A stretch of 64,000 nucleotides of DNA from contig NZ_JAQNDL010000002.1 of the NCBI RefSeq assembly GCF_028368995.1, positions 1,568,001 through 1,632,000 of the forward strand. Reading direction: 5' to 3'. The stretch comes from Nannocystis bainbridge. GTDB lineage: Bacteria; Myxococcota_A; Polyangia; Nannocystales; Nannocystaceae. The notes below the pieces were generated by a model, which worked only from the letters and a program-made list of their open reading frames with translations, did not search any database and was not told the origin of the DNA. Below are positions 1 through 64,000 of this stretch, piece by piece (the first letter of the stretch is position 1; each line of letters starts with the position of its first letter). Position numbers and translations under genes: made by a program.

Positions 1-680
1 CGCCGCAACGACGCCGAGACGGCCCCGTCCCCCGCGCTCTCCGCTGCGCCGACGAGCGCGAGCACCTCGGCCTCGGCCTCGGACAGCTCGGGACCGCGAC
101 GGGCGGCGATCGTCGACCGGAGGAGGCCGGCCGACATCGCGTTCCGGCTCATACCGCGATCGAGGACCGCCAGCGACGCGACGCCCTCGGCGTCGAGCGG
201 CGTGTCCAGGTCGAGCGTGACGACGTGGCGCCCCCGGAGGCGGCCCGGGTCCAGCTCGCCGTGATAGGCGGTCTCGAAGGTGCCGAGCAGCGCCGACAGC
301 TCGCCCACGCCCAAGGCCCTTGCGAGTTGCTCGCCGCTGCTATCCTCGAACGGCCGCGGGCCGTTGCGGCCGACGAACGCCGGCGAGCGGCGACCGACGA
401 GCAGCGCTCGCGGGGCAACCGGCGCGGGCACTTCCCAAGCCGGCGAGCCGCCGACCTCGACCCAGCCCCACCCCGCGAGGGCCTCGGCGGCGCCCGGGGC
501 TTGCAGGTCGACGTGGCCCAAGCCGAGGAACGCGGACAGGTCGCCACCACGGTCGCCGCCGCCGAGGTCGCGCGCGTGGGCGGGGCTGTAGCGCCCGAGC
601 GGCGCGACGATCAGCCGCGGGGGCGACTCGGCGAGGCCGACCATCCACCAACCGCGCGCGACCAGCGGAGCGCGGACCAT
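1..680 (-). CDS. Hypothetical protein of the integrated element (partial, runs off the window start)
   Basis: Translated by hand: ATG at 680 overlaps the PP2C-like gene's stop (TGATG) and the frame stays open to position 1 (MVRAPLVARGWWMVG...RPFEDSSGEQLARALG...). Not in the ORF track because its stop is outside the window. Confidence 0.6.
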   Translation of the reverse strand, partial: MVRAPLVARGWWMVGLAESPPRLIVAPLGRYSPAHARDLGGGDRGGDLSAFLGLGHVDLQAPGAAEALAGWGWVEVGGSPAWEVPAPVAPRALLVGRRSPAFVGRNGPRPFEDSSGEQLARALGVGELSALLGTFETAYHGELDPGRLRGRHVVTLDLDTPLDAEGVASLAVLDRGMSRNAMSAGLLRSTIAARRGPELSEAEAEVLALVGAAESAGDGAVSASLR

Positions 681-1492
681 CACAGCATCGCCTCCGCGTG
701 CTCCGCACACGTTGCCCGCTGGGCGGCCCACGCGACTCCGAGGTCGTCGCAGTCGTTCGGGCGGGTGAGCAGCGCCCGGGCCATGACCGGGTCGCCGCAG
801 AACGGGCGGAGCAGCCGCTCCGCGAGCGGCGGCTCGTGGCGTAGGCCGTCGGTCGCCACGTACGCGCCGAGGACGGGCCCGTCCGCGTAGAGCATCGTCC
901 GCAAGTCGCGGGCCGCGGCGGTCGGGCCCCGGCGAGCGTTGAGCGCGGCGAGCTCGACGTGGGTCTCGTTGAGCCGCTCGCCCGCCACGGCCTGAAAGTC
1001 CGCCCCGATCGGGTGCCGCGTCGCGTCGCCCCGGACGACGGTCGCCGCCGGCGCGACGATCCCCCAGGCCCCATCGCCCGAGCACCAGATCGCCGTCCAG
1101 GTGACCGTCACCACCGCGAGGACGATCGTTGTCGCCAGCGCCCGCGCGGCGGTCTCGCGCTGAAGCTCGCTCCAAATCCCATGCAGACCGTGATGAAGCG
1201 CCGCGCAGGCTTGCGCCCGCGTGTCGCACGGCCCGGCCCCGCGCCGCAGGGCGGCCATCGCCCCTTCCGCCGTCAGCTCGGCGGCGAGGTAGGCGCCCAC
1301 GTGCGCATGCGATGCCAGACCGTCCACGAGGGTCACGCCGTCGGCGACCGCGAGCACGACACCCTCGGAATGGGATCGCATCGTCGCATGGTCCTGCGGC
1401 ACGAGGCCGCGGGCGGCCTTTGCCCCCGGCGCGGTCATGCAAGCCGCGTAAAAGTCGCGGGACAACCTCAGCGGTTCCGGCCACATGGTCAC
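680..1492 (-). CDS. PP2C-like (protein phosphatase 2C domain) protein
   Basis: Motifs PQDH, VLAVADGV, ATTIVLAVV, SGDG, VATDGL and C-terminal DDL. GTG start at 1492 overlaps the upstream stop (GTGA); ATG at 1486 is an alternative. Confidence 0.75.
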   Translation of the reverse strand: MTMWPEPLRLSRDFYAACMTAPGAKAARGLVPQDHATMRSHSEGVVLAVADGVTLVDGLASHAHVGAYLAAELTAEGAMAALRRGAGPCDTRAQACAALHHGLHGIWSELQRETAARALATTIVLAVVTVTWTAIWCSGDGAWGIVAPAATVVRGDATRHPIGADFQAVAGERLNETHVELAALNARRGPTAAARDLRTMLYADGPVLGAYVATDGLRHEPPLAERLLRPFCGDPVMARALLTRPNDCDDLGVAWAAQRATCAEHAEAML

Positions 1493-1836
1493 GGGCTCCC
1501 GTCGGGTGAGTCGCCGGGCAGCCGCGCCGGCGCGGTGAGGGGGTCGCTCTCGACGCTTGCCCGACGGCCGTCCGCGTCGCCGACGAGGTCCGCCTCGGCG
1601 GGGTCCGCCTCGTACATCAACACGGGGAACGCCCGGATCACGTAGCGCTCTTGCGGACCGGCGGGCACCTCGGCGACGACCGCGACGATCGGCTCGTGCA
1701 GGTCGGGCAGCTCGTGATCCTCGGCTACTTCGACCGCGGCAGCGCTGGCCGACTCGGCGAACCGGATCTCGTCGATCTTGAACCTCGCGATCGTGACGCG
1801 ATAGGGACACTCGGGGTTGTCGGGGCAGGAGTTCAT
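1489..1836 (-). CDS. Small hypothetical protein, one copy of a ~65-aa domain shared with the neighbouring gene
   Basis: MNSCPDNPECPYRVTIARFKIDEIRFAESASAAAVEVAEDHEL...YVIRAFPVLMYEAD, with GGAAGAG upstream. The ORF track allows a longer start at 1911. Confidence 0.65.
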   Translation of the reverse strand: MNSCPDNPECPYRVTIARFKIDEIRFAESASAAAVEVAEDHELPDLHEPIVAVVAEVPAGPQERYVIRAFPVLMYEADPAEADLVGDADGRRASVESDPLTAPARLPGDSPDGSP

Positions 1837-1911
1837 GAGCAGCTCTTCCGGTGGGTCACGAATAGCGACACGTCGATCAGGTGTTCGAGGCTCACGACGC
1901 GGCAAGGGCAT

Positions 1912-2433
1912 TCAGGCGCCATGCTTTTCCCCGTCCTCGCTGCGGTCCGGCCCTTCGGCCTCCGCTTCGTAAACGACCGCGGGATAGGCCCGAATGCGGA
2001 ACCGCGACGGCGCCCCCCCCGGCGGCGCGACGGTCACGACCACGGGCCCGAGCACCGCGTCGAGTTCGTAATCATCGGCGACCGCCTCGGCGGCCTCCTG
2101 CGGGCTCTCGGCCCGTTGGACCACGTCGATCCCGTGCTTAGGCGCGGTGACACGGAACAGCCGCGGAGCGTCCTTCGGCTCAAGCTCAGGCAAGGCCGCG
2201 AGCGGGCCAGCGAGACGCCGCGCCCGGTAGAGGGGCACGGGCAGCACGCTGATCTCGTACATGTAACCCGGCTCGCCCTCGGCGGCCACGTTGACGTGCA
2301 GAGTAGCGAGGCTGTCGCCGAGCTCGTGTTTCTCGGCGAAGAGTTCGGCGGCCGCCTCCGGGCTCGCAGCGTCGATCGTCTCGGCGCTGTCCAGAAACGT
2401 CACTCGGTAAGGGCGGCACGGGCAGCGGGTCAC
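1912..2433 (-). CDS. Hypothetical protein with two copies of a ~65-aa domain
   Basis: GTG at 2433 overlaps the integrase stop (GTGA). Two internal units of pattern (Y/F)RVT...A.SP..AAE..A...EL...P...Y.A. Confidence 0.7.
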   Translation of the reverse strand: MTRCPCRPYRVTFLDSAETIDAASPEAAAELFAEKHELGDSLATLHVNVAAEGEPGYMYEISVLPVPLYRARRLAGPLAALPELEPKDAPRLFRVTAPKHGIDVVQRAESPQEAAEAVADDYELDAVLGPVVVTVAPPGGAPSRFRIRAYPAVVYEAEAEGPDRSEDGEKHGA

Positions 2434-3989
2434 GATGCCCCCCTCTTGCGCATGCCGAGGGCGGCCACCTGCTCGGCGGCCCGCCTCGCGCCCTCGCTCT
2501 CGGCTCCTTCGCCGTAGACGCGGAGCGTCGTCCGGGGGTTCGTGTGGCCAAGCGCCATCATGATCCCCATCAGGTCGACGTTGCACGCCAGTGCTCGATG
2601 CGTGAACGTGTGGCGCATGTCGTGCGCCGTCCGCCGCTCGATCCCCGCGAGCGCACAAGCTCTCTCGAGGAAGCGGTTAACCGCCGTCTCCAACGCTTCG
2701 AGCGTGCGCCCGTCGAACAGCGGCCCCTCGCCGACGAGGCGACCCTGGAAGGCGGCGACCTCCCGGGCTTCCTCGTCCAGATAGATGATCCGCGCAACGT
2801 GGGTCTTGGTCTCGGGCAGGTGGACGCGCCCCTCGGGTCGCAGGTCGGCGACCTCCGTCCGCGAGGTCTCACCGATGCGAGCGCCGCTGAAGAGCAGCAG
2901 GCGGGCCACAACTGCGGGCGCGACGTAGTAGGCGAGCGACGGACCGGTGCGTTTCCTCTGCACCCCTTCGCGGATTCGCTGGATCAGCAGAAAGTTAATG
3001 GCGTCGCGCAGAGGCGCCATGTCGGTCTCGTCCACGGGCTTTGGCCGCTCGCGGACGTTCCGGGCCTCGACGTTCTCGGTCGGATCGAACCCCAGCTTGA
3101 TCCGCTTCTTCGTCGCCACGAACGCGAGCAGCGTCCGCAACCGGTGCAGGAGCAGGTAGGCCGTTCCCTTGCTCAGCTCGTGGGCCTTCTCTGCTTCGAG
3201 CGTGTTTCGCTTCGGCGAGAGGTAGTGAAACCACGCCTCCACGTTCTCGTCGTTGAGCTCGCCGAGTGGGATGTCGCCAAACAGTCGCCCCTCGGGGTCG
3301 CCGACCGGGACGTCCAGCTTGGTCTCGAGGTACCCGTAGCTCTCGGCGGTCTTCTCGGAGGCGTCCTTGCGCTGGGCGCGGCGCTCCAAGCTGTCGACCC
3401 AATGCGCTGCCGCGAGGCGCAGCGGCGACGCGATGGTGAGGGGCGCGAGCGCCCGCGGGTTCTTGGGCTTTCGCGGGCGGGGCTGCGCGCCGGGCCTCGG
3501 CGCCTGCGGCTGCGGCGGCGTTTCGCCGTCCGGCCGCGCGACGGTCGGCACGGTCTCCACGGGCAAGCCCAGGCGTCGCGCGAAGGCGCAGACCGAGCGC
3601 AACTGCGTGAGCGCGGCGTACGCGACCTTCGCCCCCCGGTGCTCCGATAGGTGCGCGTACCAGGCGAGCTCGGTCTTGGGGTTGAGCTGCTCGATCGGCA
3701 GGTCCGCGATCGAGCCGGCGGGGTCCTCGCAGCACCGCAGCTTGGGCACGAGCACGCTGCGGCACCACGTCACGGTGGTCCGCTTGACCTCGGCCGGCGT
3801 GCCGTCCGCGCGGGGAGCCGCGCGAGACTCCATGTCGGCGAGCCAGCGCGCCGTGGCTTCCCCCACGGTCATGTGCGCGACCTCCGGCGCTTGACCGTGG
3901 CGGATCTCCGCGAACAGTCCAGCCAGCCCGGCCGCTTCGATTAAACTGTCCAGCCCCCCTTGAGGGGGACTGGTTCCTGGCGCCCGCAC
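2430..3989 (-). CDS. int: Tyrosine recombinase/integrase
   Basis: Catalytic residues all present: SGARIGE (R), TKT (K), HDMRH (HxxR), LGH (H), RVYG (Y). Lies directly downstream of a tRNA 3' end. The true start may be the ATG at 3872 (MTVGEA). Confidence 0.92.
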   Translation of the reverse strand: MRAPGTSPPQGGLDSLIEAAGLAGLFAEIRHGQAPEVAHMTVGEATARWLADMESRAAPRADGTPAEVKRTTVTWCRSVLVPKLRCCEDPAGSIADLPIEQLNPKTELAWYAHLSEHRGAKVAYAALTQLRSVCAFARRLGLPVETVPTVARPDGETPPQPQAPRPGAQPRPRKPKNPRALAPLTIASPLRLAAAHWVDSLERRAQRKDASEKTAESYGYLETKLDVPVGDPEGRLFGDIPLGELNDENVEAWFHYLSPKRNTLEAEKAHELSKGTAYLLLHRLRTLLAFVATKKRIKLGFDPTENVEARNVRERPKPVDETDMAPLRDAINFLLIQRIREGVQRKRTGPSLAYYVAPAVVARLLLFSGARIGETSRTEVADLRPEGRVHLPETKTHVARIIYLDEEAREVAAFQGRLVGEGPLFDGRTLEALETAVNRFLERACALAGIERRTAHDMRHTFTHRALACNVDLMGIMMALGHTNPRTTLRVYGEGAESEGARRAAEQVAALGMRKRGAS

Positions 3990-4054
3990 CAGGAATCGAA
4001 CCTGGGACCTACAGTTTAGGAAACTGTCGCTCTATCCAACTGAGCTATGCGAGC
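3978..4054 (-). tRNA. tRNA-Arg (anticodon CCT)
   Basis: Reverse complement is GCTCGCATAGCTCAGTTGGATAGAGCGACAGTTTCCTAAACTGTAGGTCCCAGGTTCGATTCCTGGTGCGGGCGCCA: acceptor stem GCTCGCA/TGCGGGC, D arm, ACAGT/ACTGT anticodon stem around CCT, GTTCGA T-loop and encoded CCA. Confidence 0.96.
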
Positions 4055-4229
4055 GGGACCGGGAGGGTGGCCGAACTGCCCCGTCTCCGCAAGAGCCGAA
4101 CGCGGCGCGAGGGGGCCACGGCGGGCCCCCCGGGCGATCTTCGGGCCCGGGCGCGAGCGTCGGAGGGCCGCGACAGGGACCGGCCGGGCGGCCTTGACAC
4201 GGGCGCATAATTGCGCGCTTCATGATCGT

Positions 4230-4841
4230 GTGAAATCGCTCGTCCTGCCCCTGGCCCTCTGCGCCGCCCTGCCCGCCTGCGACGTGACCGCGGGCTCGGA
4301 GCCCGCCGCGGCGCGATCGACGACCGTGGCGGCGCAGACGCCGTCTCGCGGGCGCCTGGTCGCCGGTGAACGGGTCGAGCGCGTCATCGCCTGGCCTGAC
4401 CCGGCCTCACGCGACGAGCGAACGCGCGCGCGCCTGTCCCCCGCGGCGCTGGCAGCGGTCGCGGCCTCGCCGGTGCCGGTGCTCGCGCCCGCCGACCCGC
4501 TGTGGCGCCCGCCGCAGATCTCGAGCCCGCGGACGCCGGACGGCCCGGGCTTCGGCTTCAGCCTGGCGACGGCGGCGCCCGGGCGGACGCTGACGCTGCA
4601 CGGATCGCGCCTGGCGACGCTGCTGGCCGACGTCGGCCGCCACGAGGGCCCCGAGCGGCTGCGCGGGGTCCCTGGGTTCGTCAGCGCCAACGAGGGGATC
4701 GTGACGGCGACGTGGATCGAGCACGGGGCCGCGTACGCCCTCGACCTCGAGTGCGCGTCGACCCGCGATCCCGCCTGCGCTCTGCCAGCGCTGCGCGCCG
4801 AGGTCGAGGCGCTGGTGCTCGTCGGCGGAGGTGAGCGATGA
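4230..4841 (+). CDS. Putative lipoprotein
   Basis: GTG start, hydrophobic signal ending in LPAC, strong GC3 coding bias; stop overlaps the next ATG. Confidence 0.7.
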   Translation: MKSLVLPLALCAALPACDVTAGSEPAAARSTTVAAQTPSRGRLVAGERVERVIAWPDPASRDERTRARLSPAALAAVAASPVPVLAPADPLWRPPQISSPRTPDGPGFGFSLATAAPGRTLTLHGSRLATLLADVGRHEGPERLRGVPGFVSANEGIVTATWIEHGAAYALDLECASTRDPACALPALRAEVEALVLVGGGER

Positions 4842-6583
4842 CGACGCGGTGGCACATGTCCGATCGGTCATGTCAGCGTAAAGGCCGGCGAACGACATGG
4901 CTCAAGGAGCATGTCCGAGGGGTCATGTTCTTCGGGACAGTCCTGCTCGCCGCGATCGCGGGCGAAGCGGCGGCGCAGGAGCCGTTCTATCTGCCGGTCG
5001 GCGACTTGATCCCGGGCTCCGGCGAGGGCCTGGCCGATGCCACGGTGTACGCGCCGGGCATGCGGTTCCCGATCGAGGACGGGCCGGCGTACCCGAACTC
5101 GCAGGTATACCGGTCCGGCGGCTACATGGGCCCGCCCGGCAGCCAGTGCGACCCGGAGAACTACGCCTATCCGTGGCGCGACAACTACTGCGAAAAGCGC
5201 AGCTGGGACATGCCGCTGTGCCCGGCGGGCATCGGTCATCAGGGCCAGGACATCCGCCCGCCGACCTGTGAGAAAGACGTGCACTGGGTGGTGGCCGGGC
5301 GCGCCGGCGACGTGACCAATATCGGCAGTTATTCGGTGTACGTCACCAGCGTCGACGGGCAGCGCCTCGATTATCTGCACGGGGCGGTGCCGACGCTGCA
5401 AGTGGCGCTCGGCGACGCGGTGGTGCCCGGGCAGCGGCTGGTCGCGGTGTCCAACAACATGGGCGACACGCCGACGTCGATCCACCTGCACTTCAACATC
5501 CGCCAGGACATCGGCGGCGTCGGGGTGGCGTTCGTGTCGCCGTACATGTCGCTGGTCGGCGGGTACGAGGAGCTGATGGGCCTCGGCAACTCGCCGCCGG
5601 GTGGCTCGCTCGACAAGGCCGACTGCGCGAGCTTGGTCGGCTGGGCCCAGGACCCCGACGCGCCGGAGCAGTCGATCGCGGCGCTGCTGTCGTTCGGCGG
5701 GCCGATGGGCGCGCCGGGGGCGACGCTGGTCGAGGTGATGGCCGACGTGCCGCGCGACGATCTCTGCGCGCAGCTCGGCTCGTGTGCGCACGGCTTCGAG
5801 GTCGAGGTGCCGCTGTCGCTGCGCGACGGGGCGAGCCACGAGGTGCACGTGTACGCGAAGGACGACGGCCAGGGCGCCCCCGCCGAGGTGGCGCTGTCGC
5901 CGGGCAGCTTCGCCTGCGAACCGCCGCCGCTGCCGACCGGCGTGCGCCGGTGGGTCGTCGATCCGGAGTCGCTGGCGGCGTGGAAGCTGTCGCCGTTCTG
6001 GCAGATGATCGTGGCGCCCGAGGCCGCCGTGGCGGCGCTGCCCGAGGGGGCCGATCTGCCACCGCTGCCGATCCTGGCGCGCAGCCCGGCGGCGCCCGAC
6101 ACGACCTGGCTGATCGACCAGGGCACGCGCCGTCCGGTGACCGATCCGGCGATCGCCGCGGCGTGGCAGCTCGACCTCGAGGCGACCGAGACGTGGGCGC
6201 CGGAGCTGTTGATGGCGCTGCCCGAGGGTCCGCCGCTGCGACCGCTGCCAGTGCTGGTCCAGGGGACAGGTCCGAAGATCTACGTGCTCGACGATCCGCT
6301 GTGCATCCCCGGCGAGGAGGAGCCGAGCTGCGCGACGAACGAGAGCAGCTCGGGCGCGGAGGAGCCGACGAGCGGCTCTGCGACGAGCGAGGATGCATCT
6401 TCGTCTTCGTCGTCCCCCACCCCCGGCCCAGCGTCGGCGGGAGCGCTGCCTCCCGGCTTCGGCAGCGAGGACGGTTGCGGCTGTCGCCACGCGGAGAATC
6501 CCGGCGCGGGCTTGCTGGTGATCGCGAGCCTGGCCTGGCGCCGCCGTCGTCGCGCTGGACAGGAGCGCGTGCGCAGGACATGA
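4838..6583 (+). CDS. M23 family metallopeptidase domain protein with MYXO-CTERM-like anchor
   Basis: M23 motifs HQGQD (HxxxD) and HLH, a Ser/Thr-rich linker, and C-terminal GCGC + hydrophobic + RRRRR. The real start may be near 4926. Confidence 0.8.
   Translation: MTTRWHMSDRSCQRKGRRTTWLKEHVRGVMFFGTVLLAAIAGEAAAQEPFYLPVGDLIPGSGEGLADATVYAPGMRFPIEDGPAYPNSQVYRSGGYMGPPGSQCDPENYAYPWRDNYCEKRSWDMPLCPAGIGHQGQDIRPPTCEKDVHWVVAGRAGDVTNIGSYSVYVTSVDGQRLDYLHGAVPTLQVALGDAVVPGQRLVAVSNNMGDTPTSIHLHFNIRQDIGGVGVAFVSPYMSLVGGYEELMGLGNSPPGGSLDKADCASLVGWAQDPDAPEQSIAALLSFGGPMGAPGATLVEVMADVPRDDLCAQLGSCAHGFEVEVPLSLRDGASHEVHVYAKDDGQGAPAEVALSPGSFACEPPPLPTGVRRWVVDPESLAAWKLSPFWQMIVAPEAAVAALPEGADLPPLPILARSPAAPDTTWLIDQGTRRPVTDPAIAAAWQLDLEATETWAPELLMALPEGPPLRPLPVLVQGTGPKIYVLDDPLCIPGEEEPSCATNESSSGAEEPTSGSATSEDASSSSSSPTPGPASAGALPPGFGSEDGCGCRHAENPGAGLLVIASLAWRRRRRAGQERVRRT
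4852..4941. repeat. 14-bp palindromic-unit array (TGTCC-N4-GGACA family)
   Basis: CATG-type junctions at 4855, 4869 and at 4896, 4910, 4924, 4938. Confidence 0.8.
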
Positions 6584-6954
6584 GCGGACCCTTGCGATCG
6601 TCGATGTCACCGACGCACGCTCGTTGACAGGTCTCGATCGCAGGGTCCAGAGGCCACCCCGCACCGAGAGGCGTCGACAGCGCCGTGCGAGCGAGTCGCT
6701 TCGCTCGCGCTGTCGGACGGCATCGCGCGATCCGTCTCGAGTGCTGCCATGTCGTCGGCGACAGTCGGAGCGTGCTCGATCGGACGTCCCGTCACGGTCG
6801 AGCACGCTGGCTCGAGCGGCGGACGCCGGGCATTCCGCGCCGGCGCGCTCGGGCAAACCGCGGGTGCGGCGCAAGGGCGCGCAGCGGCATGCAGGAGACA
6901 TCGGGCGGATCCGCACGTTGATTGCGGTGGCCGGAGTTGGGACAACGATCGAGC

Positions 6955-7560
6955 ATGCGGTCCCGTCACGCTTCCCACGCCCCGATGCTCATCGGTCTGT
7001 CTCTCGCGCTCGCCGGGGGATTGGCGCTGTCCTACAGCGTGTCGGCGGCGCAGAAGGAATCGGCGAAGAAGGATTCGCCGGGCGCGGCGCCGGGCCAGAC
7101 GCTGAGCGGGACCAAGGCGACGCCGGCGCCGGGTGCTGCCGCGCCGTCGACGACGTTGCCCCCGAAGGTGGTCGCCAACGACCTGCGCGACCTGCTGGTG
7201 ACCTTCAAGGACGCGGGCGGGCTCAAGTTGCGCTCGAGCTTCAACAGCTCGCAGCTCGGGACGAAGTTCGCCTCCGACGTGCTCGAGATCGAGAGCGCGA
7301 GCGGCGTGACGGTCAGCGAGCGCGGCAAGTGGAGCTTCTCGCCGCCGACGTTCAAGGTGTCGATCGCCATGAACGCGGAGGCCCGCGCGGCGCTGGACCT
7401 GTGTCTCCGCCTCATCACCGCGCCCGCCAACGGTCGGGCGCTGACGCTCGAGTTCATGCGCTTGAACTCGCCGGCGGTCGACGCCTACTCGCTGTCGACG
7501 ACGGTCCTCGACGTGATCCGCCCGCTCGAGATGGGCTTCATCAACTGTTCGCTCGAGTGA
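6955..7560 (+). CDS. Secreted hypothetical protein
   Basis: Signal-peptide-like LIGLSLALAGGLALSYSVSAA and good codon bias; alternative start at 6985. Confidence 0.65.
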   Translation: MRSRHASHAPMLIGLSLALAGGLALSYSVSAAQKESAKKDSPGAAPGQTLSGTKATPAPGAAAPSTTLPPKVVANDLRDLLVTFKDAGGLKLRSSFNSSQLGTKFASDVLEIESASGVTVSERGKWSFSPPTFKVSIAMNAEARAALDLCLRLITAPANGRALTLEFMRLNSPAVDAYSLSTTVLDVIRPLEMGFINCSLE

Positions 7561-7650
7561 CCGCGGCCCGGCTCGCCGGGGCGCGACGGGATGCGCCGGC
7601 CGGAGACGGGCTCATCCATGGTTCCCGCCTGGGAGTGTTCGCGCGCCCGT

Positions 7651-8001
7651 TCAGCGCACTTCCTTGCACTCCCAGACGTCGTCGGTGATCTCCCAGATCC
7701 GCTCGCCGCACGCTTCACCGGAGGCGAGGACCTCGCGCGCGTGGCCGGGAGCGAGGCGGACCTCCAGGCTCATCGGTCGCGCGGGCGTCCCGGAAGTGTC
7801 GTCCTCGCAGCGCACGCTCCAGCGCAGCTCGCAGCGGACGCTGACCTCGCAGCGATTGGCCACCCGCAGCGACATGCCGCGCGGGCTGGCCTCCGGCTCG
7901 ACTTGGACGCATTCGGCCACGGACTGCGCGGCGTGGCTGGTAGACATGGAAGCGCCGTACGCGAACGACGCGCACGAAGCCACGAACAAAATTCGACGCA
8001 T
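7651..8001 (-). CDS. Small secreted Cys-containing protein
   Basis: MRRILFVASCASFAYGASMSTSHA signal followed by a six-Cys mature domain. Confidence 0.65.
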   Translation of the reverse strand: MRRILFVASCASFAYGASMSTSHAAQSVAECVQVEPEASPRGMSLRVANRCEVSVRCELRWSVRCEDDTSGTPARPMSLEVRLAPGHAREVLASGEACGERIWEITDDVWECKEVR

Positions 8002-8131
8002 GACAACCCCTCGGCGCGGCGCTCGTGACACGAGGCGCGCGCAGCCCATCGACAGCGTCCCTGGCGAGAGGTTCCACGTTTTGTTCGCGCCGCGAGGGGC
8101 GTCCGCATCGGCGGGACAGGGCCGCGATCGC

Positions 8132-8169
8132 TCCCATGGCCTTCAGGTCATGTCCTTTGGGACATGTCA
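8132..8169. repeat. 14-bp palindromic-unit array
   Basis: CATG at 8135, 8149, 8163; contains the perfect unit TGTCCTTTGGGACA. Confidence 0.8.
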
Positions 8170-8242
8170 TTCCCTGGACGCACGGAAATCGAAGCTCGCG
8201 AGGAGCACGCCCGCTCGCTCGATGTCCAGTAGTATGAGGCGG

Positions 8243-9379
8243 ATGCCGACGAAGCAGCCGGTGCCAAAGACCGCGAAGAAGACTGCCGCGAAGAAGGCCC
8301 CGAAGACTTCAGCCAAGAAACCTGCGACCACGAGCCCCGCGAAGACGGCAGCCAAAAAAACAGCGACCACGAGCCCCGCGAAGAAGGCCGCCAAGAAACC
8401 AGCAGCCAAGAGCCCCGCGGAGAAGCTCGCAGCGAACCAGTCCGCCGCGAAGAAGAACCCGGCGAAGAAGCGTCCCGAGGTCGACCCGCTGCGCGAGCTC
8501 GCGTGGGACTGTTACTGTGCCTTCGACGCCGAGGATCCCACCCCGGCCATGCAGATCGAGTTCGTCGAAGGTTACTTGAGCAGCGCGAGCAGTCGCGGGC
8601 TCACCGTCGACTTCGACGCTGCCCTGCCCTACTGCGCCGAGATCCTCGAGCTCGAGATCGACGACCTGCGGGCCACCTGGGAGGCTCACGGGCGCAAGTT
8701 CGCTGCGGTCCGCGGCGCCTCCGGTGGGGCCGGCGAGCTCGACGCGCTCGTCGAGCTGTGCCAGACCGAGGGTCGCTTCGGCGCCGCCTTCGAGGACCAC
8801 GCTGCCAGGGCTCTGGCCGCCGCCTGGCCGCGTCTCGGGCCCGCGTTCGCTCGGCGCCTGCTCGCCGGGCGCCAGGACCTGCGGCTGCGCAACGCCGGGC
8901 CGTTCGCCACCCTCGTCGGCTTCGAGGCGGCCACGCGCCTGCGCAGCCTCCAGCTCGACGTCACCCCCGACTGCGACCTCGCCCCGCTCGCCGCGCTCAC
9001 CCGGCTCACGAGCTTGAACCTGAAGGGCAAGCGCCACGGATTCGGTCCCCTCGCCCGGCTGCCCCGGTTGACGCAGCTCGAGATCGAGGCCGACGCGACC
9101 GGCATCGCCGAGCTGGCCGACCTCCCGACCTTGCGGGTGCTCTCCCTGGTCGTCGCCGAGGACGTGTCGATCGCCAGCCTCCTCGATCTCGCGCACCTCG
9201 TCATGCTGAAGCTGCTCGCCGGCTCGCGGTCGCTCGACGAAGTCACCGCCGACACCATCGCCAGGCTCGCCCGCAAGAAATCGCGCTGGATCCGGCTGGC
9301 CGAGCACGAAGGATGGCCCTTGCAGCTCGCGGTGCCCTTCGAAAGGACCCCGGCCTTCGTCGAGATCAACCGGCGGTGA
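8243..9379 (+). CDS. Protein with Lys/Ala-rich (histone H1-like) N-terminus and leucine-rich repeats
   Basis: KKTAAKKAPK-type repeats, then LxxLxxLxxLxL units (LAPLAALTRLTSLNL, LARLPRLTQLEI, LADLPTLRVLSL). Confidence 0.75.
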   Translation: MPTKQPVPKTAKKTAAKKAPKTSAKKPATTSPAKTAAKKTATTSPAKKAAKKPAAKSPAEKLAANQSAAKKNPAKKRPEVDPLRELAWDCYCAFDAEDPTPAMQIEFVEGYLSSASSRGLTVDFDAALPYCAEILELEIDDLRATWEAHGRKFAAVRGASGGAGELDALVELCQTEGRFGAAFEDHAARALAAAWPRLGPAFARRLLAGRQDLRLRNAGPFATLVGFEAATRLRSLQLDVTPDCDLAPLAALTRLTSLNLKGKRHGFGPLARLPRLTQLEIEADATGIAELADLPTLRVLSLVVAEDVSIASLLDLAHLVMLKLLAGSRSLDEVTADTIARLARKKSRWIRLAEHEGWPLQLAVPFERTPAFVEINRR

Positions 9380-9537
9380 CTCGCGGAGCCCTCCTCCCGA
9401 TGCGCGTGGGGCCAGGTCCGACCTCTGTCTTTTGAGCCAGGTCCGCCCCTGCCCGCCGCGCCAGCGCACGCGTGCGCGGCTTCCGCAGGGGCAGACCCAC
9501 GTCGGATCGGTCGCTCGCCCTGCTAAAGATCGAAGCG

Positions 9538-10707
<1,170 letters not shown>

Positions 10708-10961
10708 ATGCGCCTGGGGTCCAGCGGCCTCACTCGTCGCCGCGGCCGAGATCGCTTCCCGAAAAAAGCGAAATCCGGGGTGAAGCGGCTGGTTCCTGGC
10801 GTCCTCGGCGCTCTGGGGCCAGGGCGTGAGACGGAGGGGATTGTCCGACATCTGGGTGCGCGACGCGGTTCACACCCCCGCGGCTTCAGGCTGGCCCCGC
10901 TCGCTGGGTCGGAGTGGGACGTACCTGTGACCGGAGTCATACTGTAGGGCTGCTCCGCCCG

Positions 10962-13900
10962 ATGTCTCTGCCCGCTCCGAGCCCGCGTGACTCGCTCAGC
11001 AGCGCCGACTTGCATCGGCTCGACCAGGCCGCGTGGTTGCTCGCCCGCAAGGAGCCCACGCCCGATCCCGACGTCCTGCTGAGCGTCGCCGCCGGGCACG
11101 TCCTGGCGCACCCCCGGGCCGGGCGCAGCGACCTCGTCATCACCCTCGTCGCGGCGATGATCGATCGCCCGCCGGCCAGCAGCGCCCGCGACGGAGCGCG
11201 GGAGGACTGCGCCGCGCGCCGCCTGGCCGACCTGCTCGCCGAGCTCGCCGGCTCTGCCGAACTCGGCTTCGTCCAGCGGGCCATTCGCCGCGGCGGCCTC
11301 GACTTCACCCTCGCCTTGCCGGCGGCGCGCCGGATCCGTCGCGCCCTCAAGCGGGCCCTCAGCGACGGCAAAGCCAGCGACGCCGAGGTCGACGCCCTGC
11401 GCGGCCTGGCCACCGCCGGCTGGGAGTCGCTGCTCGACGCCCTCGCCCGCTCGCTCGCCCTCGACGGCGACGACGAGGTCCTCACCGACGTCGCCCTCGA
11501 CGATCCGAGCGACGGCTCCGGCGCCCGGCTAGCCCGCGTGCGGGTCTTGCTCAGCCCGAGCCGGCCGATGCCGGATCTCGAGCTGCTCGCGCGCGCCGGC
11601 GAGGCCTCGACGCTGAGCCGGCGGGTGGGTCGCTTCATCCTCCTTCAGCGGATCGGCACCGGCGCCATGGGGGTCGTCTACGCCGCCTACGACGATCGCC
11701 TCGATCGCAAGGTCGCCATCAAGGTCCTGCGCCCGCAGGAGCCCAAGCACAGCGCCCGCGCCCAGCTCCGGCTGCTGCGTGAGGCCCAGGCCATGGCCCG
11801 GCTGGCGCACCCCAACGTCGTCGGCGTCCACGAGGTCGGCACCGAGGGCACCGATGTCTACGTCGCCATGGAGTTCATCCGCGGCGTCACCGTGCAGGCC
11901 TGGCTCGCCGACAAGTCGCGGACCTGGCAGGAGGTCGTCGACGTGTTCGTGCAGGCCGGGCGCGGCCTGGCCGCCGCGCACGCCGTCGGCCTCGTGCACC
12001 GCGACTTCAAGCCGAGCAACGTCATGATCGGCGAGGACGGTCGCGCCCGCGTCCTCGACTTCGGCCTGTGTCAGACCGGCGAGGACGCCAGCGGCGAGCA
12101 CACCCGCTCGACCGGCTCGCTGAGCCGCGATCGCAACGCCGTCTCCGAAAAGGTCACCCAGGGTGGCGAGGTCGTCGGCACGCCCGCGTACATGCCTCCC
12201 GAGCAGTTCAGCGGCCGCCTCGTCGGCCCTGCCTCCGATCAGTTCGCCTTCTGCGTCTCGCTGTACGAGGCGCTCTACGATCAATTGCCGTTCCCCGGCG
12301 ACACCGTGCACGAGCTGGCCCACGCGGTCGCGCGCGGCGACGTGCGCGACCCGCCGCGGCTGACGCGGGTGCCGGCGTGGGTCCACAGCGTCGTCCTGCG
12401 CGGGCTTCGACCTGACTCGAAGGACAGGTTCTCCGGCCTCGACGCCCTGCTGCGCGCGCTCGATCGCAAGCACGTCCTCGGCCGTCGCACCTACGTCGGC
12501 GCCCTCGCCGTCGCCGGCGTCGCGGCCCTCGCCGGCTTCTTCGCCGCCAAGACGCAGGAACCGCGGGTCGACCCGTGCAGCCACGGCACCGCCGAGATCC
12601 ACGGCGTGTGGGACGGCGAGCGCCGGCGGGCCGCCGAGCAGGCGTTCGTGGCCGCCGGCCCGGCCTTCATCCACGAGGTGTGGCCGCAGGTCAACGAGCG
12701 CCTCGACCTCTACATGAACGACTGGTCGAGCGCGCACGCCGACGCCTGCGAGGCGCGTCGGCGCGGCGAACAGTCGGACGAGCTCGTCGATCGCCGCATG
12801 GCCTGCCTGGCCCAGCGCAAGGCCGCCCTGGCCGAGGCCGGCGCGCTGCTGGCCGAGCGCGACCAGACCGTCGCCGTGCACGCGCTCGAGCTCACCTACA
12901 AGCTCCCCGCCATCGATCGCTGCAACGACCTCGTCGCCCTCCAGGCCGACGTCGCCCCGCCCGACGACCCCGACGTGCGGCGCCGCGTCGCCGACGTCGA
13001 GGAGGGCCTCACCCGCGTCGTCAGCCTCGAGCACATCGGCCGCACCTCGCAGGCCCTCGAGCTCGCCGACCACCTGCTCGCCGACGCCGAGGCCATCGGC
13101 TACAGGCCGCTGCTGGCGCGCGCCTTGCTCAACCGCGGCCGCCTCTCGCTCAACCGCACCGCCATGGTCGAGCCGCAGTTCGAGATGCTGCAGGCCGCGC
13201 TGCACACCGCGCTCGCCGCCGGCGTCGACGACGTCGCCGGCGAGGCCATGGCCCACATGTTGTTCGTGCGCGGCCGCCTGCCCGGCGGGGCCGCGCGCGC
13301 GCTCGAGGACCTCGGCCACTACGCCGCCTTCATCTCGCGCCTGCCCAAGCCCGGCCACCTGCAGGGCCTCCTGCTCAACAACGCCGCGGTCGTCACGGTG
13401 GCCAGCGGCGACGTCGAGCGCGCGCGCAAGCTCTACGCCGAGGCGCTGGCGGTCAAGCGGGCCAGCAACGACGCCCCGCTCGAGATCGCCTACAGCCTGA
13501 CCAACCTCGCGATCCTCGAGGACGACGGCGACGCGCGCGCCCACGACTTGGCCGAGGCCGTGCGGATCTTCGAGCGCGAGCTGGGGCCGGCGCACCCGCA
13601 GACGATCGAGGCGCGGCTGACCGCCAGCGCATACATCCGCAACCCCGAGTCCGCGCGACGGATCTTGCGGCCCGGCTGCGACGCGCTGGTCCGCTTCTCG
13701 CCGGGCGATCCGGCCTCGCGCGCCCGCTGCCTGGCGATGCTCGGTTATCTCGCCGGCGAGGCCGGCGACGCCGACGAGTCGCGGCAAGTGTTGCGGCAGG
13801 CGGCCGCGCTCCTGGACGGTGAACCGTTCGACGGCGACCTGATCCGCGGCGTCGACGTCGCGCTGATCCGGGGCTTCGCCGCGCTCGAGGGCGGCGATCA

Positions 13901-14324
13901 CGACCAGGCTGCCCTCGAGCTGCGGCGGTTCCTCGCCACCCGCCAGGGCGACTCCTGGTGGCGCCAGCGCGAGGCCGCCGAGCTCGAGCTGGTGCTCGGC
14001 CTGCACCTGCGTGCGCTCGGCGATCGCGACGGCGCCGCCGCGGCGCTGCGGGCCGCCGTCGACGGTCTGGTCGCCGCCCGGGCCACCGCCCGCGACATCC
14101 TCGTCGAGCAGCGCCTCGCTCGCGCCCGCGTCGTGCTCGCCGACGTCTTGCTCGCCGCCCCGCGACCTGCCGCCGACGACCTCGACCGCGCCGCCGTGTC
14201 GCTCACCGACGCGATGCGCTGGTACCTCGAGAGCGGCGACGAATACGCGTGGCGACTGGCCGAGATCCGCGCCCTCGACGTCATGCTCGGCCAGCGTCGC
14301 AGCGACCGCCGCGCAGCGCCGTAG
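10962..14324 (+). CDS. Hanks-type Ser/Thr protein kinase with TM segment and TPR-like C-terminal region
   Basis: IGTGAMGVVY, VAIK, HRDFKPSN, DFGL and GTPAYMPPEQ, followed by a TM helix and helical repeats (LGPAHPQT). Confidence 0.93.
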   Translation: MSLPAPSPRDSLSSADLHRLDQAAWLLARKEPTPDPDVLLSVAAGHVLAHPRAGRSDLVITLVAAMIDRPPASSARDGAREDCAARRLADLLAELAGSAELGFVQRAIRRGGLDFTLALPAARRIRRALKRALSDGKASDAEVDALRGLATAGWESLLDALARSLALDGDDEVLTDVALDDPSDGSGARLARVRVLLSPSRPMPDLELLARAGEASTLSRRVGRFILLQRIGTGAMGVVYAAYDDRLDRKVAIKVLRPQEPKHSARAQLRLLREAQAMARLAHPNVVGVHEVGTEGTDVYVAMEFIRGVTVQAWLADKSRTWQEVVDVFVQAGRGLAAAHAVGLVHRDFKPSNVMIGEDGRARVLDFGLCQTGEDASGEHTRSTGSLSRDRNAVSEKVTQGGEVVGTPAYMPPEQFSGRLVGPASDQFAFCVSLYEALYDQLPFPGDTVHELAHAVARGDVRDPPRLTRVPAWVHSVVLRGLRPDSKDRFSGLDALLRALDRKHVLGRRTYVGALAVAGVAALAGFFAAKTQEPRVDPCSHGTAEIHGVWDGERRRAAEQAFVAAGPAFIHEVWPQVNERLDLYMNDWSSAHADACEARRRGEQSDELVDRRMACLAQRKAALAEAGALLAERDQTVAVHALELTYKLPAIDRCNDLVALQADVAPPDDPDVRRRVADVEEGLTRVVSLEHIGRTSQALELADHLLADAEAIGYRPLLARALLNRGRLSLNRTAMVEPQFEMLQAALHTALAAGVDDVAGEAMAHMLFVRGRLPGGAARALEDLGHYAAFISRLPKPGHLQGLLLNNAAVVTVASGDVERARKLYAEALAVKRASNDAPLEIAYSLTNLAILEDDGDARAHDLAEAVRIFERELGPAHPQTIEARLTASAYIRNPESARRILRPGCDALVRFSPGDPASRARCLAMLGYLAGEAGDADESRQVLRQAAALLDGEPFDGDLIRGVDVALIRGFAALEGGDHDQAALELRRFLATRQGDSWWRQREAAELELVLGLHLRALGDRDGAAAALRAAVDGLVAARATARDILVEQRLARARVVLADVLLAAPRPAADDLDRAAVSLTDAMRWYLESGDEYAWRLAEIRALDVMLGQRRSDRRAAP

Positions 14325-14427
14325 AAACATCGGCCGACGCGGCGCGTGTGGGCACGGATCACATCCGGCCTCTGCTCGAGCTTGAAAGCAGCCCGACACT
14401 GCATAGAGAGGGAGTGGAGGGATTGTC

Positions 14428-15411
14428 GTGAAATCAAGAAACTGTCATGGATTCGCCGTTGCTGCGGCTTTTTGCGGGCCGGTCACTGCCTGTGATATTG
14501 ATAATACCCTGATAGGCGAAGAGCCTGGTGTCACCAATCCACGAATCGGCGAAAAAGGCTCCAGTTGCCCGATCTGGCAGTGCGGATTCAACGCTGCGGA
14601 GGTCTTCGGCGGCTCGATCCACGAGCTCCACCTCGGCGGTCAGGCCAACGGCCACGGGCTGCAGCTGCTGAAGGTCGTGCCCGGTCCCAAGGCCGCGGCG
14701 GCCGGCTACGACCGCCTGGATGTCGTCGGCGACGCCCTCGTCCTCCGCGACGACCGCGGCGCCGCGCTCGCCGGCGCCGCCCTGATCGGCACCCGCCTCC
14801 ACCTCGGGATGGCCGGTCAGCCGCTGACGACCGTCCTCATCGCCTCCCACGATCGCGTCGCCCGCTGGGCCGACGGCGCGCCGGACGTCGACGCCTACGG
14901 CCTCGTCTATATCGACGGTCATCACATCGAGCGGAATGTTTGCACCGGGTCCTATGATTCTCCCCGGGCCCCCATCGCCCTGGTCCTCGGCGGCGAGACC
15001 TACGACATGGACGCCAAGGAGGTCCGCCCCGACCCCGAGCGGCAGTGGTTCAGCATCGCTTGCGCCGGCTCGGCCGCGGCCAAGCTGTCGCTGCTCGGCT
15101 ACGGCCCGCAGAGCAGCAAGACCAGCCCCGCCCAGCGTCAAGCCACCCTCAAGATGATCACCGCCGACTACTGCGGAGACGGTCACAGCTACACTGTCGA
15201 CGGCACGCCGATCCAGTGGGAGAACGTCCAGGGGACGGTCGGCCTCACCGCCGAGCCGGCCGCCATCGAGGCGGTGTGGACCGCCGCCGGGGCGCTGTGC
15301 GTCGACGAGCCGCGGATCGCCGGCACCGTGATCGACTGTTCCTTGCCGCGCTGCGGCGATTTCGACCTCGCCGACGGCGAGTGGATCAGCTACGTCCCGC
15401 TCGTGCAGTGA
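14428..15411 (+). CDS. ADYC domain-containing secreted protein/lipoprotein
   Basis: Signature MITADYCGDGHSYTVDGTPI and EAVWTAAGALC, typical of the myxobacterial ADYC family. Confidence 0.85.
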   Translation: MKSRNCHGFAVAAAFCGPVTACDIDNTLIGEEPGVTNPRIGEKGSSCPIWQCGFNAAEVFGGSIHELHLGGQANGHGLQLLKVVPGPKAAAAGYDRLDVVGDALVLRDDRGAALAGAALIGTRLHLGMAGQPLTTVLIASHDRVARWADGAPDVDAYGLVYIDGHHIERNVCTGSYDSPRAPIALVLGGETYDMDAKEVRPDPERQWFSIACAGSAAAKLSLLGYGPQSSKTSPAQRQATLKMITADYCGDGHSYTVDGTPIQWENVQGTVGLTAEPAAIEAVWTAAGALCVDEPRIAGTVIDCSLPRCGDFDLADGEWISYVPLVQ

Positions 15412-15450
15412 CTTGCAACGCGGCCGGGGATTTGCGACACGCAGTGGAGC

Positions 15451-16917
15451 GTGGACCCTCTCTTCCCCTGCCTCGCGGCTCCCGACGGTCGCATCGTCCT
15501 CACCGTCGGCGACGACTCGTTCTCCGATCGCCAGCTGCTCGCCGCCGCCCGCCGCCACGCTCAGGCCCTCGCGCGCGCCGGAATCGCCCCGGGCGACCGC
15601 GTCGGCGTGTGGACCCTGCCGTACCTCGGCACCGTCGTCGCCCTGGTCGGCGGCGCCCTCGCCGGCGTCGTCACCGTCCCGCTCAACCCCAGGCTCGGCG
15701 AGCGCGAGTGCTCCCACATCGCCGCCGACGCGGCCCCGCGCTGCTGCTTCGCCGCCCGCCCCGCCGAGTGCCCCGAGAGTCCGCTCGGCCCCGCGATCGC
15801 CGTCTCCGAGGACATGTCGGATGCAGCATGTCCCGAGGGACATCAAGACTTTCACCGCGCCGACGAGCGCCCGCTCCTCCTCATTTACACCTCGGGCACC
15901 ACCGGCGCGCCGAAGGGGGCCGTGCTCACCGCCGCGGGCGTGGCCGCCAACATCGACGGCCTCGCCCGGGCCTGGCAGTGGACCGCGCGCGACACCGTCG
16001 TCCACGCCTTACCGCTGTTCCACGTCCACGGCCTCGTGCTCGGCCTGTTCGGCAGCCTGCGGATCGGCGGCCGCCTGCACTGGCAGCCGCGCTTCGAGCC
16101 CGTCGCCCTCGCGGCGGCCGTGCGTGGCGGCGGCGTGCTGTTCGCCGTGCCGACCATGTACGTCCGCCTCGCCGAGCTCGCCGAGCGCGACGCCTCGATC
16201 GCGGCCGACCTCGGCGCCGCGCGGCTCCTGATCTCCGGCTCCGCCGCCCTGTCCGCGCGTGAGCATCGACGTCTCGCCGCGATCACCGGTCGCGGCGTCT
16301 ACGAGCGCTACGGCCTCACCGAGACGCTGATCGTGTGCGCCGTCCCCACCTCGGGCCCGCCGCGCCCGGGCCTCGTCGGTCCGCCGCTGCCCGGCGTCGA
16401 GGTCCGCCTCGTCGACGACGCCCGGCGCCCGCTCGACGTCGCCGACGACGCCACCATCGGCGAGATCGCCGTCCGCGGCCCCAGCGTGTTCGCCGGCTAC
16501 CTCGGCCGGCCCGAGGCCACCGCCGCCGTGCGCGACGCCGACGGGTGGTTTTACACCGGCGACCTCGCCACCCGCACCGACGACGGCGCCTATCGCATCG
16601 TCGGTCGGCGCGCCACCGACCTGATCAAGAGCGGCGGCTTCAAGATCGGCGCCGGCGAGATCGAAGCCTGCCTGCTCGAGCACCCCGACGTCGCCGAGAC
16701 CGCCGTCGTCGGCCTGCCCGACGACGACCTCGGCGAACGGATCGTCGCCTTCGTCGTCGCCCGCGACCCAGCGCTCCCTCCGCCCGGTGAGCAGCTCGTC
16801 GATCACGTCGCGCGCGCGCTCGCCCCGCACAAGCGCCCGCGCGACGTCCGGTTCGTCGAAGCCCTGCCCCGCAACGCCATGGGCAAGGTGATCAAGGCCC
16901 GGCTCACCCGCCCCTGA
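15451..16917 (+). CDS. AMP-binding acyl-CoA synthetase (MatB/malonyl-CoA synthetase-like)
   Basis: YTSGTTGAPKG, LPLFHVHGL, ERYGLTET, TGD, GRRATDLIKSGG and LPRNAMGKV. Confidence 0.9.
   Translation: MDPLFPCLAAPDGRIVLTVGDDSFSDRQLLAAARRHAQALARAGIAPGDRVGVWTLPYLGTVVALVGGALAGVVTVPLNPRLGERECSHIAADAAPRCCFAARPAECPESPLGPAIAVSEDMSDAACPEGHQDFHRADERPLLLIYTSGTTGAPKGAVLTAAGVAANIDGLARAWQWTARDTVVHALPLFHVHGLVLGLFGSLRIGGRLHWQPRFEPVALAAAVRGGGVLFAVPTMYVRLAELAERDASIAADLGAARLLISGSAALSAREHRRLAAITGRGVYERYGLTETLIVCAVPTSGPPRPGLVGPPLPGVEVRLVDDARRPLDVADDATIGEIAVRGPSVFAGYLGRPEATAAVRDADGWFYTGDLATRTDDGAYRIVGRRATDLIKSGGFKIGAGEIEACLLEHPDVAETAVVGLPDDDLGERIVAFVVARDPALPPPGEQLVDHVARALAPHKRPRDVRFVEALPRNAMGKVIKARLTRP
15810..15844. 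repeat. 14-bp palindromic-unit array inside the acyl-CoA synthetase CDS
   Basis: Junctions at 15813, 15827, 15841; perfect unit TGTCCCGAGGGACA; encodes EDMSDAACPEGH. Confidence 0.8.
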
Positions 16918-17377
16918 AGCACCCCACCTCGCGGGCCACCGCCTCGACCACCGGCCCGTGTCGGTCCGCGATGTGGCGGTGCATCATCGCGTTGTAGCCA
17001 CGCGCGTGGCCGACCACCCCCTCGTCGACCCCGCACGCGCCGACGTTGCGGTAGTCGATGTCGTACTCGCTGTGCAGCCGCGCGGCCAGGCGCGCGTGAC
17101 ACGATCGCGGGCGCTCGTACGACTCGAGCGCCAGCTCGCCTCGAGCGAGATCGAGCGCGGCGTCGAGCGCCCCCTCGTCCTCCGCGTCGGTGCTGCTGCG
17201 CGCCGCCAGGCGCGGCGCCTGTGAACAATCAGGCGGGCCGGACAATGTCCAGTCCGCCTGCGGCTCCGTCTCCACTGTCAATGTCTCGTGGCCGTGAGGG
17301 GCGCAATTGATCCCCATCGTCGCCACCACCATGCATCCTGCCACCTCGACGAACCTTCGCAGCGCGCTCGCTCGCAT
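16904..17377 (-). CDS. Hypothetical protein (possible lipoprotein)
   Basis: C-terminal part of the 16904..18055 ORF (GACGV...GYNAMM pattern). The upstream part of that ORF is the antisense shadow of the next gene. Confidence 0.55.
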
Positions 17378-17480
17378 CGCACGTCCTCCAGGCGCCGAGA
17401 CAACCGCCGCTCGCCCCGGTTCCGGCCCGTCTGCAAGCGAGCGTGTCGGCCGGCCGAGCCCGCCTGCTATCGTGCAAGGC

Positions 17481-18749
17481 ATGCTTGGCCTGACTTGGTT
17501 GCGGGGCAGCGCGTGGATCGTCGTCGTCGCGGGCGCCGGCGGCTGCCAGATCTTGAACCCTGCCTTCGGCTTGCTCACCGACGGCGACAGCGACGGCGAC
17601 AGCGCGGCCTCGACAGGACCTGTCCTTACGACCAGCAGCGAGCCGACCACCAGCGACACCTCCGCCAGCGCCACCGATCCCGGCACCACCGTCAGCAGCG
17701 AGCCGCCCCTCACCACCAGCGTCGACACCGAAGACCTCACCGACACCGGCGTCGCCAGCGAGACGACCCTCGCCACCGATCCTGTCCCGCCCAGCTGCGG
17801 CGACGGCGTCCTCGATCCCGGCGAGGAGTGCGACGACGGCGACGGCGTCGACGGCGACGAGTGCACCAACAAGTGCACCCTCGCCGAGTGTGGCGACGGC
17901 ATCGTCCACGACGGCCAGGAGGAGTGCGACGCCGGCGGCGTCGATGCCGATCCGCTGTGCAACCCCGCGTGCCAGCTCGCCGAGTGCGGCGACGGCTTCA
18001 TCCAGCCGCCCGAGCAATGCGACGACACCAACGCCGACGAGTTCGACGGCTGCACCGGCGACTGTCAGCTCAGCTGCGGCGACGGCGTGTTCGATCCGGG
18101 GCGTGAGGAGTGCGATGCGAGCGACCCCGGCTTCGCCGAGCTCCTCGGCCTGTGCGACGAGCAGTGCGCCCTCAAGGCCTGCTTTCGCCTCACCAACACC
18201 GACGACAAGGATTTCCTCGACTCCGGTTGGTTCGACGCCTGCGCCACCGCTCCGGGCGAGCGGATCGCCGTCCTGTTGCGCGATCCCACCGGCGTCCAGT
18301 ACCTGCGGTTCGGCCACAAGCCGCCCTCGATCACCCCGTGGACCCCCTCGAAGATGACCTCCACCAAAGCGCCGCCCGAGCAGTGGAAGTTCGGCCAGCA
18401 CGATCGGCCCGTGGTCCTCATCGACCTCCTTTTCGACAAGCCCGGCCCGACCCCCGACGTGCTCTACGCCTTTGGCGACGACAGCCTGCCCAAGGTCAGC
18501 GACGCTGCGACTTGCCCCTCGAGCCTCGGCGACGGCTACGCGGTGGCGATCCTGCCCCAGGGCGGCACCACCCAGGCGCGCGTGCTGCTGATGCCCTTCG
18601 TCGGCACCAGCAAGGAGCGCAACCTCGGCGGCTGGCTCGCCACCGGCCCCGGCGTCGAGCTCTCGTACGACGACAGCCCCATGCCGCTGTGCAAGGTCGA
18701 GGACCCCCCGACCCCGTTCCTCGGCACCGTCGCCGTCGCCGTGTTCTGA
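17481..18749 (+). CDS. Lipoprotein with Myxococcales Cys-rich repeats (DUF4215-like)
   Basis: Signal ending GGC, Thr/Ser-rich linker, four CGDG...EECD repeats. Confidence 0.85.
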
Positions 18750-18750
18750 T

Positions 18751-18816
18751 CGACATGCCCGCGAGGACATGTCCTCGCGGTCATGCCCCTGAGAACATGC
18801 CCGCCGGGACATGCCC
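18751..18816. repeat. 14-bp palindromic-unit array between convergent genes
   Basis: CATG at 18754, 18768, 18782, 18796, 18810. Confidence 0.9.
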
Positions 18817-18827
18817 GTTCGGCCGCC

Positions 18828-20264
18828 TCAGCCCGGGCGGGTGCCGAAGCGCAGCCGGATCGCCTGGGCCCGGTACTCGAAGATGTCGCGCAGGCGCGGG
18901 CGCACGAACAGCGCGTCGGCGATCCGGCCGATCGGTCCCAGCGGCGGCCGGTAGTAGACCGTATCGTCCATCTGCGTCGCCCCCTCCCCGCGCGGCGTGA
19001 AGCGGTGCTCGTGCCACCACGCGGCGAACGGCCCGCGCGTCTGCACGTCGACGAACCGGCGCTCCGGCTCCCACAGCTCGAACTCGGTGGTCCAGCGCCG
19101 GCGCACCGGCCCGACCTGCAGCTCGTAGTCGATGTGACGCCCCGCCTCGACGATCAGCGGTCGCGGCGACTTGATCGTCATCACCGCCGCGCGCGGCGTC
19201 ATGATCCCGAGGTTCTCCGCCCGCGAGAAGAACCCGAACACCGCCGACAGCGGCGCCGCCAGCACCGTCGATTGCTGAAGCACCGTCGTCGGCGCGCGGC
19301 GGGCCAGGTACGGGCTCGTCGGCGCCATCTCGGCCCGCGCGAAGTCGGGCCGGTCACGGCCGCCGAACAGGTCGCTCAGGGCTGACGGCAGCGTCGGGAA
19401 CTGGAACGTGAACCCGAGCGCCAGCGTGCGCGCGGGGATGGCCCGCTGGCTGGCGACCAGCGCGTTCGCGGCCTCGCCCTTGGCGATCCGCAGCGCCAGG
19501 TAGGGCACCGGCAGGCGGGCCTTGCGACCCAGCGACTCGGCCAGCGCCTGCGAGAAGGCCAGATTGGTCACCGGCTGGGGCGCCACCGCCAGCACCGGCC
19601 CGGTGTAGCGGGCGTCGGTCGCCGCGGTCGTCAGCAGCTCGACGAGATCGTGGAGGTGGATCCATGGGAACCACTGCTCGCCCGAGCCCAGCGGCCCGCC
19701 GAGCCCCACGCGGAAGATCGGCAGCAATTGCTCGAGCACCCCACCGCCGTGCCCGAGCACCAGCCCGAGCCGCGGCGTGCACACCCGCACCCCGTGCGCC
19801 TCGGCCTTGTGGGCCGCCGCCTCCCACGCCTGGCACATCGAGCCGAGGAAATCGTCGGCCGGGCGCGACGTCTCGTCGAGCTCCTCGTCGCCGCGATCCC
19901 CGTAGTAGCCGACCGCCGACGCCGACACGAGCACCTGCGGTCGCGGCTCCGACCTGGCGATCGCTCGCACCAGCATCTCGGTCAGCGCGACGCGGCTGTC
20001 CCAAAGTTCACGTTTGCGCGCCGCCGTCCACCGCCCGACCCCGACCGACTCGCCCGCCAGGTGGATCACCGCCTCGCAGCCCGTCAGCGCGCGGACCAGC
20101 GCCGCCTCGTCGCCTGCGGCCACCAGATCGACCTCGGCGCCCAGCAGATCGGCCGCGCGCCGCGGCGACCGCACCCAGGCCCGCACGTGGTGCCCGTCTC
20201 GCAGCAATCGGAGGACCAGCGCCCGTCCGACGAACCCCGTCGCGCCCGTGACCAGAATGTGCAT
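18828..20264 (-). CDS. TIGR01777/YfcH-family NAD-dependent epimerase fused to a C-terminal SRPBCC domain
   Basis: ILVTGATGFVG, SASAVGYYG, GGPLGSGEQWFPWIH; C-terminal FVDVQTRGPFAAWWHEHRF. Confidence 0.9.
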   Translation of the reverse strand: MHILVTGATGFVGRALVLRLLRDGHHVRAWVRSPRRAADLLGAEVDLVAAGDEAALVRALTGCEAVIHLAGESVGVGRWTAARKRELWDSRVALTEMLVRAIARSEPRPQVLVSASAVGYYGDRGDEELDETSRPADDFLGSMCQAWEAAAHKAEAHGVRVCTPRLGLVLGHGGGVLEQLLPIFRVGLGGPLGSGEQWFPWIHLHDLVELLTTAATDARYTGPVLAVAPQPVTNLAFSQALAESLGRKARLPVPYLALRIAKGEAANALVASQRAIPARTLALGFTFQFPTLPSALSDLFGGRDRPDFARAEMAPTSPYLARRAPTTVLQQSTVLAAPLSAVFGFFSRAENLGIMTPRAAVMTIKSPRPLIVEAGRHIDYELQVGPVRRRWTTEFELWEPERRFVDVQTRGPFAAWWHEHRFTPRGEGATQMDDTVYYRPPLGPIGRIADALFVRPRLRDIFEYRAQAIRLRFGTRPG

Positions 20265-20685
20265 GAAACCCCTGCTGTCGGCCGGGACCATGACACACGC
20301 CGGCCGACCGTCAAGCGCGCACCGACCGGACCGCCTGCAGCGCGTCCCACGGTCGCGGTCGTCGCCACCGCGAACACGAGCCCCGAGCGGCGCGACTCGC
20401 CACGATCCTCCGCACGCGCCCGACGCAGCGCAGCGAGCACGAGTCCCGGATGCGAGCCCCGCGATCCTAAGCACTGGCGAGCCATCGCCGCCCGCTCCGC
20501 TGCACGCCGACGCTCCGCGCCGCCCGCCGCGGCTCTGTGCGACGAACCTCGCCCGACGTCACCGCCGGGGGCCGGCGGCCGCCTGCGCGCACACGATCGC
20601 CGGCCGCACGCTCGCGCGCCCTGGACTGCCCGGGGACCCCCCGCTGGACAGCGCCCCTCCGATCTCATCCACTGTGCGCGCGACG

Positions 20686-21537
20686 ATGCCTCGCCTCACC
20701 GACCTCCTCCGTCCCGCCGCCGACGCGGCCGTGTTCTCTGCCCATGGCCGCGGCTTCGCCGGCTCGGTCGACCGCGCCGTCGTCCTGCTCGCCACGGTCG
20801 CCGGCCTCGCCTGTCCTTACGGACCTGTCCTTTGGTACAAGTCACTCCTGCTCGCCTTCGCCGGGGTCGCCGGCCTCGTGCTGCTCGGGGCCGGCGGCGC
20901 CACGGTGGTCGCCGCCCTGCGCGGCCGGCGGATCCAGGGCCCGCGCAAGCGCGCCGCGCTGATCGGCCGCAGCGCCGGCGACACCGCCCTCGCCGCCTGG
21001 ATCGCCGCCTGCTTCGCCGCCTGGCCGATGGCCCGCGCCGACGCTGGTGAGCCGATCGGCCTCGTGTGGTCGCTCGCCGAGGCCGGCGGGCTGTCGGCCG
21101 TCGTCTGGCAGACCCTGCTCGGCGTGCTCGTCCTCGACGCCTGGCTGTACTGGAAGCACCGCCTGCTGCACACGCGCCTGCTGTTCCCGTTCCACCGCGG
21201 CCACCACGTCTACCGCGACCCCACCCCGTTCGCCGGCTTCGCCGTCGGCCCCGTCGAATCGGTCATGACCTTCTGGCCGATCCTCCTGGTCGCGTTCCCG
21301 TGGGCCACCCATTTCGGCCCGACCTACGTCGCCCTGGTCGTGGGATTCGTGCTGCTCAATTATTATTTGCACTGCGGCGTCACCTACCGCGCCTTGGAGG
21401 CCACGCTGCCGCGCCTGTTCGTCAACACCTCGGCGTTCCACAACCGCCACCACGCCAACGCCGAGGTCAACTTCGGCGAGGCGCTGACGCTGTGGGACCA
21501 CATCTGTCGCACGCGGGCCGAGGACCGGCGGCGCTAG
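20686..21537 (+). CDS. Sterol desaturase / fatty acid hydroxylase family protein
   Basis: His boxes HRLLH, HRGHH, YLHCG and HNRHH, plus NFG and TM helices. Confidence 0.85.
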   Translation: MPRLTDLLRPAADAAVFSAHGRGFAGSVDRAVVLLATVAGLACPYGPVLWYKSLLLAFAGVAGLVLLGAGGATVVAALRGRRIQGPRKRAALIGRSAGDTALAAWIAACFAAWPMARADAGEPIGLVWSLAEAGGLSAVVWQTLLGVLVLDAWLYWKHRLLHTRLLFPFHRGHHVYRDPTPFAGFAVGPVESVMTFWPILLVAFPWATHFGPTYVALVVGFVLLNYYLHCGVTYRALEATLPRLFVNTSAFHNRHHANAEVNFGEALTLWDHICRTRAEDRRR

Positions 21538-21640
21538 GGCGGTGCTCGCCGGCCGCGGGCGCTCACTCCAGCACCCGCCCCGGTCGCTGGCGCCGGCGCC
21601 GCCTGCCCGTCCGGGCTCGCTTCCGATATCCTGCCGACGC

Positions 21641-24169
21641 ATGACGCCGCAGCACGAACCCGGCCAGGCCCGTCCGTTCCGCGTGATGAAGTTCGGCGGC
21701 AGCTCGGTCGGCGCCGCCGATCGCCTGTTCCAGGCCCTCGACCTGATCGCCCGCGAGCGCGACAACGGCCCGGTCGCCGTCGTCGTCTCGGCCATGGCCG
21801 ACACCACCGATCGCCTGATCGCCGCCGTCGACGCCGCCGCCGCCGGCCTGCCGGGCGACCCCCACGTCGACGCCATCGAGGCGCTGGTCGCCAACGTCGC
21901 ACATGACCTCACGGACAGGCTCGAACGCGCAGGTCTCTTGAAACATGTCCCCGAGGACATGTCCTCCGCGATCGCCGAGCTGATGCGCCCGCTGCGGCAG
22001 CTGCTGCTCGGCGTCGGCCTCGTGCGCGAGCGGACCTTGCAGACCCGCGACCTCGCGCTGTCGTTCGGCGAGCGGGCCAGCGTCCTGGTCGTGCAGCGCC
22101 TGCTGGTCGCGCGCGGCGTCGCGGCCGTCGGCGTCGACGCCCGCGACTGGACCGTCACCGACGACCGCTTCGGCCAGGCCACCCCCGATCTGGCCGCCTC
22201 GGCGCTGCAGCTCGGCGCCCTGTCGGTCGCGTGGAGCGGCGCCGTCAGCGTGCACACCGGCTTCCTCGGCCGCACCCGCGACGGTCGCAGCACGACGCTC
22301 GGCCGCAACGGCTCCGACTACACCGCCGCCCTGCTGGCCCAGATCCTCGGCGCCGCCGAGCTGCAGATCTGGACCGACGTCTCCGGGGTCATGACCGCCG
22401 ATCCCGAGCTCGTGCTCGAGGCCTACCCGGTCGCCCACCTCAGCCAGGCCGAGGCGCTCGAGCTCGGCGACCTCGGCATGATCTTGCACCCGCGGACCAT
22501 GTCGCCGCTGATCGAGGCCCAGATCCCGCTGCGCGTGCGCAACACGGCCCGCCCCGACGATCCGGGCACCCTCATCGACGCCGTCGGCAACCGCGACGAG
22601 CGGCGCCCGGTCTGCGTCGTCTCGACCGAGGACCTCGCGCTCCTCGACCTCGAGACCCGGCGCCGCCTCGGCCACGAGCGGATCGGCGAGCGAGCCCTGC
22701 GCGCGCTCGCCAACGCCGGCGTGCCCGTGTGGGTCGGCACCTCGGCCCCGCGCGATCGGGCCTTCGCCGTCGCCGTCGCCCGCCAGGACGCCGCCCTCGC
22801 CGAGGCCGCCCTCGCCGCCGAGTTCGGCCGCGCCGCCGACGGCGAGCCGATCGACCTCGCCCCGATCCGCGTGCGTCAGCCCGTCACCCTCCTCACCCTC
22901 GTCGGCGAGGCCATGGGTCGCACCGCCAACGTCGCCGGCCGGTTCTTCGGCGCGCTCGGCCAGATCGGCGTGCTCGTCCGCGCCAGCGCCCAGGGGGCCG
23001 GCGAGCGCTCGATCTCCGCCGTCGTCGACGGCGACGACACCGCCACCGCCGTGCGCACCGTCCACGCCGCCTTCAACCTCGCCGCCCAGGAGGTCAACCT
23101 CCTCGTCCTCGGCAAGGGCACCGTCGGCCGCGAGCTCCTCTATCAGTTGACCGCCCAGCAGCGCGCGCTGGCCGAGCACCAGGACGTCCTGATCAAGCTC
23201 GCCGGCGTCGCCGACAGTCGACGCGTCGTGTTCGACCCCGGCGGCATCCCGCTCGCGCGCTGGGAGGCGCGGCTGCAGGAGTCGCATGTCCCTCCGGACA
23301 TCTCGGCCCTGCTCGAGCGCCTGCGTCGCCTGCCCGTGCCGATCCTCGTCGACTGCACCGCCGAGGACACCACCGCCGTCTACGAGGCCGCGCTCGCGCT
23401 CGGCATCCACGTCGTCAGCGCCAACAAGCGCCCGCTCGCCGCCACCTGGCCCGTGAGACAGGGCCTCATGGACATGGCCCGCAAGCGCCATCGCCGGTGG
23501 GAGTACGAGACCACCGTCGGCGCCAGCTTGCCGGTGATCGACACCCTCAAGGGCCTCGTGCGCACCGGCGACACCATCCTCCGCATCGAGGGCAGCTTCT
23601 CCGGCACCCTCGGCTACCTCGCCGGCGAGCTGTCGCGCGGCGTCCCGCTGTCGCACGCCGTGCGCGACGCCCGGGCTCGCGGCTACACCGAGCCGCACCC
23701 GCGGGACGACCTGTCCGGCCTCGACGTCGCGCGCAAGGCCCTGATCCTCGCCCGCGAGCTCGGCCTCCAGCTCGACCTCGACGCCGTCGTCGTCGAGCCG
23801 TTCGCCCCGCCCGAGGCGCTCGGCCACGACGACCTCGAGCGGTTCTTCCTCGCCCTCGCCGAGCACGACGCCGCCGTCGCCGCCCGCATCGAGCGCATGC
23901 AGAAGGCCGGCCGCGTCCTCCGCTACCTCGCCCAGATCGATCCATCGGCCCCCGCCGGCGCCCCGGCCGTGCGCGTCGGCCCCGTCGAGGTCGAGCCCGA
24001 TCACCCCGCCGCTCGCCTGCGCGGCACCGAGGCCTTCGTCGCCTTCACCACCGATCGCCACCGCGCCTACCCGCTGCTCGTCCAGGGCGCCGGGGCTGGC
24101 GGCGCCGTCACGGCCGCCGGCGTGCTCACCGACATCCTCAAGATCGCCATGTCCCTGCGTGGTCGCTGA
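21641..24169 (+). CDS. thrA: Bifunctional aspartate kinase / homoserine dehydrogenase
   Basis: MKFGGSSV, TLGRNGSDYTAA, WTDVSGVMTADP, ACT region, GKGTVG, YETTVGASLP, EPHPRDDLSGLDVARK and GAGAGGAVTAAGV. Confidence 0.93.
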   Translation: MTPQHEPGQARPFRVMKFGGSSVGAADRLFQALDLIARERDNGPVAVVVSAMADTTDRLIAAVDAAAAGLPGDPHVDAIEALVANVAHDLTDRLERAGLLKHVPEDMSSAIAELMRPLRQLLLGVGLVRERTLQTRDLALSFGERASVLVVQRLLVARGVAAVGVDARDWTVTDDRFGQATPDLAASALQLGALSVAWSGAVSVHTGFLGRTRDGRSTTLGRNGSDYTAALLAQILGAAELQIWTDVSGVMTADPELVLEAYPVAHLSQAEALELGDLGMILHPRTMSPLIEAQIPLRVRNTARPDDPGTLIDAVGNRDERRPVCVVSTEDLALLDLETRRRLGHERIGERALRALANAGVPVWVGTSAPRDRAFAVAVARQDAALAEAALAAEFGRAADGEPIDLAPIRVRQPVTLLTLVGEAMGRTANVAGRFFGALGQIGVLVRASAQGAGERSISAVVDGDDTATAVRTVHAAFNLAAQEVNLLVLGKGTVGRELLYQLTAQQRALAEHQDVLIKLAGVADSRRVVFDPGGIPLARWEARLQESHVPPDISALLERLRRLPVPILVDCTAEDTTAVYEAALALGIHVVSANKRPLAATWPVRQGLMDMARKRHRRWEYETTVGASLPVIDTLKGLVRTGDTILRIEGSFSGTLGYLAGELSRGVPLSHAVRDARARGYTEPHPRDDLSGLDVARKALILARELGLQLDLDAVVVEPFAPPEALGHDDLERFFLALAEHDAAVAARIERMQKAGRVLRYLAQIDPSAPAGAPAVRVGPVEVEPDHPAARLRGTEAFVAFTTDRHRAYPLLVQGAGAGGAVTAAGVLTDILKIAMSLRGR
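21899..21964. repeat. 14-bp palindromic-unit array inside thrA
   Basis: Junctions at 21902, 21916, 21930, 21944, 21958; perfect unit TGTCCCCGAGGACA. Confidence 0.85.
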
Positions 24170-25344
24170 TGGCCAACCTCGGCTACATCCAGGTCGTCCG
24201 CCACTGCAACCACTTCTGCGGGTTCTGCAGCAACCCCGCCACCCCCTACGTCCACACCCTCGAGTCGATGCAGGCGCTCGTCGACGACCTCGTCGCGCGC
24301 GACTACTTCGGCGTCATCCTCACCGGCGGCGAGCCGACGCTGCACCCCGAGCTGCCGGCGATCGCCGCCTACGCCAGCGGTCGCGGCCTCGACGTCCGCC
24401 TCATCACCAACGGCACCCGCCTCGCCGATCCGACCTTCGCGCGCGCCCTCGCCGACGCCGGCGTGCGCCGCGTCCACGTCTCGATCTACTCCGTCGTCCC
24501 CGAGGTCGAGGCCCGCCTGCGCGGCGCCGCCGGCACCCTCGAAAAGGCCTTCGCCGCCCTCGATCGCGCCCACGAGGTCGGCATCGACGTCCACGTCAAC
24601 TGCGTCATCAACCGCCTCAACGCCGACCACCTCGATCGCAACGTCCGCCACATCCTCGCCCATCACCCGCACGTCCGTCACTTCGTGTGGAACAACCTCG
24701 ACCCCTCGATGGGCCGCGCCGAGGTCAACCAGGCCGAGTTCGTCCCCCGCCTCGAACAGTTCGAGCTGTCGCTCGCGCGGGCCCTGCGGCTGCTGCACGC
24801 CAGCGGCCGCACCTTCCGCGTCGAGAAGGTCCCGCTCTGCTACATGGGCGAGTTCGCGTGGGCCAGCACCGAGACGCGCAAGATCGTCAAGGGCGAGGAG
24901 CGCGTGGTCCATTTCCTCGACGACAAGCAGACCGTGCGCCAGACCGCCTGGGGCCACCTCTACGCGCCCGCCTGCGGCCCCTGTCGCCTGCGCCCGATCT
25001 GCGGCGGCCTGTTCGATCGCGGCGCCGCCTATGACCCCGCCGAGCTCGCGCCGCAGTTCGTCGATCCCGAGCCGGTCGTGCGCGCGATCCTCGACGACCC
25101 CAGCGACCCCACCGTCTCCGACCGCACGCTCTCGTCCTGGCGCGAGGAGTTCCGCCGCCACGGCGCCGCCCGCACCGCCGTCTCGGCCGAGCCTGCCGCC
25201 CCGCCGCGCGCGCCCGAGGCCCCGCCCGTCGGCCAGATCACCGTCGAGGGCGTGCGCCTGTATCAGGCCCGCCGCCGCGCCGAGGCCCGCAAGGCGGGCA
25301 CCCTCGGCGTGCGCCAGGAGCCCGGCCGCGACGACGACGCTTGA
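24169..25344 (+). CDS. Radical SAM protein (possibly HxsC-related)
   Basis: ATG overlaps the thrA stop (TGATG); CNHFCGFC (CxxxCxxC), TGGEPT and C-terminal CGPCRLRPICGG. Confidence 0.88.
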   Translation: MANLGYIQVVRHCNHFCGFCSNPATPYVHTLESMQALVDDLVARDYFGVILTGGEPTLHPELPAIAAYASGRGLDVRLITNGTRLADPTFARALADAGVRRVHVSIYSVVPEVEARLRGAAGTLEKAFAALDRAHEVGIDVHVNCVINRLNADHLDRNVRHILAHHPHVRHFVWNNLDPSMGRAEVNQAEFVPRLEQFELSLARALRLLHASGRTFRVEKVPLCYMGEFAWASTETRKIVKGEERVVHFLDDKQTVRQTAWGHLYAPACGPCRLRPICGGLFDRGAAYDPAELAPQFVDPEPVVRAILDDPSDPTVSDRTLSSWREEFRRHGAARTAVSAEPAAPPRAPEAPPVGQITVEGVRLYQARRRAEARKAGTLGVRQEPGRDDDA

Positions 25345-25350
25345 CCCATA

Positions 25351-25505
25351 GGACATGTGTGAACAAACATGTCCGATCTACCATGTCTCTTGCGCCATGG
25401 CCTTTGGCCTATGTCCTTCAGGACCTGCACATCAGAGCATGTTCTCTGGGACATGGCCCTTGATCTCCATGCAAAAGGACATGTCCGATAAGACATGTCA
25501 CATGC
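25351..25505. repeat. Long 14-bp palindromic-unit array between convergent genes
   Basis: Junctions at 25354, 25368, 25382, 25396, 25410, 25424, 25438, 25452, (25466 degenerate), 25480, 25494. Confidence 0.9.
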
Positions 25506-25574
25506 GCGGCATCGCCAGCCGCGCCATCCGCTGCCCCTCGCCTCGCTCACCCCGTGAGTGACAGGCCGCGGGCG

Positions 25575-26795
25575 TCAGCAGTCCTTCGCGACCCGGGAGC
25601 GCCGCCGCGACCGCAGCAGCCCGAGCCCCAGCAGCAGCCACGCCCACGGCGCGCTCGGAGCCCGGCTGTCGCACGCGCACCCGTGCTCGACCAGCCCGTC
25701 TTGCCCGCCCGACGCCGAGTTCCCCGTCCCCTCCGAGCCGTCGCTCCCGTCCGACCCGTCGCTCCCGGGCCCGCTCGTCGGCCCCTCGGTCGGATCGCCG
25801 CTCGTCTCCCCCCCGCCGGGCCACGGCGTGCAGGCCCCCGGATCCCAGCGGTCCCCCGCTTCGCCGATCTCGCACGTATACGCCGTCGACGCGCAGGCCT
25901 CGGTCAGCGCCGCCGACGGATCGATCACCTGCTCGCCGAGCTGCGCCACGATCTCGGGCTCGCTGCCGTGGCAGACCGCCTCGCTCGTCACCACCTCGCC
26001 GGTCGCCACGTTCGTCAGCCGCACCGCCGTGCAGAACGCCACCTCGCTCCCCGCGCGCAGCGCATCGTCGAGCTCGGGCAGGCCCGGCTCGCCGTCGACC
26101 ACCGCCTGCCGAACCACCAGCGCCGCCGTCGCCGGCGGCAGCCCGGTGTCGACCTTCATCTCCACCAGCAGCACCCCCAGGCCCCGCGTCACCGCGCAGA
26201 AGCCCTCCTCCCAGCCGACGCCTCCCGCCGAGCCGCAGTACGAATCGAACTGCCCCGGCATCGCCCCGTCGCAGCACACCAGGCTCGCCAGCTCTTCGCG
26301 CTCGTGCAGGTTCACCTCCGCCGTGCGCTCGACCAGCGGCGGCCCCAGCGGCGTCGAGGGCTCGGCCACGACCGTGAAGTCGAACGCGAGATCGAAGTCG
26401 AACGAGCAGTACTCGAAATTGTCGTAGTCCGGGTTGTCGACCTCGCCGGTCACTTTGTAATCACCCGGCGTCAGCGGCTCCGCCGGCCGCCACACCAGCA
26501 ACCCGTGGAAGCCCGAAGCCTCGATCGCGCCGGCGATCGGCTGGCCGTCGAGCGTGACCGAAAGATCGATCGTGGCGAGCCAGTCCTCGTCCGGTTCGTC
26601 CCCGAAGCGCGCCCCCTGCAGCAGCAGCACCCCGTCGGTCGGGATGGCCCCGGCGTTGAGCGGATCGAGTGACTGCCACACCTCCGCGTACGCGCACGGG
26701 TCCGGCGTGCACGCGGAGGCCTCGTTGGGAAACACGACCGCCGCGCCGGCCAGCGCCACGGTCATCGCCTGGATCGAGGATTTTTTAAAAGCCAT
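25575..26795 (-). CDS. Secreted Cys-rich protein with MYXO-CTERM-like anchor (paralogue 1)
   Basis: Signal ending NEASA, C-terminal HGCAC...WLLLGLGLLRSRRR; similar along its length to 26889..28139. Confidence 0.85.
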   Translation of the reverse strand: MAFKKSSIQAMTVALAGAAVVFPNEASACTPDPCAYAEVWQSLDPLNAGAIPTDGVLLLQGARFGDEPDEDWLATIDLSVTLDGQPIAGAIEASGFHGLLVWRPAEPLTPGDYKVTGEVDNPDYDNFEYCSFDFDLAFDFTVVAEPSTPLGPPLVERTAEVNLHEREELASLVCCDGAMPGQFDSYCGSAGGVGWEEGFCAVTRGLGVLLVEMKVDTGLPPATAALVVRQAVVDGEPGLPELDDALRAGSEVAFCTAVRLTNVATGEVVTSEAVCHGSEPEIVAQLGEQVIDPSAALTEACASTAYTCEIGEAGDRWDPGACTPWPGGGETSGDPTEGPTSGPGSDGSDGSDGSEGTGNSASGGQDGLVEHGCACDSRAPSAPWAWLLLGLGLLRSRRRSRVAKDC

Positions 26796-26888
26796 GCCCT
26801 CACCGGATGCACGTCGCGGGCCACGGCCCCCGAGGTCCTCGCGCCGGGGCCGCGACGCCGCGGACTCTCACATGTCCTTCGGGACATC

Positions 26889-28139
26889 TCACCGCCGGCG
26901 CCGACGCGGCCCCAGCAGTCCGAGTCCCAGCAGCATCCACGCCCACGAACCACTCGAGCCCCGGCTGTCGCACGCGCATCCGTGGTCGACCAGCCCGTCC
27001 TGCCCGCCGGACGCCGAGTCACCGGTGCTCTCCGAGCCGTCGCTCCCCTCGCTGCCGTCCGAGCCCTCGGTCCCCGGCCCGCCGGTCGTCGGCCCCGCCG
27101 TCGGATCGCCGGTCGGATCGCCCGTGGGATCGCCGGTCGTCTCGCCGCCGGCTGGCCACGGCGTGCACTTCTCGGCGTCCCACCTGTCCGCGTCGACCTC
27201 GCAGGTGTAGGCCGGGCCCGCGCACTGGGCCTTCAACTCGGGCGACAGATCGATGGCGTGATCGCCGAGGGACGCCTCCGCCTCCGGGCCGAACCCATGA
27301 CATGTCTCTTCGGACAGCACCGTCTCGCCGGTGGCGATGTTGCGCAGCTGGACCACCGTGCAGAACGGCTTCGGGCCGAAGGCCAGCAACCCGTCGCCGA
27401 ACTGAGCCGCGGTCGACGTGCCGTCGACCAGCAGCTCGCGCACCACCAGCCCCTGCGTCGCCGGCGGCAGATCGAGCTCGGCCGACACCTGCACGTGCAG
27501 CGTCCCGAACCCGCGCGCGGAGGCGCAGAACCCCTCGTCCCACTCGACGTACGTCTCCGCGCCGCCGCAGTCGAACGTGTAGGTGTAGGGCATCGCCCCG
27601 TCGCAGCACACGAAGTCCGCCAGATCGTCGCTCCTGGCCACCAGCACCTGCTCGGTCGCCGTCGTCTTCGGCGGCGCCAGCGGGGCCGACGGCTCCGCCT
27701 CGACCGTGAACCCGAAGTCGAGCATCAGCACGTCGGGCGCACAACCGTCGTAGTAGGGCTCCGCGTCGGGGTTGTCGAGGCTGCCGACCGCCTGATATGC
27801 CCCGGGCTGGAGCGGCTCCGCCGGCCGCCACACCAGCACGTCGCGCACGCCCCCCGCCTCGACCGCGCCCGCGATCGGCTGCCCGTCGCGCGTGACCGTC
27901 AGCTCGATCTTGTCGAGCCAGTCCGTCTCGGACGAGTCGCCCGAGCGCGCGCCCTGCAGCACCAGCACGCCGTCGACGGGGATCGCCCCCGGGTTGAGCG
28001 CCTCGAGCGAGCTCCAGGCGTCGACGAGATAACAGTAGTCCGGCGAGCACGCCTCGGCCTCGTTCGGCACCAGGGCCGCACCGGCCAGCGCGAGGGTCAT
28101 CGCCGTGATCGAAGCAGAGTTTTTAAGCGAAGAAGCCAT
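26889..28139 (-). CDS. Secreted Cys-rich protein with MYXO-CTERM-like anchor (paralogue 2)
   Basis: Signal ending NEAEA, C-terminal HGCAC...WMLLGLGLLGPRRRRR. Confidence 0.85.
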   Translation of the reverse strand: MASSLKNSASITAMTLALAGAALVPNEAEACSPDYCYLVDAWSSLEALNPGAIPVDGVLVLQGARSGDSSETDWLDKIELTVTRDGQPIAGAVEAGGVRDVLVWRPAEPLQPGAYQAVGSLDNPDAEPYYDGCAPDVLMLDFGFTVEAEPSAPLAPPKTTATEQVLVARSDDLADFVCCDGAMPYTYTFDCGGAETYVEWDEGFCASARGFGTLHVQVSAELDLPPATQGLVVRELLVDGTSTAAQFGDGLLAFGPKPFCTVVQLRNIATGETVLSEETCHGFGPEAEASLGDHAIDLSPELKAQCAGPAYTCEVDADRWDAEKCTPWPAGGETTGDPTGDPTGDPTAGPTTGGPGTEGSDGSEGSDGSESTGDSASGGQDGLVDHGCACDSRGSSGSWAWMLLGLGLLGPRRRRR

Positions 28140-28382
28140 GCGCCGACCTTAGCCCAATCGCCTCATGCCTGCACGTATCCGCCGATGCGCGCGACGGCTC
28201 GCGCGACGCCCCTACGAACGGCGTCACCCTCACGACGCCGGTGTCAGACCATGATCGCCGGATCCGGTCGACAGGCCCCGACCACGCGCGCTCCAGTCCT
28301 GACATGTCCGTGGCGGCTGTGCCATCGGACGTGCCTGACGCGCTCACTCTCCACCATGCGATGGCGCCCGCCCTGGCCTTCG

Positions 28383-28490
28383 CATCATGTGTGCTCGGAC
28401 ATGTCCGAAGAACAATGTCTGATGCGACATGTCGTGGGGAGCATGGCCTTTCGGGCATGCTCCCAGAGACATATTCTGGGCTACATCTCG
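28383..28490. repeat. 14-bp palindromic-unit array (intergenic)
   Basis: Junctions at 28386, 28400, 28414, 28428, 28442, 28456, 28470, 28484; a further degenerate cluster lies near 28303-28333. Confidence 0.9.
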
Positions 28491-28583
28491 CTCGAACACG
28501 ACCCGGCCGGCCCAAAAAGCCAGGCCGAACCCGATGCGCGGCGGCCTCACCTCCGCCGCCGCTTTCGCCTCCCCTCGCCGCGC

Positions 28584-30155
28584 TCACCCCCGCCGCGCGC
28601 GCCGGCGCAGCGGCAGCAGCCCCGCCAGCAGCAGCAGCCACGACGCCCGCGGGCCGTTCTCCGTGCGGCAGTTGCAGCCGTCGTCGTCGCCTGCGCTGTC
28701 GCCGGTCAGCCCTGTCGCGCCGGAGCCCCCGGTGACGCTCGTGACCCCGCCGCTCGGATCGACCGGTCCGGTGTCGTCGCCGTCGCTCGAGCCCGCGCTG
28801 GTGGTCGGGTCCGGCTCGCCCGTCGAAGTGTCGCCGCCGCTCGCCGTGTCGCCGCTCGTGCCCGGCTCGCCCGTCGTCGTCCCCTCGGCGGGCACCACCG
28901 TCACCGTCAGCGTCTCGCTGTCGGCGTTGCCGTACGCGTCCATCACCTCGACCTTGAAGCTGTACGTCCCGGCCGGCGGCTTGGTGACCTGGATGAAGTC
29001 CCACGGATCGTCGACCGCGCGCCAGGCCGGGTACTTGTCGTTGCACACGTCGTTGGTGCAGCGCGAGTAGCCGGTGTCGACGAAGTCGGGCGGCACGCCC
29101 TCGATCCAGCTCCACTTGACCCCGACCATGTTCTTGTCGTCGGTGATGTCGGCCGACACCAGGAACGACTCGCCGACGGTGAACACGGTCCCGTCGGCCG
29201 GCGACACGCTAAGGATCTCCGGCGCCACCGTGTCGGCCTCGCGCGCCCCGAACACCCCCAGCAGCTCGGTGTGCGAGTTCTGCTGCTCGCCCTGTCCTTC
29301 GGGACAGTAGAGCTCGTGCACGTACGTGCACTGCGTGACGCCGCTCCCGGTCGCGTGCGAGATGTCCATGCAGTCATCGCGGAACGAGCTGCCGCCGGCG
29401 ACGAACGGGTACATCAGGTCCTGCTGCACGTCGGTGTGCTCGAGGCCCCAGTTGTGCGCCGTCTCCTGCGCCGCGACCTCGGCGGTCACGCCGACGCAGC
29501 TGTCGGGGAACGACAGCGACACGTGGTTGCGCTTGGCCCCGTCGCAGGCGACGTTGGCGATCCCGCACACGCCGTTGCTCTGGCCGGCGTTCTGCGACGT
29601 CCCGCCGATCACCGCCATCGTGTACGGCAGGTAGTCGGGCGGGCGGTTGGTCGTGATCACCAGGTTGAACGGCTCGTAGTAATTCTGCAGCTTCTGCAGC
29701 ACCACCGCCTTGGTGTTCTCGCCGCCGGGCGGCTTGGGGAACTGCGTCTCCTTGCTGACGAGCGGCGAACAATTGAGCGCCGCGTTGGCCACCTGGGGAT
29801 GGAACCCGTTGCACTTGGGCCGCAGCGTGATCCCGTCCATCGCCAGGTAGAGGATCCCCGCCGTCGGGTCATGATCGAGCGCCGGCAGCGGCAACCCCTG
29901 CTGATCGAGCAGGCTGCGGGCCAGGCTCTCGCCGTCGTAGACCAGGTTGCCGTCGCGCAGCGGAGCCACCAGCGTCGGGTCGTAGTCGGCGCCGAACAGC
30001 GATTCGAGGTGGCTGCGCGGGCCGTCGTCGGGCGCCACGGCCCACGGGGTGTTGGCCGAGAGCGGCGCTCCGGGCACGACACGAGGCGCTGCGGCCGCGT
30101 CCTCCAACGACAGCGACGCGACCGCGAACGACAGACCAGCGACGAAAGTCAACAT
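28584..30155 (-). CDS. MYXO-CTERM protein with metzincin-like domain and Ig-like domain
   Basis: AQETAHNWGLEH...DLMYP (variant zinc motif plus Met-turn), DTVAPEI...SPADG Ig-like domain, GCNC...LLPLRRRARRG. Confidence 0.8.
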   Translation of the reverse strand: MLTFVAGLSFAVASLSLEDAAAAPRVVPGAPLSANTPWAVAPDDGPRSHLESLFGADYDPTLVAPLRDGNLVYDGESLARSLLDQQGLPLPALDHDPTAGILYLAMDGITLRPKCNGFHPQVANAALNCSPLVSKETQFPKPPGGENTKAVVLQKLQNYYEPFNLVITTNRPPDYLPYTMAVIGGTSQNAGQSNGVCGIANVACDGAKRNHVSLSFPDSCVGVTAEVAAQETAHNWGLEHTDVQQDLMYPFVAGGSSFRDDCMDISHATGSGVTQCTYVHELYCPEGQGEQQNSHTELLGVFGAREADTVAPEILSVSPADGTVFTVGESFLVSADITDDKNMVGVKWSWIEGVPPDFVDTGYSRCTNDVCNDKYPAWRAVDDPWDFIQVTKPPAGTYSFKVEVMDAYGNADSETLTVTVVPAEGTTTGEPGTSGDTASGGDTSTGEPDPTTSAGSSDGDDTGPVDPSGGVTSVTGGSGATGLTGDSAGDDDGCNCRTENGPRASWLLLLAGLLPLRRRARRG

Positions 30156-30321
30156 GGTCTCACGCTACCTGCGGCAGACGCGGGCGTAAAGACCGGTCGG
30201 GGCGTGTCGGCCCCGCGCGGCCTGCATCGCCCGCGGCGGCTTCTCACCGCGATCGCGGGCGGGTACCCTGTCGCCCGGGACCGGCCCGCGCCGGCACCCG
30301 CAGCGCCTCGGGCCCACCGCA

Positions 30322-32076
30322 GTGACAGCCGCCGATCCCCACGTCTCGCCCGCCGTCCTGGTCGTCACCCGCGACCCGGCCCTCTTCGACGACCTCCAGA
30401 GCCTGCTGCGCGCCCGCGGTCGCCCCGTCGTGCACGTCACCGATCTCACGACCGGCTACGACCGCGCGCGGATCGGCCTGTCGATCCTCGATACGTGCGA
30501 CCTCGTCGGCGTCGAAGAGGCGCTGGCCCAGCTCCCGCGGCCGATCCTCGCCCTCACCGACGACGACGGCCGCGCCGAGGTCCTGGTGGGCGCCGGCGCC
30601 AGCGACTTCGCCGTGCTCCCGTGCAGCCGCGCCGTCCTCTCGGCCCGGATCTCCGCCGCGCTCAAGCTGCGCGAGCGCGTCGTACCTGCCCTTTCGGACA
30701 GCCAAAGCTCGCTCCAGACCCTGCTCGCCAACCTCCCCGGCGTCGTCTATCGCTGCGCCAACGACGAGGAGTGGTCGATGCAGTTCATCAGCGAGGGCTG
30801 CTACGACCTCACCGGCTACTCCCCCGAGGAGTTCACCTCCGGCCGCGTCAATTTCCTCGGCCTCATTCACCACGAAGATCGCGACCGCACGCGCGAGCAG
30901 GTCCAGCAGGCCCTGACCGACCGCCGCCCGTTCCGCGTCACCTACCGCCTGCACACCGCCACCGGCGCCTGCAAGTGGCTGTGGGCTCAGGGCCAGGGCG
31001 TCGCCGGGGCCGGCAGCGAGGCGAACGCGATCGAGGGCGTCATCACCGACCTGTCCGAGCTGCGCCAGACCAAGCGCGAGCTCGAAGAGCGCGAGCTCCT
31101 GCTCGAGACCCTGCTCGCCGTCACCGAGACCGCCTACATTTTGTGTGACGAGCACGGCGCCGTCGACTACGCCAACCTGGCCGCGCAGACCTGGCTCAAG
31201 ATGCCCGACAGCCGCCTGGTCGGGGCTCGCTTCGCCGACCTCTTGACCGGCCTGCCCAACGAGCTGCGCGAGGCCGTCGGCCGCGGCCGCGACTCGATCT
31301 TCACCGTCGACCACCAGGGCGGCGACTTCGAGGCCTACCACCTCGTCATGCGCAACGTGCAGATCAGCGGCCGCCCGCACACCGCCTACGCCTTCAAGCG
31401 CCTGACCCGCGAGCTCGCGCGCCAGGAGGTCGAGGTGTGGAAGAAGGTCATCCGCCTGATCGCCCACGAGATCAACAACACCCTCGCGCCGATCTCGTCG
31501 CTGCTGCACTCCGCCCGCCTGATCAACGCCGCCGAGGCCCGCGACGCCCGCCTCGACCGCATCATCGACACCATCTCCGAGCGCAGCAAGCACCTCGGCG
31601 AGTTCCTCAAGGGCTACACCCAGTTCGCTCGCCTGCCCCGCCCGCGGCTCGAGAGCACCAAGTGGCGCAGCCTCATCGACCGCCTCGACGGGCTGGTCCA
31701 GTTCAAGATCGACGCCGCGCCCGAAGACCTCAACACCGTCAACGCGGTCGACCGCAGCCAGATCGAGCAGGCCCTCATCAACCTGCTGAAGAACGCGGTC
31801 GAGTCCGGCGGCCCGCCCGAAGAGGTCACGCTGCGCCTCCGCGCCCACCGCGAGGGCGACGAGATCCAGGTCCTCGACCGCGGCCCCGGCATCCCGCCCG
31901 AGCAGCTGCCCAAGGTGCTGCTCCCGTTCTACTCGACCAAGCGCACGGGCACCGGCCTCGGCCTGCCCCTGTGCCGCGAGATCATCGACGCCCACGGCGG
32001 CACCCTCCGCATCGAAGCCCGCGAGGGCGGCGGCACGGCCGTGATCCTGTGGATCCCGCGCCTGGCAGCCGCCTGA
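30322..32076 (+). CDS. PAS-domain sensor histidine kinase
   Basis: NLPGVVYRC...FISEGCYDLTGY (PAS), AHEINNTL (H box), NLLKNAVE, DRGPGI, PFYSTK, GTGLGL. Confidence 0.92.
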   Translation: MTAADPHVSPAVLVVTRDPALFDDLQSLLRARGRPVVHVTDLTTGYDRARIGLSILDTCDLVGVEEALAQLPRPILALTDDDGRAEVLVGAGASDFAVLPCSRAVLSARISAALKLRERVVPALSDSQSSLQTLLANLPGVVYRCANDEEWSMQFISEGCYDLTGYSPEEFTSGRVNFLGLIHHEDRDRTREQVQQALTDRRPFRVTYRLHTATGACKWLWAQGQGVAGAGSEANAIEGVITDLSELRQTKRELEERELLLETLLAVTETAYILCDEHGAVDYANLAAQTWLKMPDSRLVGARFADLLTGLPNELREAVGRGRDSIFTVDHQGGDFEAYHLVMRNVQISGRPHTAYAFKRLTRELARQEVEVWKKVIRLIAHEINNTLAPISSLLHSARLINAAEARDARLDRIIDTISERSKHLGEFLKGYTQFARLPRPRLESTKWRSLIDRLDGLVQFKIDAAPEDLNTVNAVDRSQIEQALINLLKNAVESGGPPEEVTLRLRAHREGDEIQVLDRGPGIPPEQLPKVLLPFYSTKRTGTGLGLPLCREIIDAHGGTLRIEAREGGGTAVILWIPRLAAA

Positions 32077-32148
32077 CCCGAAGAGCATGCGCGAACGGCC
32101 ATGCTCGAAAGGGCATGTCCCCGAGGACATGCCCTCCGGGACACGCTC
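32069..32148. repeat. 14-bp palindromic-unit array between convergent genes
   Basis: Junctions at 32072, 32086, 32100, 32114, 32128, 32142. Confidence 0.9.
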
Positions 32149-32157
32149 AGCCGGCGC

Positions 32158-32640
32158 CTACAGGTTCGACTGGATCTCCTTGAACAGGCGCTGCCACAGC
32201 TCGCGCTCGCCCTCCGGCCCCTCGAGCACCCACACCTTGTCGCCGCTGACGTCGCGCTCGCCCATGAAGACCTTGGGATCCGCGGTGACCGCCGTGCTCG
32301 CCCCGTCGCTCGACTCGAGGCGGAGGTAGTACTGGCGGGTGAAGTCGATCGCCTGCGCCGAGTAGTTCCCGCCCACCGCCATCGCGCGGATGAACTTCCG
32401 CTCGGTCTTGATGATCCCCTTCTCCTCGTTCGCCACCGCGATGGGATAACCGAGCGTCTTGAGGGCGTCGAGCGTGGCCTTGAACACCTCCGCGGGCGGG
32501 TCCGCGAAGGTATGCGTGCCATGGGTCTGGACCTCCTCCGGCGTGATGACCGAGGCCTTGCTACCGGCGCAGCCTGTGAGCAGCGGAGCCCCGGCCAGGG
32601 GCAGCGTGAGGACAATGGAACCTACGAGATTACGGAGCAT
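32158..32640 (-). CDS. Putative lipoprotein
   Basis: Lipobox LLTGC; strong coding bias. Confidence 0.75.
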   Translation of the reverse strand: MLRNLVGSIVLTLPLAGAPLLTGCAGSKASVITPEEVQTHGTHTFADPPAEVFKATLDALKTLGYPIAVANEEKGIIKTERKFIRAMAVGGNYSAQAIDFTRQYYLRLESSDGASTAVTADPKVFMGERDVSGDKVWVLEGPEGERELWQRLFKEIQSNL

Positions 32641-32689
32641 CGCACCGGACGGTATCACCCGTGTCGCCCGGCGCCAATCATCGCGCCCG

Positions 32690-33430
32690 TCAGAACCCGA
32701 TCTTGCGCATCACGAAGCGCGGCAGCCAGCGGATCACCAGCATCACCCAGCGCCAGATCGACGGCGTGTACACCACCGGCAGCCCGCCGTCGATCGCCCG
32801 CAGCACCTGCTGGGCCACCGCCTCCGGCTCACCCGCGAACGGCGGCGGCTTCAGGCCCGCGGTCATCCCCGTCTTCACGAACCCGGGCTTGACCGTCACC
32901 GTCTTCAGCCCTTGCGCGCGGAACTTGTGGTCGAGCCCCTCGAGGTAGCGCGACAGCCCGGCCTTGGCCGCCCCGTACAGCACCACAGGCTTGCGCCCGC
33001 GCTCGCCGGCCACCGACGAGAACACGCACAGCGTCCCGCCCCCGCGCGCCAGCAGCCGCTTGCGCGCGTGCTCGCAGAACACCACCGTGCCGGTGAAGTC
33101 GACCGCCAGCACCTGCTCCGCCAGCGCCGCGTCGGCCTCCATCGCCTCCTGCGTGGCGAACAGCCCGGCCGTCACCACCACCGTGTCGAACCCGCCGAGC
33201 GCCGCCTCGGCAGCGTCGAGCGCCGCCGCGAACGTCGACGACACCGCAAGGTCGCACGCGTGCGTCCCGACGACTGCGTGCTGCGGGTGTCGGGCCGCCA
33301 GGTCGGCCGCGCTGCGCTGCAGCTCCTCGGCCTCGCGCCCGAGCAAGAACAGCTGATCGCCGCGCTCGCTCATCCGTCGCGCCAGCGCGCGGCCCATCCC
33401 CTTGGTGGCTCCGAGGAACACCACTCGCAT
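32690..33430 (-). CDS. Short-chain dehydrogenase, DprE2-like
   Basis: LGATKGMG, SSVAGERGR, YGAAK, VKPGFVKT; directly downstream of a DprE1-like gene. Confidence 0.88.
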   Translation of the reverse strand: MRVVFLGATKGMGRALARRMSERGDQLFLLGREAEELQRSAADLAARHPQHAVVGTHACDLAVSSTFAAALDAAEAALGGFDTVVVTAGLFATQEAMEADAALAEQVLAVDFTGTVVFCEHARKRLLARGGGTLCVFSSVAGERGRKPVVLYGAAKAGLSRYLEGLDHKFRAQGLKTVTVKPGFVKTGMTAGLKPPPFAGEPEAVAQQVLRAIDGGLPVVYTPSIWRWVMLVIRWLPRFVMRKIGF

Positions 33431-33477
33431 GCCCCGCGAGGCTCGCAGGTGCCGCGCACCGGCGCAAGGGCTCGCGC

Positions 33478-34815
33478 TCAGGGCGGGTCGCCGAACATCC
33501 GCACCGACTGGGCCGAGCGGACCACCCGCTGCGGGTCGATGCGATCACGCACCGCCAGGAACTGCGGCAGCCGCGGGTCCATCGCCGCGTAGTGGTCCGG
33601 CCGGGTGAACGCGTCCTTCGACAGGTAGATGCGCCCGCCCTCGGCGATCACCAGCTCGTTGAGCGCGTCGATCAACCTCTGCGTGTCGTCGCGGACCGCG
33701 AAGTCGACCGCGATCGAGATCCCCGGGCGGAGGAAGCTGAGCATCCCCTGCCCCTCCGCCGCCGCGTCCTTGATCACGCACAGGAACGACGCCCCGCCGC
33801 GGCGCGTCAGCAGATCGAGGAAGCGACGGGCCGCGCCGTGACCGGCCTCCTCCGGCAGCACGCACTGGTACTGCGTGAACCCGCGACGGCCGTAGATGCG
33901 GTTCCACTGCAGGATCGCGTCGAGCGGGTAGAAGAAGCTGTCGGGGTGGCACAGCTTCTTCTTCACCCGCGGCACGTGGCGCCAGTACCACATCGTGTTG
34001 AACGCCTGCGTCGTCAGCTTCCAGCGCAGCACCCACTCGGGGAACATGACCGGCAGCGTCAGCCGGCGCGTGACCGGCAGCGATCGCCCGCCCGTCTCCT
34101 CCGGCGTGGCCCAGCGCCCGCGGTCGAGCAGCCCGCGGCCCATGTGCTTGCCGCGCGACAGGCAGTCGATCCACCCGACGGTGAACGGCCACGACTTGCC
34201 CGCCTCCTTGAGGCCGGCGATGAACTGATCGATGTCGTCGACCCGCTCGGACTCGCTCCAGATCCACGGCGACGGGATCGCCTGCGTCTGGCACTCGACC
34301 TCGAGGATGTGTCCCGTGAGGCCCATCCCGCCGACGGTGGCCCAGAACAGCTCGGGGTCGCGCTCCGGTGAACATTCGACCAGGTCGCCCGAAGGCAAGC
34401 GCATGCGCAGCGAGCGGACGTGACGCGATCCGAAGCAGCCGTGGCTGTGATGGCCCTTGCCGTGGACATCGGACGCCACCATGCCGCCGAGAGTCACGAA
34501 CTGCGTGCCCGGCGTCGAGCCGATGAACCACCCGCGGCGCAGGAACAAGCGGTTGAATTCCCACAGCGAGAAGCCCGCCTCCGCGCGCAGCAGCCCCGTC
34601 TGGCCGTCCCAGTGGAGGATGCGATCGGCCAGGCGCGTGCCCACGACCTCGCGGTGCGACGGCGGCGGCAGCGAAGAATCGCCGTAGGAGCGGCCGAGCC
34701 CGCGGCTGAGCACTGCCGCACGCGTCGCGCGCTCGAGATCCTCGCTCAACAATTCGCGCCCGGGCACTGCGAGGTTGCCCCATCCCGCCACTGTCGGCTC
34801 GCCGCGGTCGCTCAC
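33478..34815 (-). CDS. FAD-binding oxidoreductase, DprE1-like
   Basis: GWGN, RGLGRSYGD, TPGTQFVTLGGMVASDVHGKGHH, GGMGLTG, YGRRGFTQYQ, GGRIYLSKD. Confidence 0.9.
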   Translation of the reverse strand: MSDRGEPTVAGWGNLAVPGRELLSEDLERATRAAVLSRGLGRSYGDSSLPPPSHREVVGTRLADRILHWDGQTGLLRAEAGFSLWEFNRLFLRRGWFIGSTPGTQFVTLGGMVASDVHGKGHHSHGCFGSRHVRSLRMRLPSGDLVECSPERDPELFWATVGGMGLTGHILEVECQTQAIPSPWIWSESERVDDIDQFIAGLKEAGKSWPFTVGWIDCLSRGKHMGRGLLDRGRWATPEETGGRSLPVTRRLTLPVMFPEWVLRWKLTTQAFNTMWYWRHVPRVKKKLCHPDSFFYPLDAILQWNRIYGRRGFTQYQCVLPEEAGHGAARRFLDLLTRRGGASFLCVIKDAAAEGQGMLSFLRPGISIAVDFAVRDDTQRLIDALNELVIAEGGRIYLSKDAFTRPDHYAAMDPRLPQFLAVRDRIDPQRVVRSAQSVRMFGDPP

Positions 34816-34862
34816 GCGTCTGCAGTGTAGAGCAGCGTTCGCCCGTCCGCTATGCTCGCGCC
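34816..34862. promoter_or_regulatory. Candidate divergent -10 boxes for leaderless transcripts
   Basis: TACACT (minus strand, 34824-34829) lies 8 nt before the dprE1-like start; TATGCT (34851-34856) lies 6 nt before the FMN reductase start. Confidence 0.5.
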
Positions 34863-35474
34863 GTGCCCGCGGACAGCAGCGCCAAGATCACGATCGTAAG
34901 CGGCTCCAGCCGGCTCGAGAGCCGCGTTCACGCCGTGGTCGGCATCGCCGCCGACACCGCCCGAGCCGCCGGCGCCGAGGTCGAGGTCGTCTCGCTCCAC
35001 GACCTCGGCCTCCCCGTGATGGTCTATGGCGACCGCAGCCAGGACGATCTGCCCGGCGTGCAGACGATCCGCCGCCACGCCGCCTGGGCCGACGGCTTCG
35101 TCATCTGCACGCCCGAGTACCACGGCAACATGTCGGGCTGCCTCAAGAACTGGTTCGACTTCCTCTACGAAGAGCTCGCCGGCAAGTTCGCCGGCGTGCT
35201 CGCCGTCACCGGCGGCGGCGGCGGCGACATGTCGATCACCGCGGTGAAGACCAGCTTCGCCTGGTGTCACGGCTTCACCCTGCCGTACCACGTGGCCGCG
35301 CGATCCGTCGATTTCGACGTCGAGGGCAACCTCTGCAACAACCTCGTCGCCGACCGGATCCGCCGCGTCGCCTACGACGTCGTCCGCTACGCCCCGGTCG
35401 TGCGCGGCACCTTCGAAGCGGCCCGTCGCCTCGGCCCCGGCGTCGAGGCGGGCGTCGCCGGCGCCCACACGTAG
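34863..35474 (+). CDS. NADPH-dependent FMN reductase
   Basis: SGSSRLES, WADGFVICTPEYHGNMSGCLKNWFD. Confidence 0.9.
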   Translation: MPADSSAKITIVSGSSRLESRVHAVVGIAADTARAAGAEVEVVSLHDLGLPVMVYGDRSQDDLPGVQTIRRHAAWADGFVICTPEYHGNMSGCLKNWFDFLYEELAGKFAGVLAVTGGGGGDMSITAVKTSFAWCHGFTLPYHVAARSVDFDVEGNLCNNLVADRIRRVAYDVVRYAPVVRGTFEAARRLGPGVEAGVAGAHT

Positions 35475-35609
35475 CCGCGACGCGCCTCGCCTCGCGCCAC
35501 GCCTCGCCGGAGCCTCGCGCGGAGGTCGCCATCGGCCCCGCTCGCGCGTGCTGCAACTCTCGCGGCCGCGATCGTGAGCGCGCGGGCGCGTGATATCGTG
35601 CCCGGCGTC

Positions 35610-36089
35610 ATGACCACGTCCATCGAAGGCGCCCCTGCCGGGCTCGTCGTCGCCGACGAGCAGGCCGCCGCCGTCCACTTTCTCGTCGACGAGGAGCTCT
35701 ACCCGCTCCCCGCGATCTACGGCGCCGCCTACGTCTTCATCGACCGCTGTTATGTCTTTTTGGACAGGCCCGAGCCCGCGCGCGTGCGCGTGGTCCTGAC
35801 CGCCAAGACGGGCGCGGCCGCCCCCGAGGCCCTGCGCGCGCTGATCGGCGAGTTCGCCAACGAGCTGCTCTCGTGCGCCTTCCGCCACCAGATCGCCCAG
35901 GACAACCGCGTCCTCATCGAGACCGCCACCATGCAGGCGCTGGCCGGCGCCATGGGCCAGCCCAGCCTCGACGACCTGGCCAAGTTCGACTTCAGCGACC
36001 AGGGCTTCGACGACCCGCTCGGGATCGCCATGTCGTGGGAAGAGAAGCACGGCCGCAAGGCGCCCAAGACCGGCGAGGGCGCGCCGTGA
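35610..36089 (+). CDS. hxsD: His-Xaa-Ser system protein HxsD-like
   Basis: VDEELYPLPAIYGAAYVFIDRCYVFL...GEFANELL pattern; upstream of an HxsB-like radical SAM gene. Confidence 0.75.
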   Translation: MTTSIEGAPAGLVVADEQAAAVHFLVDEELYPLPAIYGAAYVFIDRCYVFLDRPEPARVRVVLTAKTGAAAPEALRALIGEFANELLSCAFRHQIAQDNRVLIETATMQALAGAMGQPSLDDLAKFDFSDQGFDDPLGIAMSWEEKHGRKAPKTGEGAP

Positions 36090-36313
36090 CCGACGTGCAC
36101 GAGCTCCGCTTCTCCCGTCAGCTCTACAGCGGCGAGGCCGTCGACCAGGCCGTCAAGGCGTTCGCCCGCTTCGCCGTCTTCGAGCTCGAGCAGACCGACG
36201 ACGCCTGGGTCGTGCGCATGACCCCGAGCGACCCGAACCTGGCCCGTCGCCTGCGCGGCGAGCTCGGCAACCACGCTCTCGGCCTCACCGTCCAGCGCGG
36301 AGGCGCCAAGTGA
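36086..36313 (+). CDS. Second, short HxsD-like protein
   Basis: GTGA overlaps at both ends; MTDVHELRFSRQLYSGEAVDQAVKAF...GELGNHAL shows the same LY...A...GE.xN.xL pattern as the upstream gene. Confidence 0.7.
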   Translation: MTDVHELRFSRQLYSGEAVDQAVKAFARFAVFELEQTDDAWVVRMTPSDPNLARRLRGELGNHALGLTVQRGGAK

Positions 36314-37818
36314 ACCTGTCCCTTCAGCCAGCCCCCGCGCTCGTGCAGCTGCGCCCGCGCGCCGGCACCCAGGCCTACTTCCGCTGGCGCGCCGTCGGCG
36401 ACCGGGTCCTCGTCACCAACCTCGAGGGCAACTGGCTGCTGCTGAGCCAGCCCGAGTTCGCCGCCTTCCTCGAGGGACATGTCCCCGAGGACAGCGACCT
36501 CCACGCCCGCCTCAAGGCCGGCAACTTCCTGCGCGCCCACTACGACGTGCGCGCCGCCGCCGAGCGGATCCGGGCCCGCAAGAGCTTCCTCGCCGGCGGC
36601 CCCAACCTGCACATCCTCGTCGTCACCCTCCGCTGCAACGAGACCTGCGTCTACTGCCACGCCTCGCGCGCCAACATGGATCAGGTCCACACGGACATGA
36701 CCCGCGAGACCGCCGAGCGCGCGATCGACCTGGTGTTCCGCAGCCCGAGCCCGTTCGTCACCATCGAGTTCCAGGGCGGCGAGCCGCTCGTCAACTTCGA
36801 CGTCGTCAAGCACGCCATCGAGTACGCCGTCGACCAGAACCGCGTCCACGGCAAGCGCCTGCAGTTCACGATGGTCTCGAACTTCGCCCTGCTCGACGAC
36901 GCCAAGCTCGAGTACCTGATCGAGCACCGCGTCCAGCTGTGCACCAGCATCGACGGGCCCGAGAAGCTGCACAACGCCCAGCGCAAGCTGCCGACCCAGG
37001 ACGCCCACCAGCGGGCGATCCGCTGGATCACCCGCATCAACCAGGCTTACGAGGCCGCCGGCCTCGACCCGACCCTCTACCACGTCGAGGCCCTGCTCAC
37101 GACCACGCGCGAGACCCTGCCGCTGTGGAAGGAGGTCGTCGACACCTACGTCGGCCTCGGCTGCAAGGCGCTGTTCCTGCGCGCCATCGACCCGTTCGGC
37201 TTCGCCGACCGCACCCGCAAGCGGCTCGAGTACCCGCGCCACGACTACATGCAGTACTACCGCCGCGCGGTCGACTACATGATCGAGCTCAACAAGCAGG
37301 GCGTGCAGATCCTCGAGCGCTACGCCAGCATCTTCCTGACCAAGATCCTGCGCGGCGAGGACCCCAATTTCCTCGACCTGCGCAGCCCCTCGGGCGCCGG
37401 CATCGGCGCGCTGGCCTACAACTACGACGGCCAGGTGTTCACCTGCGACGAGGGCCGCATGCTGCACGAGATGGGCGACGACACGTTCCACCTCGGCGAC
37501 GTGCGCACCAGCAGCTTCCGCGACCTGGTCGGCCACGAGACGGTGCGGGCGATGACCATCGCCTCCAACCTCGACGGCCAGCCCGACTGCGTCCACTGCA
37601 CCTACCAGCCCTACTGCGGCACCATCCCCAGCTTCAACCACAAGAGCCAGGGCTCGATCTTCGGCCGCATGCGCGAGAGCAACGTCTGCGCGGTCCACAA
37701 GGGCATCCAGGACTACCTGTTCGAGAAGCTGGCCGAGGCCGACCCCGAGACCCTGGCGATCTTCGACCGCTGGACCACCGTCCGCAGCCGCGACCACTTC
37801 GTCCAGCCGGCCCCGTGA
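36310..37818 (+). CDS. hxsB: His-Xaa-Ser system radical SAM/SPASM maturase HxsB
   Basis: LHILVVTLRCNETCVYCHAS, IEFQGGEP, DLRSPSGAGIG, YDGQVFTCDEGRML, CVHCTYQPYCG. Confidence 0.88.
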   Translation: MNLSLQPAPALVQLRPRAGTQAYFRWRAVGDRVLVTNLEGNWLLLSQPEFAAFLEGHVPEDSDLHARLKAGNFLRAHYDVRAAAERIRARKSFLAGGPNLHILVVTLRCNETCVYCHASRANMDQVHTDMTRETAERAIDLVFRSPSPFVTIEFQGGEPLVNFDVVKHAIEYAVDQNRVHGKRLQFTMVSNFALLDDAKLEYLIEHRVQLCTSIDGPEKLHNAQRKLPTQDAHQRAIRWITRINQAYEAAGLDPTLYHVEALLTTTRETLPLWKEVVDTYVGLGCKALFLRAIDPFGFADRTRKRLEYPRHDYMQYYRRAVDYMIELNKQGVQILERYASIFLTKILRGEDPNFLDLRSPSGAGIGALAYNYDGQVFTCDEGRMLHEMGDDTFHLGDVRTSSFRDLVGHETVRAMTIASNLDGQPDCVHCTYQPYCGTIPSFNHKSQGSIFGRMRESNVCAVHKGIQDYLFEKLAEADPETLAIFDRWTTVRSRDHFVQPAP

Positions 37819-37884
37819 CGCCCTGCGCGTTCGGACATGTCCCCGGGGGCATGCCCGAATGAACATGGTCGATCGCACATGTCG
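37819..37884. repeat. 14-bp palindromic-unit array between convergent genes
   Basis: Junctions at 37822, 37836, 37850, 37864, 37878. Confidence 0.9.
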
Positions 37885-37909
37885 TCTGAGCCAGACGACG
37901 CCTCGACCG

Positions 37910-38182
37910 TCAGCCCTTCTCCGCCAGGTAGCGGAGCCAAAAGTCGACGTCGACGATGTTGTCCTCCGCGGTGATCTGCTCCGCGGTGCGCCGCCCGAGC
38001 CGCACGTTCAGCGCGTAGGCGGCGAGGTCGGCGGCGATGTGCCCGCGTCGCAGGCACTCGAGCAGATCGTCGATGCCGACCTCTTCCTGGCTCGCGTGCA
38101 CGATCGTGTTGGCCGCGGCGATATGGTCCAGCGGCGGCCGCTGGGGGTCGCGGATCGCCCGCAACGCTTCTGCCAGCTCCAT
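37910..38182 (-). CDS. Small hypothetical protein
   Basis: MELAEALRAIRD...; plausible codon usage; alternative start at 38245. Confidence 0.55.
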   Translation of the reverse strand: MELAEALRAIRDPQRPPLDHIAAANTIVHASQEEVGIDDLLECLRRGHIAADLAAYALNVRLGRRTAEQITAEDNIVDVDFWLRYLAEKG

Positions 38183-38252
38183 CCTGTAGTCGCTGTGTTC
38201 CCGGCGCCTCGCTCGCCGGCGCGCACGGCTGTGACGGTGGCTCATGCCGCCC

Positions 38253-39017
38253 TCAGCGCCCGCGCGCCAGCGGCCGCACTGCCAGCGTCAGCGCCAGGCC
38301 GACCAGCAGCGCCGCTGCCATGATCTGCAGCGTCGACGCGTAGAGCTCGACCCGCGCGCCGCCCGGCGGCAGCGCCTGCAGCCGCGCCTCGCGGATCGAC
38401 GTGATGAGGATCGGCCCCGCCACCCCCGCCGCGCTCCAGGCGGTCAGGATCACCCCGTGCACCGCGCCGACGTTGCGGGCCCCGAACATGTCGGCCAAAA
38501 ACGCCGGGATCGTCGCAAACCCGCCGCCGTACATCGTGAAGATCACGACCACTGCCAGCTGGAACAGCTGCCACTGCCCGCTCGCCGCCAGCTGCGGGAT
38601 CGCCAGGAACAGCCCCGCCTGGGCCGCGAAGAAGATCGAGAACACCGCCCGGCGGCCGATCCGGTCCGACAGCGAGGCCCAGAAGATGCGCCCGAACGCG
38701 TTGAAGCCGGCGATCACCGACACCATCGCCGCCGCCTGCTCGGGCGTGCGCTGGAACAGGTCCTGCATCATCGGCGACGCCTGGGCCAGGATCGAGATGC
38801 CGGCGCTGATGTTGATGAACAGCATCCCCCACAGCAGCCAGAACTGGCGCGTGCGGACCGCCATCGGCATCGTCAGCTCCGGCTCGCCGCCGGCCTGGAT
38901 GGCCTTCGGGACATGTCCATCCGGACACCAGCCGTCGGGCGGGCGGGCCAGCGAGCGCGCCGCGATCATCATCACCACGAAGTACACCGCCGCCAGGATC
39001 CACAGCGTCTCGGCCAC
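38253..39017 (-). pseudogene. 5'-truncated OFA-family MFS transporter (C-terminal half)
   Basis: TRQFWLLW, FNAFGRIFWASLSDRIGRR, MYGGGFATIPAFLADMFG and HGVILTAWSAAG. The ORF begins at about TM6, 16 bp after the stop of an unrelated gene. Confidence 0.75.
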
Positions 39018-39032
39018 CCCGACCGCCCGGAT

Positions 39033-40001
39033 TCAGCCGACGACCACCGTCAGCGTCACCGACTCGAGCGTGCCCTTGTCGGCGAACGCCGAGTCGCCGG
39101 CGCAGAAGCGCCAGGTGCCCGCGGACGGCTCGCCGGTGAAGTCGCCGAAGTCTTCGCCGGGCCCGGCGCCGGGGCTCGGCGCGAACTCGCAGACCCCGTC
39201 GTCGCGGCACACCGCCTCGTCGATGCCGAGCGAGTGGCCCATCAGCTCGGCGTCGGTCCCGTCGTTGTGGAACGTCACCGGCCACACCGGATCGATGTCC
39301 GAATTATTGATGCTGTCGGACATCCCGTCGTCGGCCTCCTCGGCGCCGCCCGGCAGGCTCATCAGCGTCAGCACCGTGCCCTCCGGGCTCCACAGCTTGA
39401 ACACCAGGTCGCCGACGTGCGGGTGGTCGGCCCCGATCTTCATGCGCACGTCGTGCACCACCCCCTCCTTGGCGATCGCCAGGTCGACGCACACCATCGA
39501 GCTCTGGTTGCCGTCGTAGAGGTCACTCGGGATCATCAGGCCCAGGTTCTCCAGCACCACCTCGGTGTCCTCGCCCTGGCTCTCGAATTTACAGCTCGGA
39601 TCGCAGCCGTCGCCGGGGATCAGGTTGCCGTCGTCGCACTGCTCGACGTCGTCGCGCACCAGCCCGTCGCCGCAGGCCGCCAGCTCGCACCCGGCCGTGC
39701 AGGCGGCGTCGTCGGCGTTGGCGGCCCCGAGGTCGCACTCCTCTTCGCCCTCGACGATGCCGTTGCCACACATGTCCGAGGGGCCAGGTCCGCTCGAGCT
39801 CGTCGTCGCCTCGCTCGTGGTCGGGATCGCGGGGTCGGTCGTCGTCGTCGGCTCCGTCTCCGCGCCGCTGGTCGTGCTCGTGCTCGTGCTCGCCGAGGTC
39901 ACGCCGCTCGCCGACATGCCGACCGACAGCCCGGTGTCGGCCTGGTCGTCGCCGCAAGCCGAGACCAACAACAGGAACGCGACGATGCTCCGCACGTGCA
40001 T
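39033..40001 (-). CDS. Lipoprotein with Myxococcales Cys-rich repeats and a proprotein-convertase P-like domain
   Basis: LVSAC lipobox, CGNG...EECD repeats, HPHVGDLVFKLWSPEGT...GTWRF...DKGTL. Confidence 0.82.
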   Translation of the reverse strand: MHVRSIVAFLLLVSACGDDQADTGLSVGMSASGVTSASTSTSTTSGAETEPTTTTDPAIPTTSEATTSSSGPGPSDMCGNGIVEGEEECDLGAANADDAACTAGCELAACGDGLVRDDVEQCDDGNLIPGDGCDPSCKFESQGEDTEVVLENLGLMIPSDLYDGNQSSMVCVDLAIAKEGVVHDVRMKIGADHPHVGDLVFKLWSPEGTVLTLMSLPGGAEEADDGMSDSINNSDIDPVWPVTFHNDGTDAELMGHSLGIDEAVCRDDGVCEFAPSPGAGPGEDFGDFTGEPSAGTWRFCAGDSAFADKGTLESVTLTVVVG

Positions 40002-40163
40002 GCCGCGGCGTATGGCACAGCCCCGCGCGCGTGCCAAGCGTGGCTGCCCTCGCTCGTGACGAGCCTTACGCCTGGCGACGCCGATGTCGGGCATCAACCT
40101 CTCGCGCCCATCGCCACGACGTCACCCTGATACCGGACGTGCAGGTCCGCCGGGCTCCAGGTG

Positions 40164-42398
40164 TCAGCGCCGCGGCGTGATGCGCCAGCACTTGTGGATC
40201 TTCGGGCTGCGCGCGAAGTCCTTGGGGATCGTCGTCGCCGACAGGTCCTCGATGTCGAGGTCGGCGAGGGCCTCCTGGTCGAGGCGGAAGCGCCGGTAGT
40301 TGGTCGAGAAGATCAGCACCCCGTCGCGCTCGAGCAGGCGCACCGCGGACCGGATCAGCTCGACGTGGTCGCGCTGCACGTCGAGCACGCCCTCCATCCT
40401 CTTCGAGTTGGAGAACGTCGGCGGGTCGAGGAAGATGGCGCCGTAGCGGCGCAGCTCGCGGGCCATGAACTCGCGGCACTCGGCCTCGACGACCCGGTGC
40501 TGCGGCCCGCGCAGCCCGTTGAGCTCGAGGTTGCGGCGGGCCCACGCGCAGTACGTGGTCGAGAGGTCGACCGTGGTCGTCGACAGCGCCCCGGCCTTGC
40601 CGGCGTAGACCGAGGCCGTACCGGTGTACGCGAACAGGTTGAGGAACCGCTTGCCGCGGGCCACCTGGCCGACCAGCGCGCGGGTGTCGCGATGGTCGAG
40701 GAACAGCCCGGTGTCGAGGTAATCGGTGAGGTTGACGAGGAAGCGCCCTGGCCCCTCGCGCACCTCGATCAGGTCGCCGGCGTCGTCGCGGCGGCCGTAC
40801 TGCCCGCCGCCCTTGGCCCGCTCGCGGCGCTTGCAGACCACCTGCGCCGCCGGCAGCTCGAGCGCGTCGGGGATCACGCGCAGCGCCTCGCGCAGGCGCG
40901 CCGCGGCCCGCACCGGATCGATCTCGGACGGCGCCGCGTACTCCTGGACCAGCGCCCAGTCGCGGTAGAGGTCGACCGCGACCGCGTACTCGGGGATGTC
41001 GGAGTCGTAGACCCGGAAGGCCTCGATCCCGTGGCGCGCGGCCCAGCTGCCGAGCTGCTTGCGGTTCTTCCGCAGCCGATTGAACAGCGCCTCGCCGCCC
41101 TCGCTGCGGGTGTACGTGCGCGGCGGCGGGGCCTCGCGCGGGATCTCGAAGCGCAGCAGGTTGACCGCGATCGCCCCGTTGTAGAGCACGTGGCGCCGCT
41201 CGGCCCGCAGCCCGATCGCGTGGCCGAGCTCGAGGTCGGGCGCCAGGATCGCCGCCTTCCAGCCGCCGAAGTGGTCGCGCAGGCGCGCGCCGAGCAGCTC
41301 GTAGAGCGCCGGCATGTCGGCCCGGACCCCGAGCCGCTCGCCGTACGGCGGGTTGGTGGCGACGAGGCCCGTGATCTTCGGGACATGTCCCGAAGGACCT
41401 GTCTCGGCAGACTTGACCTCACGAACATGTCCCGAAGGACCTGTCTCCGGGGCCACCAGCTCGGCGAGCTCGCGCCGCTCGACGCGGATCCGGCCGCCGA
41501 GGCCCGCGCGCGCCGCGTTGGCGATCGCCGCCTTGACCGCCGCCGGATCGCCGTCGTAGCCGAAGATCGGCGGCACCTTGTCGATCCCGATCGCCGCCCG
41601 CGCGCGCGCCTCGGTCAGCAATTCGTCCCACAGCGCCTTCTGGTGGCCACGCCAGCCGAGGAAGCCGAAGTACTCGCGGCCGAGCCCCGGCGCGCGGTCG
41701 CAGGCCATGTGGGCCGCCTCGATCAGCAGCGTGCCCGAGCCGCACATCGGATCGACCAGCAGCGCGCCCGCGGCCGCCAGCGCCGGCCAGCCCGCGCGCA
41801 TCAGCAGGCCCGCCGCCAGGTTCTCTTTGATCGGCGCCTCGGCCCCTTCTTCGCGGTAGCCGCGACGGTGTAGGCCCTCGCCGGCGAGGTCGATCGAGAT
41901 CACGGCCTCGTCGTGGGATGTCTCCTGGAACATGCCCTTGATGCCATGTCCCGCCGGCTTGCGCAGGTGCACGCTGACGCGCACGTCGGGCCGCTGCACC
42001 GCGACGTCGGGGCGCACGCCGCTGCCGGCATTGAACTGATCGACGATCGCGTCCTTGACCCGCTGCGCGCCGAAGCGGGTGTGCACGATCGCCGCGTTGG
42101 CGCCGGTGAAGTCGACCGCCATCGTCCCGCGCGCCGACATGTGCTGGCGCCAGTCGACCCGCTGCACCGTGGTGTAGAGCTCGTCGGCGTCGCGCGCCGG
42201 CCCCGTCGAGACCTCGAGCAGCACGCGCCCGGCCAGCCGCGACCACAGGCACGCGCGGTAGCCGATGACCAGCGGCCCGCGGAAATACACGCCCGCCGGT
42301 TGGAGCCGGATCGCCGTCGCACCGAGCGCGCGGAGCTCGTCGGCGAGCAGCTCGAGGAGGCCTTGCGGAGCGCTGGCGAAGAAGTTGTGCTCGTTCAC
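40164..42398 (-). CDS. rlmKL: Bifunctional 23S rRNA m2G2445/m7G2069 methyltransferase RlmKL
   Basis: LHRRGYR, APIKENLAA, DPMCGSGT, NPPYGERL, YLDTGLFLDHR, FLNLFAYTG, DPPTFSNSKRM. Confidence 0.95.
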   Translation of the reverse strand: MNEHNFFASAPQGLLELLADELRALGATAIRLQPAGVYFRGPLVIGYRACLWSRLAGRVLLEVSTGPARDADELYTTVQRVDWRQHMSARGTMAVDFTGANAAIVHTRFGAQRVKDAIVDQFNAGSGVRPDVAVQRPDVRVSVHLRKPAGHGIKGMFQETSHDEAVISIDLAGEGLHRRGYREEGAEAPIKENLAAGLLMRAGWPALAAAGALLVDPMCGSGTLLIEAAHMACDRAPGLGREYFGFLGWRGHQKALWDELLTEARARAAIGIDKVPPIFGYDGDPAAVKAAIANAARAGLGGRIRVERRELAELVAPETGPSGHVREVKSAETGPSGHVPKITGLVATNPPYGERLGVRADMPALYELLGARLRDHFGGWKAAILAPDLELGHAIGLRAERRHVLYNGAIAVNLLRFEIPREAPPPRTYTRSEGGEALFNRLRKNRKQLGSWAARHGIEAFRVYDSDIPEYAVAVDLYRDWALVQEYAAPSEIDPVRAAARLREALRVIPDALELPAAQVVCKRRERAKGGGQYGRRDDAGDLIEVREGPGRFLVNLTDYLDTGLFLDHRDTRALVGQVARGKRFLNLFAYTGTASVYAGKAGALSTTTVDLSTTYCAWARRNLELNGLRGPQHRVVEAECREFMARELRRYGAIFLDPPTFSNSKRMEGVLDVQRDHVELIRSAVRLLERDGVLIFSTNYRRFRLDQEALADLDIEDLSATTIPKDFARSPKIHKCWRITPRR
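41381..41446. repeat. 14-bp unit array inside rlmKL, including a 42-bp-period direct duplication
   Basis: Junctions at 41384, 41398, 41412, 41426, 41440; ACATGTCCCGAAGGACCTGTCTC occurs at 41383 and 41425. Confidence 0.9.
41914..41951. repeat. 14-bp unit array inside rlmKL
   Basis: Junctions at 41917, 41931, 41945. Confidence 0.75.
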
Positions 42399-42529
42399 GT
42401 GGCGCCCGGGCTATAGCGACTTTCGCGCGCGCACGCGAGTCTGCCCGCGCGTGCGTCGACTTGCACCGCGCGTGCGAGCTGACCCCGCGGACATCTGCTG
42501 CGGTGCGCCGTCTGCGACGTGGGCCACGC

Positions 42530-44374
42530 TCACACCCGTCTGCGACGGCGGCGGGCGCCCGCGAGCGCCAGCAGGCCCAACAGACCTGGCGCCAGCCGAT
42601 CTTCCGATCCGCCGAGCGAGCAGGCGCCGTGCTGGCCGTAGCCTGGTGGCAAGGCGCCGCCGCCGGCCGAGCTCGGGCCCTCGCCGCCGGTCGACGACGA
42701 CGCGTCGCCGCCGCTGCCGGGGATCCCGTCGGTGGTCGGCACCTCGCCGCCGCTCTCGTCCCCGCCCGTGCCCGTGCTGCCCTCGCTGTCCCCGCCGGTC
42801 CCGCCCTCGGGCGGGCACAGCGGATCGGCGGGATCGCCCTCGGGCGCGCATTGCGGGTCGTCGAGCATGTACACCGCCGAACCTGTCCCCTGGACCAGGA
42901 ACGGCTCCGGCCGCACATCTGTCCCTTGGGGCATGGCCATGAGGTCAGCCAGAGCGATCGCCTGCGCCGTCGCCGGGTCGAACTGCCAGGCCGCCGCGAC
43001 CTCGGCGCTGGCGATGAGGCGGCGGAACCCGGCGTCGACCAGCCACAGCGTCGGGTCGCCGGCGACCTGGACCAGCGCCGGCGCGCCCGCGATCGCCTGC
43101 CACTCGGGGATCGCGTTCAACGTCGGATCGTCGACCTTCGCCATCTGCCAGAACGTCGACAGCGACCACGCCTGCAGCGCCGCCGGGTCGGGCACGTGGC
43201 GGCGCACGCCCGGCGGCAGCGGCGGCGGCGGGCAGGCGAACTGGCGCGGGCTGCCGTCGAGCTGCGCCGGTCCGTCGCCGCCGAGATCGACCCCGTAGAC
43301 GTAGACCGGGTGCGATGCGCCGTCGAGCAGGCTGCGCGGCAGCGGCGACGAGAACCCGTGCGCGCACGAGCCGATCGCCATGCACAGATCGTCGCGGTGC
43401 TGGTCGGCCGTCAGCGTCACCTCGACCGCGTTGGCGTCGCCGTGCGCCGCCAGGAAGCTGACGATCGCGTCGACCGGCGCGTCCTTCTGATCCGGATCCC
43501 AGGCCCAGCCCTGGATCCCCGCCGCGCAGTCGGCCGCGTCGAACGAGCCCGCGGCCGGCTGGTTCGGCGGCACCACGCACCCTCCTTGCGCCTGCAAGAT
43601 CTCGATGTCGGCGCCGAAGTAGAAGCGGACGATGTCGACGACTTTGTAGCCCTTCGTGTTCTCGAGGCAGCGCGCGCCCCACTGCGACATGCAGCCGCGG
43701 TTCTGCCCGTAACCATTGGTCCCGAGGTTCTCCGGGAACACGAACCCGAGCGACGTCTGGTCGACGTCGTAGACCGTCTTGCCCTCGTTGAAGGTCACGT
43801 ACTGCTCGGTGCCGGACACCGTCGGATTGTCGGTGTCGATGCAGCTCGCCGGCTGCTTGTTGTCGCCGGCGACGTAAAAGGCGTAGGTCAGCCAGCCGTT
43901 GTAGGACAGGTACTGCCCGGCCGTCGCCGCCACCGCGTCGTAGTGGACCTGCTGCGGCTCGGCCCCGCACGTGTACACCTGGCAGCCCTGGCCGTCGCAG
44001 ATCTGGCCGTCGTTGAACATCGCGTAGTAGGCCACCGAGCGGGCCGCGATCGCCTGGGCCTTGAGCGCCTCGAGGTTGGCCCCGCCGTTCTCGCAGGTGA
44101 TCACGTGCGGCAGGTAATCGGTCTCCATCGCCCGCGACACCCCCTCGACGACGATGTCGCAGTAGGCCCCGCCGAGCGGGACCGGCACCGCCGTCAGCGG
44201 CTCGGGCAGCGGCATCGCCCAGTCCTGCGGCGAAGTCATGCCGCGCGGGGCGCCTGACCTATCGGACAGGTCCGAAAGACCATCCGCGAGCTCGACGCGC
44301 TCGACCTCCGCGTCCGCCCGGGCGGGGTCACAGGCCGAGAGCGACAGCAGCACGAAGAGGGCGGCGCGGGGCAT
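42530..44374 (-). CDS. SpoIID/LytB-domain protein with MYXO-CTERM-like anchor
   Basis: YLPHVITCE...EALKAQAIAARS, CQVY, GQNRGCMSQWGA; C-terminal GAC...LLALAGARRRRRRV. Confidence 0.82.
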   Translation of the reverse strand: MPRAALFVLLSLSACDPARADAEVERVELADGLSDLSDRSGAPRGMTSPQDWAMPLPEPLTAVPVPLGGAYCDIVVEGVSRAMETDYLPHVITCENGGANLEALKAQAIAARSVAYYAMFNDGQICDGQGCQVYTCGAEPQQVHYDAVAATAGQYLSYNGWLTYAFYVAGDNKQPASCIDTDNPTVSGTEQYVTFNEGKTVYDVDQTSLGFVFPENLGTNGYGQNRGCMSQWGARCLENTKGYKVVDIVRFYFGADIEILQAQGGCVVPPNQPAAGSFDAADCAAGIQGWAWDPDQKDAPVDAIVSFLAAHGDANAVEVTLTADQHRDDLCMAIGSCAHGFSSPLPRSLLDGASHPVYVYGVDLGGDGPAQLDGSPRQFACPPPPLPPGVRRHVPDPAALQAWSLSTFWQMAKVDDPTLNAIPEWQAIAGAPALVQVAGDPTLWLVDAGFRRLIASAEVAAAWQFDPATAQAIALADLMAMPQGTDVRPEPFLVQGTGSAVYMLDDPQCAPEGDPADPLCPPEGGTGGDSEGSTGTGGDESGGEVPTTDGIPGSGGDASSSTGGEGPSSAGGGALPPGYGQHGACSLGGSEDRLAPGLLGLLALAGARRRRRRV

Positions 44375-44671
44375 GAGAGACACCTCCAACTTTCGCATGA
44401 TGCCCCGGGCAGTTTCGCGCCACAAGAGAACTCGAGGTGCCGTCGAGGCCCCATCGCGTGCGCGCATCGGTCCACCCGCGGACCTCGCACCTCGCCGACG
44501 CGCCGGCCCCAGCCGGCCCCGCGCGCGACCGCGGCCGCACGAGACGCGGAGCCTGACGCCGGCCGCAGCGAGGACGTGGAGCATCACCCGACCTGCAGTT
44601 CACGCGTCCGCAGTCCAGGCGCGATGACGGGAATGCTCCGCCTGCGCTACGGTTTCCTGGTCGCTGACGTG

Positions 44672-47600
44672 ATGGTTGCGAACCGACGCGTGACATCGCC
44701 TTGGACCTGGCTCGCGCGCGCGCTGGGCCTCGGCGTGTTCGCGCTCGCCTGCGAGCCCGCCGATCCGTGCCAGCGCACCGGCGCCGGCGCGCTGTGCCTC
44801 GACCTCGCCAATGCACGGACCTACGGCTGGGGCCTTTCCACAGCCAGCCTCGCTGTCGCCGACCTCGACGCCGACGGCGTGCCCGACATCGTCGGCGCCG
44901 GTGACGCTCGCGGCACGGTGGGCGCGATGTGGGGCCGTCCCGGCGCACATGGCGTTCAGGACATGTTCGATGGGACATGGACATCCTGGTGGGTCGGCGC
45001 GCCCACGCGCGACCTCGTCGTCGCCGATCTCGACGGCGACGGCCGGCTCGACGTCGCCACCGCCCTGCCCGAGAGCGGTGAGATCGCGGTCCTGCGCGGC
45101 CGCGGCGGGCGCGAACTCGGCGAGCCGCAGCGGATCGCCGTCGACGCGGGCCCGCGCCGGCTCGTCGCCGCCGACCTCGACGGCGCGGGGCCGCCCGAGC
45201 TCGTGGTCGTCAACGAGACCGCCGGCACGCTGACGATCGTGCGCGACCTCGTCGCCGATCCGCCGCTCGCCGTCGGCCCCGGCGCGCGCGACCTGGCGGT
45301 CGCCGACCTCGACGGCGACGGTCACCGCGACGTCGCGGTCGCCGTCACCGAGGCCGGCGCGATCCAGGTTCTGCTCGGCGACGGGCACGGCGGTCTCGTG
45401 ACCGGCCCTCGGCACGCCGTCGGCCTCGCGCCCACGGACATCGTCGCCGCCGATCTCGACGGCGACGGCGCGATCGATCTCGCCACCCTCGACGTGCTCG
45501 CCGACGACGTCACGATCCTCCACGGCGACGGCCGGGCTCGCCTGCGCGCGCGCACCCGCTGGCCCGTCGATCTCGATCCGGTCGACCTCGCGGTCTCGCC
45601 CGACTCTACCGGCCAGCCTGTCCTTTACGTCCTGTCCGAAGTGACAGGCAACGTCCAGCGCGTCGACCCGCGCCGCGGCGTGGTCCTGACCGCCAGCCCG
45701 CGCACCTCCCCGAGCCAGCTGCTCGTCGGCGATCTCGACGGCGACGGCCGCGACGCCCTCCTTTATGCTCGCGGCGGCGACGGCCTCGGCGAGCTGGCGC
45801 CCGAGCGCGGCCTGCGACTCGAAGCGCTGTGGCAGCGCGAGCGCACCGGCACCGCCTTCCCGGTCGACCTCGAGGCTGACGGCGTCGACGAGCTGCTCAT
45901 CGATCTCGACGATCAGCCCGAGCCCGATCCGGCGACCGAGCCGTCGCGGGTCGTGGCGCTGGTCCGCGGACCCGAACCCCTCGACCTCGAGCTCGAGACC
46001 GGCCTCGCGGACGCGCTGCAGGGCGCCGTCGCGGCCGACTTCGACGGCGACGGACGCAACGACCTCGTGCTGTGGACGCGCAGCCATACGGCTGTCCTCC
46101 TGCGCCGCCCCGACGGCAGCTTCGCCCCCGGCGTGTCTGCCCCCTACTTCGGCGAGCCGGAGGAGCACGCCGTGGTGCGCGGCGGCGACCGGGCCCGGCT
46201 CGTGTTCGCCGGCCCGGGCGGCCTCTCTTTCCTGCACCTCGGCCCCGAGGGCGCGCTCGTCGTCGAAGCCGAGGTCTCGCTGCAAGGCCGCTTCAGAGGC
46301 CTCTCCACCATCGATCTCGCCGGCGACGGTCGCACCGACCTCGTGGTCCACGTGGCGGAGTCGCTGGTGTTGGTCGAGGGCCTCGATCCCGACGCGACGC
46401 GGGTGATCGAGCTGCCCGCGCTCGCCGACAGCCGCGCGCTCGTCCTCGTGCCTGGCGACCACGCGGGGCCCGACGCGCTGGTCTGCACCTCGGACGGCCT
46501 CGTCCACGCGCCCGACCTGTTCGGTCCTTCGCCTGGCGATACGACCCTGCTCGACCCCGATCGCTGCCAGCAGCTCGGCCTCTTCGATCTCGACGGCGAC
46601 GGCCGACGCACCGAGGTCGTCAGCCTGCGCTCGTCGGCCCTGCTGGGCGACCTCGTGCGCGTCCACATGACGCCGTGGCAGCGCGACGACGGGGCCTGGC
46701 GCTCGCTCGCCCCGCGGACCGTCGTCCATGTCCAGGGCTCGCCGCGGCTGATCGCGCAGGACGGCGGTCGGATGGCCCTGCTGCGCAATACGACCGCGAG
46801 CGACATGGTCGCGGAGGACATGTCCTTCGGGCCAGCTCTCCTCGCCCGCCCGCGCGCACAGCTCGACGTCTTCAGCGACGCGACGCTCGGTGATTTCGAC
46901 GGCGACGGCGCCCTCGACGTGTTCGTCCGCGTCGGTCGCCCCGGCAATACCGGCCGCCTCGGCTTCGCGTTCGGCGACGGCGACGGCGGCTTCGGCCCGA
47001 CCGAGCTGCGCGGCGGCCCGGGGCGCGACGACCTGTTCTCTTATCGAGCCCGCGCTGTCCAGCTCGACGACGACGCCGGCGACGAGATCGTCCTGCTGGT
47101 CCATTCGCAGGATCAGACGCGCTCGCTGCTGGTCCGCCTCGATCTCGAGGGCGGCGAGCTGCGACGGCGTGACCTCCTGCAGATCCCCTCGTTCTGGCCT
47201 GCGGAGCTGCTGGTCGGCGATCTCGACGGCGACGGTCGGCGCGACCTCCTCGTCCTCGCTACCGTACCGGGTGGCGGGCCGGCCACCGGCGGCGGGCTGC
47301 TCCCACGCGCCGCCTTCCTGCGCAACCTGGACGGGGGGCTCGCCCCTGCTCGCTGGCAGGACCTCGACGGCATCGTCGGCTTCAACTCGCAGCTCGCCGA
47401 TCTCGACGGCGACGGACGCCTCGACCTGTACTCGAACGGCCTCGGCATGCAGGTCGCGTTCGGCCGCGGCGACGGTCGTTTCGGGCCCATGCGGACGTGG
47501 AGTCCGCTCGCGCCCGACGAAATCGCCGTCGCCGATATCGACCGCGACGGCCGCCCCGACGTGCTCGCCGTCGTCTTCGACTACGACACCCCGCCCCCGC

Positions 47601-47905
47601 ACAACCTGCAGGTCCTGCACCTGCGCGGCGGCGCCACGGCCGGCCCACCGCGGGCCATTTTCTCCGGCGGTCTCAGCGTCGACGTCGCCGACCTCGACGG
47701 CGACGGCGAGCTCGAAGTGCTCGTCGTCGACCTCGAAGGCGCCCTCCAGGTCGGCCATCACCGCGACGGCACGTTCCGCTTCGAACGCCACCCGCTGCCC
47801 GGCGCTCTCGGCTACGTCCGCGTGCGTGACCTCGACGGCGACGGTCTGCCCGACATCACGCTCCTCAGCTCCGCCGCGATCACCACCGTGAGACAATTGC
47901 CGTGA
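44672..47905 (+). CDS. FG-GAP/VCBS repeat (beta-propeller) lipoprotein
   Basis: Many DLDGDGxxD repeats; ALAC lipobox; start uncertain. Confidence 0.88.
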   Translation: MVANRRVTSPWTWLARALGLGVFALACEPADPCQRTGAGALCLDLANARTYGWGLSTASLAVADLDADGVPDIVGAGDARGTVGAMWGRPGAHGVQDMFDGTWTSWWVGAPTRDLVVADLDGDGRLDVATALPESGEIAVLRGRGGRELGEPQRIAVDAGPRRLVAADLDGAGPPELVVVNETAGTLTIVRDLVADPPLAVGPGARDLAVADLDGDGHRDVAVAVTEAGAIQVLLGDGHGGLVTGPRHAVGLAPTDIVAADLDGDGAIDLATLDVLADDVTILHGDGRARLRARTRWPVDLDPVDLAVSPDSTGQPVLYVLSEVTGNVQRVDPRRGVVLTASPRTSPSQLLVGDLDGDGRDALLYARGGDGLGELAPERGLRLEALWQRERTGTAFPVDLEADGVDELLIDLDDQPEPDPATEPSRVVALVRGPEPLDLELETGLADALQGAVAADFDGDGRNDLVLWTRSHTAVLLRRPDGSFAPGVSAPYFGEPEEHAVVRGGDRARLVFAGPGGLSFLHLGPEGALVVEAEVSLQGRFRGLSTIDLAGDGRTDLVVHVAESLVLVEGLDPDATRVIELPALADSRALVLVPGDHAGPDALVCTSDGLVHAPDLFGPSPGDTTLLDPDRCQQLGLFDLDGDGRRTEVVSLRSSALLGDLVRVHMTPWQRDDGAWRSLAPRTVVHVQGSPRLIAQDGGRMALLRNTTASDMVAEDMSFGPALLARPRAQLDVFSDATLGDFDGDGALDVFVRVGRPGNTGRLGFAFGDGDGGFGPTELRGGPGRDDLFSYRARAVQLDDDAGDEIVLLVHSQDQTRSLLVRLDLEGGELRRRDLLQIPSFWPAELLVGDLDGDGRRDLLVLATVPGGGPATGGGLLPRAAFLRNLDGGLAPARWQDLDGIVGFNSQLADLDGDGRLDLYSNGLGMQVAFGRGDGRFGPMRTWSPLAPDEIAVADIDRDGRPDVLAVVFDYDTPPPHNLQVLHLRGGATAGPPRAIFSGGLSVDVADLDGDGELEVLVVDLEGALQVGHHRDGTFRFERHPLPGALGYVRVRDLDGDGLPDITLLSSAAITTVRQLP

Positions 47906-48987
47906 CCGCCCGCCTCCTGACCCTCCTCCTCGTGTTGCTCGCCTGCGACCGCCTGCCCGAGCCGCACCTCGAGGGTCAGCACATCCGCCTCGGCGCCAGC
48001 CCAGGCCACGAGCCGTGCGCCGGCAACCTCGCCCACATGGATCGTTTCATCAGCCTCCTGGCCGCCGAGCTGGGCGTGACGCCGCCGACCGGCGACGACC
48101 GCTTCACCTTTTACTGGCTCGACCAGGACGACTTCCTCGACCTCTCGCCCTGCCCGCGCGAGGTCACCGCCTGCGCCGTCTTCGGCACCGTCTACTCGCG
48201 CGCCGCGATGCTCGACCACGAGTTGGTCCACCTGCTCGACTACGGCACCGCGACCTTCTTCGGCGAGGGCTTCGCCGTCGCCTACGAGGGCCTCGGCGCC
48301 GACGTCATGGGCGGACTGCCGCCCCGCGTCGGCCGCCGCGACATCTGGGGCTCGCTGCTCTCGGTCCTGTGGTTCGGCGTCGATTACGACGACGCTGGCG
48401 CCTTCGTCGCCTACCTCCTCGATCGCCACGGCCTCGCCAAATTCCAGGCCGCGCTGCCCCGGTTCCCGATGCTCGCCTCGCGCGCCGGCATCGATCGCGT
48501 GTTCCGCGAGCAGTTCGGCGTCTCGCTCGAGGACAGCGTCGCCGACTTCATGGACGGGCGCGAGGCTTGCCCGCACATCGCCTACGATCGCAAGCTGATG
48601 GAGTGCGACGTCCCGCGGATCGCCTGGGACGGCCGGCACCACGCCGAGTATCGCCGCCTCGCCGCCGACGAGCCCGACGCCGTCGGCCCGTTCGGCGCCT
48701 CCGACCTCATGGTGCTGCGCGGCATCGACATCCCGGAGGACGGCACCTACGACCTCGACATCATCGCCGACCTGCGCGCCGACTCCCGGCCGCCGTACAC
48801 CCGGCCGACGCTCACTCTTGTCGGCTGCGGCGGCTGCGACGACGAGCCGGTCTTTCACGCGATCACGGGTCGGCAACGCGTCGAGCTGCGCGCCGGCCGT
48901 CACGCCCTGCGCCTGCACAGCTCCACCGCCGCCGACATCCGCGTCGCCTGGTCGATCACCCGCGTCGACGACACGAAGCCGCGCTGA
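47902..48987 (+). CDS. Lipoprotein with HExxH (gluzincin-like) motif
   Basis: LLAC lipobox; DHELVH followed by GEGFA; GTGA overlap with the upstream gene. Confidence 0.75.
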   Translation: MTARLLTLLLVLLACDRLPEPHLEGQHIRLGASPGHEPCAGNLAHMDRFISLLAAELGVTPPTGDDRFTFYWLDQDDFLDLSPCPREVTACAVFGTVYSRAAMLDHELVHLLDYGTATFFGEGFAVAYEGLGADVMGGLPPRVGRRDIWGSLLSVLWFGVDYDDAGAFVAYLLDRHGLAKFQAALPRFPMLASRAGIDRVFREQFGVSLEDSVADFMDGREACPHIAYDRKLMECDVPRIAWDGRHHAEYRRLAADEPDAVGPFGASDLMVLRGIDIPEDGTYDLDIIADLRADSRPPYTRPTLTLVGCGGCDDEPVFHAITGRQRVELRAGRHALRLHSSTAADIRVAWSITRVDDTKPR

Positions 48988-49029
48988 ACCTCGTGGCCCT
49001 CCAAGCCGGCTCGCGCGCCAGGTCGTTCC

Positions 49030-49103
49030 GAGCATGTCCCGAGGGACAGTACGAAATGTCTATCGAGACATGTCTATCGGAGCATGTCCGAATGGCCATG
49101 CGA
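49030..49103. repeat. 14-bp palindromic-unit array between convergent genes
   Basis: Junctions at 49033, 49047 and at 49055, 49069, 49083, 49097. Confidence 0.85.
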
Positions 49104-49140
49104 CCCGTCCCTCGTACCCGCGGCCAGGGTTCGTCGCGGC

Positions 49141-49701
49141 TCACGACGGCCGCGGCGTCTTCCTGACCCGCTCCGCCGCCTCGCGCTCCGCCCCGGTCGG
49201 CGCCCCGGTCTTGCGCGCGCACGCGTCGATCAGCGCCTGCGCGCGCTCGCGGGCGACCCCCGGCGTCGCCTCGCGGAACGCCCGCGCCTGACAGGCTGCG
49301 AAGCGCAGGTTGTCCGCGGCCAGGCAATGGGCCTGCGCCGGATCGAGCTCGACCCCCTTCATCACCGCCCACTTCTCCGCCTCCGCCGCGTCGCCCTGGA
49401 CCCGCTGCTTCACGAACCCGTCGTAGGCCGCGCGCATCTCGGCGCAGCCGGTCTCGATGTCGGCCGGCAGCGTCCCCGGCACCGTCGCCGCCTCCTCGAT
49501 AGCCGCCTCGATCGCCTGCGCGCGATCGGCCTCCACCTTCTGCTTCAGCCGGCGCATGTCCTCGCCCGCCTGCCTGGCCTCGGCCGCGGGGTCGCCCTGC
49601 TTCTCGAACGCCGCGGCGATGCTCTTCGCTTGCCCGCCCGCCGGCCCTTCACCGCAGGCGAGCAGCAGCGGCGCCCCCAGCAGGGCTGCCCACGGGTGCA
49701 T
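49141..49701 (-). CDS. Putative lipoprotein
   Basis: LLLAC lipobox; helical body with Cys pairs. Confidence 0.7.
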   Translation of the reverse strand: MHPWAALLGAPLLLACGEGPAGGQAKSIAAAFEKQGDPAAEARQAGEDMRRLKQKVEADRAQAIEAAIEEAATVPGTLPADIETGCAEMRAAYDGFVKQRVQGDAAEAEKWAVMKGVELDPAQAHCLAADNLRFAACQARAFREATPGVARERAQALIDACARKTGAPTGAEREAAERVRKTPRPS

Positions 49702-49788
49702 TCGTCCAGGTACCATCGTGGCCTCCAGCTTCGTTGCAGGCGCAACCATGCCAGAGGTCCGGGGCCGCGCCAGCCGGCGGCGACGACT

Positions 49789-50478
49789 TCACTGGCCCGA
49801 CGTGATTTGCAGCGTCGCCAGCGTGAGGTTGACGTAGTCGAGGTACAGCTTGAGCGCCCCGACGACCGCCAGGTTCTCGCGGCGACCGTGCGTCCGGTAC
49901 ATCTGCTTCACGCGCTGGCCGTCGTAGGCCACGAACCCGGCGAACACCACCGCCAGCAGCGCCTGCAGCAGCACGTGCAGGCCCGGCTGGCGCAGCGCCG
50001 CCGCGTCGAGGAACATCGCCACCAGCGCGCCGATGAGGCCGGTCGCCAGGGCCGCGCCCCACGGGCTGAGGTCGCGGCGGCTGTAGAAACCGACCAGCGA
50101 TCCGGCGACGAACACCCCGGCGGCGACCCCGGCGGCCGTGCCGAGCTGCTCCGCCGACACCCGCGTCGCCGAGCCCAGCCACGCCAGCGCCGCGCCGAGC
50201 AGCACCGAGAACGTGAGGAACGCGACGCGCGCGACCGTCGGCGGCAACCGATGGAGACGCGCGCCGATCACCAGCACCGCCACCGCCATCGCCGGCCAGA
50301 ACAACACCCGCAGCTCGCTCGCCTGGGCCAGCTCGAGCCGCGGCTCGCTGCTCAGCGCGATCGCCGTGGCCGCGCTCAGGCCGACTCCGGCGGCCATCCA
50401 CGCGTAGACCGAATGCATGAATCGGCCCACGCCGGCGTGCAGGTCGATGCCCAGGGGATCGCGGAGCCGCTCCGACAT
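49789..50478 (-). CDS. Bax inhibitor-1/YccA family membrane protein
   Basis: FMHSVYAWMAAG, about 7 TM helices, AYDGQRVK, GALKLYLDYVNL. Confidence 0.88.
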   Translation of the reverse strand: MSERLRDPLGIDLHAGVGRFMHSVYAWMAAGVGLSAATAIALSSEPRLELAQASELRVLFWPAMAVAVLVIGARLHRLPPTVARVAFLTFSVLLGAALAWLGSATRVSAEQLGTAAGVAAGVFVAGSLVGFYSRRDLSPWGAALATGLIGALVAMFLDAAALRQPGLHVLLQALLAVVFAGFVAYDGQRVKQMYRTHGRRENLAVVGALKLYLDYVNLTLATLQITSGQ

Positions 50479-50573
50479 CGGACCATCTGGCCACAAGCGG
50501 CCACCCCCGTCAACGCTGCGCGGCGCCCGACCTCGCCATGGCGCCCGCCCGGCGCTGCGGGCACACTGCCGGC

Positions 50574-51149
50574 ATGTCCACCCGCCTTCGCGTGCTTGCG
50601 ACCGGCCTCGGCCTCGGCCTCGTCGCCTGCAGTTCCAACCGCGTCACCGTCGGCGGCGGGCCCAGCTATCGCTACCCGCACCAGGAGGCCTACGGGCGGA
50701 CGATGACCTGCCCCGACGTGCGCCTGCCGCCCCTGCGCGACGGCAACGTCTCGCCGGACGCCGCCCGCTGTTCGTACTCGGACGCCCAGGGATCGCGCGT
50801 CGTGCACGTCGGCGGCAAGGTCCTGACCGAGGCCGACGACCCCGCCGAGCCCGGCATCGGCGTCGCCGACGTCGAGGTCGGCATCCACCGCCTCGCCGGC
50901 GTCTCGCTCAACCTCGACAACCCGGGCACGAAGATCGCCCACGCGCGCACCGACGCCCAGGGCCGCTACAGCGTCTCCGGCACCTTCCCGCCCGGCAATT
51001 ATGCCGCCATCGCCCGTCAGCCGCAGGACCAGCGCTTCCTCGCCTACCGCATGTTCGTCGTCGCCGAGTCCGCGATCGGCCGCATCGACGGGGTGATGAT
51101 CACCATCCCGCTCGACCAGCGCCTGGGCCCGAGCGCCCCGGCGCCGTGA
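50574..51149 (+). CDS. Putative lipoprotein with carboxypeptidase-regulatory-like beta domain
   Basis: LVAC lipobox; ARTDAQGRY...PPGNY. Confidence 0.7.
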   Translation: MSTRLRVLATGLGLGLVACSSNRVTVGGGPSYRYPHQEAYGRTMTCPDVRLPPLRDGNVSPDAARCSYSDAQGSRVVHVGGKVLTEADDPAEPGIGVADVEVGIHRLAGVSLNLDNPGTKIAHARTDAQGRYSVSGTFPPGNYAAIARQPQDQRFLAYRMFVVAESAIGRIDGVMITIPLDQRLGPSAPAP

Positions 51150-51584
51150 CAGCGAGGCTGTCTCTCGGGACATGACCCCGAGACCAGCTCCGGTGCCGCG
51201 AGCCAGGCCCCGCGGCGCGCCGTCCTCCCCTGCCTCTTCCGACATGTCCGATGCGCCAGCCCAGGGTCCGGTCGCCCGCGGCGCCCAGATAAACAGTCCC
51301 TTTGGACATGTCTGATCCGCCAGGTCAGGGCCAGGTGCGGGCCCCCGAGCGCCCCGGGGATCTTCGCCCTGGCGCCCGCGGTCGTGGTCGTGCTCGCTCG
51401 CCGCGGTCGCGCGTGCAGCCCCCGCCGTCCGCGGGTCTCGCGCTCGCCCACCCTGCGGCAAGGGCAGGTTCGCGGGCGACGACCCCTCCGCTCCCCGGCG
51501 CGCCGAGGGTGATTTGCCGTCGTGCGTGACGACGCCCGCCCCTGCCGGCGGCAGTCCGCGCCCCGATGGTGCTACAACCTCCGG

Positions 51585-52331
51585 GTGACGGAACGCGGAT
51601 CCGACCCCGGCAGCCCCGGCCTCGCGGCAGCAAGCGACACGGCGCTCGCCGAGCTCGCGCAGCGGTCCGCGGCGCTCGAGGGTCAGCCTGCCGAGTCCAT
51701 CCTCGCCTGGGTGTTCGAGCGCTGGGCCGGCCTGCGGATCGGCCTCAGCTCCGCCTTTGGGCCCGAGGGGTGCGCCCTCATCCACCTCGCGCGCGCCGTC
51801 CGTCCCGACGTCCCGATCTACACCATCGACACCGGCTACCTGTTCGCCGAGACCCTCGCCGTGCGCGAGGCCTTCCGGGCCCAGGGCGCCGACATCCGCG
51901 TCGTCGAGCCGCTCGTCACCCTCCGCGCCCAGGCCGAGCGGCACGGCCCCGACCTGTTCGCCCGCGATCCCGACGCTTGTTGCGAGATCCGCAAGGTCGA
52001 GCCCATGCGCCGCGTCCTCGACCGGCTCGACGTCTGGATCACCGCCATCCGCCGCGACCAGGCCAGCACCCGCGCCGGCACCCCGATCCTCGGCACCGCG
52101 CGGCGGGCCGACGGCGGCCTGGTCATCAAGGTCGCGCCGCTGGTCGCGTGGACGCGCAAGGACACCTGGCGCTACCTCCTCGACCACGACGTCCCCTACA
52201 ACCCGCTGCTCGACGCCGGCTACACCAGCATCGGCTGCGAGCCGTGCACCGCCCGCCCGCCGGGCGACGACGAGCGCGGCGGCCGGTGGTCGGGCACCGG
52301 CAAGACCGAGTGCGGGATCCACCACCTCTGA
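51585..52331 (+). CDS. cysH: (Phospho)adenylyl-sulfate reductase, Fe-S type
   Basis: IDTGYLF, CCEIRKVEP, GYTSIGCEPCT, ERGGRW, KTECGIH. Confidence 0.92.
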   Translation: MTERGSDPGSPGLAAASDTALAELAQRSAALEGQPAESILAWVFERWAGLRIGLSSAFGPEGCALIHLARAVRPDVPIYTIDTGYLFAETLAVREAFRAQGADIRVVEPLVTLRAQAERHGPDLFARDPDACCEIRKVEPMRRVLDRLDVWITAIRRDQASTRAGTPILGTARRADGGLVIKVAPLVAWTRKDTWRYLLDHDVPYNPLLDAGYTSIGCEPCTARPPGDDERGGRWSGTGKTECGIHHL

Positions 52332-52423
52332 CCCTGTCCTTCGGGGCATGCCCCTTCGAACCTGTCCCTGGCGACCTGTCCGAACGAACCTGTCCTTGAT
52401 CACCTGCCCTTGAGGACCTGTCC
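52330..52423. repeat. 14-bp unit array (CCTG-junction variant) filling the cysH-metallophosphoesterase gap
   Basis: Junctions at 52333, 52347, 52361, 52375, 52389, 52403, 52417. Confidence 0.9.
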
Positions 52424-52425
52424 TT

Positions 52426-53322
52426 ATGCCCCTGCGCTTCGTCCACTGCTCCGACATCCACCTGCTCGAGCTGGCGGGCAACACCCCGCAGCGGTTCTTC
52501 AACAAGCGGCTGACGGGCGGCGTCAATTTGCTGCTCAACCGCAGCCGCAAGTACAGCGGCAGCATGTTCCAGGGGATCGTCGCCGCGGCCCAGGCGCACG
52601 GGGCCGAGCGGCTGGTGATCACCGGCGACCTGACCAACCTCGCGCTCCAGTCCGAGTTCGAGCACGTCCAGCGGGCCCTCGAGGCCGTGCCGATGCCGGT
52701 CACCGTCATCCCCGGCAACCATGACGCCTACACCCGCGGGTCGGTCCGCTCGCGCCGGTTCGAGCACTACATGTCCGCGTTCATGGAGGGCGAGCGCGAG
52801 CCCGACACCGACTACCCGTTCGTCCAGCGCCTCGGCGACGTGGCCCTGATCGGCCTGTCGACCGCGATCCCCTCGCTGCCGCTCTACGCCGTCGGCCGCG
52901 TCGGCGACGAGCAGCTGGCCCGGCTCGGCCGGTTCCTGGCCAAGCTGGGCGCCGAGGGCCTGGCGCGGGTGGTCCTCATCCATCACCCGGTGGTCCGCGG
53001 CGTGGCCAAGCCGCGCCACGATCTGCTCGACCTCGACGCCTTCGGGCGGGTGATCGCCGAGCACGGGGCGGAGCTGATCCTCCACGGCCACGAGCACCGG
53101 CGCATCGAGGGCGCGCTGCCCGGCCCCGGCGGCGTGGCGGTCCCGGTCCACGGCGTCGGCTCCGGCACCTATCTGTCACAAAAGCCAGGTCGTCACGGCG
53201 CCTACGTCCTTTACACCGTTCGACCGGGTCGCGTCACCCGCACGTACCACCGCTGGGACGGCCGCGATTTCGTCGCCGACGAGCCGGACGGCCCGGTGCT
53301 CGCCGGAACCGGCTCGCACTGA
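52426..53322 (+). CDS. Metallophosphoesterase (calcineurin-like)
   Basis: SDIH, TGDLTN, PGNHD, IHHP, LHGHEH. Confidence 0.9.
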   Translation: MPLRFVHCSDIHLLELAGNTPQRFFNKRLTGGVNLLLNRSRKYSGSMFQGIVAAAQAHGAERLVITGDLTNLALQSEFEHVQRALEAVPMPVTVIPGNHDAYTRGSVRSRRFEHYMSAFMEGEREPDTDYPFVQRLGDVALIGLSTAIPSLPLYAVGRVGDEQLARLGRFLAKLGAEGLARVVLIHHPVVRGVAKPRHDLLDLDAFGRVIAEHGAELILHGHEHRRIEGALPGPGGVAVPVHGVGSGTYLSQKPGRHGAYVLYTVRPGRVTRTYHRWDGRDFVADEPDGPVLAGTGSH

Positions 53323-53350
53323 CCGCGAACATCGTCTACATTCCCGGGCC

Positions 53351-55159
<1,809 letters not shown>

Positions 55160-55162
55160 GCC

Positions 55163-56869
<1,707 letters not shown>

Positions 56870-56872
56870 GCG

Positions 56873-57059
56873 GTAGGTGTCCGTTCGGACATGCCCTTGG
56901 CGGCATGTCCGAAGCGCCCTGTCGCTTCGGACATGCGCCTTCGAGCATGTCCCTCGATACACCTCACCGGCGCGCCTCGGCATGTCCTTCGACATATGCG
57001 CTGCCGCCCCGCACGCTGTCTTCGCCGCAGTGATCGCGCATGTCCTTCGAGACATGCGC
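56873..57059. repeat. Compound 14-bp palindromic-unit array between convergent genes
   Basis: Junctions at 56876, 56890, 56904, 56918, 56932, 56946, 56960; then 56981, 56995; then 57039, 57053. Confidence 0.9.
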
Positions 57060-57067
57060 GCCGGCGA

Positions 57068-57907
57068 TCAGAAGCGGTAGCGCAGCACCCGGTGCATCCG
57101 GGCGATCCGCGGCCGCTTGGCCGCCCACGCCAGCACCTTGCCCTTGAGCCAGCCGAGCTTGGCGACGTCGGGCGAGCCGATCAGCGGCCACTCGTCCATC
57201 AGCTCGAGGCCGAACACGTGGCTCTCGAGCTCGTGCGGATCGTCGAGGCCCCACACCAGCTGCGCCCCGGTCTTGCGCAGGCTGCTGTGCAGGCCCTGGC
57301 TCCGCAGCGCGCGCGGGCTGAGGGCGTCGAACAGCACCTGACCCTCGGGGAAGCGGACCACGATCCGGCGCAGCAGGTCCTCGACCTCGGCCGCGCTCAG
57401 GTACGGCAGCAGCCCCTCGGCGACCACCAGGGTCGGTCGGTCGTCGGCGATCTGGCCCAACCACGTCGGCTCGGTGACCGAAACGCCGATCATCTCGACG
57501 TGCGGCTGCTCGGGGTAGAGCCGGCGGCGCGCCGCGATCACTTCGGGCAGGTCGACCTCGAACCACCGCACCGTCGGCGGCGGCGCGACCCGGATCACCC
57601 GGCTGTCGAGGCCGCAGCCGAGGTGCAGCACCGTCGCGTCCGGGTGGGCCTCCAGGTACTCGCGCGTCCACGCGTCGAGCTGCTTGGCCCGCACCGACGT
57701 GGTGAAGCGGTCGCCCTGGGCCGACTTCAGGCGCGCGAAGTCGTACGCGATGCTTTCCACCAACCGCTCCGCCGTCTCGTCGCGGAGGATCGGATCGGGC
57801 GAGCGGCTCTCGAGCGCGCGCGCATGGAGGGTGATGAGCAGCGTCTCCTGCACCCCCGAGAGCTCGATCTTCTCGGCGTTGGGCTGCGTCGCGGCCGGCG
57901 GTATCAT
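57068..57907 (-). CDS. Class I SAM-dependent methyltransferase (LCM/TcmP-like)
   Basis: VQETLLITLHARA, VLHLGCGLDSR, WFEVDLPEVI, AEGLLPYL. Confidence 0.9.
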   Translation of the reverse strand: MIPPAATQPNAEKIELSGVQETLLITLHARALESRSPDPILRDETAERLVESIAYDFARLKSAQGDRFTTSVRAKQLDAWTREYLEAHPDATVLHLGCGLDSRVIRVAPPPTVRWFEVDLPEVIAARRRLYPEQPHVEMIGVSVTEPTWLGQIADDRPTLVVAEGLLPYLSAAEVEDLLRRIVVRFPEGQVLFDALSPRALRSQGLHSSLRKTGAQLVWGLDDPHELESHVFGLELMDEWPLIGSPDVAKLGWLKGKVLAWAAKRPRIARMHRVLRYRF

Positions 57908-57915
57908 GGCCGGCG

Positions 57916-60138
57916 ATGATAGCCTTGGCTTGTTGTTCGCGCCGTAAGGCGTCCCTCACACTGCTTTTGACGGTGATTTCACGGGGGGCGGCGGCCGCAC
58001 CTGGCAGCCCGACCCGAACCGGGCTGTGCCGGATGATGGTGGCGGCGTCGCGCAGAAGCTCGAACTCGTCGACATCGACGGCGACGGCTTCGTCGATCTC
58101 GCGGTCGCCAACAGCCGCGGCGACGCGCTCGGCAGCGACCTCGACGCGCAACCGAACGCCCTCGTGCACAACGAAGGCGGGCTCGGCTTCTCGCCGATGC
58201 CCGGCGCGTTTGACGAGCCCGACAACGCCTACGTGATCAAGGCCGGCGACCTGAACGGCGACGGCAAGCCCGACCTCGTGGTCGGCGTCGCCTACGGCGG
58301 CCCCAGCTATGTGCTCTTCAATTTCGAGGGCGCGTTCATTCGCCGTCCACCCCGTGCCCGCGCTGGCCAACAAGCAGATCAACAGCGCCTTCACCGTCCT
58401 CGATCTCGAGGCCGACGGCGACCTCGATCTCGTCACCTTGCAGGACGGCTTCGGCGGCGGTCGCAACACCGTGCTCGTCGGCGACGGCAGCGGCGGCTTC
58501 GTCGACAACCCGGGCGCCTACTGGGCCTTCGTCGACAATCCGCCGCGCCTCGACTTCGACGCCGACAGCCTCGACTTCGACAACGACGGCACCCCTGATG
58601 TCGTCGTGCTCGGCCCGCAGCAGAACCCCGGCGAGGTCCACGCTCGCCTGCTGCGCAACGACGGCAGCTCGCTGGTCCCGACCGCCCCCGACGGCGCCGC
58701 GTTCACGCCGGGCCCCGAGCTCGCCGCCAGCTTCGGCGTCGCCGTCGCCGACTTCGATCACGACCTCCGGCCCGACCTCGCGGTCGCCGTGCGCGACCCC
58801 GAGGCCACCAACGCCGTCCTGTTCGCCGGCCCCGACGTGCCCGAAGACATCACGCCGCCGCGGGTCGGCATGCTCGCTCCGCTGCCTGACGTCGTCGAGC
58901 CCGGCAGCGAGGTGCGGGTGCGCGTCCGCGTCGACGACGGGCGCACCCCGGCGCGCTGGCACGATTTCTTTCACGACCTCGCGCTGCCGACCTACAACCT
59001 GGTCCACAGCCTCGGCATCGCCCACCTGCGGCGCCTGCCGTACGTCGAGTTCGCCTTCGATCTCGAAGATCCCGCGCTGCTCGACGCGATGCCCGACGCC
59101 GGCCCCTTCAAGCACATCGTCCCCGGCGAGTGGTACGGCGAGTCGTTGTGGCGGATCCGCTTCAGCGTGGATCCGCAGTGGAGCGTCGACCACGAGTTCT
59201 TCGTCTGGCGCGTGTGTGCCATCGACGCCGCCGGCTCTCGCGGCTGCAGCGCGGCCGCGCAGGCGACCCTCGCCGACGCGCCGGTGAACGAGTGCGGCAA
59301 CGGCGTGCTCGATCGCGGCGAGGCGTGCGACGACGCCCTCGATCCGCTGTGCGACGGTTGCAAGCTGACCTGCGGCGACGGCCTGTGCATCGCCCCCGAG
59401 GACCCCGGCAACTGCCCCGAAGATTGCCCCGGCTGCGACGACGACGGCACCTGCGAGCCCGGCGAGGACGCGACCTGCTGCGACTGCATGAACTGCGGCG
59501 TGTGTGGCGACGGCGTCTGTCAGACGAACCTCGAGACCGCGATCGACTGCGCCGAGGACTGCAGCGCCTGCGGCGACGGCATCTGCGACACCCTGGAGGA
59601 CGGGACCACCTGCGCCCTCGACTGCTTCGTGTGCGGCGACGGCATCTGCCAGGGCGCCGAGTCGCTCGACGACTGCCCGTGGGACTGCTCGATCTGCGGC
59701 GACTGCGTGTGCCACGGCAACGAGGACCCCGACAACTGCTGGTTCGACTGCGGCGAAGGTTGCGGCGAGCCGACCCACGGCGCCTGGTGCGGCGACAACT
59801 TCTGCGAACCGTCGGAGATGGGCTCGTGCATCGAGGACTGCGGCGCTTGCGGCGACGGGGTCTGCAACCCCGGCGAGCGCGATGCTTGCCCCGAGGACTG
59901 CGGCGTGTGCGGCGACTGCGTCTGCGACCCCGCCGAGACGCCTGGCCTCTGCCCGGAGGACTGCACCGGCATGTGCGGCGGCGACGGCTCGGCCACCACC
60001 GGCCCCGAACCCGACGCGGTCGACGACGGCCTGGCCTGCAGCTGCCGCGACACGCCCTCCGGCGCCGGCGGCCTGGCGTTCGGCCTCACGCTCTTGCTCG
60101 CCCGCCGGCGCCGAGGTGATCGTTCGGACATGTCGTGA
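57916..60138 (+). pseudogene. FG-GAP + Cys-rich repeat + MYXO-CTERM-like protein, split by apparent frameshifts
   Basis: Signal-like segment in the 57916 frame, DIDGDG/DLNGDG repeats in the 58026 frame, continuation in the 58309 frame through CGDG repeats to LACSC...LLLARRRR. Confidence 0.65.
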
Positions 60139-60177
60139 GGGACATGTCCGTTTCGCCATGAACGATCGTGCCTGGTC
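60126..60177. repeat. 14-bp palindromic-unit array at a gene end
   Basis: Junctions at 60129, 60143, 60157, 60171. Confidence 0.85.
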
Positions 60178-60226
60178 GGGTCGCTGGCGCAGCGACGGTT
60201 CGGCCGATGTGGTATGCTCTTCGGCG

Positions 60227-61111
60227 ATGACCAGGAAGCTCGCGTTGCTGGGAGTGCTGGTGTCCGGTTGCGGCGGCGCCGCGGCGACGACCGACGATGC
60301 GACGAGTGCGTCCTCGACCGCGACGGGCTCGACCTCCTCGACCTCGACCGCCAACACCCCGACGTCCGCGAGCACGACGGAGGACTCGACCGCGCCGACC
60401 GCCGGCGATTCGATGAACTTCGCGGTGGGGCTCGATCTCCCCCAGCCTGGTGTCGCCTGCGATCCGTGGCAGGACGACTGCCCCGCCGGTCTCAAGTGCA
60501 AGCCGTACGCGGAGGGCCTCGGCCCGTGGACCGACGCCAGCTGCGTCCCGATCGCCGACCCGTCGACGCCGACTGGCGAGGCCTGCCTGGAGGCCGAGTG
60601 GTCGGTGGTCGACACCTGCGAGCGCGGCGCGGTGTGCCACGGGTACCTCGGCGACCAGGAGGAGGGCCGACGCTGCCAGGAGGTGTGTGCCGGCTCGCCC
60701 GCCGATCCGAGCTGTTCTGACGCATGCTCGTTCTGCACGATGAACGGCACGGTCGCCGGCGTGTGCATGCTGCGCTGCGATCCGCGGAGCCCGAGCTGTC
60801 CCGCAGGTCAGCGGTGCCTCATCGAGCCGACGCTGCCGCGCTTCGCCTGCGGGCCCGGCGGGGAGCTGAGCGCTGCCGGCGAGCCCTGCGTGTCCCCGGA
60901 TTACTGCAAAGAGGGCACCGCCTGCGTCGACGCGGCGCTGGTACCGGGCTGCGTCGAGGCGCAGTGCTGCGCGCCGGTCTGCGACCTCGCGGGCGCCGAC
61001 GCGTGCCCGACCGCGCTGCCCGGCACGACCTGCGCACCCTGGCCGGTGAGCGGCCCGGAGTTCGAGGGCGAGTGCCTGCCGCCGGACCTGGGCCTGTGCT
61101 CGGCGATGTAG
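60227..61111 (+). CDS. Cys-rich myxobacterial lipoprotein
   Basis: LVSGC lipobox, Thr/Ser linker, CDPWQDDCPAGLKCKPYA...CCAPVCD. Confidence 0.82.
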   Translation: MTRKLALLGVLVSGCGGAAATTDDATSASSTATGSTSSTSTANTPTSASTTEDSTAPTAGDSMNFAVGLDLPQPGVACDPWQDDCPAGLKCKPYAEGLGPWTDASCVPIADPSTPTGEACLEAEWSVVDTCERGAVCHGYLGDQEEGRRCQEVCAGSPADPSCSDACSFCTMNGTVAGVCMLRCDPRSPSCPAGQRCLIEPTLPRFACGPGGELSAAGEPCVSPDYCKEGTACVDAALVPGCVEAQCCAPVCDLAGADACPTALPGTTCAPWPVSGPEFEGECLPPDLGLCSAM

Positions 61112-61149
61112 CCCGCGCTCCCGCGACCCGCGGCCGCGCCGCTCGAGAC

Positions 61150-61229
61150 TCTCATGTCGGTAAGGACATGTCCCACGGAGCATGTCCTCGAGCACAGGCT
61201 CCAAAGAACATGTCCTTCCGTACAGCGCC
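61150..61229. repeat. 14-bp palindromic-unit array between convergent genes
   Basis: Junctions at 61153, 61167, 61181, 61195, 61209, 61223. Confidence 0.9.
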
Positions 61230-61263
61230 CTCGGTCGAGCTCACGCACCGCCTACGCGCCGCC

Positions 61264-62433
61264 TCAGAAGCGCACCACCAGCCCGCCCGCCCGCGCCTGC
61301 ACGCGGGTGCGGCCGCGGACCGCCCCGGCGATCAGCGCCGCCACGCCGGCCGTCAATAACGCGCCGGTCAGAATCCCGCCGACCAGCGCCATCCGGTTGG
61401 CGCGCAGGCCCTCCGCCACCAGCTCGGTCTTGGCCCGCTCACGGGCCGCGTCGCTGCCGCACGGATCGAGCGGGTCGTCGCCCTGGCACGGCCGGGCCGT
61501 CACGTCCTTCAGGTCCGCGTCCGCGGCGCGACCGGTCAGCCCGCCGGCCAGCGCCACCACCCCGGCGACCACCGCCGCCCCGCCGAGCCCGGCCGCCGCC
61601 AGGCCGGCCTTGCGGTCGAAGCCGCGGCGCGCCGCAGCGAAACGCGGCGGTGGGCGCGGGCCCTCCGGCGCGGCTGAACTTTGGTACATGGCCGAAAGTT
61701 CAGCCCGTCGCCCCTCGACGCCGACGCGGTTCTCGTCGTCGGTCGGGTCGAGCCCCCCGAGGTAAGCGTCGAGCGCCGCGATCCCGGCGTGCAGCCGCGC
61801 CGGATCGCCCGACTCGCGGAACGCCGCCTCCTCCGCGTCCGCGATCGCCAGGGCCGCGGTCGCGCGCCGCGGCGCGTGGCCGAACCCGCCCGGCAGCGCG
61901 AGGAACGCCCGCCGCCACAGCGCGATCGCCCCGTCGCGATCACCAGCGGCCAGCCGGGCCTGGGCCGCCGCCGACAGCGCCGCCGCCTCGTCGACCCCGT
62001 CCTGCCCCGCTCGCGGCGCGGCGCTGGCGACCCCGGCGGCCTCGTCGACCCCGGCCCGCGGGGAGGTCCCGGCGTCGCTCGCTCCCTGCCCCGTCGCGGG
62101 CGCCGCGGCGCCGCTGGATGTCTCTGGAGACATGTCCGAAGGGACCTGCGCCGCCCCCTGCACCGGCGCCGCCGCCACCGCCAGCCCGAGCCACGCCGCC
62201 AGCGCGCCCCGGCGGACGGACGGCGCTGCGCCGAAACGTGACCTGTCCCTCGGGACACATGAACGATCCCCCGCAGCCGCCGACGCGTGGGGTGCTTGGT
62301 CTTCCGACCTGTCTCTCCGACCAGGCGCCGGGACCCCACCCCGCCCGACCGGCCCGGTCGCGCCGCTCCGGACGGCGGCCGCGTCGGCGCGCGCGGGCGC
62401 CCGGACGACGGCAGCGGGGATCGCGGCAGGCAC
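61264..62433 (-). CDS. TPR-like membrane/secreted protein
   Basis: AGDRDGAIALWRRAF helical repeat, two C-terminal Gly-rich hydrophobic segments, ends GGLVVRF; start uncertain. Confidence 0.65.
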   Translation of the reverse strand: MPAAIPAAVVRAPARADAAAVRSGATGPVGRGGVPAPGRRDRSEDQAPHASAAAGDRSCVPRDRSRFGAAPSVRRGALAAWLGLAVAAAPVQGAAQVPSDMSPETSSGAAAPATGQGASDAGTSPRAGVDEAAGVASAAPRAGQDGVDEAAALSAAAQARLAAGDRDGAIALWRRAFLALPGGFGHAPRRATAALAIADAEEAAFRESGDPARLHAGIAALDAYLGGLDPTDDENRVGVEGRRAELSAMYQSSAAPEGPRPPPRFAAARRGFDRKAGLAAAGLGGAAVVAGVVALAGGLTGRAADADLKDVTARPCQGDDPLDPCGSDAARERAKTELVAEGLRANRMALVGGILTGALLTAGVAALIAGAVRGRTRVQARAGGLVVRF

Positions 62434-62532
62434 GTCGTTCGGATGGTAGACCAGCCCTCCTGCGGGACAAGGGCCGGCGGGCCGCGGGGCGCGTTGAAGC
62501 CCGGGGCAGTTTCCGGGATCCTGGTCGTCGCG

Positions 62533-64000
62533 GTGGCAGGCGCAAAGTCCACGGTCCGCACGGGCCGGCAGTTCTCGAGCCTCGAGCAGGCCGACACGGC
62601 CACGCCGCCCGCCTCGTCGGTGTCCGCGCCGGACGACGCGCGTCACCTCAGCCGGCTGGCCAGCGAGGCCCGGCGCGGCGACGCGCTCGCCCCCGAGCGG
62701 CTGGCGATGGAGGCGATCAAGGCCCGCCTGTTCCCCGGCGAGGTCGCGCCCGCCAAGATCGGCCGCTTTACCGTCCTGCGGCAGATCGGCGCCGGCGGCA
62801 TGAGCGTCGTCTACGCCGCCTACGACGAGCGCCTCGATCGCAGGATCGCCGTCAAGCTGCTGCGCTCCGGCGAGGCGGCCGACAACCAGGCGCGGCTGCT
62901 GCGCGAGGCGCAGGCGATGGCCCGCCTGGCCCACCCCAACGTCGTCGCCGTGCACGAGGTCGGCGCCTGGGAGAACCAGGTCTACGTCGCCATGGAGTTC
63001 GTGCGCGGGCCCAACCTGCGCGACTGGTTGCAAGCTGTCCCGCGGGACATCCGCGAGATCCGCGAGGTGTTCGTGGCCGCCGGCCGGGGCCTCGCCGCCG
63101 CCCACCACGCCGGCCTGGTCCACCGCGACTTCAAGCCGGCCAACGTGCTCGTCGGCGACGACGGCCGCGTGCGCGTCGGCGACTTCGGCCTCGTGCGTCA
63201 CGCCGGCGACGAGCCGCTCGAGCCGCCCGCGCCCGCACCTGTCCCTTCGACCAGCATCCTCAGCGCCGGCGCGCGGGTCGAGCTCTCGACCACCCTCACC
63301 CAGACCGGCGCGATCCTCGGCACGCCGGCGTACATGTCCCCCGAGCAGCACCTGGGCCGGCCCGTCGACGCCCGCAGCGACCAGTTCTCGTTCTGCGTCG
63401 CCCTCTACGAGGCCCTCTACGGCGCCCCGCCGTTCGCCGGCCGCGACCTGTTCGAGCTGGCCCGCCGCGTGCTCGCCGGCGCGGTCTCACCTGTCCCCGA
63501 GGACAGCAAGGTCCCCGCCTGGCTGCGGCGCGCGCTCGTCCGCGGCCTCGCCGTCGATCCCGCCGCGCGCTGGCCCAGCATCGACGACCTGCTCGACGAG
63601 CTCGAGCGCGATCCGGAGCGGGCCTGGCGGACCCGCCGCAGCGCCGCGCTGGTCGGCCTCGCGGTGGTCGTCGTGGTCGTCGGCCTGCTCGTCGTCGCGC
63701 GCGAGCGGGCCGACGCGGCCACGCAGGCCCAGCGGGCCGAGGCCGCCGCCGATCGCCAGCGGCGGACCGCCGAGGACGAGCGGGCCGCCGCCGAGCAGGA
63801 GCGCGACCGGGCCTTCGTCGACGCCAAGGCCCAGCTCGCCGAGGCCCAGCGGGCCCAGGCCGCCCTCAAGGACGCGCTCGCGGCCGCCGAGGCCCAGCGC
63901 CTCAACGCCGAGGCCCACGCCGCCCTGGCCGAGCACGCGCTGGGCGAGGCCGAACGGCGCCGGCGCGAGGCCGAGGGCCAGCGCAAGGAGGCCGAGCGCC
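62533..64000 (+). CDS. Hanks-type Ser/Thr protein kinase (partial, runs off the window end)
   Basis: Translated by hand: IGAGGMSVVY, IAVK, HRDFKPAN, DFGL, GTPAYMSPEQ, then TM and coiled coil. Start uncertain (62494, 62533 or 62707). Confidence 0.9.
   Translation, partial: MAGAKSTVRTGRQFSSLEQADTATPPASSVSAPDDARHLSRLASEARRGDALAPERLAMEAIKARLFPGEVAPAKIGRFTVLRQIGAGGMSVVYAAYDERLDRRIAVKLLRSGEAADNQARLLREAQAMARLAHPNVVAVHEVGAWENQVYVAMEFVRGPNLRDWLQAVPRDIREIREVFVAAGRGLAAAHHAGLVHRDFKPANVLVGDDGRVRVGDFGLVRHAGDEPLEPPAPAPVPSTSILSAGARVELSTTLTQTGAILGTPAYMSPEQHLGRPVDARSDQFSFCVALYEALYGAPPFAGRDLFELARRVLAGAVSPVPEDSKVPAWLRRALVRGLAVDPAARWPSIDDLLDELERDPERAWRTRRSAALVGLAVVVVVVGLLVVARERADAATQAQRAEAAADRQRRTAEDERAAAEQERDRAFVDAKAQLAEAQRAQAALKDALAAAEAQRLNAEAHAALAEHALGEAERRRREAEGQRKEAER

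What the first reader, a model, noticed from the sequence alone, without database searches (positions are those of the whole stretch)
4852..63510. Pervasive 14-bp palindrome (TGTCC-N4-GGACA) forming strictly phased arrays across the host chromosome
Seen: the palindrome occurs as single units (e.g. 29293, 35753, 36480, 63492) and as head-to-tail arrays. Their GACA|TGTC junctions (CATG, CCTG or CAGG) recur at exactly 14-bp intervals even though individual units are quite degenerate. Examples: 25354-25494 (11 phased positions), 28386-28484 (8), 52333-52417 (7), 56876-56960 (7), 32072-32142 (6), 61153-61223 (6), 18754-18810 (5), 37822-37878 (5). I count more than 35 clusters by eye, roughly one every 1-2 kb. 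Inference: conserved phase with diverged sequence does not look like recent slippage. It suggests either selection for cooperative binding of a dimeric protein (a chromosome-organising site system, comparable in role to matS, SlmA or Noc sites) or a REP-like element that propagates in unit steps. I do not recognise it as a described element, and no obvious cognate protein or HUH/RAYT transposase is in this window.
Basis: partly seen in the sequence, partly recalled or inferred. Interest (0 to 1): 0.92.

Follow-up and report, generated by a model that had tools for sequence, protein, structure and literature searches.

The report
Genus-wide 14-bp phased palindrome arrays
One genus of large-genome, GC-rich soil bacteria carries thousands of copies of a short CATG-centred palindrome, often in strict 14-base steps just after genes, which looks like the docking site of an unknown protein that marks gene ends.

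Summary
TGTCC-N4-GGACA occurs 14 times in the window (0.06 expected) and 1,987 times in the 11-Mb genome, and only the 4-bp spacer is enriched. CATG pairs 14 bp apart outnumber those at lags 13 and 16 about 50-fold.

The real unit is a CATG-centred 10-bp palindrome (GGRCATGYCC) repeated every 14 bp. There are about 5,300 loci, from single sites to 11-unit arrays.

It is confined to one genus: 114-2,090 copies in 11 of 11 genomes, traces in two sister genera, and at most 1 match to a stricter pattern in 300 other genomes of the phylum.

Arrays sit at gene 3' ends. They occupy 64-66% of 60-500-bp convergent spacers but 1-6% of short divergent ones. They are inherited at orthologous loci (36 of 43), while unit number changes by whole-unit slippage.

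About 40% of sites lie in variable coding loops, about 34-fold above synonymous shuffles, and are conserved at third codon positions.

Position-specific constraint without compensatory pairing, strict spacing and the absence of RAYT point to an unidentified sequence-specific protein acting at transcription-unit ends. They do not fit matS/SlmA/Noc-like sites or a RAYT-driven REP. An RNA-hairpin terminator role remains a live rival.

I found no published description. This scan had noted other phased palindromic repeats in other clades, but not this one.

The parts
4857..4870 (.). single unit, intergenic (tandem +/+)
   Evidence: 1 mismatch
4912..4939 (.). 2 phased units at a gene start/intergenic edge
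8137..8164 (.). 2 phased units, intergenic; 8151 exact
15801..15842 (.). 3 phased units inside AMP-binding enzyme gene; 15829 exact
   Evidence: degenerate in G001/G005/G003
18742..18825 (.). 6-unit array filling a convergent spacer (18749..18828)
   Evidence: array also present in G001, G005, G003
20812..20839 (.). 2 units (CCTG type) inside fatty-acid hydroxylase gene
   Evidence: half-sites conserved and spacer varies in G001, G005
21904..21917 (.). single unit in aspartokinase-homoserine dehydrogenase gene
21946..21973 (.). 2 units in the same gene, variable loop (KHVPEDMS); 21946 exact
23287..23300 (.). exact single unit in the same gene, variable loop (SHVPPDIS)
25342..25505 (.). longest array of the window (11 steps, one phase slip), convergent spacer; first unit overlaps the stop codon
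   Evidence: arrays of about 10 and 4 units in G001 and G003
26873..26886 (.). exact single unit, intergenic (-/-)
27303..27316 (.). single unit in a gene
28386..28487 (.). degenerate 8-step array, intergenic (-/-), 5 of 8 junctions intact
29293..29306 (.). exact single unit in a gene
30687..30700 (.). single unit in histidine kinase gene
32074..32143 (.). 5-6-unit array filling a convergent spacer; 32116 exact
   Evidence: RNA fold z -6.1
35753..35766 (.). single unit (1 mismatch) in a gene, identical in three relatives
36466..36493 (.). 2 units in radical-SAM gene; 36480 exact
36684..36711 (.). 2 units in the same gene
37824..37893 (.). 5-unit array, convergent spacer
38900..38927 (.). 2 units in MFS transporter gene; 38914 exact
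39773..39786 (.). single unit in a gene
41372..41455 (.). 6-unit array inside the RlmL-like methyltransferase gene; includes a 42-bp (3-unit, 14-aa) in-frame duplication specific to this genome
42480..42493 (.). single unit, intergenic (-/-)
42920..42947 (.). 2 units in a gene
44255..44282 (.). 2 units in a gene
44936..44977 (.). 3 units (42 bp) in a repeat-rich secreted-type protein gene
45619..45646 (.). 2 units in the same gene
46807..46834 (.). 2 units in the same gene
49035..49098 (.). exact unit plus 3-unit array, convergent spacer
51159..51186 (.). 2 units just after a stop codon (tandem +/+)
51295..51322 (.). 2 units, same spacer
52335..52432 (.). 7-unit directional array (all CCTG junctions) filling a tandem spacer
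   Evidence: kept as CCTG type in G001, G005, G003
55234..55261 (.). 2 units near the 5' end of the Lnt-like gene
56878..56961 (.). 6-unit array starting 9 bp after a stop codon, convergent spacer; 56878 exact
   Evidence: RNA fold z -6.4
57041..57054 (.). single unit, same convergent spacer
60117..60158 (.). 3 units across a gene end
60797..60810 (.). single unit in a weakly supported ORF
61155..61224 (.). 5-unit array, convergent spacer
62119..62146 (.). 2 units in a weakly supported ORF
62244..62257 (.). exact single unit in a spacer called divergent
63036..63049 (.). exact single unit in Ser/Thr kinase gene
63492..63505 (.). exact single unit in the same kinase gene

Best explanation
The motif is a genus-restricted, vertically inherited family of recognition sites. 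The unit is a CATG-centred 10-bp palindrome (consensus GGRCATGYCC), and neighbouring units lie exactly 14 bp apart.

I think it is read as double-stranded DNA by a still unidentified, abundant, sequence-specific protein. A dimer would sit on each palindrome and bind side by side along arrays (3 dimers per 42 bp, about 4 helical turns).

The arrays mark the 3' ends of transcription units and act there as two-way boundary elements: a roadblock or termination aid, insulation of convergent transcription, or a supercoil barrier. This is a role like that proposed for REP/BIME.

Single and double sites scattered in variable loops of coding genes are weaker copies kept by the same selection. Arrays lengthen and shorten by slippage of whole units, and reading frame filters this inside genes.

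Shown here: enrichment, phase, taxonomic restriction, placement, inheritance, slippage, and position-specific constraint without base-pair covariation.

For: Sequence-specific constraint:
- In GGACATGTCC, variants at the C or G of CATG number 5-22, against 956 for the consensus.
- The neighbouring A tolerates only C (192) and the T only G (153).
- The double change CCGG is nearly absent (9), although the genome is 71.5% G+C.
- Outer positions are graded.

No hairpin-type covariation:
- Mirror positions outside the core pair as often as chance predicts: Watson-Crick 0.536 vs 0.452 expected at -1/+14, and no excess further out.
- Double changes in the core are not preferentially complementary.

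Spacing is rigid:
- Spacer 4 gives 1,987 copies; spacers 3 and 5 give 16 and 5.
- CATG lag 14 gives 3,736 pairs; lags 13 and 16 give 72 and 79.

Purifying selection in genes:
- 102 coding sites were aligned to G001.
- Third-codon-position identity is 0.952 in the core (n=372), 0.786 in flanks (n=612) and 0.683 in the spacer (n=120). The genome-wide third-position value is 0.85.
- The tolerant core positions 2 and 11 are also the least conserved.
- Of 45 exact sites in G000, G001 has 29 exact, 13 with one mismatch, 2 with two and 1 with three. None is missing through an indel.
- Observed 679 copies against 17-22 in synonymous shuffles.

Placement:
- At least one site (1 mismatch or fewer) in 64-66% of convergent spacers of 60-500 bp, against 1-6% of divergent spacers of 60-250 bp.
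- 4.6 hits per kb in convergent spacers, 0.61 in divergent.
- In tandem spacers the median distance is 80 bp from the upstream stop codon and 212 bp from the next start.

Inheritance:
- 36 of 43 intergenic arrays are kept at the orthologous spacer in G001, against 3 of 135 array-less spacers.
- Only 12 of 43 keep the same unit count.
- A directional, non-self-complementary array (52335-52432) is kept in four species.

Slippage: identical spacers are enriched at lags 1-4 in intergenic arrays, and only at lags 3 and 6 in coding arrays. RlmL carries a 42-bp duplication.

Restriction to one genus.
Against: - No cognate protein was found. RAYT is absent. A D12 methyltransferase is present family-wide and is not co-distributed. 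The 31 small genes beside the 45 divergent spacers that carry a site are ordinary: Rrf2, ArsR, TetR, an ECF sigma factor and enzymes.
- Arrays fold into very stable RNA hairpins (z -1.5 to -6.4).
- Spacers two units apart are reverse complements more often than chance (126 vs 37).
- There is a weak sense-strand bias of asymmetric junctions (568 vs 426). All three points fit an RNA-level role.
- The conservation test conditions on the site being intact in G000. That alone roughly halves the expected divergence, so the excess conservation is about 2-3-fold, not 4-fold.
- In one search the CATG columns are conditioned on in both genomes, so their 0.90-0.95 identity is not independent evidence.
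- Gene calls are my own and crude.
- No expression or binding data exist.
Confidence: 0.45

Rival explanations
1. RNA-level element. The units are transcribed at the ends of mRNAs and fold into single or nested hairpins. These act as U-tract-less, two-way terminators or 3'-end stabilisers. The sequence is conserved only because the family descends from one unit and is homogenised by slippage.
For: - Terminator-like placement.
- Many arrays start at or within a few bases of the stop codon.
- Strong folds, z down to -6.4.
- Spacers at lag 2 are reverse complements 126 times against 37 expected, which extends the hairpins.
- Canonical hairpin-plus-T-run terminators are not enriched in 20 kb of the window (5 found, 4.0 expected, and one of them is the motif itself).
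- Sense-strand bias of CCTG over CAGG.
Against: - No compensatory covariation in the stem or its extension.
- G-U-compatible variants are not clearly preferred on the sense strand (335 vs 293).
- Loop length is fixed at 4, far more strictly than hairpins need.
- There is no strand asymmetry of loop sequences and no T-run.
- About 40% of sites are inside genes and are conserved there.
- Directional arrays with little self-complementarity (z -1.5) are conserved in four species.
- More than 95% of neighbouring spacers are unrelated, so homogenisation is weak.
Confidence: 0.25
2. Selfish or neutral repeat (REP/MITE-like). It spread in the ancestor of the genus by an unknown mobilising activity, and now persists and expands by slippage wherever it is tolerated. 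It has no function of its own.
For: - Restricted to one genus, with density falling with distance: 180 per Mb in G000 down to 25 per Mb in G004, and 10-19 per Mb in two sister genera.
- The distribution mirrors tolerance: 3' spacers, then coding loops, then promoters.
- Coding copies sit in fast-evolving, indel-prone loops.
- Unit number is unstable.
Against: - No presence/absence polymorphism by insertion among 45 exact sites compared with a species about 10% diverged.
- No target-site duplication or fixed ends; the flanks simply continue the palindrome.
- No RAYT in 11 of 11 genomes of the genus.
- Position-specific conservation at synonymous sites.
- Very unequal tolerance of the two T positions (T>C 44 vs 381), which is not neutral decay.
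Confidence: 0.15
3. A HIP1- or uptake-sequence-like motif. It would be kept abundant by a molecular drive: repair or methylation centred on CATG, or biased uptake of own-genus DNA during transformation.
For: - Hyper-abundant short palindrome in both coding and non-coding DNA, conserved between species, as reported for HIP1 (abstract of PMC5861425).
- Even density around the chromosome.
- Genus-specific.
Against: - Tandem arrays with a fixed 14-bp phase and a strong bias towards gene ends are not features of HIP1 or of uptake sequences as I recall them.
- The only methyltransferase family tested (D12) is not co-distributed.
- No methylome or uptake data are available.
Confidence: 0.08
4. A macrodomain or cell-cycle site system like matS/MatP, SBS/SlmA or NBS/Noc.
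For: A palindromic site for a presumably dimeric protein, spread over the chromosome.
Against: - Thousands of sites rather than tens.
- 0.2-0.9 hits per kb in every 200-kb bin of all five contigs, including both sides of the GC-skew switch near C3 1.4-1.6 Mb.
- Clustered spacing, CV 1.47.
- The bias is at the scale of single genes, not of chromosome domains.
Confidence: 0.02

Closest known systems
REP/BIME elements of Enterobacteria and Pseudomonas (properties recalled from general knowledge, not from a call)
   Same: - Short imperfect palindromes in hundreds to thousands of copies, specific to a clade.
- Clustered head to tail.
- Concentrated after genes and between convergent genes, and rare in promoter regions.
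- Stable at orthologous spacers while copy number varies.
   Different: - The unit is only 14 bp, with a rigid phase.
- There is no GTAG-type head.
- No RAYT/Y1 transposase in any of 11 genomes of the genus.
- About 40% of sites are inside genes and conserved there.
- 64-66% of convergent spacers are occupied, which is more than I recall for REPs.
HIP1 (GCGATCGC) of cyanobacteria (abstract of PMC5861425 read; PMC4390886 seen in a search listing only)
   Same: A hyper-abundant short palindrome, 15-300-fold over-represented, conserved within and between ORFs, with selection inferred, function unknown and a nucleoid role proposed. Here it is about 40-2,000-fold above matched palindromes and is conserved at synonymous sites.
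   Different: - HIP1 is an 8-mer scattered singly; here there are phased tandem arrays and a strong bias towards gene ends.
- HIP1 contains sites of orphan methyltransferases; no such link was found here (one family only).
DNA uptake sequences (DUS of Neisseria, USS of Pasteurellaceae) (recalled)
   Same: Genus-level 'dialect', about one per 1-2 kb, found in coding DNA and as inverted pairs that double as terminators.
   Different: Uptake sequences are not themselves palindromes and do not form phased arrays. Uptake bias cannot be tested here.
Rickettsia palindromic elements (recalled)
   Same: Palindromic repeats that also lie in frame inside protein-coding genes, adding loop peptides, as in RlmL here.
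   Different: RPEs are 100-150 bp mobile insertions. Here the units are 14 bp, and coding copies are shared by sister species without insertion polymorphism.
Operator arrays of ribbon-helix-helix proteins (MetJ metboxes, omega heptads, ParR iterons) (recalled; a 'works like', not a membership)
   Same: Abutting short palindromic or repeated units at a fixed period, each bound by a dimer, with cooperativity along the array.
   Different: Those are a few operators or centromeres per replicon. Here there are about 5,300 loci, placed at gene ends, and no protein is known.
Intergenic heptamer tandem repeats of Xanthomonas and Nostoc (PMC4692102, search listing and start of the abstract only), and other phased palindromic repeats noted earlier in this scan
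   Same: Short-period tandem units building palindromic blocks between genes, specific to a clade and unexplained.
   Different: Different unit, period (7 vs 14 bp) and sequence. Those are G-rich and quadruplex-prone. The coding-region copies and the CATG core are particular to this family.

Membership tests
REP/BIME with RAYT | Short imperfect palindrome that can form a stem-loop, in many copies | tested here: met
   1,987 exact and 6,245 copies with 1 mismatch or fewer; stable folds
REP/BIME with RAYT | Placed after genes, enriched between convergent genes | tested here: met
   4.6 vs 0.61 hits per kb in convergent vs divergent spacers; 64-66% vs 1-6% occupancy
REP/BIME with RAYT | Extragenic | tested here: not met
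   2,404 of 6,245 hits lie inside called genes; 679 exact copies in confident CDS vs 17-22 in synonymous shuffles
REP/BIME with RAYT | Cognate Y1 (RAYT) transposase gene in the genome | tested here: not met
   PF01797: 0 of 11 genomes of the genus and none in G011 or G013, while 17 of 41 genomes searched had a match (16 over the cut-off) and 6 of 14 control genomes did too
REP/BIME with RAYT | Conserved GTAG/CTAC-type tetranucleotide at the foot of the hairpin (recalled feature) | tested here: not met
   The flank profile is R-C-M / K-G-Y, i.e. the neighbouring half unit
HIP1-type iterated palindrome | Short palindrome 15-300-fold over-represented | tested here: met
   1,987 vs 1-53 for matched palindromes; motif words top the 10-mer list
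HIP1-type iterated palindrome | Sites conserved within and between ORFs | tested here: met
HIP1-type iterated palindrome | Contains the target of orphan DNA methyltransferases | tested here: inconclusive
   Only PF02086 was searched. It is present in 34 of 41 relatives and is not co-distributed. Specificity and methylome are unknown
HIP1-type iterated palindrome | Scattered single sites, no tandem arrays | tested here: not met
   2,214 of 5,310 loci have 2 or more phased units
Intrinsic (factor-independent) terminator | Hairpin followed by a U-tract | tested here: not met
   No T-run downstream in transcript orientation; the consensus scan is not enriched
Intrinsic (factor-independent) terminator | Stem kept by compensatory change rather than by sequence | tested here: not met
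Intrinsic (factor-independent) terminator | Downstream of stop codons, absent from promoter-only spacers | tested here: met
matS/SlmA/Noc-type chromosome sites | Tens of sites confined to, or excluded from, the terminus domain | tested here: not met
   Even density of 0.2-0.9 per kb, also across the skew switch
matS/SlmA/Noc-type chromosome sites | Cognate MatP, SlmA or Noc gene | not tested
   No search for these families was run
DNA uptake sequence | Preferential uptake of DNA that carries the motif | not testable with these tools
   Needs transformation assays

The most novel reading that the evidence does not exclude
The genus has a dedicated, sequence-specific DNA-binding protein that polymerises on CATG arrays with a 14-bp phase. 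This would define nearly every transcription-unit end: a protein-based, two-way terminator and insulator system. It would replace hairpin-plus-U terminators in a 71.5% G+C genome, and its weaker single sites inside genes would shape transcription or nucleoid structure.
Probability: 0.25. Interest if true: 0.85.

Novelty: new variant of a known kind. Interest (0 to 1): 0.62.

Why it matters
How transcription units end in very GC-rich bacteria that lack classical terminators is poorly understood, and what REP-like repeats are for is still debated.

Here a single, simple and strongly constrained motif occupies roughly two thirds of 60-500-bp convergent spacers genome-wide. In the anchored sample, 23 of 28 convergent spacers carry a phased array. 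The motif is almost absent from promoter-only spacers, has no RAYT partner, and is under selection even inside genes.

That makes the question directly testable. One pull-down with a 150-bp array, plus 3'-end mapping in a cultivable member of the genus, would show whether a new gene-end protein exists.

The arrays are also practical markers and parts: terminator candidates for engineering these natural-product producers, fast-evolving loci for strain typing, and a clean example of repeat slippage filtered by reading frame (42-bp steps).

Tried and rejected
- RAYT/Y1 transposase as the partner: not found in the genus.
- D12 adenine methyltransferase as a co-distributed partner: present in 34 of 41 relatives, so no link.
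- Autoregulation lead: Pfam on 31 small genes beside the 45 divergent spacers (40-300 bp) that carry a site gave only ordinary regulators and enzymes.
- Origin-to-terminus gradient or macrodomain pattern: none.
- Regular spacing: none; CV is 1.47, i.e. clustered.
- T-run after the palindrome and strand asymmetry of loop sequences: none or slight.
- G-U versus C-A variants on the sense strand: 335 vs 293, not clear.
- Rfam: only a tRNA in the window, and nothing on the arrays.
- Plasmid collection BLAST of the 25340-25510 array: no match.
- Literature: searches, and passages of PMC8538405, PMC6749651, PMC3696898 and PMC3372372, gave no description of this motif. Supplements were not opened.
- Earlier notes of this scan: none on this genome and none on this motif.
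- Technical: one search timed out and was redone vectorised. One search picked wrong-frame ORFs and was replaced by tblastn. In one search, 82 one window locus is listed twice.
- Insertion origin of coding copies: not consistent. The loop is longer in RlmL but not in the homoserine dehydrogenase gene.

Full report
**What is there**

The window is G000:C3:1568001-1632000 of an 11.05-Mb, five-contig genome with 71-72% G+C. TGTCCNNNNGGACA occurs 14 times in the window, against 0.06 expected. Tandem Repeats Finder independently reports period-14 arrays at six of these places.

Genome-wide figures:
- 1,987 exact copies, 4,258 with one mismatch and 7,530 with two. Twelve palindromes built from the same letters have 1-53 exact and 110-1,574 one-mismatch copies.
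- Only the 4-bp spacer is enriched; spacers of 0-3 and 5-11 bp give 0-16 copies.
- Motif words head the list of over-represented 10-mers.
- CATG pairs 14 bp apart number 3,736, against 72 and 79 at 13 and 16 bp. There are further peaks at 28, 42, 56 and 70 bp.

**The unit**

The flanks of exact copies continue the palindrome (R-C-M on the left, K-G-Y on the right), and they do so equally in coding and intergenic copies. Read in the other register, the repeat is a 10-bp palindrome, GGACATGTCC (956 exact copies), followed by 4 variable bases.

Information is highest at the centre:
- The C and G of CATG have 5-22 single variants, against 956 for the consensus.
- The central A changes almost only to C (192) and the T only to G (153).
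- CCGG is nearly absent (9).
- Outer positions are progressively looser.

Of the 956 exact 10-mers, 676 have a junction-like tetramer at +14 or -14 and 280 have none. Chaining phased units gives 5,310 loci covering 145.5 kb: 3,096 singles, 1,004 doubles, and arrays up to 11 units. There is an unexplained excess of 5- and 6-unit arrays.

**Who has it**

All 11 genomes of the genus carry 114-2,090 exact 14-mers. Two other genera of the family carry 87 and 161. The remaining 28 relatives carry 0-8, no more than the reversed-pattern control.

Phased CATG triples number 1,670 in G000. They number 62 and 27 in two distant genus members, 4 in G013, and 0 in G011 and G024.

A stricter 15-letter pattern has 311 matches in G000. 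It has at most 1 match in each of 300 other genomes (209 genera) of the phylum.

**Where it sits**

These figures use my own codon-bias ORF caller. Of the 6,245 hits with 1 mismatch or fewer, 3,692 are intergenic, 149 are on gene edges and 2,404 are inside genes.

| Spacer type | Hits per kb | Spacers with a site |
|---|---|---|
| Convergent | 4.6 | 64-66% (60-500 bp) |
| Tandem | 1.6-1.9 | rises with length |
| Divergent | 0.61 | 1-6% (60-250 bp) |

Further points on placement:
- In tandem spacers, exact sites lie nearer the upstream stop codon (median 80 bp) than the next start (median 212 bp). No T-run follows them.
- In a 584-kb stretch compared with a sister species, 23 of 28 anchored convergent spacers have an array of 3 or more phased junctions, against 1 of 40 divergent ones.
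- Many window arrays begin at the stop codon and fill the spacer.
- Classical hairpin-plus-T terminators are not enriched.
- Density is 0.2-0.9 per kb in every 200-kb bin and does not change across the GC-skew switch beside the window.
- Spacing between loci is clustered, not regular.

**Inside genes**

The 720 exact copies in called genes are spread evenly along gene length. They prefer the frames that give common codons: 405, 253 and 62. They are about 34-fold above synonymous-codon shuffles, 679 against 17-22.

In the RlmL-like gene, the array encodes a loop just before the NPPYG motif. Five close relatives have one block, and G000 has an extra 42-bp (three-unit, 14-residue) tandem copy. 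Two distant members of the genus have a perfect copy in the same loop.

In the aspartokinase-homoserine dehydrogenase gene, three sites lie in loops that vary in length and sequence in distant relatives. The same sites are kept in four close species.

**Evolution**

About 352 kb aligns with G001. Third-codon-position identity is 0.952 in the core (n=372), 0.786 in the flanks (n=612) and 0.683 in the spacer (n=120), against 0.85 genome-wide. The two tolerant core positions are also the least conserved. Conditioning on an intact site in G000 can explain about half of this difference, but not all of it.

Of 45 exact sites in G000, G001 has 29 exact, 13 with one mismatch, 2 with two and 1 with three. 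None is absent through an indel.

Intergenic arrays are retained at 36 of 43 orthologous spacers, while 3 of 135 array-less spacers have one in G001. Only 12 of 43 have the same unit count. Their spacers are only 48% identical even when units are paired to maximise spacer identity. The CATG columns in that comparison are conditioned on and prove nothing. One array made only of CCTG junctions, and hence directional, is kept as such in four species.

Identical spacers are enriched at lags 1-4 in intergenic arrays (1.9- to 3.2-fold). In coding arrays they are enriched only at lags 3 and 6 (5.0- and 4.8-fold; 0.6-1.1 at the other lags). This shows whole-unit slippage filtered by reading frame.

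**Protein or hairpin**

Against a structure-only element:
- Mirror positions do not co-vary.
- G-U-compatible variants are not clearly favoured on the sense strand (335 vs 293).
- Loop length is fixed.
- Loop sequences show no strand bias.
- The A-or-C and T-or-G tolerance keeps the major-groove amino and keto groups. This last point is my inference from base chemistry.

For an RNA role:
- The placement.
- Strong folds (z -1.5 to -6.4).
- Reverse-complementary spacers two units apart (126 vs 37).
- A polarity of asymmetric junctions: CCTG on the sense side, 568 vs 426; CCTG left of CAGG in 78 of 101 mixed arrays.

**Partner search**

- No RAYT in the genus.
- A D12 methyltransferase is present family-wide and is not co-distributed.
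- Genes beside the rare promoter-region sites are ordinary.
- No Rfam family matches the arrays, and there is no plasmid match.
- No RNA holder was listed.

**Comparison and verdict**

The element behaves like REP/BIME in placement and dynamics, and like HIP1 in being conserved inside genes (abstract of PMC5861425). It fails defining features of both: there is no RAYT, it is not extragenic, and it forms arrays rather than scattered singles. It does not resemble matS, SlmA or Noc sites in number or distribution.

Seven literature searches and passages of four papers gave no description. Earlier notes of this scan describe other phased palindromic repeats at convergent gene ends in other clades. 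These are leads that I did not test.

I read this as an undescribed, genus-specific variant of the repeat-at-gene-ends theme. It is most likely the site of an unidentified sequence-specific protein (0.45). The RNA-hairpin terminator reading is the main rival (0.25).

Noticed in passing
window 3981-4054 (-): A tRNA gene, the only Rfam match in the window.
   Followed up: no
G000 contig C3, about 1.4-1.6 Mb (the window starts at 1,568,001): GC skew switches from about +0.09 to -0.08, so a replication terminus or origin lies beside the window. Motif density does not change there.
   Followed up: partly
window 40164-42398 (-), array at 41372-41455: The RlmL-like 23S rRNA methyltransferase gene carries an in-frame 42-bp tandem duplication. 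It is specific to this genome and made of three motif units, just before the NPPYG motif.
   Followed up: yes
window 8310-8425, 17823-18004, 59557-59751: Coding tandem repeats unrelated to the motif (39 bp x3, 96 bp x1.9, 63 bp x3.1), the latter two in Cys-rich proteins; the ORF 17499-18749 that holds the 96-bp repeat matches DUF4215.
   Followed up: no
genome-wide, arrays of 3 or more units: Arrays have an internal polarity. Asymmetric junctions are CCTG in the left half and CAGG in the right half (78 vs 23 mixed arrays). 5- and 6-unit arrays are commoner than 4-unit ones: 289 and 181 against 190.
   Followed up: partly
G000:C1:3591550-3592293 (-) and relatives: A D12-class DNA adenine methyltransferase homologue is found as a single match in most genomes of the family and in most other relatives searched (34 of 41). 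It is possibly an orphan enzyme; its target is unknown.
   Followed up: no
window 44633-47905 (+): A 1,090-residue protein with many repeats of the type DLDGDG; Pfam was not run on it. It holds four separate motif loci.
   Followed up: no

Follow-up and report, generated by a model that had tools for sequence, protein, structure and literature searches.

The window analysed here, 64,000 nucleotides of the genome of Nannocystis bainbridge, contains a short motif that recurs in 14-bp steps both in spacers and inside ORFs, which raises the question of what is maintained: encoded peptides, a binding site in duplex DNA, a mobile or mutationally driven sequence, or a folded nucleic acid. Nannocystis are soil myxobacteria. 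With moderate confidence, we favor the view that all these copies belong to one genus-restricted, REP-like family of hairpin repeats that is subject to HIP1-like constraint within genes.

The repeat unit and its phase

The module is 14 bp long, TGTCC-N4-GGACA: two arms of 5 nt, TGTCC and GGACA, enclose a 4-nt loop of free sequence. Head-to-tail joints between modules create a 10-bp palindromic core, GGACATGTCC, every 14 bp, and adjacent cores can pair, with stems of up to 10 bp. The window contains 56 modules with at most one mismatch, compared with 1.65 +/- 1.42 expected from 100 dinucleotide shuffles (largest 8); genome-wide, there are 1987 exact modules versus 3 for the reversed control. 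Near-exact cores lie 14 bp (602 occurrences), 28 bp (214), 42 bp (146) or 56 bp (43) apart, and no other distance up to 120 bp is represented more than 13 times. The family comprises about 3100 arrays per genome; roughly 40% of the arrays are copies of one to three modules that lie in ORFs.

The preliminary description of this window had placed in-phase junctions in a series of genes. The motif is present at every one of them, displaced by no more than 2-3 bp, with only a weaker trace carrying two mismatches at 12411/12425 (Table 1). The gene names given there agree with Pfam for thrA, AMP-binding, FA_hydroxylase, HxsB (assigned as radical-SAM), MFS, FG-GAP, Lnt and kinase; for the gene described as hxsD (35574-36086), the Pfam search yielded no match. 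ORFs beyond the Pfam-checked genes are calls of a crude codon-usage caller.

Table 1. Motif sites and arrays in the window, with their comparison to other genomes
Positions	Location	Motif	Comparison and folding
12411..12438	Ser/Thr kinase gene (10962-14324, +)	weak two-module trace, CTGAC-TCGAA-GGACAGG, 2 mismatches	nearly identical across 4 congeners; weakest site listed
15810..15847	AMP-binding (acyl-CoA synthetase) gene	2.5 modules; exact module 15829; peptide SEDMSDAACPEGH	cores retained in 4 congeners, flanks and loops diverged; region variable, with indels relative to other genera
18751..18816	convergent spacer, 2 bp past stop codon	5-module array	z -3.5, -4.0 (two strands); phase and cores retained in 4 congeners, loops differ
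20807..20844	FA_hydroxylase (sterol desaturase-like) gene	2.5 modules; one-mismatch modules 20812/20826; peptide ACPYGPVLWYKS	no indel at 20812-20839 relative to the sole aligning outgroup orthologue (70% identity); TGT CCT TAC GGA CCT GTC CTT, outgroup TCC CCG TGG GGC GTG CTC GCC
21899..21964	thrA, AA_kinase domain	4-5 modules; one-mismatch 21904, exact 21946; strong part 21941-21964, encoding KHVPEDMS	kept in 4 close congeners
23287..23300	thrA	exact single module; peptide SHVPPD	identical in 4 congeners; no multi-residue indel relative to distant homologues
23456..23479	thrA	weak two-core trace, 3 and 1 mismatches	no indel relative to distant homologues; separate motif-like sequence at this place in G009, a more distant congener
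25351..25500	convergent spacer	11-slot array	z -4.2
32097..32148	convergent spacer	4-module array	z -4.8; 5-genome consensus hairpin, double compensatory changes in 3/18 pairs
35753..35766	ORF described as hxsD, upstream of hxsB	one-mismatch module; synonymous rare codons only	identical in 4 congeners; peptide DRC[Y/F]VFLDR as in 5 outgroups, spelled TGT TAT GTC TTT TTG GAC AGG, outgroup TGC TTC GTG TTC CTC GAT CGG
36475..36493	hxsB, radical SAM	exact core and exact module (36480); peptide EGHVPEDS	identical in 4 congeners; no indel relative to 5 outgroups; GGA CAT GTC CCC GAG GAC, outgroup e.g. GGC GAA GTC CCG CCC GAC
36684..36697	hxsB	one-mismatch match	conserved peptide, no motif gain
37833..37884	intergenic, past hxsB stop codon	4-module array	
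38900..38927	MFS gene fragment (38253-39017, -)	two modules; exact 38914, one-mismatch 38900; peptide WCPDGHVPK	length equal to 2/3 outgroups (WTPEGWTPP)
41381..41446	RlmKL-like methyltransferase gene (40164-42398, -)	five modules, adjoining and preceding the NPPY motif	about 20 residues more than 5 outgroups
44255..44273	near 5' end of gene 42530-44425 (-)	module and GGACAGGTCC core	core kept in 4 congeners, flanks diverged
44945..44982	FG-GAP gene	three cores; one-mismatch module 44964	GGACATGTTC..GGGACA retained, flanks diverged
45617..45646	FG-GAP gene	two modules; one-mismatch module 45633	
46816..46834	FG-GAP gene	exact core and one-mismatch module	GAGGACATGTCCYTCGGGCCAGC kept in 5/5 genomes amid unalignable flanks
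52330..52423 (+)	entire spacer, stop codon to next ATG	7-slot array of non-palindromic variant (G)ACCTGTCC, direct repeat	14-bp phase kept in 5 genomes (4 congeners and this strain)
55234..55261	N-terminal extension of lnt ORF	two modules; one-mismatch module 55234	outgroup matches and LNT_N domain begin only at about residues 41-60
56873..56952	convergent spacer, past lnt stop codon	6-slot array	z -6.4
61164..61215	intergenic, upstream of second kinase gene	4-slot array	
63036..63049	second kinase gene	exact module	arms identical in G010 and G001
63492..63505	second kinase gene	exact module	identical in G010 and G001

One DNA word in three reading frames

As the outcome that would speak against it, the preliminary description had named in-CDS matches no commoner than after synonymous-codon shuffling. 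The opposite was found: the ORFs of the genome contain 810 exact modules, compared with 26.2 +/- 3.4 after such shuffling, so that this objection fails. Exact cores number 314 (37.1 +/- 6.8 shuffled) and pairs of cores 14 bp apart 86 (1.0 shuffled). For the ORFs of the window, 20 shuffles gave 0.30 exact modules (largest 2) versus 7 observed, and 5.35 near-exact modules (largest 8) versus 26. By these shuffle tests, chance is ruled out as the source of the motifs in the window and in ORFs.

The recurring peptides pointed out earlier, GHVP, DMS and CP.GH, trace to the three reading frames of a single DNA word, with 111 exact cores in the GHV(P) frame, 181 in the DMS frame and 23 in the (T)CP frame. 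The reported excess of A/T-ending codons was also borne out by the rare-codon check, with 27.9% of third positions within the motif (1125/4026) ending in A or T compared with 6.1% elsewhere. Selection on the peptides themselves (GHVP, DMS, CPxGH), or an accident of codon usage, would account for a few peptide-driven matches. Two such matches were rejected: hxsB 36684 as a motif gain, the outgroups likewise encoding MDAVHTDMT, and 63330, which in our reading is dictated by the conserved kinase peptide YMSPE. However, the word occurs in three frames and in non-coding DNA, protein-preserving synonymous shuffling abolishes 88-97% of the matches, and silent sites are conserved (see the next section). 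As a general explanation, peptide selection or codon chance is refuted by the shuffling and the silent-site conservation, and we assign it next to no probability.

Constraint at the nucleotide level

The synonymous constraint that the preliminary description had proposed to check was measured in 434 kb that are syntenic between this genome and two congeners. Third codon positions within the motif are 94% identical (192/205 and 186/198), compared with 85% in the background (0.848 and 0.842) and 78% in the flanks (0.781 and 0.792; motif versus flanks, OR 4.1, p 7e-8 and 3e-7), and with 0.643 and 0.595 in the loop. Third positions with A or T are conserved in 55/63 and 51/61 cases within the motif versus fractions of 0.383 and 0.391 elsewhere (p 1.5e-15 and 1.6e-12). 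In intergenic arrays, identity is 0.82 and 0.89 in the arms, 0.50 and 0.56 in the loops, and 0.65 and 0.71 in the flanks. Whole elements were no better conserved than composition-matched control palindromes (modules, 23/37 and 25/37 versus 2/6 and 3/5; cores, 14/23 and 12/21 versus 16/27 and 19/27), in an underpowered comparison in which the local rate was unmatched.

As far as sequence comparison can tell, the silent-site constraint fits an effect on the nucleic acid itself. Its source may be either selection or a drive that acts on specific sequences, for example through bias in repair, conversion or uptake.

Evidence for a hairpin

Pairing-consistent covariation spans the loop at four stem positions (OR 2.4, 4.0, 4.9 and 2.1; p 1e-13 to 4e-16) and extends to the outer stem (OR 4.8, p 2e-7), whereas symmetric positions of the 10-bp core show no compensatory covariation (OR 0.29-1.6). 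Because the arms co-vary across the N4 loop and the core halves do not, the conserved object appears to be the hairpin, and the 14-bp interval thus reflects hairpin geometry rather than a rule of chromosomal spacing. The earlier proposal of selection for a DNA site at regular intervals survives in part: the constraint on silent positions fits the nucleic-acid level, but regular chromosomal intervals were not upheld, inter-array distances being over-dispersed, without kilobase-scale regularity (CV 1.4). Both spacers and ORFs show the arm covariation, with OR 4.6 and 3.3 for two positions in the ORF copies. The loop bases show no self-complementarity (0.29 observed, 0.33 expected), and GNRA or UUCG loops are not preferred among the array loops. 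Intergenic arrays fold with z values of -3.5 to -6.4, and an alignment of orthologous sequence from five genomes yields the same nested hairpins.

Pairing is not the sole constraint, since the array at 52330-52423 keeps its phase while folding no better than shuffles (z -1.3). The arms keep their sequence and not just their pairing, which is more than a plain hairpin role would demand and counts against such a role. Both observations would suit an array of sites in duplex DNA, of the HIP1 or nucleoid-protein type, read by a putative genus-specific dimeric protein. This protein would bind cooperatively to GGACATGTCC or TGTCC-N4-GGACA at 14-bp steps, so that four helical turns hold three sites, and selection for global regulation or for the organisation of the chromosome would act on sites chromosome-wide, ORFs included. 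The motif is indeed strand-symmetric and favors neither orientation with respect to genes, and the central variants are specific rather than products of random decay (CCTG/CAGG 192/153 versus the transitions CGTG/CACG 13/14). HIP1 offers a precedent, as a palindrome described in PMC5861425 as conserved both within and between ORFs. However, covariation across the loop and in the outer stem, with none between the core halves, is unexpected for a protein site. Moreover, the bias toward gene 3' ends and the 8-fold deficit in divergent relative to convergent spacers are unlike a chromosome-wide architectural site, the kilobase-scale spacing is irregular, and a search for a trans-acting factor, which covered Y1/RAYT in 11 Nannocystis genomes, found no candidate protein. 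We consider duplex binding sites improbable.

Variants that retain a G.T wobble on the G-rich strand are commoner than their complementary variants (790 to 397 in spacers; baselines, 1.06-1.63 at word level and 1.19 for 12 control palindromes), and the replication-strand signal falls to about 1.2-1.8-fold once word skew is corrected. The same strand folds better in arrays (936 to 347) and in ordinary spacers too (832 to 445). The orientation of wobble variants and of loops relative to transcription is weak or inconsistent (310 versus 262 in tandem spacers, 330 versus 416 in ORFs).

Location of the arrays

Arrays occupy 606/1398 convergent spacers (43%), 710/4339 tandem spacers (16%) and 143/1396 divergent spacers (10%). 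Their density is 8-fold higher in convergent than in divergent (promoter) spacers and decreases in the order convergent, tandem, divergent, ORF. An array lies within 150 bp past the stop codon in 1807/8144 genes, most commonly at 10-20 bp; the majority of long arrays begin 5-20 bp past a stop codon, with a concentration in convergent spacers. Against a terminator role, the sequence logo contains no T-run downstream of the arrays, and only one of the five terminator-like sites detected when 20 kb were scanned coincides with an array.

Under the hairpin interpretation, selection would act on a folded nucleic acid rather than on a peptide or a 10-bp dimer-binding site. The fold could be that of RNA, as a hairpin at transcript ends, or of single-stranded DNA, as a hairpin at the replication fork. 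By analogy with REP/BIME elements, the intergenic arrays are probably orientation-independent transcript-end hairpins, putative terminators or 3'-end protectors. The copies within ORFs might be kept either through recognition by the same putative factor, which would be sequence-specific, or through restoration by a sequence-specific bias of repair or conversion.

Origin of the copies within ORFs

Fourteen in-ORF sites were compared with other genera: nine show no length change, three are in-frame insertions, and two are assignable to neither class. The suggestion that the motif was built by substitution instead of insertion thus holds for the nine and not for the three. The indel-free sites include those in hxsD, hxsB (36475), FA_hydroxylase, the MFS gene and thrA (23287), together with two further genes; the equal-length overprint in the MFS gene amounts to many simultaneous changes (ACC to TGT, TGG to CAT, ACG to GTC). 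By contrast, the thrA array at 21899..21964 is an insertion, because it adds 8 residues relative to 8 distant homologues. In the methyltransferase gene, 41381-41422 is a 42-bp tandem duplication (3 modules, 14 codons) found only in this strain, with a gap in 4/4 congeners; the UPF0020 domain match there is split in two, its listed stretch ends at residue 315, and the array covers residues about 317-339. The lnt site, upstream of LNT_N, may be non-coding and belong to the 5' leader.

Relative to two congeners, 38 in-ORF modules comprise 23 and 25 identical ones, 11 and 8 with one mismatch, 3 and 4 with two mismatches, and 1 and 1 unaligned; no indel between congeners was detected among them. 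The alignments show that some in-ORF copies arose as in-frame insertions or expansions and others through base changes at constant length, and that the copies are older than the split of the close congeners.

The three insertions and the one recent expansion, along with a REP-like number of copies, the hairpin shape and the placement at gene 3' ends, could point to a REPIN- or MITE-like mobile element with a dedicated transposase, the in-ORF copies being in-frame insertions. A replication-strand signal would likewise be expected from single-strand hairpin processing, and PMC6006769 ties IS200/IS605 elements to the lagging-strand template. Nevertheless, the Y1/RAYT transposase family PF01797 had no matches in 11 Nannocystis genomes, whereas the same search matched 6/14 controls. 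Length is unchanged at nine of the 14 in-ORF sites, the logo reveals neither a conserved flanking tetranucleotide nor a target duplication or a larger element around the modules, and the 38 in-ORF modules lack presence/absence polymorphism between close congeners. A mobile element is, in our estimate, very unlikely.

The equal-length overprints, which need many simultaneous base changes, and the 42-bp expansion would also be compatible with a non-functional product of mutational or transmission drive. Here slippage or template switching at quasi-palindromes, short-patch repair bias, or USS/DUS-like uptake would generate modules tolerated where they do least harm, at gene 3' ends and in variable protein loops. 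The density ranking is that expected from purifying selection against an element arising at random, the G.T-type excess on the G-rich strand could stem from single-strand damage rather than selection, and in-ORF copies lie in faster-evolving stretches (identity at flank positions 1 and 2 of 0.90 and 0.92 versus 0.93 and 0.945). Uptake sequences, too, build up at poorly conserved residues, according to PMC2817400, which also reports that uptake sequences favor frames giving preferred codons, whereas the Nannocystis motif often imposes non-preferred ones, at the frequencies given above. Slippage and template switching account for pairing but not for one arm sequence throughout the genus, and silent conservation of A/T at 84-87% versus 38-39% demands a very efficient restoring bias. 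Since the species diverged, orthologous arrays have stayed in place and in phase, with loops down to 50-56% identity. To our knowledge, phased arrays are not among the features of uptake sequences. We regard drive, too, as improbable.

Taxonomic range and comparison with known repeats

All 11 Nannocystis genomes contain the modules (114-2090 per genome), compared with counts of 161 and 87 for two sister genera and 0-8 for a further 28 genera. Among 400 other genomes of the phylum, none was found to contain the double palindrome. Among known repeats, the palindromic elements of Rickettsia are in-frame insertions in ORFs, and REP/BIME elements are orientation-independent transcript-end hairpins. 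In its abundance, its folding and its position at gene 3' ends, the Nannocystis hairpin repeat resembles REP elements, and in its constraint inside ORFs it resembles HIP1.

A 14-bp module joined in phase

Each coordinate cited in the preliminary description, which had reported phased 14-bp units overprinted on many coding sequences, carries one copy or a phased pair of a single word. In the host genome (11.05 Mb in five contigs; the window, C3:1568001-1632000, has a G+C content of 72%), the 10-bp palindromic core GGACATGTCC is present in 956 copies, 11 of these in the window, and there are 3160 additional one-mismatch copies. Genome-wide, near-exact cores are spaced by 14 bp (602 cases), 28 bp (214), 42 bp (146) and 56 bp (43), and any other spacing up to 120 bp accounts for 13 cases or fewer. 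Half-site analysis identified 1987 occurrences of TGTCC-N4-GGACA in the genome compared with 956 of GGACA abutting TGTCC, and only three of a reversed, composition-matched control of the module. Because the TGTCC-N4-GGACA junction is commoner than the core, the module is defined as arm, 4-nt loop and arm, and the palindromic core is the product of two modules abutting. The 10-bp core as the primary, dimer-binding unit was rejected on the same two-fold difference, and because the covariation is carried by the module. Near-exact modules (at most one mismatch) number 56 in the window, against 1.65 +/- 1.42 expected.

The units abut in strict phase and are not arranged as spaced inverted doublets (the REPIN form). 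A logo of the 1987 modules with 16 bp on either side shows the neighbouring half-modules and no other conserved flank, and a larger mobile element surrounding the modules was rejected for this reason. Regular spacing on the kilobase scale, another candidate, was rejected as well (coefficient of variation 1.4; the density varies rather little along the contigs). No Rfam family matches the module. The central core variants are not random decay: across the genome, the transversions CCTG and CAGG are represented by 192 and 153 copies, and the transitions CGTG and CACG by 13 and 14; across loops, CCTG is found paired with CAGG (OR 4.9).

The hairpin as the conserved object

Throughout the genome, a variant in one arm goes together with a pairing-consistent change in the arm across the loop. 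In the inner stem, core position 8 covaries with position 3 of the next core (OR 2.4, p = 1e-13), position 9 with 2 (OR 4.0, p = 6e-10), position 6 with 5 (OR 4.9, p = 4e-16) and, for transversions, position 10 with 1 (OR 2.1, p = 9e-5); the outer half of the 10-bp stem between neighbouring cores yields an OR of 4.8 (p = 2e-7), and mirror positions inside one core yield 0.29-1.6. Cross-loop covariation is present in ORFs and in spacers, each taken alone. Given that the arms covary across the loop and not within the core, the constrained unit is the hairpin, and neither the peptide nor a 10-bp dimer site. A perfect duplex palindrome through the loop centre was also rejected (loop self-complementarity 0.29 observed vs 0.33 expected); the loop bases evolve fast.

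Intergenic arrays fold far better than shuffled sequences on both strands (z -3.5 to -6.4), and short in-ORF copies marginally better (z -1.5 to -2.4). A two-module hairpin has a folding energy of -16.5 kcal/mol. In one array aligned across five genomes, the same nested hairpins recur, and double compensation is seen at 3 of 18 pairs.

Pairing is not the sole constraint, because the arm sequence is kept genus-wide and a non-folding direct-repeat array of ACCTGTCC keeps its phase. This non-palindromic variant fills a spacer from the stop codon to the next ATG, with the 14-bp phase maintained in five genomes (four congeners) and no folding advantage (z -1.3); here the half-site may be put to a different function. 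An array of sites bound by protein on duplex DNA would fit such a non-folding array and the palindromic core, and would leave the cross-loop covariation unaccounted for; we consider this explanation of the family unlikely.

Copies within ORFs

ORFs were predicted with a simple codon-usage caller (8144 genes, 86% coding); Pfam confirms the gene names of the preliminary description with the exception of the small hxsD, the gene upstream of hxsB. On these predictions, 811 of the 1987 exact modules and 315 of the 956 exact cores are located at least 45 nt inside ORFs. As the null, synonymous codons were permuted within each gene in 20 shuffles that left the proteins unchanged. The ORFs of the genome contain 810 exact modules (shuffles, 26.2 +/- 3.4), 2545 near-exact modules (450 +/- 19), 314 exact cores (37.1 +/- 6.8) and 86 core pairs 14 bp apart (1.0); the ORFs of the window contain 7 exact modules (0.30) and 26 near-exact ones (5.35, largest 8). 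Thus, hits within coding sequences are far more frequent than synonymous-codon shuffling produces.

The recurring peptides pointed out earlier, GHV(P), DMS and (T)CP, correspond to the three frames of the core, with 111, 181 and 23 exact cores, respectively. The reported use of otherwise uncommon A/T-ending codons is borne out as well: 27.9% of the third positions in the motif are A/T compared with 6.1% elsewhere, and rare codons are enriched 4.6-fold. Selection for these peptides, or codon-usage chance, as the source of their recurrence is rejected by the synonymous-codon shuffling, and we give it next to no credence. Up to 80% of gene length, exact in-ORF elements are evenly distributed (100-156 per decile); their numbers then fall to 75 and 31 in the last two deciles.

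For 14 in-ORF sites, the genes were set against orthologues in other genera of the same family or against more distant homologues, which lack the motif except for a shared peptide at one hxsB site (see the table). The proposal that at some sites the motif may be built by substitution rather than insertion is partly supported: 9 of the 14 sites show no length change, one of them being the shared hxsB peptide, and three are in-frame insertions. The clearest case is hxsD, in which five outgroups have the same peptide and the module is spelt by the rare codons TAT, TTT, TTG and AGG in a row, identical across five genomes of the genus. Because the unit is 14 bp long, the reading frame survives only through three-module (42-bp) steps or substitution; a 42-bp tandem duplication (three modules, 14 codons) is present in this strain and absent from four congeners.

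Features of the window and related loci (window coordinates unless a contig is given)
Coordinates	Feature	Observation
36475	hxsB	no length change vs orthologues
35753	hxsD	no length change vs orthologues
20812-20839	FA_hydroxylase	no length change
38900-38927	MFS	no length change
23287	thrA	no length change
23456	thrA, weak motif	no length change
	two genes elsewhere on the contig	no length change
36684	hxsB	no length change; the hit is the conserved HTDMT peptide only, shared with the comparison sequences
21941-21964	thrA	in-frame insertion, 8 residues
41381-41446	RlmKL-like gene	in-frame insertion
C3:1454762	another gene	in-frame insertion, 4 residues
	AMP-binding site	in an indel-rich loop; neither class assigned
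	lnt site	in an unaligned N-terminal extension; neither class assigned
46816; 44945; 15810	in-ORF motifs	identity islands within diverged flanks
52330-52423	ACCTGTCC direct-repeat array	spacer
26873	exact module	within the 93-bp spacer between the paralogues 25575-26795 and 26889-28100
25575-26795 (-); 26889-28100 (-)	adjacent paralogues	BLAST cross-matches in congeners, 69-77% identity
17823-18004; 59557-59751	tandem repeats in ORFs	96-bp and 63-bp periods; the encoded units are Cys-rich (GACTGC...TGCGGCGACGGC...)
8310-8425	39-bp tandem repeat in ORF 7796-9379	3 copies, 85% matches; in-frame 13-residue repeat
3981-4054 (-)	tRNA gene	only Rfam match in the window
G007:C2:2649062-2651585	thrA orthologue in a congener	match split into overlapping segments, residues 1-364 and 360-842

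Apart from the modules, the window contains several other repeats (see the table), among which the Cys-rich units presumably resemble the cysteine-rich repeat proteins that myxobacteria commonly encode. The split thrA match in the congener G007 points to a frameshift or to misassembly.

Age and nucleotide-level constraint

Four congeners are syntenic with the window (92-94% ThrA identity), and the in-ORF motifs of the window are found at orthologous places in all four, often as islands of identity within diverged flanks. For the constraint test, 434 kb were aligned to two congeners, G010 and G001, whose values are given in this order; a more distant congener, G009, has diverged too far for nucleotide-level use outside thrA. 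Third codon positions in the motif are identical in 192/205 (0.937) and 186/198 (0.939) cases, compared with 0.848 and 0.842 for background third positions and 0.781 and 0.792 for those in the flanks, 5-34 bp off the motif (motif vs flank, OR 4.1, p = 7e-8 and 3e-7); in the loops, the values are 0.643 and 0.595. A/T third positions are conserved in 55/63 and 51/61 cases in the motif vs 0.383 and 0.391 outside it (p = 1.5e-15 and 1.6e-12). The suspected synonymous constraint is therefore apparent in the motif, with third-position identity of 0.94 vs 0.85 in the background and 0.78 in the flanks.

In spacers, identity to the two congeners is 0.82 and 0.89 for the arms, 0.50 and 0.56 for the loops, and 0.65 and 0.71 for the flanks. 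The two congeners match 23 and 25 of 38 in-ORF modules exactly; a further 11 and 8 carry a single change, and 3 and 4 carry two. None contains an indel, and one module is unaligned in each congener. Whole-element conservation is no higher than that of 29 composition-matched control palindromes, a comparison of small counts in which the local rate is unmatched. Non-functional drive, whereby modules would multiply without serving the cell, is not easily reconciled with the silent-site identity and appears rather unlikely. As in the case of HIP1, the constraint on the in-ORF copies is a genuine one and lies at the level of the nucleic acid.

Distribution among relatives

All 11 genomes of the genus contain modules, 114-2090 per genome. 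Two sister genera (G013 and G011) have 161 and 87 modules, compared with 1 and 10 for controls, and 28 other genera have 0-8 each; the family may be older than the genus or may now be spreading. This distribution, with copies ranging widely within the genus, about 90-160 in the sister genera and none in others, amounts to a natural experiment. The double palindrome is represented in 8 of 10 congeners, in none of 30 other related genera and in none of 400 additional genomes from the phylum.

The Y1 transposase family of RAYTs, the partners of REP elements (PF01797), has no match in any of the 11 genomes of the genus, that of the window included; with this search, matches were obtained in 16 other relatives and in 6 of 14 control genomes. 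A transposase-driven element would suit the copy numbers and the in-frame insertions and, with the PF01797 count at zero in these 11 genomes, seems very improbable.

Genomic location and a probable role at transcript ends

The genome has approximately 3113 arrays. Spacers account for 1819 of them, with as many as 11 units each, and ORFs for 1294, usually of one or two units. Arrays are present in 606 of 1398 convergent spacers (43%), 710 of 4339 tandem ones (16%) and 143 of 1396 divergent ones (10%). There is an array within 150 bp past the stop codon of 1807 of the 8144 genes, most commonly at 10-20 bp. This placement is the distribution of REP elements and terminators. The logo shows no U-tract or T enrichment after the modules, and one of five sites found by a terminator pattern scan of 20 kb overlaps an array. 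Orientation preference with respect to transcription, in wobble variants and in loop identity including GNRA and UUCG, is weak or inconsistent.

The modules are probably best described as a genus-restricted, REP-like hairpin family, in which the intergenic arrays most likely would serve as orientation-independent transcript-end hairpins and the in-ORF copies are under HIP1-like nucleic-acid constraint. This reading takes in the observed abundance, phase, age, silent-site constraint, mixed origin, covariation and 3'-end bias of the modules, and the lack of RAYT in the genus. It would imply a specific reader of the modules, and maintenance of the copies either by selection or by a restoring bias.

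Replication-strand signal

Imperfect modules keep G.T wobble more often on the G-rich strand (1233 vs 687 overall, 790 vs 397 in spacers), which, by the usual rule, is the leading-strand sequence, that is, the sequence of the lagging-strand template. The corresponding ratio for 12 unrelated palindromes is 1.19. Word-level skew predicts ratios of 1.06-1.63 per class, which leaves a module excess of about 1.2-1.8-fold, significant in three of four classes (p = 2e-9, 3e-3, 5e-6 and 0.84). In tandem spacers, the G-rich-strand wobble fraction is 0.73 for a co-directional gene vs 0.61 for a head-on one (p = 0.002), which indicates a main effect of replication on wobble and a smaller effect of transcription. 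The folding-energy gap between strands was rejected as a module trait, being largely generic (arrays 936:347, control spacers 832:445, p = 2e-5).

The wobble bias is suggestive of modules spending time folded or single-stranded at the fork. A more far-reaching version is a RAYT-independent hairpin code on single-stranded DNA at the fork, in which a genus-specific factor would read, and perhaps write, folded modules on the lagging-strand template chromosome-wide, ORFs included, and the overprints without length change would come from templated patch conversion by other copies and not from point mutation. We regard such a code as decidedly unlikely. If true, the modules would amount to a novel type of cis element, present along the whole chromosome, to which proteins have to adapt.

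The GC skew along C3 turns from positive to negative between the 1.25-1.5 and 1.5-1.75 Mb bins, so the window is near a replication switch point, probably the terminus; the switch, at about 1.5 Mb, lies 70-130 kb upstream of the window.

Implications and comparison with known systems

No description of the element was found in the openly searchable articles on Nannocystis, Sorangium and myxobacterial repeats. Each single property has a precedent in REP, HIP1, USS or RPE, but the combination of a 14-bp phased hairpin, no RAYT, about 40% intragenic location, retained rare codons and 42-bp in-frame growth appears new. If the constraint reflects real selection, this would be the second independent case, besides HIP1, of a lineage-specific palindrome shaping coding sequence, and, unlike HIP1, one whose structural read-out is clear, namely a hairpin in which the arms covary. 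About 1000 ORFs per genome would then hold non-protein information strong enough to fix rare codons. Canonical U-tract terminators are scarce in high-G+C myxobacteria, and the preferred transcript-end reading, if true, would provide a practical handle on transcript-end signals in these bacteria. For annotation, the 14-bp phase accounts for GHVP, DMS and CPxGH peptides and some in-frame length polymorphisms in 42-bp steps.

REP elements are found near gene 3' ends; their hallmark is a GTAG/CTAC-like flanking tetranucleotide, and a REPIN consists of two inverted REPs and a spacer. The REP/BIME and REPIN-RAYT systems of gamma-proteobacteria are similar to the module in being short hairpin repeats with hundreds to thousands of copies, and REP/BIME and the module alike are found after genes, between convergent genes and in unit clusters, with orthologous positions kept across species. 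The module differs in its length of only 14 bp, its strict abutting phase, the detection of RAYT in 0 of 11 genomes, the lack of a flanking tetranucleotide and the in-ORF location of about 40% of the arrays; REPs, by contrast, are defined as extragenic.

HIP1 (GCGATCGC) of cyanobacteria is likewise a lineage-specific palindrome very strongly over-represented in both ORFs and spacers, and is reported to be conserved between genomes beyond neutral expectation, which is taken as selection on the DNA word (PMC5861425). However, HIP1 occurs as an isolated 8-mer for which cognate methyltransferases, but no structural role, have been found, whereas the module forms phased arrays with covarying arms, is about 10-fold denser in spacers and is biased to gene 3' ends.

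The uptake sequences USS/DUS of Pasteurellaceae and Neisseriaceae are also genus- or family-specific, and their inverted pairs after genes resemble terminators. According to the account in PMC2817400, they number about 1000-2000 copies, many in ORFs, where they arise by substitution at poorly conserved residues, inflate certain tripeptides and favour frames with preferred codons. So far as that account extends, the module shares with them in-ORF sites without indels (9/14) and flanks conserved below background, and differs in enriching rare codons 4.6-fold. USS/DUS are oriented, non-palindromic and without a 14-bp phase, whereas the module is palindromic and phased.

Rickettsia palindromic elements (RPE) are in-frame hairpin insertions, as are yeast mitochondrial GC clusters. 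Together with the sponge mitochondrial RHE, described as repetitive hairpin-forming elements, they resemble the module as hairpin repeats in frame within genes that stay intact. These elements are insertions of about 30-150 bp, in contrast to the 14-bp module, and the RPE-like trait of in-frame insertion is present at 3 of the 14 tested module sites and absent at the 9 without length change.

Finally, intrinsic terminators and the arrays have in common G+C-rich stems, 4-nt loops and a position 5-20 bp past stop codons, and, like bidirectional terminators, the arrays are enriched between convergent genes and fold equally on both strands. Unlike intrinsic terminators, the arrays are without a U-tract, use one stem sequence genome-wide, contain multiple hairpins and are also located in ORFs.

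Follow-up and report, generated by a model that had tools for sequence, protein, structure and literature searches.

A palindromic 14-bp tandem repeat of the genus Nannocystis and its in-frame inserts in the rRNA methyltransferase RlmKL

Results

The analysed DNA is a window of 64,000 nucleotides from Nannocystis bainbridge (genome G000; 11.05 Mb, 72% G+C), a member of a genus of free-living soil bacteria. At its centre of interest lies rlmKL, a gene that hosts two arrays of a 14-bp repeat, one of which overlaps a pair of 42-bp direct copies; further arrays of the same repeat lie elsewhere in the window (Table 1). The identity of the host gene is clear. A profile search placed the product in the NCBIfam equivalog NF008748 (883.1 bits, cut-off 466), with residues 2-741 aligned to profile positions 2-701 of 704, a full-length match, and E. 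coli RlmKL (3V97) was matched with an E-value of 1.4e-182 over residues 5-741. Pfam domains were found in the order RlmL_1st (residues 5-60), THUMP (68-147), UPF0020 (from 179, the match being broken into two stretches) and Methyltrans_SAM (544-698). RlmKL is described as a THUMP and ferredoxin-like module followed by methyltransferase I, EEHEE and methyltransferase II (PMC3367195), and the protein encoded here agrees with this domain order and carries the NPPY motif. N349, P350 and P351 of the motif do not vary among 22 sequences.

Table 1. Positions of the host gene, the repeat arrays and the direct copies within the window
Feature	Position	Strand	Basis and remarks
Five-unit array at a gene 3' end	18749..18818	.	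Weight matrix; 'edge' of called gene or intergenic, depending on classification
Intergenic array spanning 11 units, the longest in the window	25349..25502	.	Weight matrix
Four-unit intergenic array	32081..32136	.	Weight matrix
rlmKL, 744 aa	40164..42398	minus	Open reading frame; bifunctional 23S rRNA m7G2069/m2G2445 methyltransferase; hosts both arrays
Two 42-bp direct copies (41372-41413 and 41414-41455)	41372..41455	.	Repeat search, spacing 42
Site-2 array, five 14-bp units, one degenerate	41379..41448	.	Weight matrix (4 units score), TRF
Site-1 array, three 14-bp units	41913..41954	.	Sequence reading; two units score at 41926-41953 (weight matrix)
Five-unit intergenic array, nested hairpin	56885..56954	.	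Weight matrix, RNA fold

An earlier reading of this DNA, made from the sequence alone, had placed two arrays inside rlmKL, and both of the peptides that it named are present in the 744-aa open reading frame, encoded by a repeat that exceeds chance (see below). The site-1 array encodes residues ~148-163, PAGHGIKGMFQETSH, within the hairpin that closes the THUMP domain; here (P)AGHGIKGMFQETSH sits between VSVHLRK and DEAVISIDLAG. The site-2 array, to which TRF assigned a period of 14 and 4.6 copies, encodes residues ~317-341, the peptide ETGPSGHVREVKSAETGPSGHVPKI, immediately N-terminal of TGLVATNPPYGERL and preceding the beta strand that leads to NPPY in methyltransferase domain I. The 42-bp direct duplication reported at this site is real at a spacing of 42, where a 34-nt stretch shows 85% identity, but it is a diverged one, as the full 42-mers have 32 of 42 bases in common around a 23-nt core that is identical by eye. 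We infer from these sequences that repeat DNA is translated into RlmKL peptides. In an AlphaFold model of the protein (mean pLDDT 85.2), residues 150-160 and 320-340 are the only segments longer than three residues with pLDDT below 50, the former flanked by strands 139-146 and 164-170 and the latter by strands 304-308 and 344-348. The expectation that the inserts would map to surface loops thus agrees with the model, in which both are low-confidence loops between strands, and both are probably disordered surface loops carried as neutral passengers.

Each repeat unit consists of the 10-bp palindrome GGACATGTCC and a 4-bp variable spacer, arranged head to tail with a 14-bp period; the positions flanking the palindrome vary, with no conserved 5' GTAG-type tetranucleotide. 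Matches to GGACATGTCC with at most one mismatch number 38 in the window against 2.0 expected, a count reached in none of 100 shuffles. Exact copies number 956 genome-wide, against 139 for the runner-up among palindromes of equal composition, and the spacings between matches peak at 14 (602), 28 (214), 42 (146) and 56 (43) bp. A weight matrix returned 4,596 loci from the genome and 395 from a reversed-sequence control; all 395 control loci were single units, whereas 2,457 of the real loci held two units or more. Arrays comprise 2-12 units, span 28 to ~170 bp and have variable spacers. Of the arrays with at least two units, 1,644 of 2,457 are intergenic and about a quarter lie within genes, this and every other coding or intergenic count resting on a crude gene caller. 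None of the six frames of the GGACATGTCC core contains a stop codon.

The distribution of the family was determined in 41 genomes. Tandem pairs were present in all 11 genomes of the genus Nannocystis (7-848 each), and outside the genus two were found in G013 and none in the other 29 relatives. By this sequence search the repeat family is confined to Nannocystis among the 41 genomes. With 848 tandem pairs in 11.05 Mb, G000 has roughly double the density of its congeners, whose genomes of 12-13 Mb hold 366-532. Rfam returned a tRNA as its sole match in the window and no family over the arrays. The listings and abstracts retrieved on Nannocystis genomes, repeats or palindromes did not describe the repeat, and among the papers listed from a literature search with the GGACATGTCC string most deal with p53 response elements and none with bacteria.

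Intergenic arrays are concentrated at gene 3' ends. They occupy 681 of 1,449 convergent gaps (47%), compared with 131 of 1,464 divergent and 684 of 4,328 tandem gaps, and number 2.32 per kb of convergent gap versus 0.28 per kb of divergent gap. Within tandem gaps, 76% of 709 arrays are closer to the upstream stop codon. The units also covary. When one unit of an intergenic array deviates, a complementary deviation is found at the mirrored position of its neighbour 14 bp away in 2,142 cases versus 1,333 expected (ratio 1.61); no such excess is seen at 28 and 42 bp (ratio 1.00) or in coding arrays (0.97), and palindromy within one unit is depleted at deviant positions to 0.76 of expectation. The four-unit array at 32081 provides an example, its neighbouring units GGGCATGTCC and GGACATGCCC compensating mutually to give an 11-bp stem (fold -39 kcal/mol, z = -5.9). 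The nested hairpin at 56885 folds at -46.9 kcal/mol (z = -7.3) and the array at 18749 has a z-score of -2.9; overall, seven of eight stretches gave RNA folds with z between -1.9 and -7.3, and the rlmKL site-1 stretch gave z = -1.6. A T-run follows arrays in 6% of cases and occurs in 5% on the control side, which is no enrichment, and a reading of the arrays as classical intrinsic terminators was therefore dropped. From the gap and covariation analyses we infer that the 3'-end arrays would act as orientation-free, REP-like hairpins at the 3' ends of transcripts.

Array lengths were compared between G000 and its congeners. BLAST alignments of the 64-kb window with four congeners break up in divergent stretches, and flank-anchored sizing was possible for 11 of 22 arrays because intergenic flanks align poorly; three of the 11 showed unit-sized differences. 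The array at 18749 is 14 bp (one unit) shorter in G005 and G007 and of equal length in G001 and G010.

The loops of RlmKL were then compared in 22 relatives, comprising five close congeners, three distant members of the genus and 14 relatives outside it. The site-1 loop has 21 aa here; of the 14 non-genus relatives, 13 have 6 aa and one has 7 aa. Its length is constant (21 aa) and its sequence little changed across the six close genomes, while the inserts of the three distant genus members have other lengths and contain repeat units in each case. The site-2 loop has 34 aa here, 20 aa in the five close congeners and 11-17 aa outside the genus. E. coli RlmKL (3V97) has 15 aa fewer at site 1 and 20 aa fewer at site 2. 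The sequence-only reading had taken both loops to be shorter in typical RlmKL proteins, and had named equal loops in orthologues lacking the motif as the observation that would overturn it; in the 14 motif-less relatives both loops are much shorter.

At site 2 the difference within the genus corresponds to one 42-bp copy (14 aa), which is missing from all five close congeners: G001, G005, G007 and G010 show -42 bp, and G003 is likewise 14 aa shorter. The proposal that such indels would be multiples of 42 bp therefore holds exactly for this site-2 difference and fails at site 1, where the insert amounts to +15 aa. The short form of site 2 is found in G003, the four other close genomes and the three distant genus members. 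In the rlmKL tree G003 branches first (support 99/98), outside the clade that contains G000, such that a single gain in G000 explains the pattern. On these alignments and this tree, the 42 bp are a gain of the G000 lineage alone. The alternative that they are ancestral and were deleted in the congeners appears very unlikely. Arrays lose units as readily as they gain them, and the 10 of 42 positions at which the copies differ, against ~7% divergence between orthologues, hint at an old duplication; however, with G003 outside the G000 clade and the short form in all eight genus members compared, ancestral presence needs one gain and at least two losses, versus one gain.

The gain in the G000 lineage may not have been simple. 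Orthologous rlmKL genes are ~93% identical, compared with 32 of 42 positions between the two copies, and copy divergence above orthologue divergence may point to an older event, to faster evolution or to a history less simple than a single clean duplication of recent date. The site-2 residues vary among congeners (HVGEA, QEREA, HDREC), and coding copies of the repeat decay between congeners with amino-acid changes. In metagenomes, one 486-nt contig carries the long site-2 form with one mismatch and other contigs carry the short form, although the best metagenome holder may be the source sample of the window, in which case the support from contigs is not independent.

Arrays were also found within many other genes. 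Mid-gene arrays, for which both 60-codon flanks code best in one frame, number 353 in 321 genes. Unrelated proteins show the same peptide pattern as the RlmKL inserts, and all three frames of the 14-bp unit are used within one coding array. In MutS, Mfd and DnaE2 inserts coincide with arrays and are restricted to the genus when compared with repeat-free relatives. Among the hosts are several genome-maintenance genes (MutS, Mfd, DnaE2, SMC, helicases); SMC was set aside as a further example, as the region of its array varies in length in many relatives and is uninformative.

Coding arrays also carry a signal at three units. At a distance of 42 bp, two spacers agree at 1.61 of their 4 positions, versus 1.28 under a codon-phase-aware null (z = 3.7, reached in 0 of 500 permutations), and the same test gave no excess at 14, 28 or 56 bp. 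In intergenic arrays a similar small spacer excess was seen at 14, 28 and 42 bp. This phase-aware test replaced a same-deviation comparison in coding arrays, whose 2.52-fold similarity at 42 bp can arise from codon-position pressure and was not counted as a sign of duplication. The spacer signal fits a frame-preserving expansion by three units. Together with the MutS, Mfd and DnaE2 inserts and the mid-gene arrays, it extends to other genes the frame-preserving insertion proposed for rlmKL, and the earlier interpretation of the arrays as in-frame insertions is largely supported. Nevertheless, the older inserts at RlmKL site 1 (+15 aa) and in MutS (~+23 aa) are not multiples of 42 bp, showing that 42-bp growth steps cannot explain everything.

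Discussion

The explanation that we consider probable joins a genus-specific repeat, hairpins at gene 3' ends, gain and loss of units, and growth filtered by reading frame that would have given rise to the rlmKL inserts. Two adjacent units would form a hairpin whose stem is 10 bp and whose loop is 4 nt long. The repeat is found mainly at gene 3' ends, chiefly in convergent gaps, where covariation keeps the hairpin. Whole units would be gained and lost, most likely via slipped-strand or hairpin-aided misalignment. Within genes only stop-free, in-frame versions in tolerant surface loops would survive, and since 3 x 14 = 42 bp is the smallest step that keeps the frame, coding arrays would grow by 42 bp and be read as a 14-aa peptide that draws on each of the unit's three frames (..DMS.. 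/ ..T(G/C)P.. / ..GHV..). On this account, site 1 of rlmKL is a genus-old insert of ~15 aa in the terminal hairpin of the THUMP domain, and site 2 a younger array to which a further 42 bp (14 aa) were added in the G000 lineage alone.

A different origin of the inserts would follow if a dedicated mobility enzyme, similar to a RAYT or an IS transposase, seeded the arrays, in which case the rlmKL inserts would reflect transposition and not local growth. Thousands of copies at unrelated loci require some form of spread, arrays stand at sites that contain no seed sequence in repeat-free relatives, and the roughly doubled density of tandem pairs in G000 points the same way. However, the Y1/RAYT family PF01797 has no match in G000 (90% complete) and was detected in 6 of 14 control genomes. 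Only 89 of 4,914 array flanks of 300 bp have three or more genomic matches, indicating that neither an element body nor a terminal repeat extends outside the units. A BLAST search of the genome for a donor of the rlmKL arrays yielded no match beyond ~26 nt, and no target-site duplication is readable. With unrepeated flanks and so short a donor match, a MITE or IS body was dropped from consideration, and we regard seeding by a dedicated enzyme as unlikely.

Alternatively, the motif might serve as a signal in duplex DNA, either an uptake sequence or the site of a dimeric nucleoid protein, with the genic copies kept for that role and not as passengers. A genus-specific 10-bp motif with thousands of copies, some of them genic, resembles the uptake sequences of Neisseria and Haemophilus; the genome-maintenance hosts, a candidate bias here, recall a bias reported for uptake sequences; and a perfect palindrome would suit a dimeric binder. 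The covariation argues otherwise, for it links neighbouring units while palindromy within the unit falls below expectation, and a folded single strand fits this better than a duplex site. Moreover, uptake sequences come about by substitution and not as tandem arrays that lengthen proteins, and the coding copies decay between congeners. A duplex signal thus seems quite unlikely. That the RlmKL loops are an adaptation of the protein, the DNA motif being a by-product of a selected peptide, is hardly credible: site 1 is held at 21 aa with few changes in six close genomes, but the motif is mostly intergenic, one array uses three reading frames of the unit, both inserts have pLDDT below 50, site-2 residues differ among congeners and the same peptide pattern recurs in unrelated proteins.

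The hairpins that we propose for the Nannocystis repeat invite comparison with known families. REP, BIME and REPIN sequences are short hairpin palindromes that number in the hundreds to thousands; they stand alone or in clusters, downstream of genes and in convergent gaps. The Nannocystis repeat shares with them hairpin palindromes concentrated after genes, but it differs in that no RAYT gene (PF01797) was found in G000, that the 5' GTAG-type tetranucleotide of REP is not conserved, that the stem itself is palindromic and so imposes a strict 14-bp tandem period, and that about a quarter of arrays are intragenic. Unlike MITEs, the arrays are not surrounded by a repeated body with terminal inverted repeats. 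The DNA uptake sequences of Neisseria and Haemophilus are 9-12 bp long and lineage-specific, occur in thousands of copies with hairpin pairs after genes, and have genic copies in tolerant protein regions; they are non-palindromic, arise by substitution, form no 14-bp tandem arrays and do not lengthen proteins. The Nannocystis motif is likewise short, lineage-specific and present in thousands of copies, some of them genic in tolerant regions and others predicted to pair as hairpins downstream of genes, but it is a perfect palindrome in strict 14-bp tandem and creates inserts relative to related species. SPRITE, a pneumococcal terminator-like repeat element, would be similar in forming hairpin repeats at 3' ends, to judge by the name it is given in PMC10969869. 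Unlike SPRITE, the Nannocystis arrays have no T-run. To our knowledge, SPRITE does not occur as an in-frame protein insert.

The sequence-only reading had likened the repeat to the Rickettsia palindromic elements, a comparison that holds for behaviour and not for the family itself. Those elements are summarized as single elements of ~100-150 bp that fall into ten families, and each family has its own conserved peptide (Ogata et al, 2000, via PMC10969869). Going by that summary, both are dispersed palindromic families of one genus that lie in frame within unrelated housekeeping genes and add peptide at places compatible with the fold, here the two sites of RlmKL together with MutS, Mfd and DnaE2. 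By the same description the Nannocystis repeat is set apart as arrays of a 14-bp unit with no longer body, located mainly at gene 3' ends, growing in place by 42 bp, and carried by a free-living host whose genome measures 11 Mb at 72% G+C, not by a reduced intracellular one.

More tentatively, the seeding mechanism might be new for bacterial repeats. Such a repeat would spread as units of 14-28 bp without a REP/RAYT-type transposase or an element body, place a probable 3'-end hairpin at almost half of convergent junctions and leave, as a by-product, 14-aa periodic peptides that grow by 42 bp in more than 300 proteins, DNA-repair enzymes included. The spread of so short a repeat without a known transposase thereby becomes a testable question. 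Conversion of repeat DNA into protein is best known from Rickettsia, and the arrays described here would provide a clear, datable case in essential enzymes of a free-living bacterium with a large genome. Since a 14-bp unit cannot be divided into triplets, the family would also expose the filter that the reading frame places on repeat growth, and its more than 300 host proteins would amount to a map of insertion-tolerant loops. If the proposed role at 3' ends is correct, the arrays would reveal by what means a genome of 72% G+C, where U-tract terminators are rare, ends or stabilizes its transcripts. At a practical level, the arrays are likely to be useful as strain markers for Nannocystis, and likely to produce artefacts when Nannocystis genomes, a target of natural-product mining, undergo gene calling or alignment.

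Two repeat arrays within rlmKL

The sequence-only reading had proposed that a 14-bp repeat gave in-frame peptide insertions to the enzyme RlmKL. The 744-residue product of the rlmKL open reading frame matched the NCBIfam equivalog NF008748 at 883 bits (cut-off 466), contained the Pfam domains expected of RlmKL and aligned over its full length with 3V97, a crystal structure of the E. coli enzyme. Both peptides that had been quoted lie in its translation where they had been claimed, one at site 1 (the hairpin loop at the end of the THUMP domain) and one at site 2 (the loop before the strand leading to NPPY), and the DNA beneath them is repetitive as had been described. The site-2 array holds two 42-bp direct copies that are identical at 32 of 42 bases and, on reading the copies, share the same 23-nt core. 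The presence of arrays in rlmKL is thus confirmed.

Features of the window, with positions in nucleotides
Feature	Position	Strand	Description
tRNA gene	3981-4054	minus	sole Rfam match of the window
Longer tandem repeat	8310-8425		39 bp x 3.0, unrelated to the 14-bp unit
Longer tandem repeat	17823-18004		96 bp x 1.9, unrelated to the 14-bp unit
Neighbouring ORF	38253-39017	minus	host of the lone unit
Lone unit	38907-38920		high-scoring; encodes ..PDGHVPK..
rlmKL ORF	40164-42398	minus	744 aa; NCBIfam NF008748, Pfam domains, 3V97 alignment
Site-2 array	41379-41448		five 14-bp units
Site-1 array	41913-41954		three 14-bp units
Gene-edge array	52328-52425		span of seven units, mostly the non-palindromic variant ACCTGTCC in direct orientation
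Longer tandem repeat	59557-59751		63 bp x 3.1, unrelated to the 14-bp unit

RlmKL was aligned from 22 relatives, and loop lengths were obtained by counting residues between conserved anchors. The loops at sites 1 and 2 measured 21 and 34 aa in the genome of the window (G000), 21 and 20 aa in five close congeners, and 20-31 and 16 aa in three distant members of the genus, whose site-1 inserts also contain units of the family. Among the 14 relatives outside the genus, the site-1 loop was 6 aa in 13 and 7 aa in one, and the site-2 loop was 11-17 aa; E. coli RlmKL has 15 residues fewer at site 1 and 20 fewer at site 2. At the DNA level, site 2 of G000 differs from that of the five congeners by exactly 42 bp. 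Because G003, one of these congeners, falls outside a clade with G000 in the rlmKL tree (support 99/98), one 42-bp gain in the G000 lineage is the simplest account. Loop lengths and E. coli gaps therefore show that motif-free orthologues do not possess loops of equal length, which the sequence-only reading had named as evidence against itself. Within the limits stated here, they support, with the 42-bp difference and the tree, the reading of the arrays as in-frame insertions into RlmKL.

Soil-metagenome contigs carry both site-2 forms. The long form is near-identical to that of G000 and offers no independent support, since the sample in which it matches best may be the one that the window came from; the short-form contig is from a relative, mismatched at about 7-9 letters per ~95. 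In G008, a distant member of the genus, the site-1 insert of rlmKL (L009) has become a run of GGACAGCAR-type half units with a 9-bp period, encoding GQQGQQGQRGQQGQ; it seems to be an in-frame secondary microsatellite that arose out of the 14-bp unit.

With the alignment of 22 sequences as input, AlphaFold2 gave a model (mean pLDDT 85.2) that bore out the predicted placement of both inserts in loops. Its only low-confidence segments (pLDDT below 50) longer than three residues were 150-160, which separates strand 139-146 from strand 164-170 where the THUMP match ends, and 320-340, between strands 304-308 and 344-348, the latter running into NPPY (349-352). The Pfam methyltransferase match is broken into two by the site-2 insert. 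Judging from general class I methyltransferase topology, the N-terminal end of the NPPY-leading strand would face away from the active site.

A genus-wide repeat family

In each unit, four variable bases follow a perfect palindrome of 10 bp, GGACATGTCC. Allowing up to one mismatch, the core occurs 38 times in the window versus 2.0 expected, a number reached by none of 100 shuffles. The G000 genome (11.05 Mb, five contigs, 72% G+C) contains 956 exact cores, seven times the count of the next palindrome of equal composition, and the spacing of neighbouring matches peaks at 14, 28, 42 and 56 bp. A weight-matrix scan located 4,596 loci, with spans of up to 12 units, versus 395 when it was run on the reversed sequence; every one of these control loci was a single unit, whereas 2,457 real loci had at least two. 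Singletons were common in genes (1,357 of 2,139, against 395 singleton loci in total in the reversed-sequence control) and may be either remnants or seeds of arrays.

A search of 41 genomes detected the tandem pair in all 11 of Nannocystis (7 to 848 matches each); outside the genus, G013 had two matches and the other 29 genomes none. Its density in G000 is about twice that in five close congeners (848 in 11.05 Mb versus 366-532 in 12-13 Mb), which may reflect recent proliferation or homogenisation in G000, or slightly differing consensus 'dialects' in the congeners.

Arrays inside other genes

Genes were called with a crude caller of our own (8,097 genes, 84% coding), on which the class counts rest: 1,644 arrays of at least two units were intergenic, 198 lay at gene edges and 615 inside genes. 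Under a stricter count, in which both 60-codon flanks were best coding in one frame and the array lay at least 180 nt from the gene ends, 353 arrays in 321 genes remained. By reading, the GGACATGTCC core has a stop codon in none of six frames, and the recurring translation ..DMS..GTGP.GHV.. represents three frames of the unit in turn.

An NCBIfam scan of 18 array-bearing genes identified MutS, Mfd, SMC, error-prone DNA polymerase, pyruvate dehydrogenase E2, a large helicase, an RND permease and an acyl-CoA ligase among the hosts, and the first four were compared with relatives. MutS (about 23 aa) and Mfd (about 26-30 aa) have inserts at the array that are restricted to the genus, and the DnaE2-type polymerase has one found in the close clade only; length at the SMC site varies across many lineages and so says little on insertion. 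Genome-maintenance genes were frequent among the inspected hosts (MutS, Mfd, DnaE2-type polymerase, SMC, a large DEXH helicase and an AddB-like protein), although this may be a selection effect, long well-scoring genes having been chosen. DNA uptake sequences are reported to be biased towards genome-maintenance genes, a bias that the array hosts recall.

Probable growth in 42-bp steps

Inserts had also been predicted to be multiples of 42 bp. The insert that rlmKL gained in this strain alone measures 42 bp, but older inserts are not multiples of this length, and the prediction therefore fits growth rather than every insert. In coding arrays, spacers 42 bp apart matched at 1.61 of four positions versus 1.28 under a null that keeps codon phase (z = 3.7; observed value reached by none of 500 permutations), and 10.1% were identical versus 3.3% expected. 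Genome-wide, spacer similarity in coding arrays at 14, 28 or 56 bp was not above this null; in intergenic arrays, a similar slight excess was seen at each of 14, 28 and 42 bp. An array of the window at a gene 3′ end differs in length between congeners by exactly one unit. Some genes encode obvious 14-aa tandem peptides. These results support growth of in-gene arrays by 42-bp steps. Its clearest cases are G000:C3:1347898-1348037 and G000:C3:1013321-1013446, where arrays spanning 9-10 units give genes with three near-identical 14-aa tandem peptides each (AAMSSGTGPFEPVA-like and RAWPxDHVSxDMTx-like).

Probable hairpins at gene 3′ ends

Outside genes, arrays occupied 681 of 1,449 convergent gaps (47%), 684 of 4,328 tandem gaps (16%) and 131 of 1,464 divergent gaps (9%); within tandem gaps, the upstream stop codon was the nearer end for 76% of 709 arrays. 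Adjacent units of intergenic arrays co-vary like hairpin arms, a deviant base being accompanied by its mirrored complement 2,142 times versus 1,333 expected. Neither units 28 or 42 bp apart nor coding arrays showed this covariation, and palindromy within units was depleted among deviant positions. Seven of eight folded stretches were stabler than shuffles (z -1.9 to -7.3), the site-1 stretch of rlmKL being marginal (z = -1.6). No T-run was found after the arrays. Because of gap placement, hairpin covariation and folding, we infer that the arrays probably act as REP-like hairpins at transcript 3′ ends, active in either direction. The units of the gene-edge array in the window are incapable of perfect mutual pairing, in contrast to most intergenic arrays.

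Placement and hairpins are common to REP/BIME elements; unlike these, the repeat has no RAYT-type transposase in the G000 genome. It resembles Rickettsia palindromic elements in behaviour but consists of arrays of 14-bp units rather than the 150-bp element summarised in PMC10969869. It further differs from them in lying chiefly at gene 3′ ends and in having a large free-living host genome. Titles and abstracts of the literature on Nannocystis repeats or on the core sequence contained no account of it.

Array flanks are almost never repeated in G000, and no longer match to the rlmKL insert was found elsewhere in that genome. Local gain and loss of units, with slippage as the route, would account for array growth; it leaves the first seeding unaccounted for where repeat-free relatives have nothing. 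As for the longer tandem repeats of the window, the consensus of the 96-bp and 63-bp repeats contains several TGC (Cys) codons, and both may encode cysteine-rich modules.
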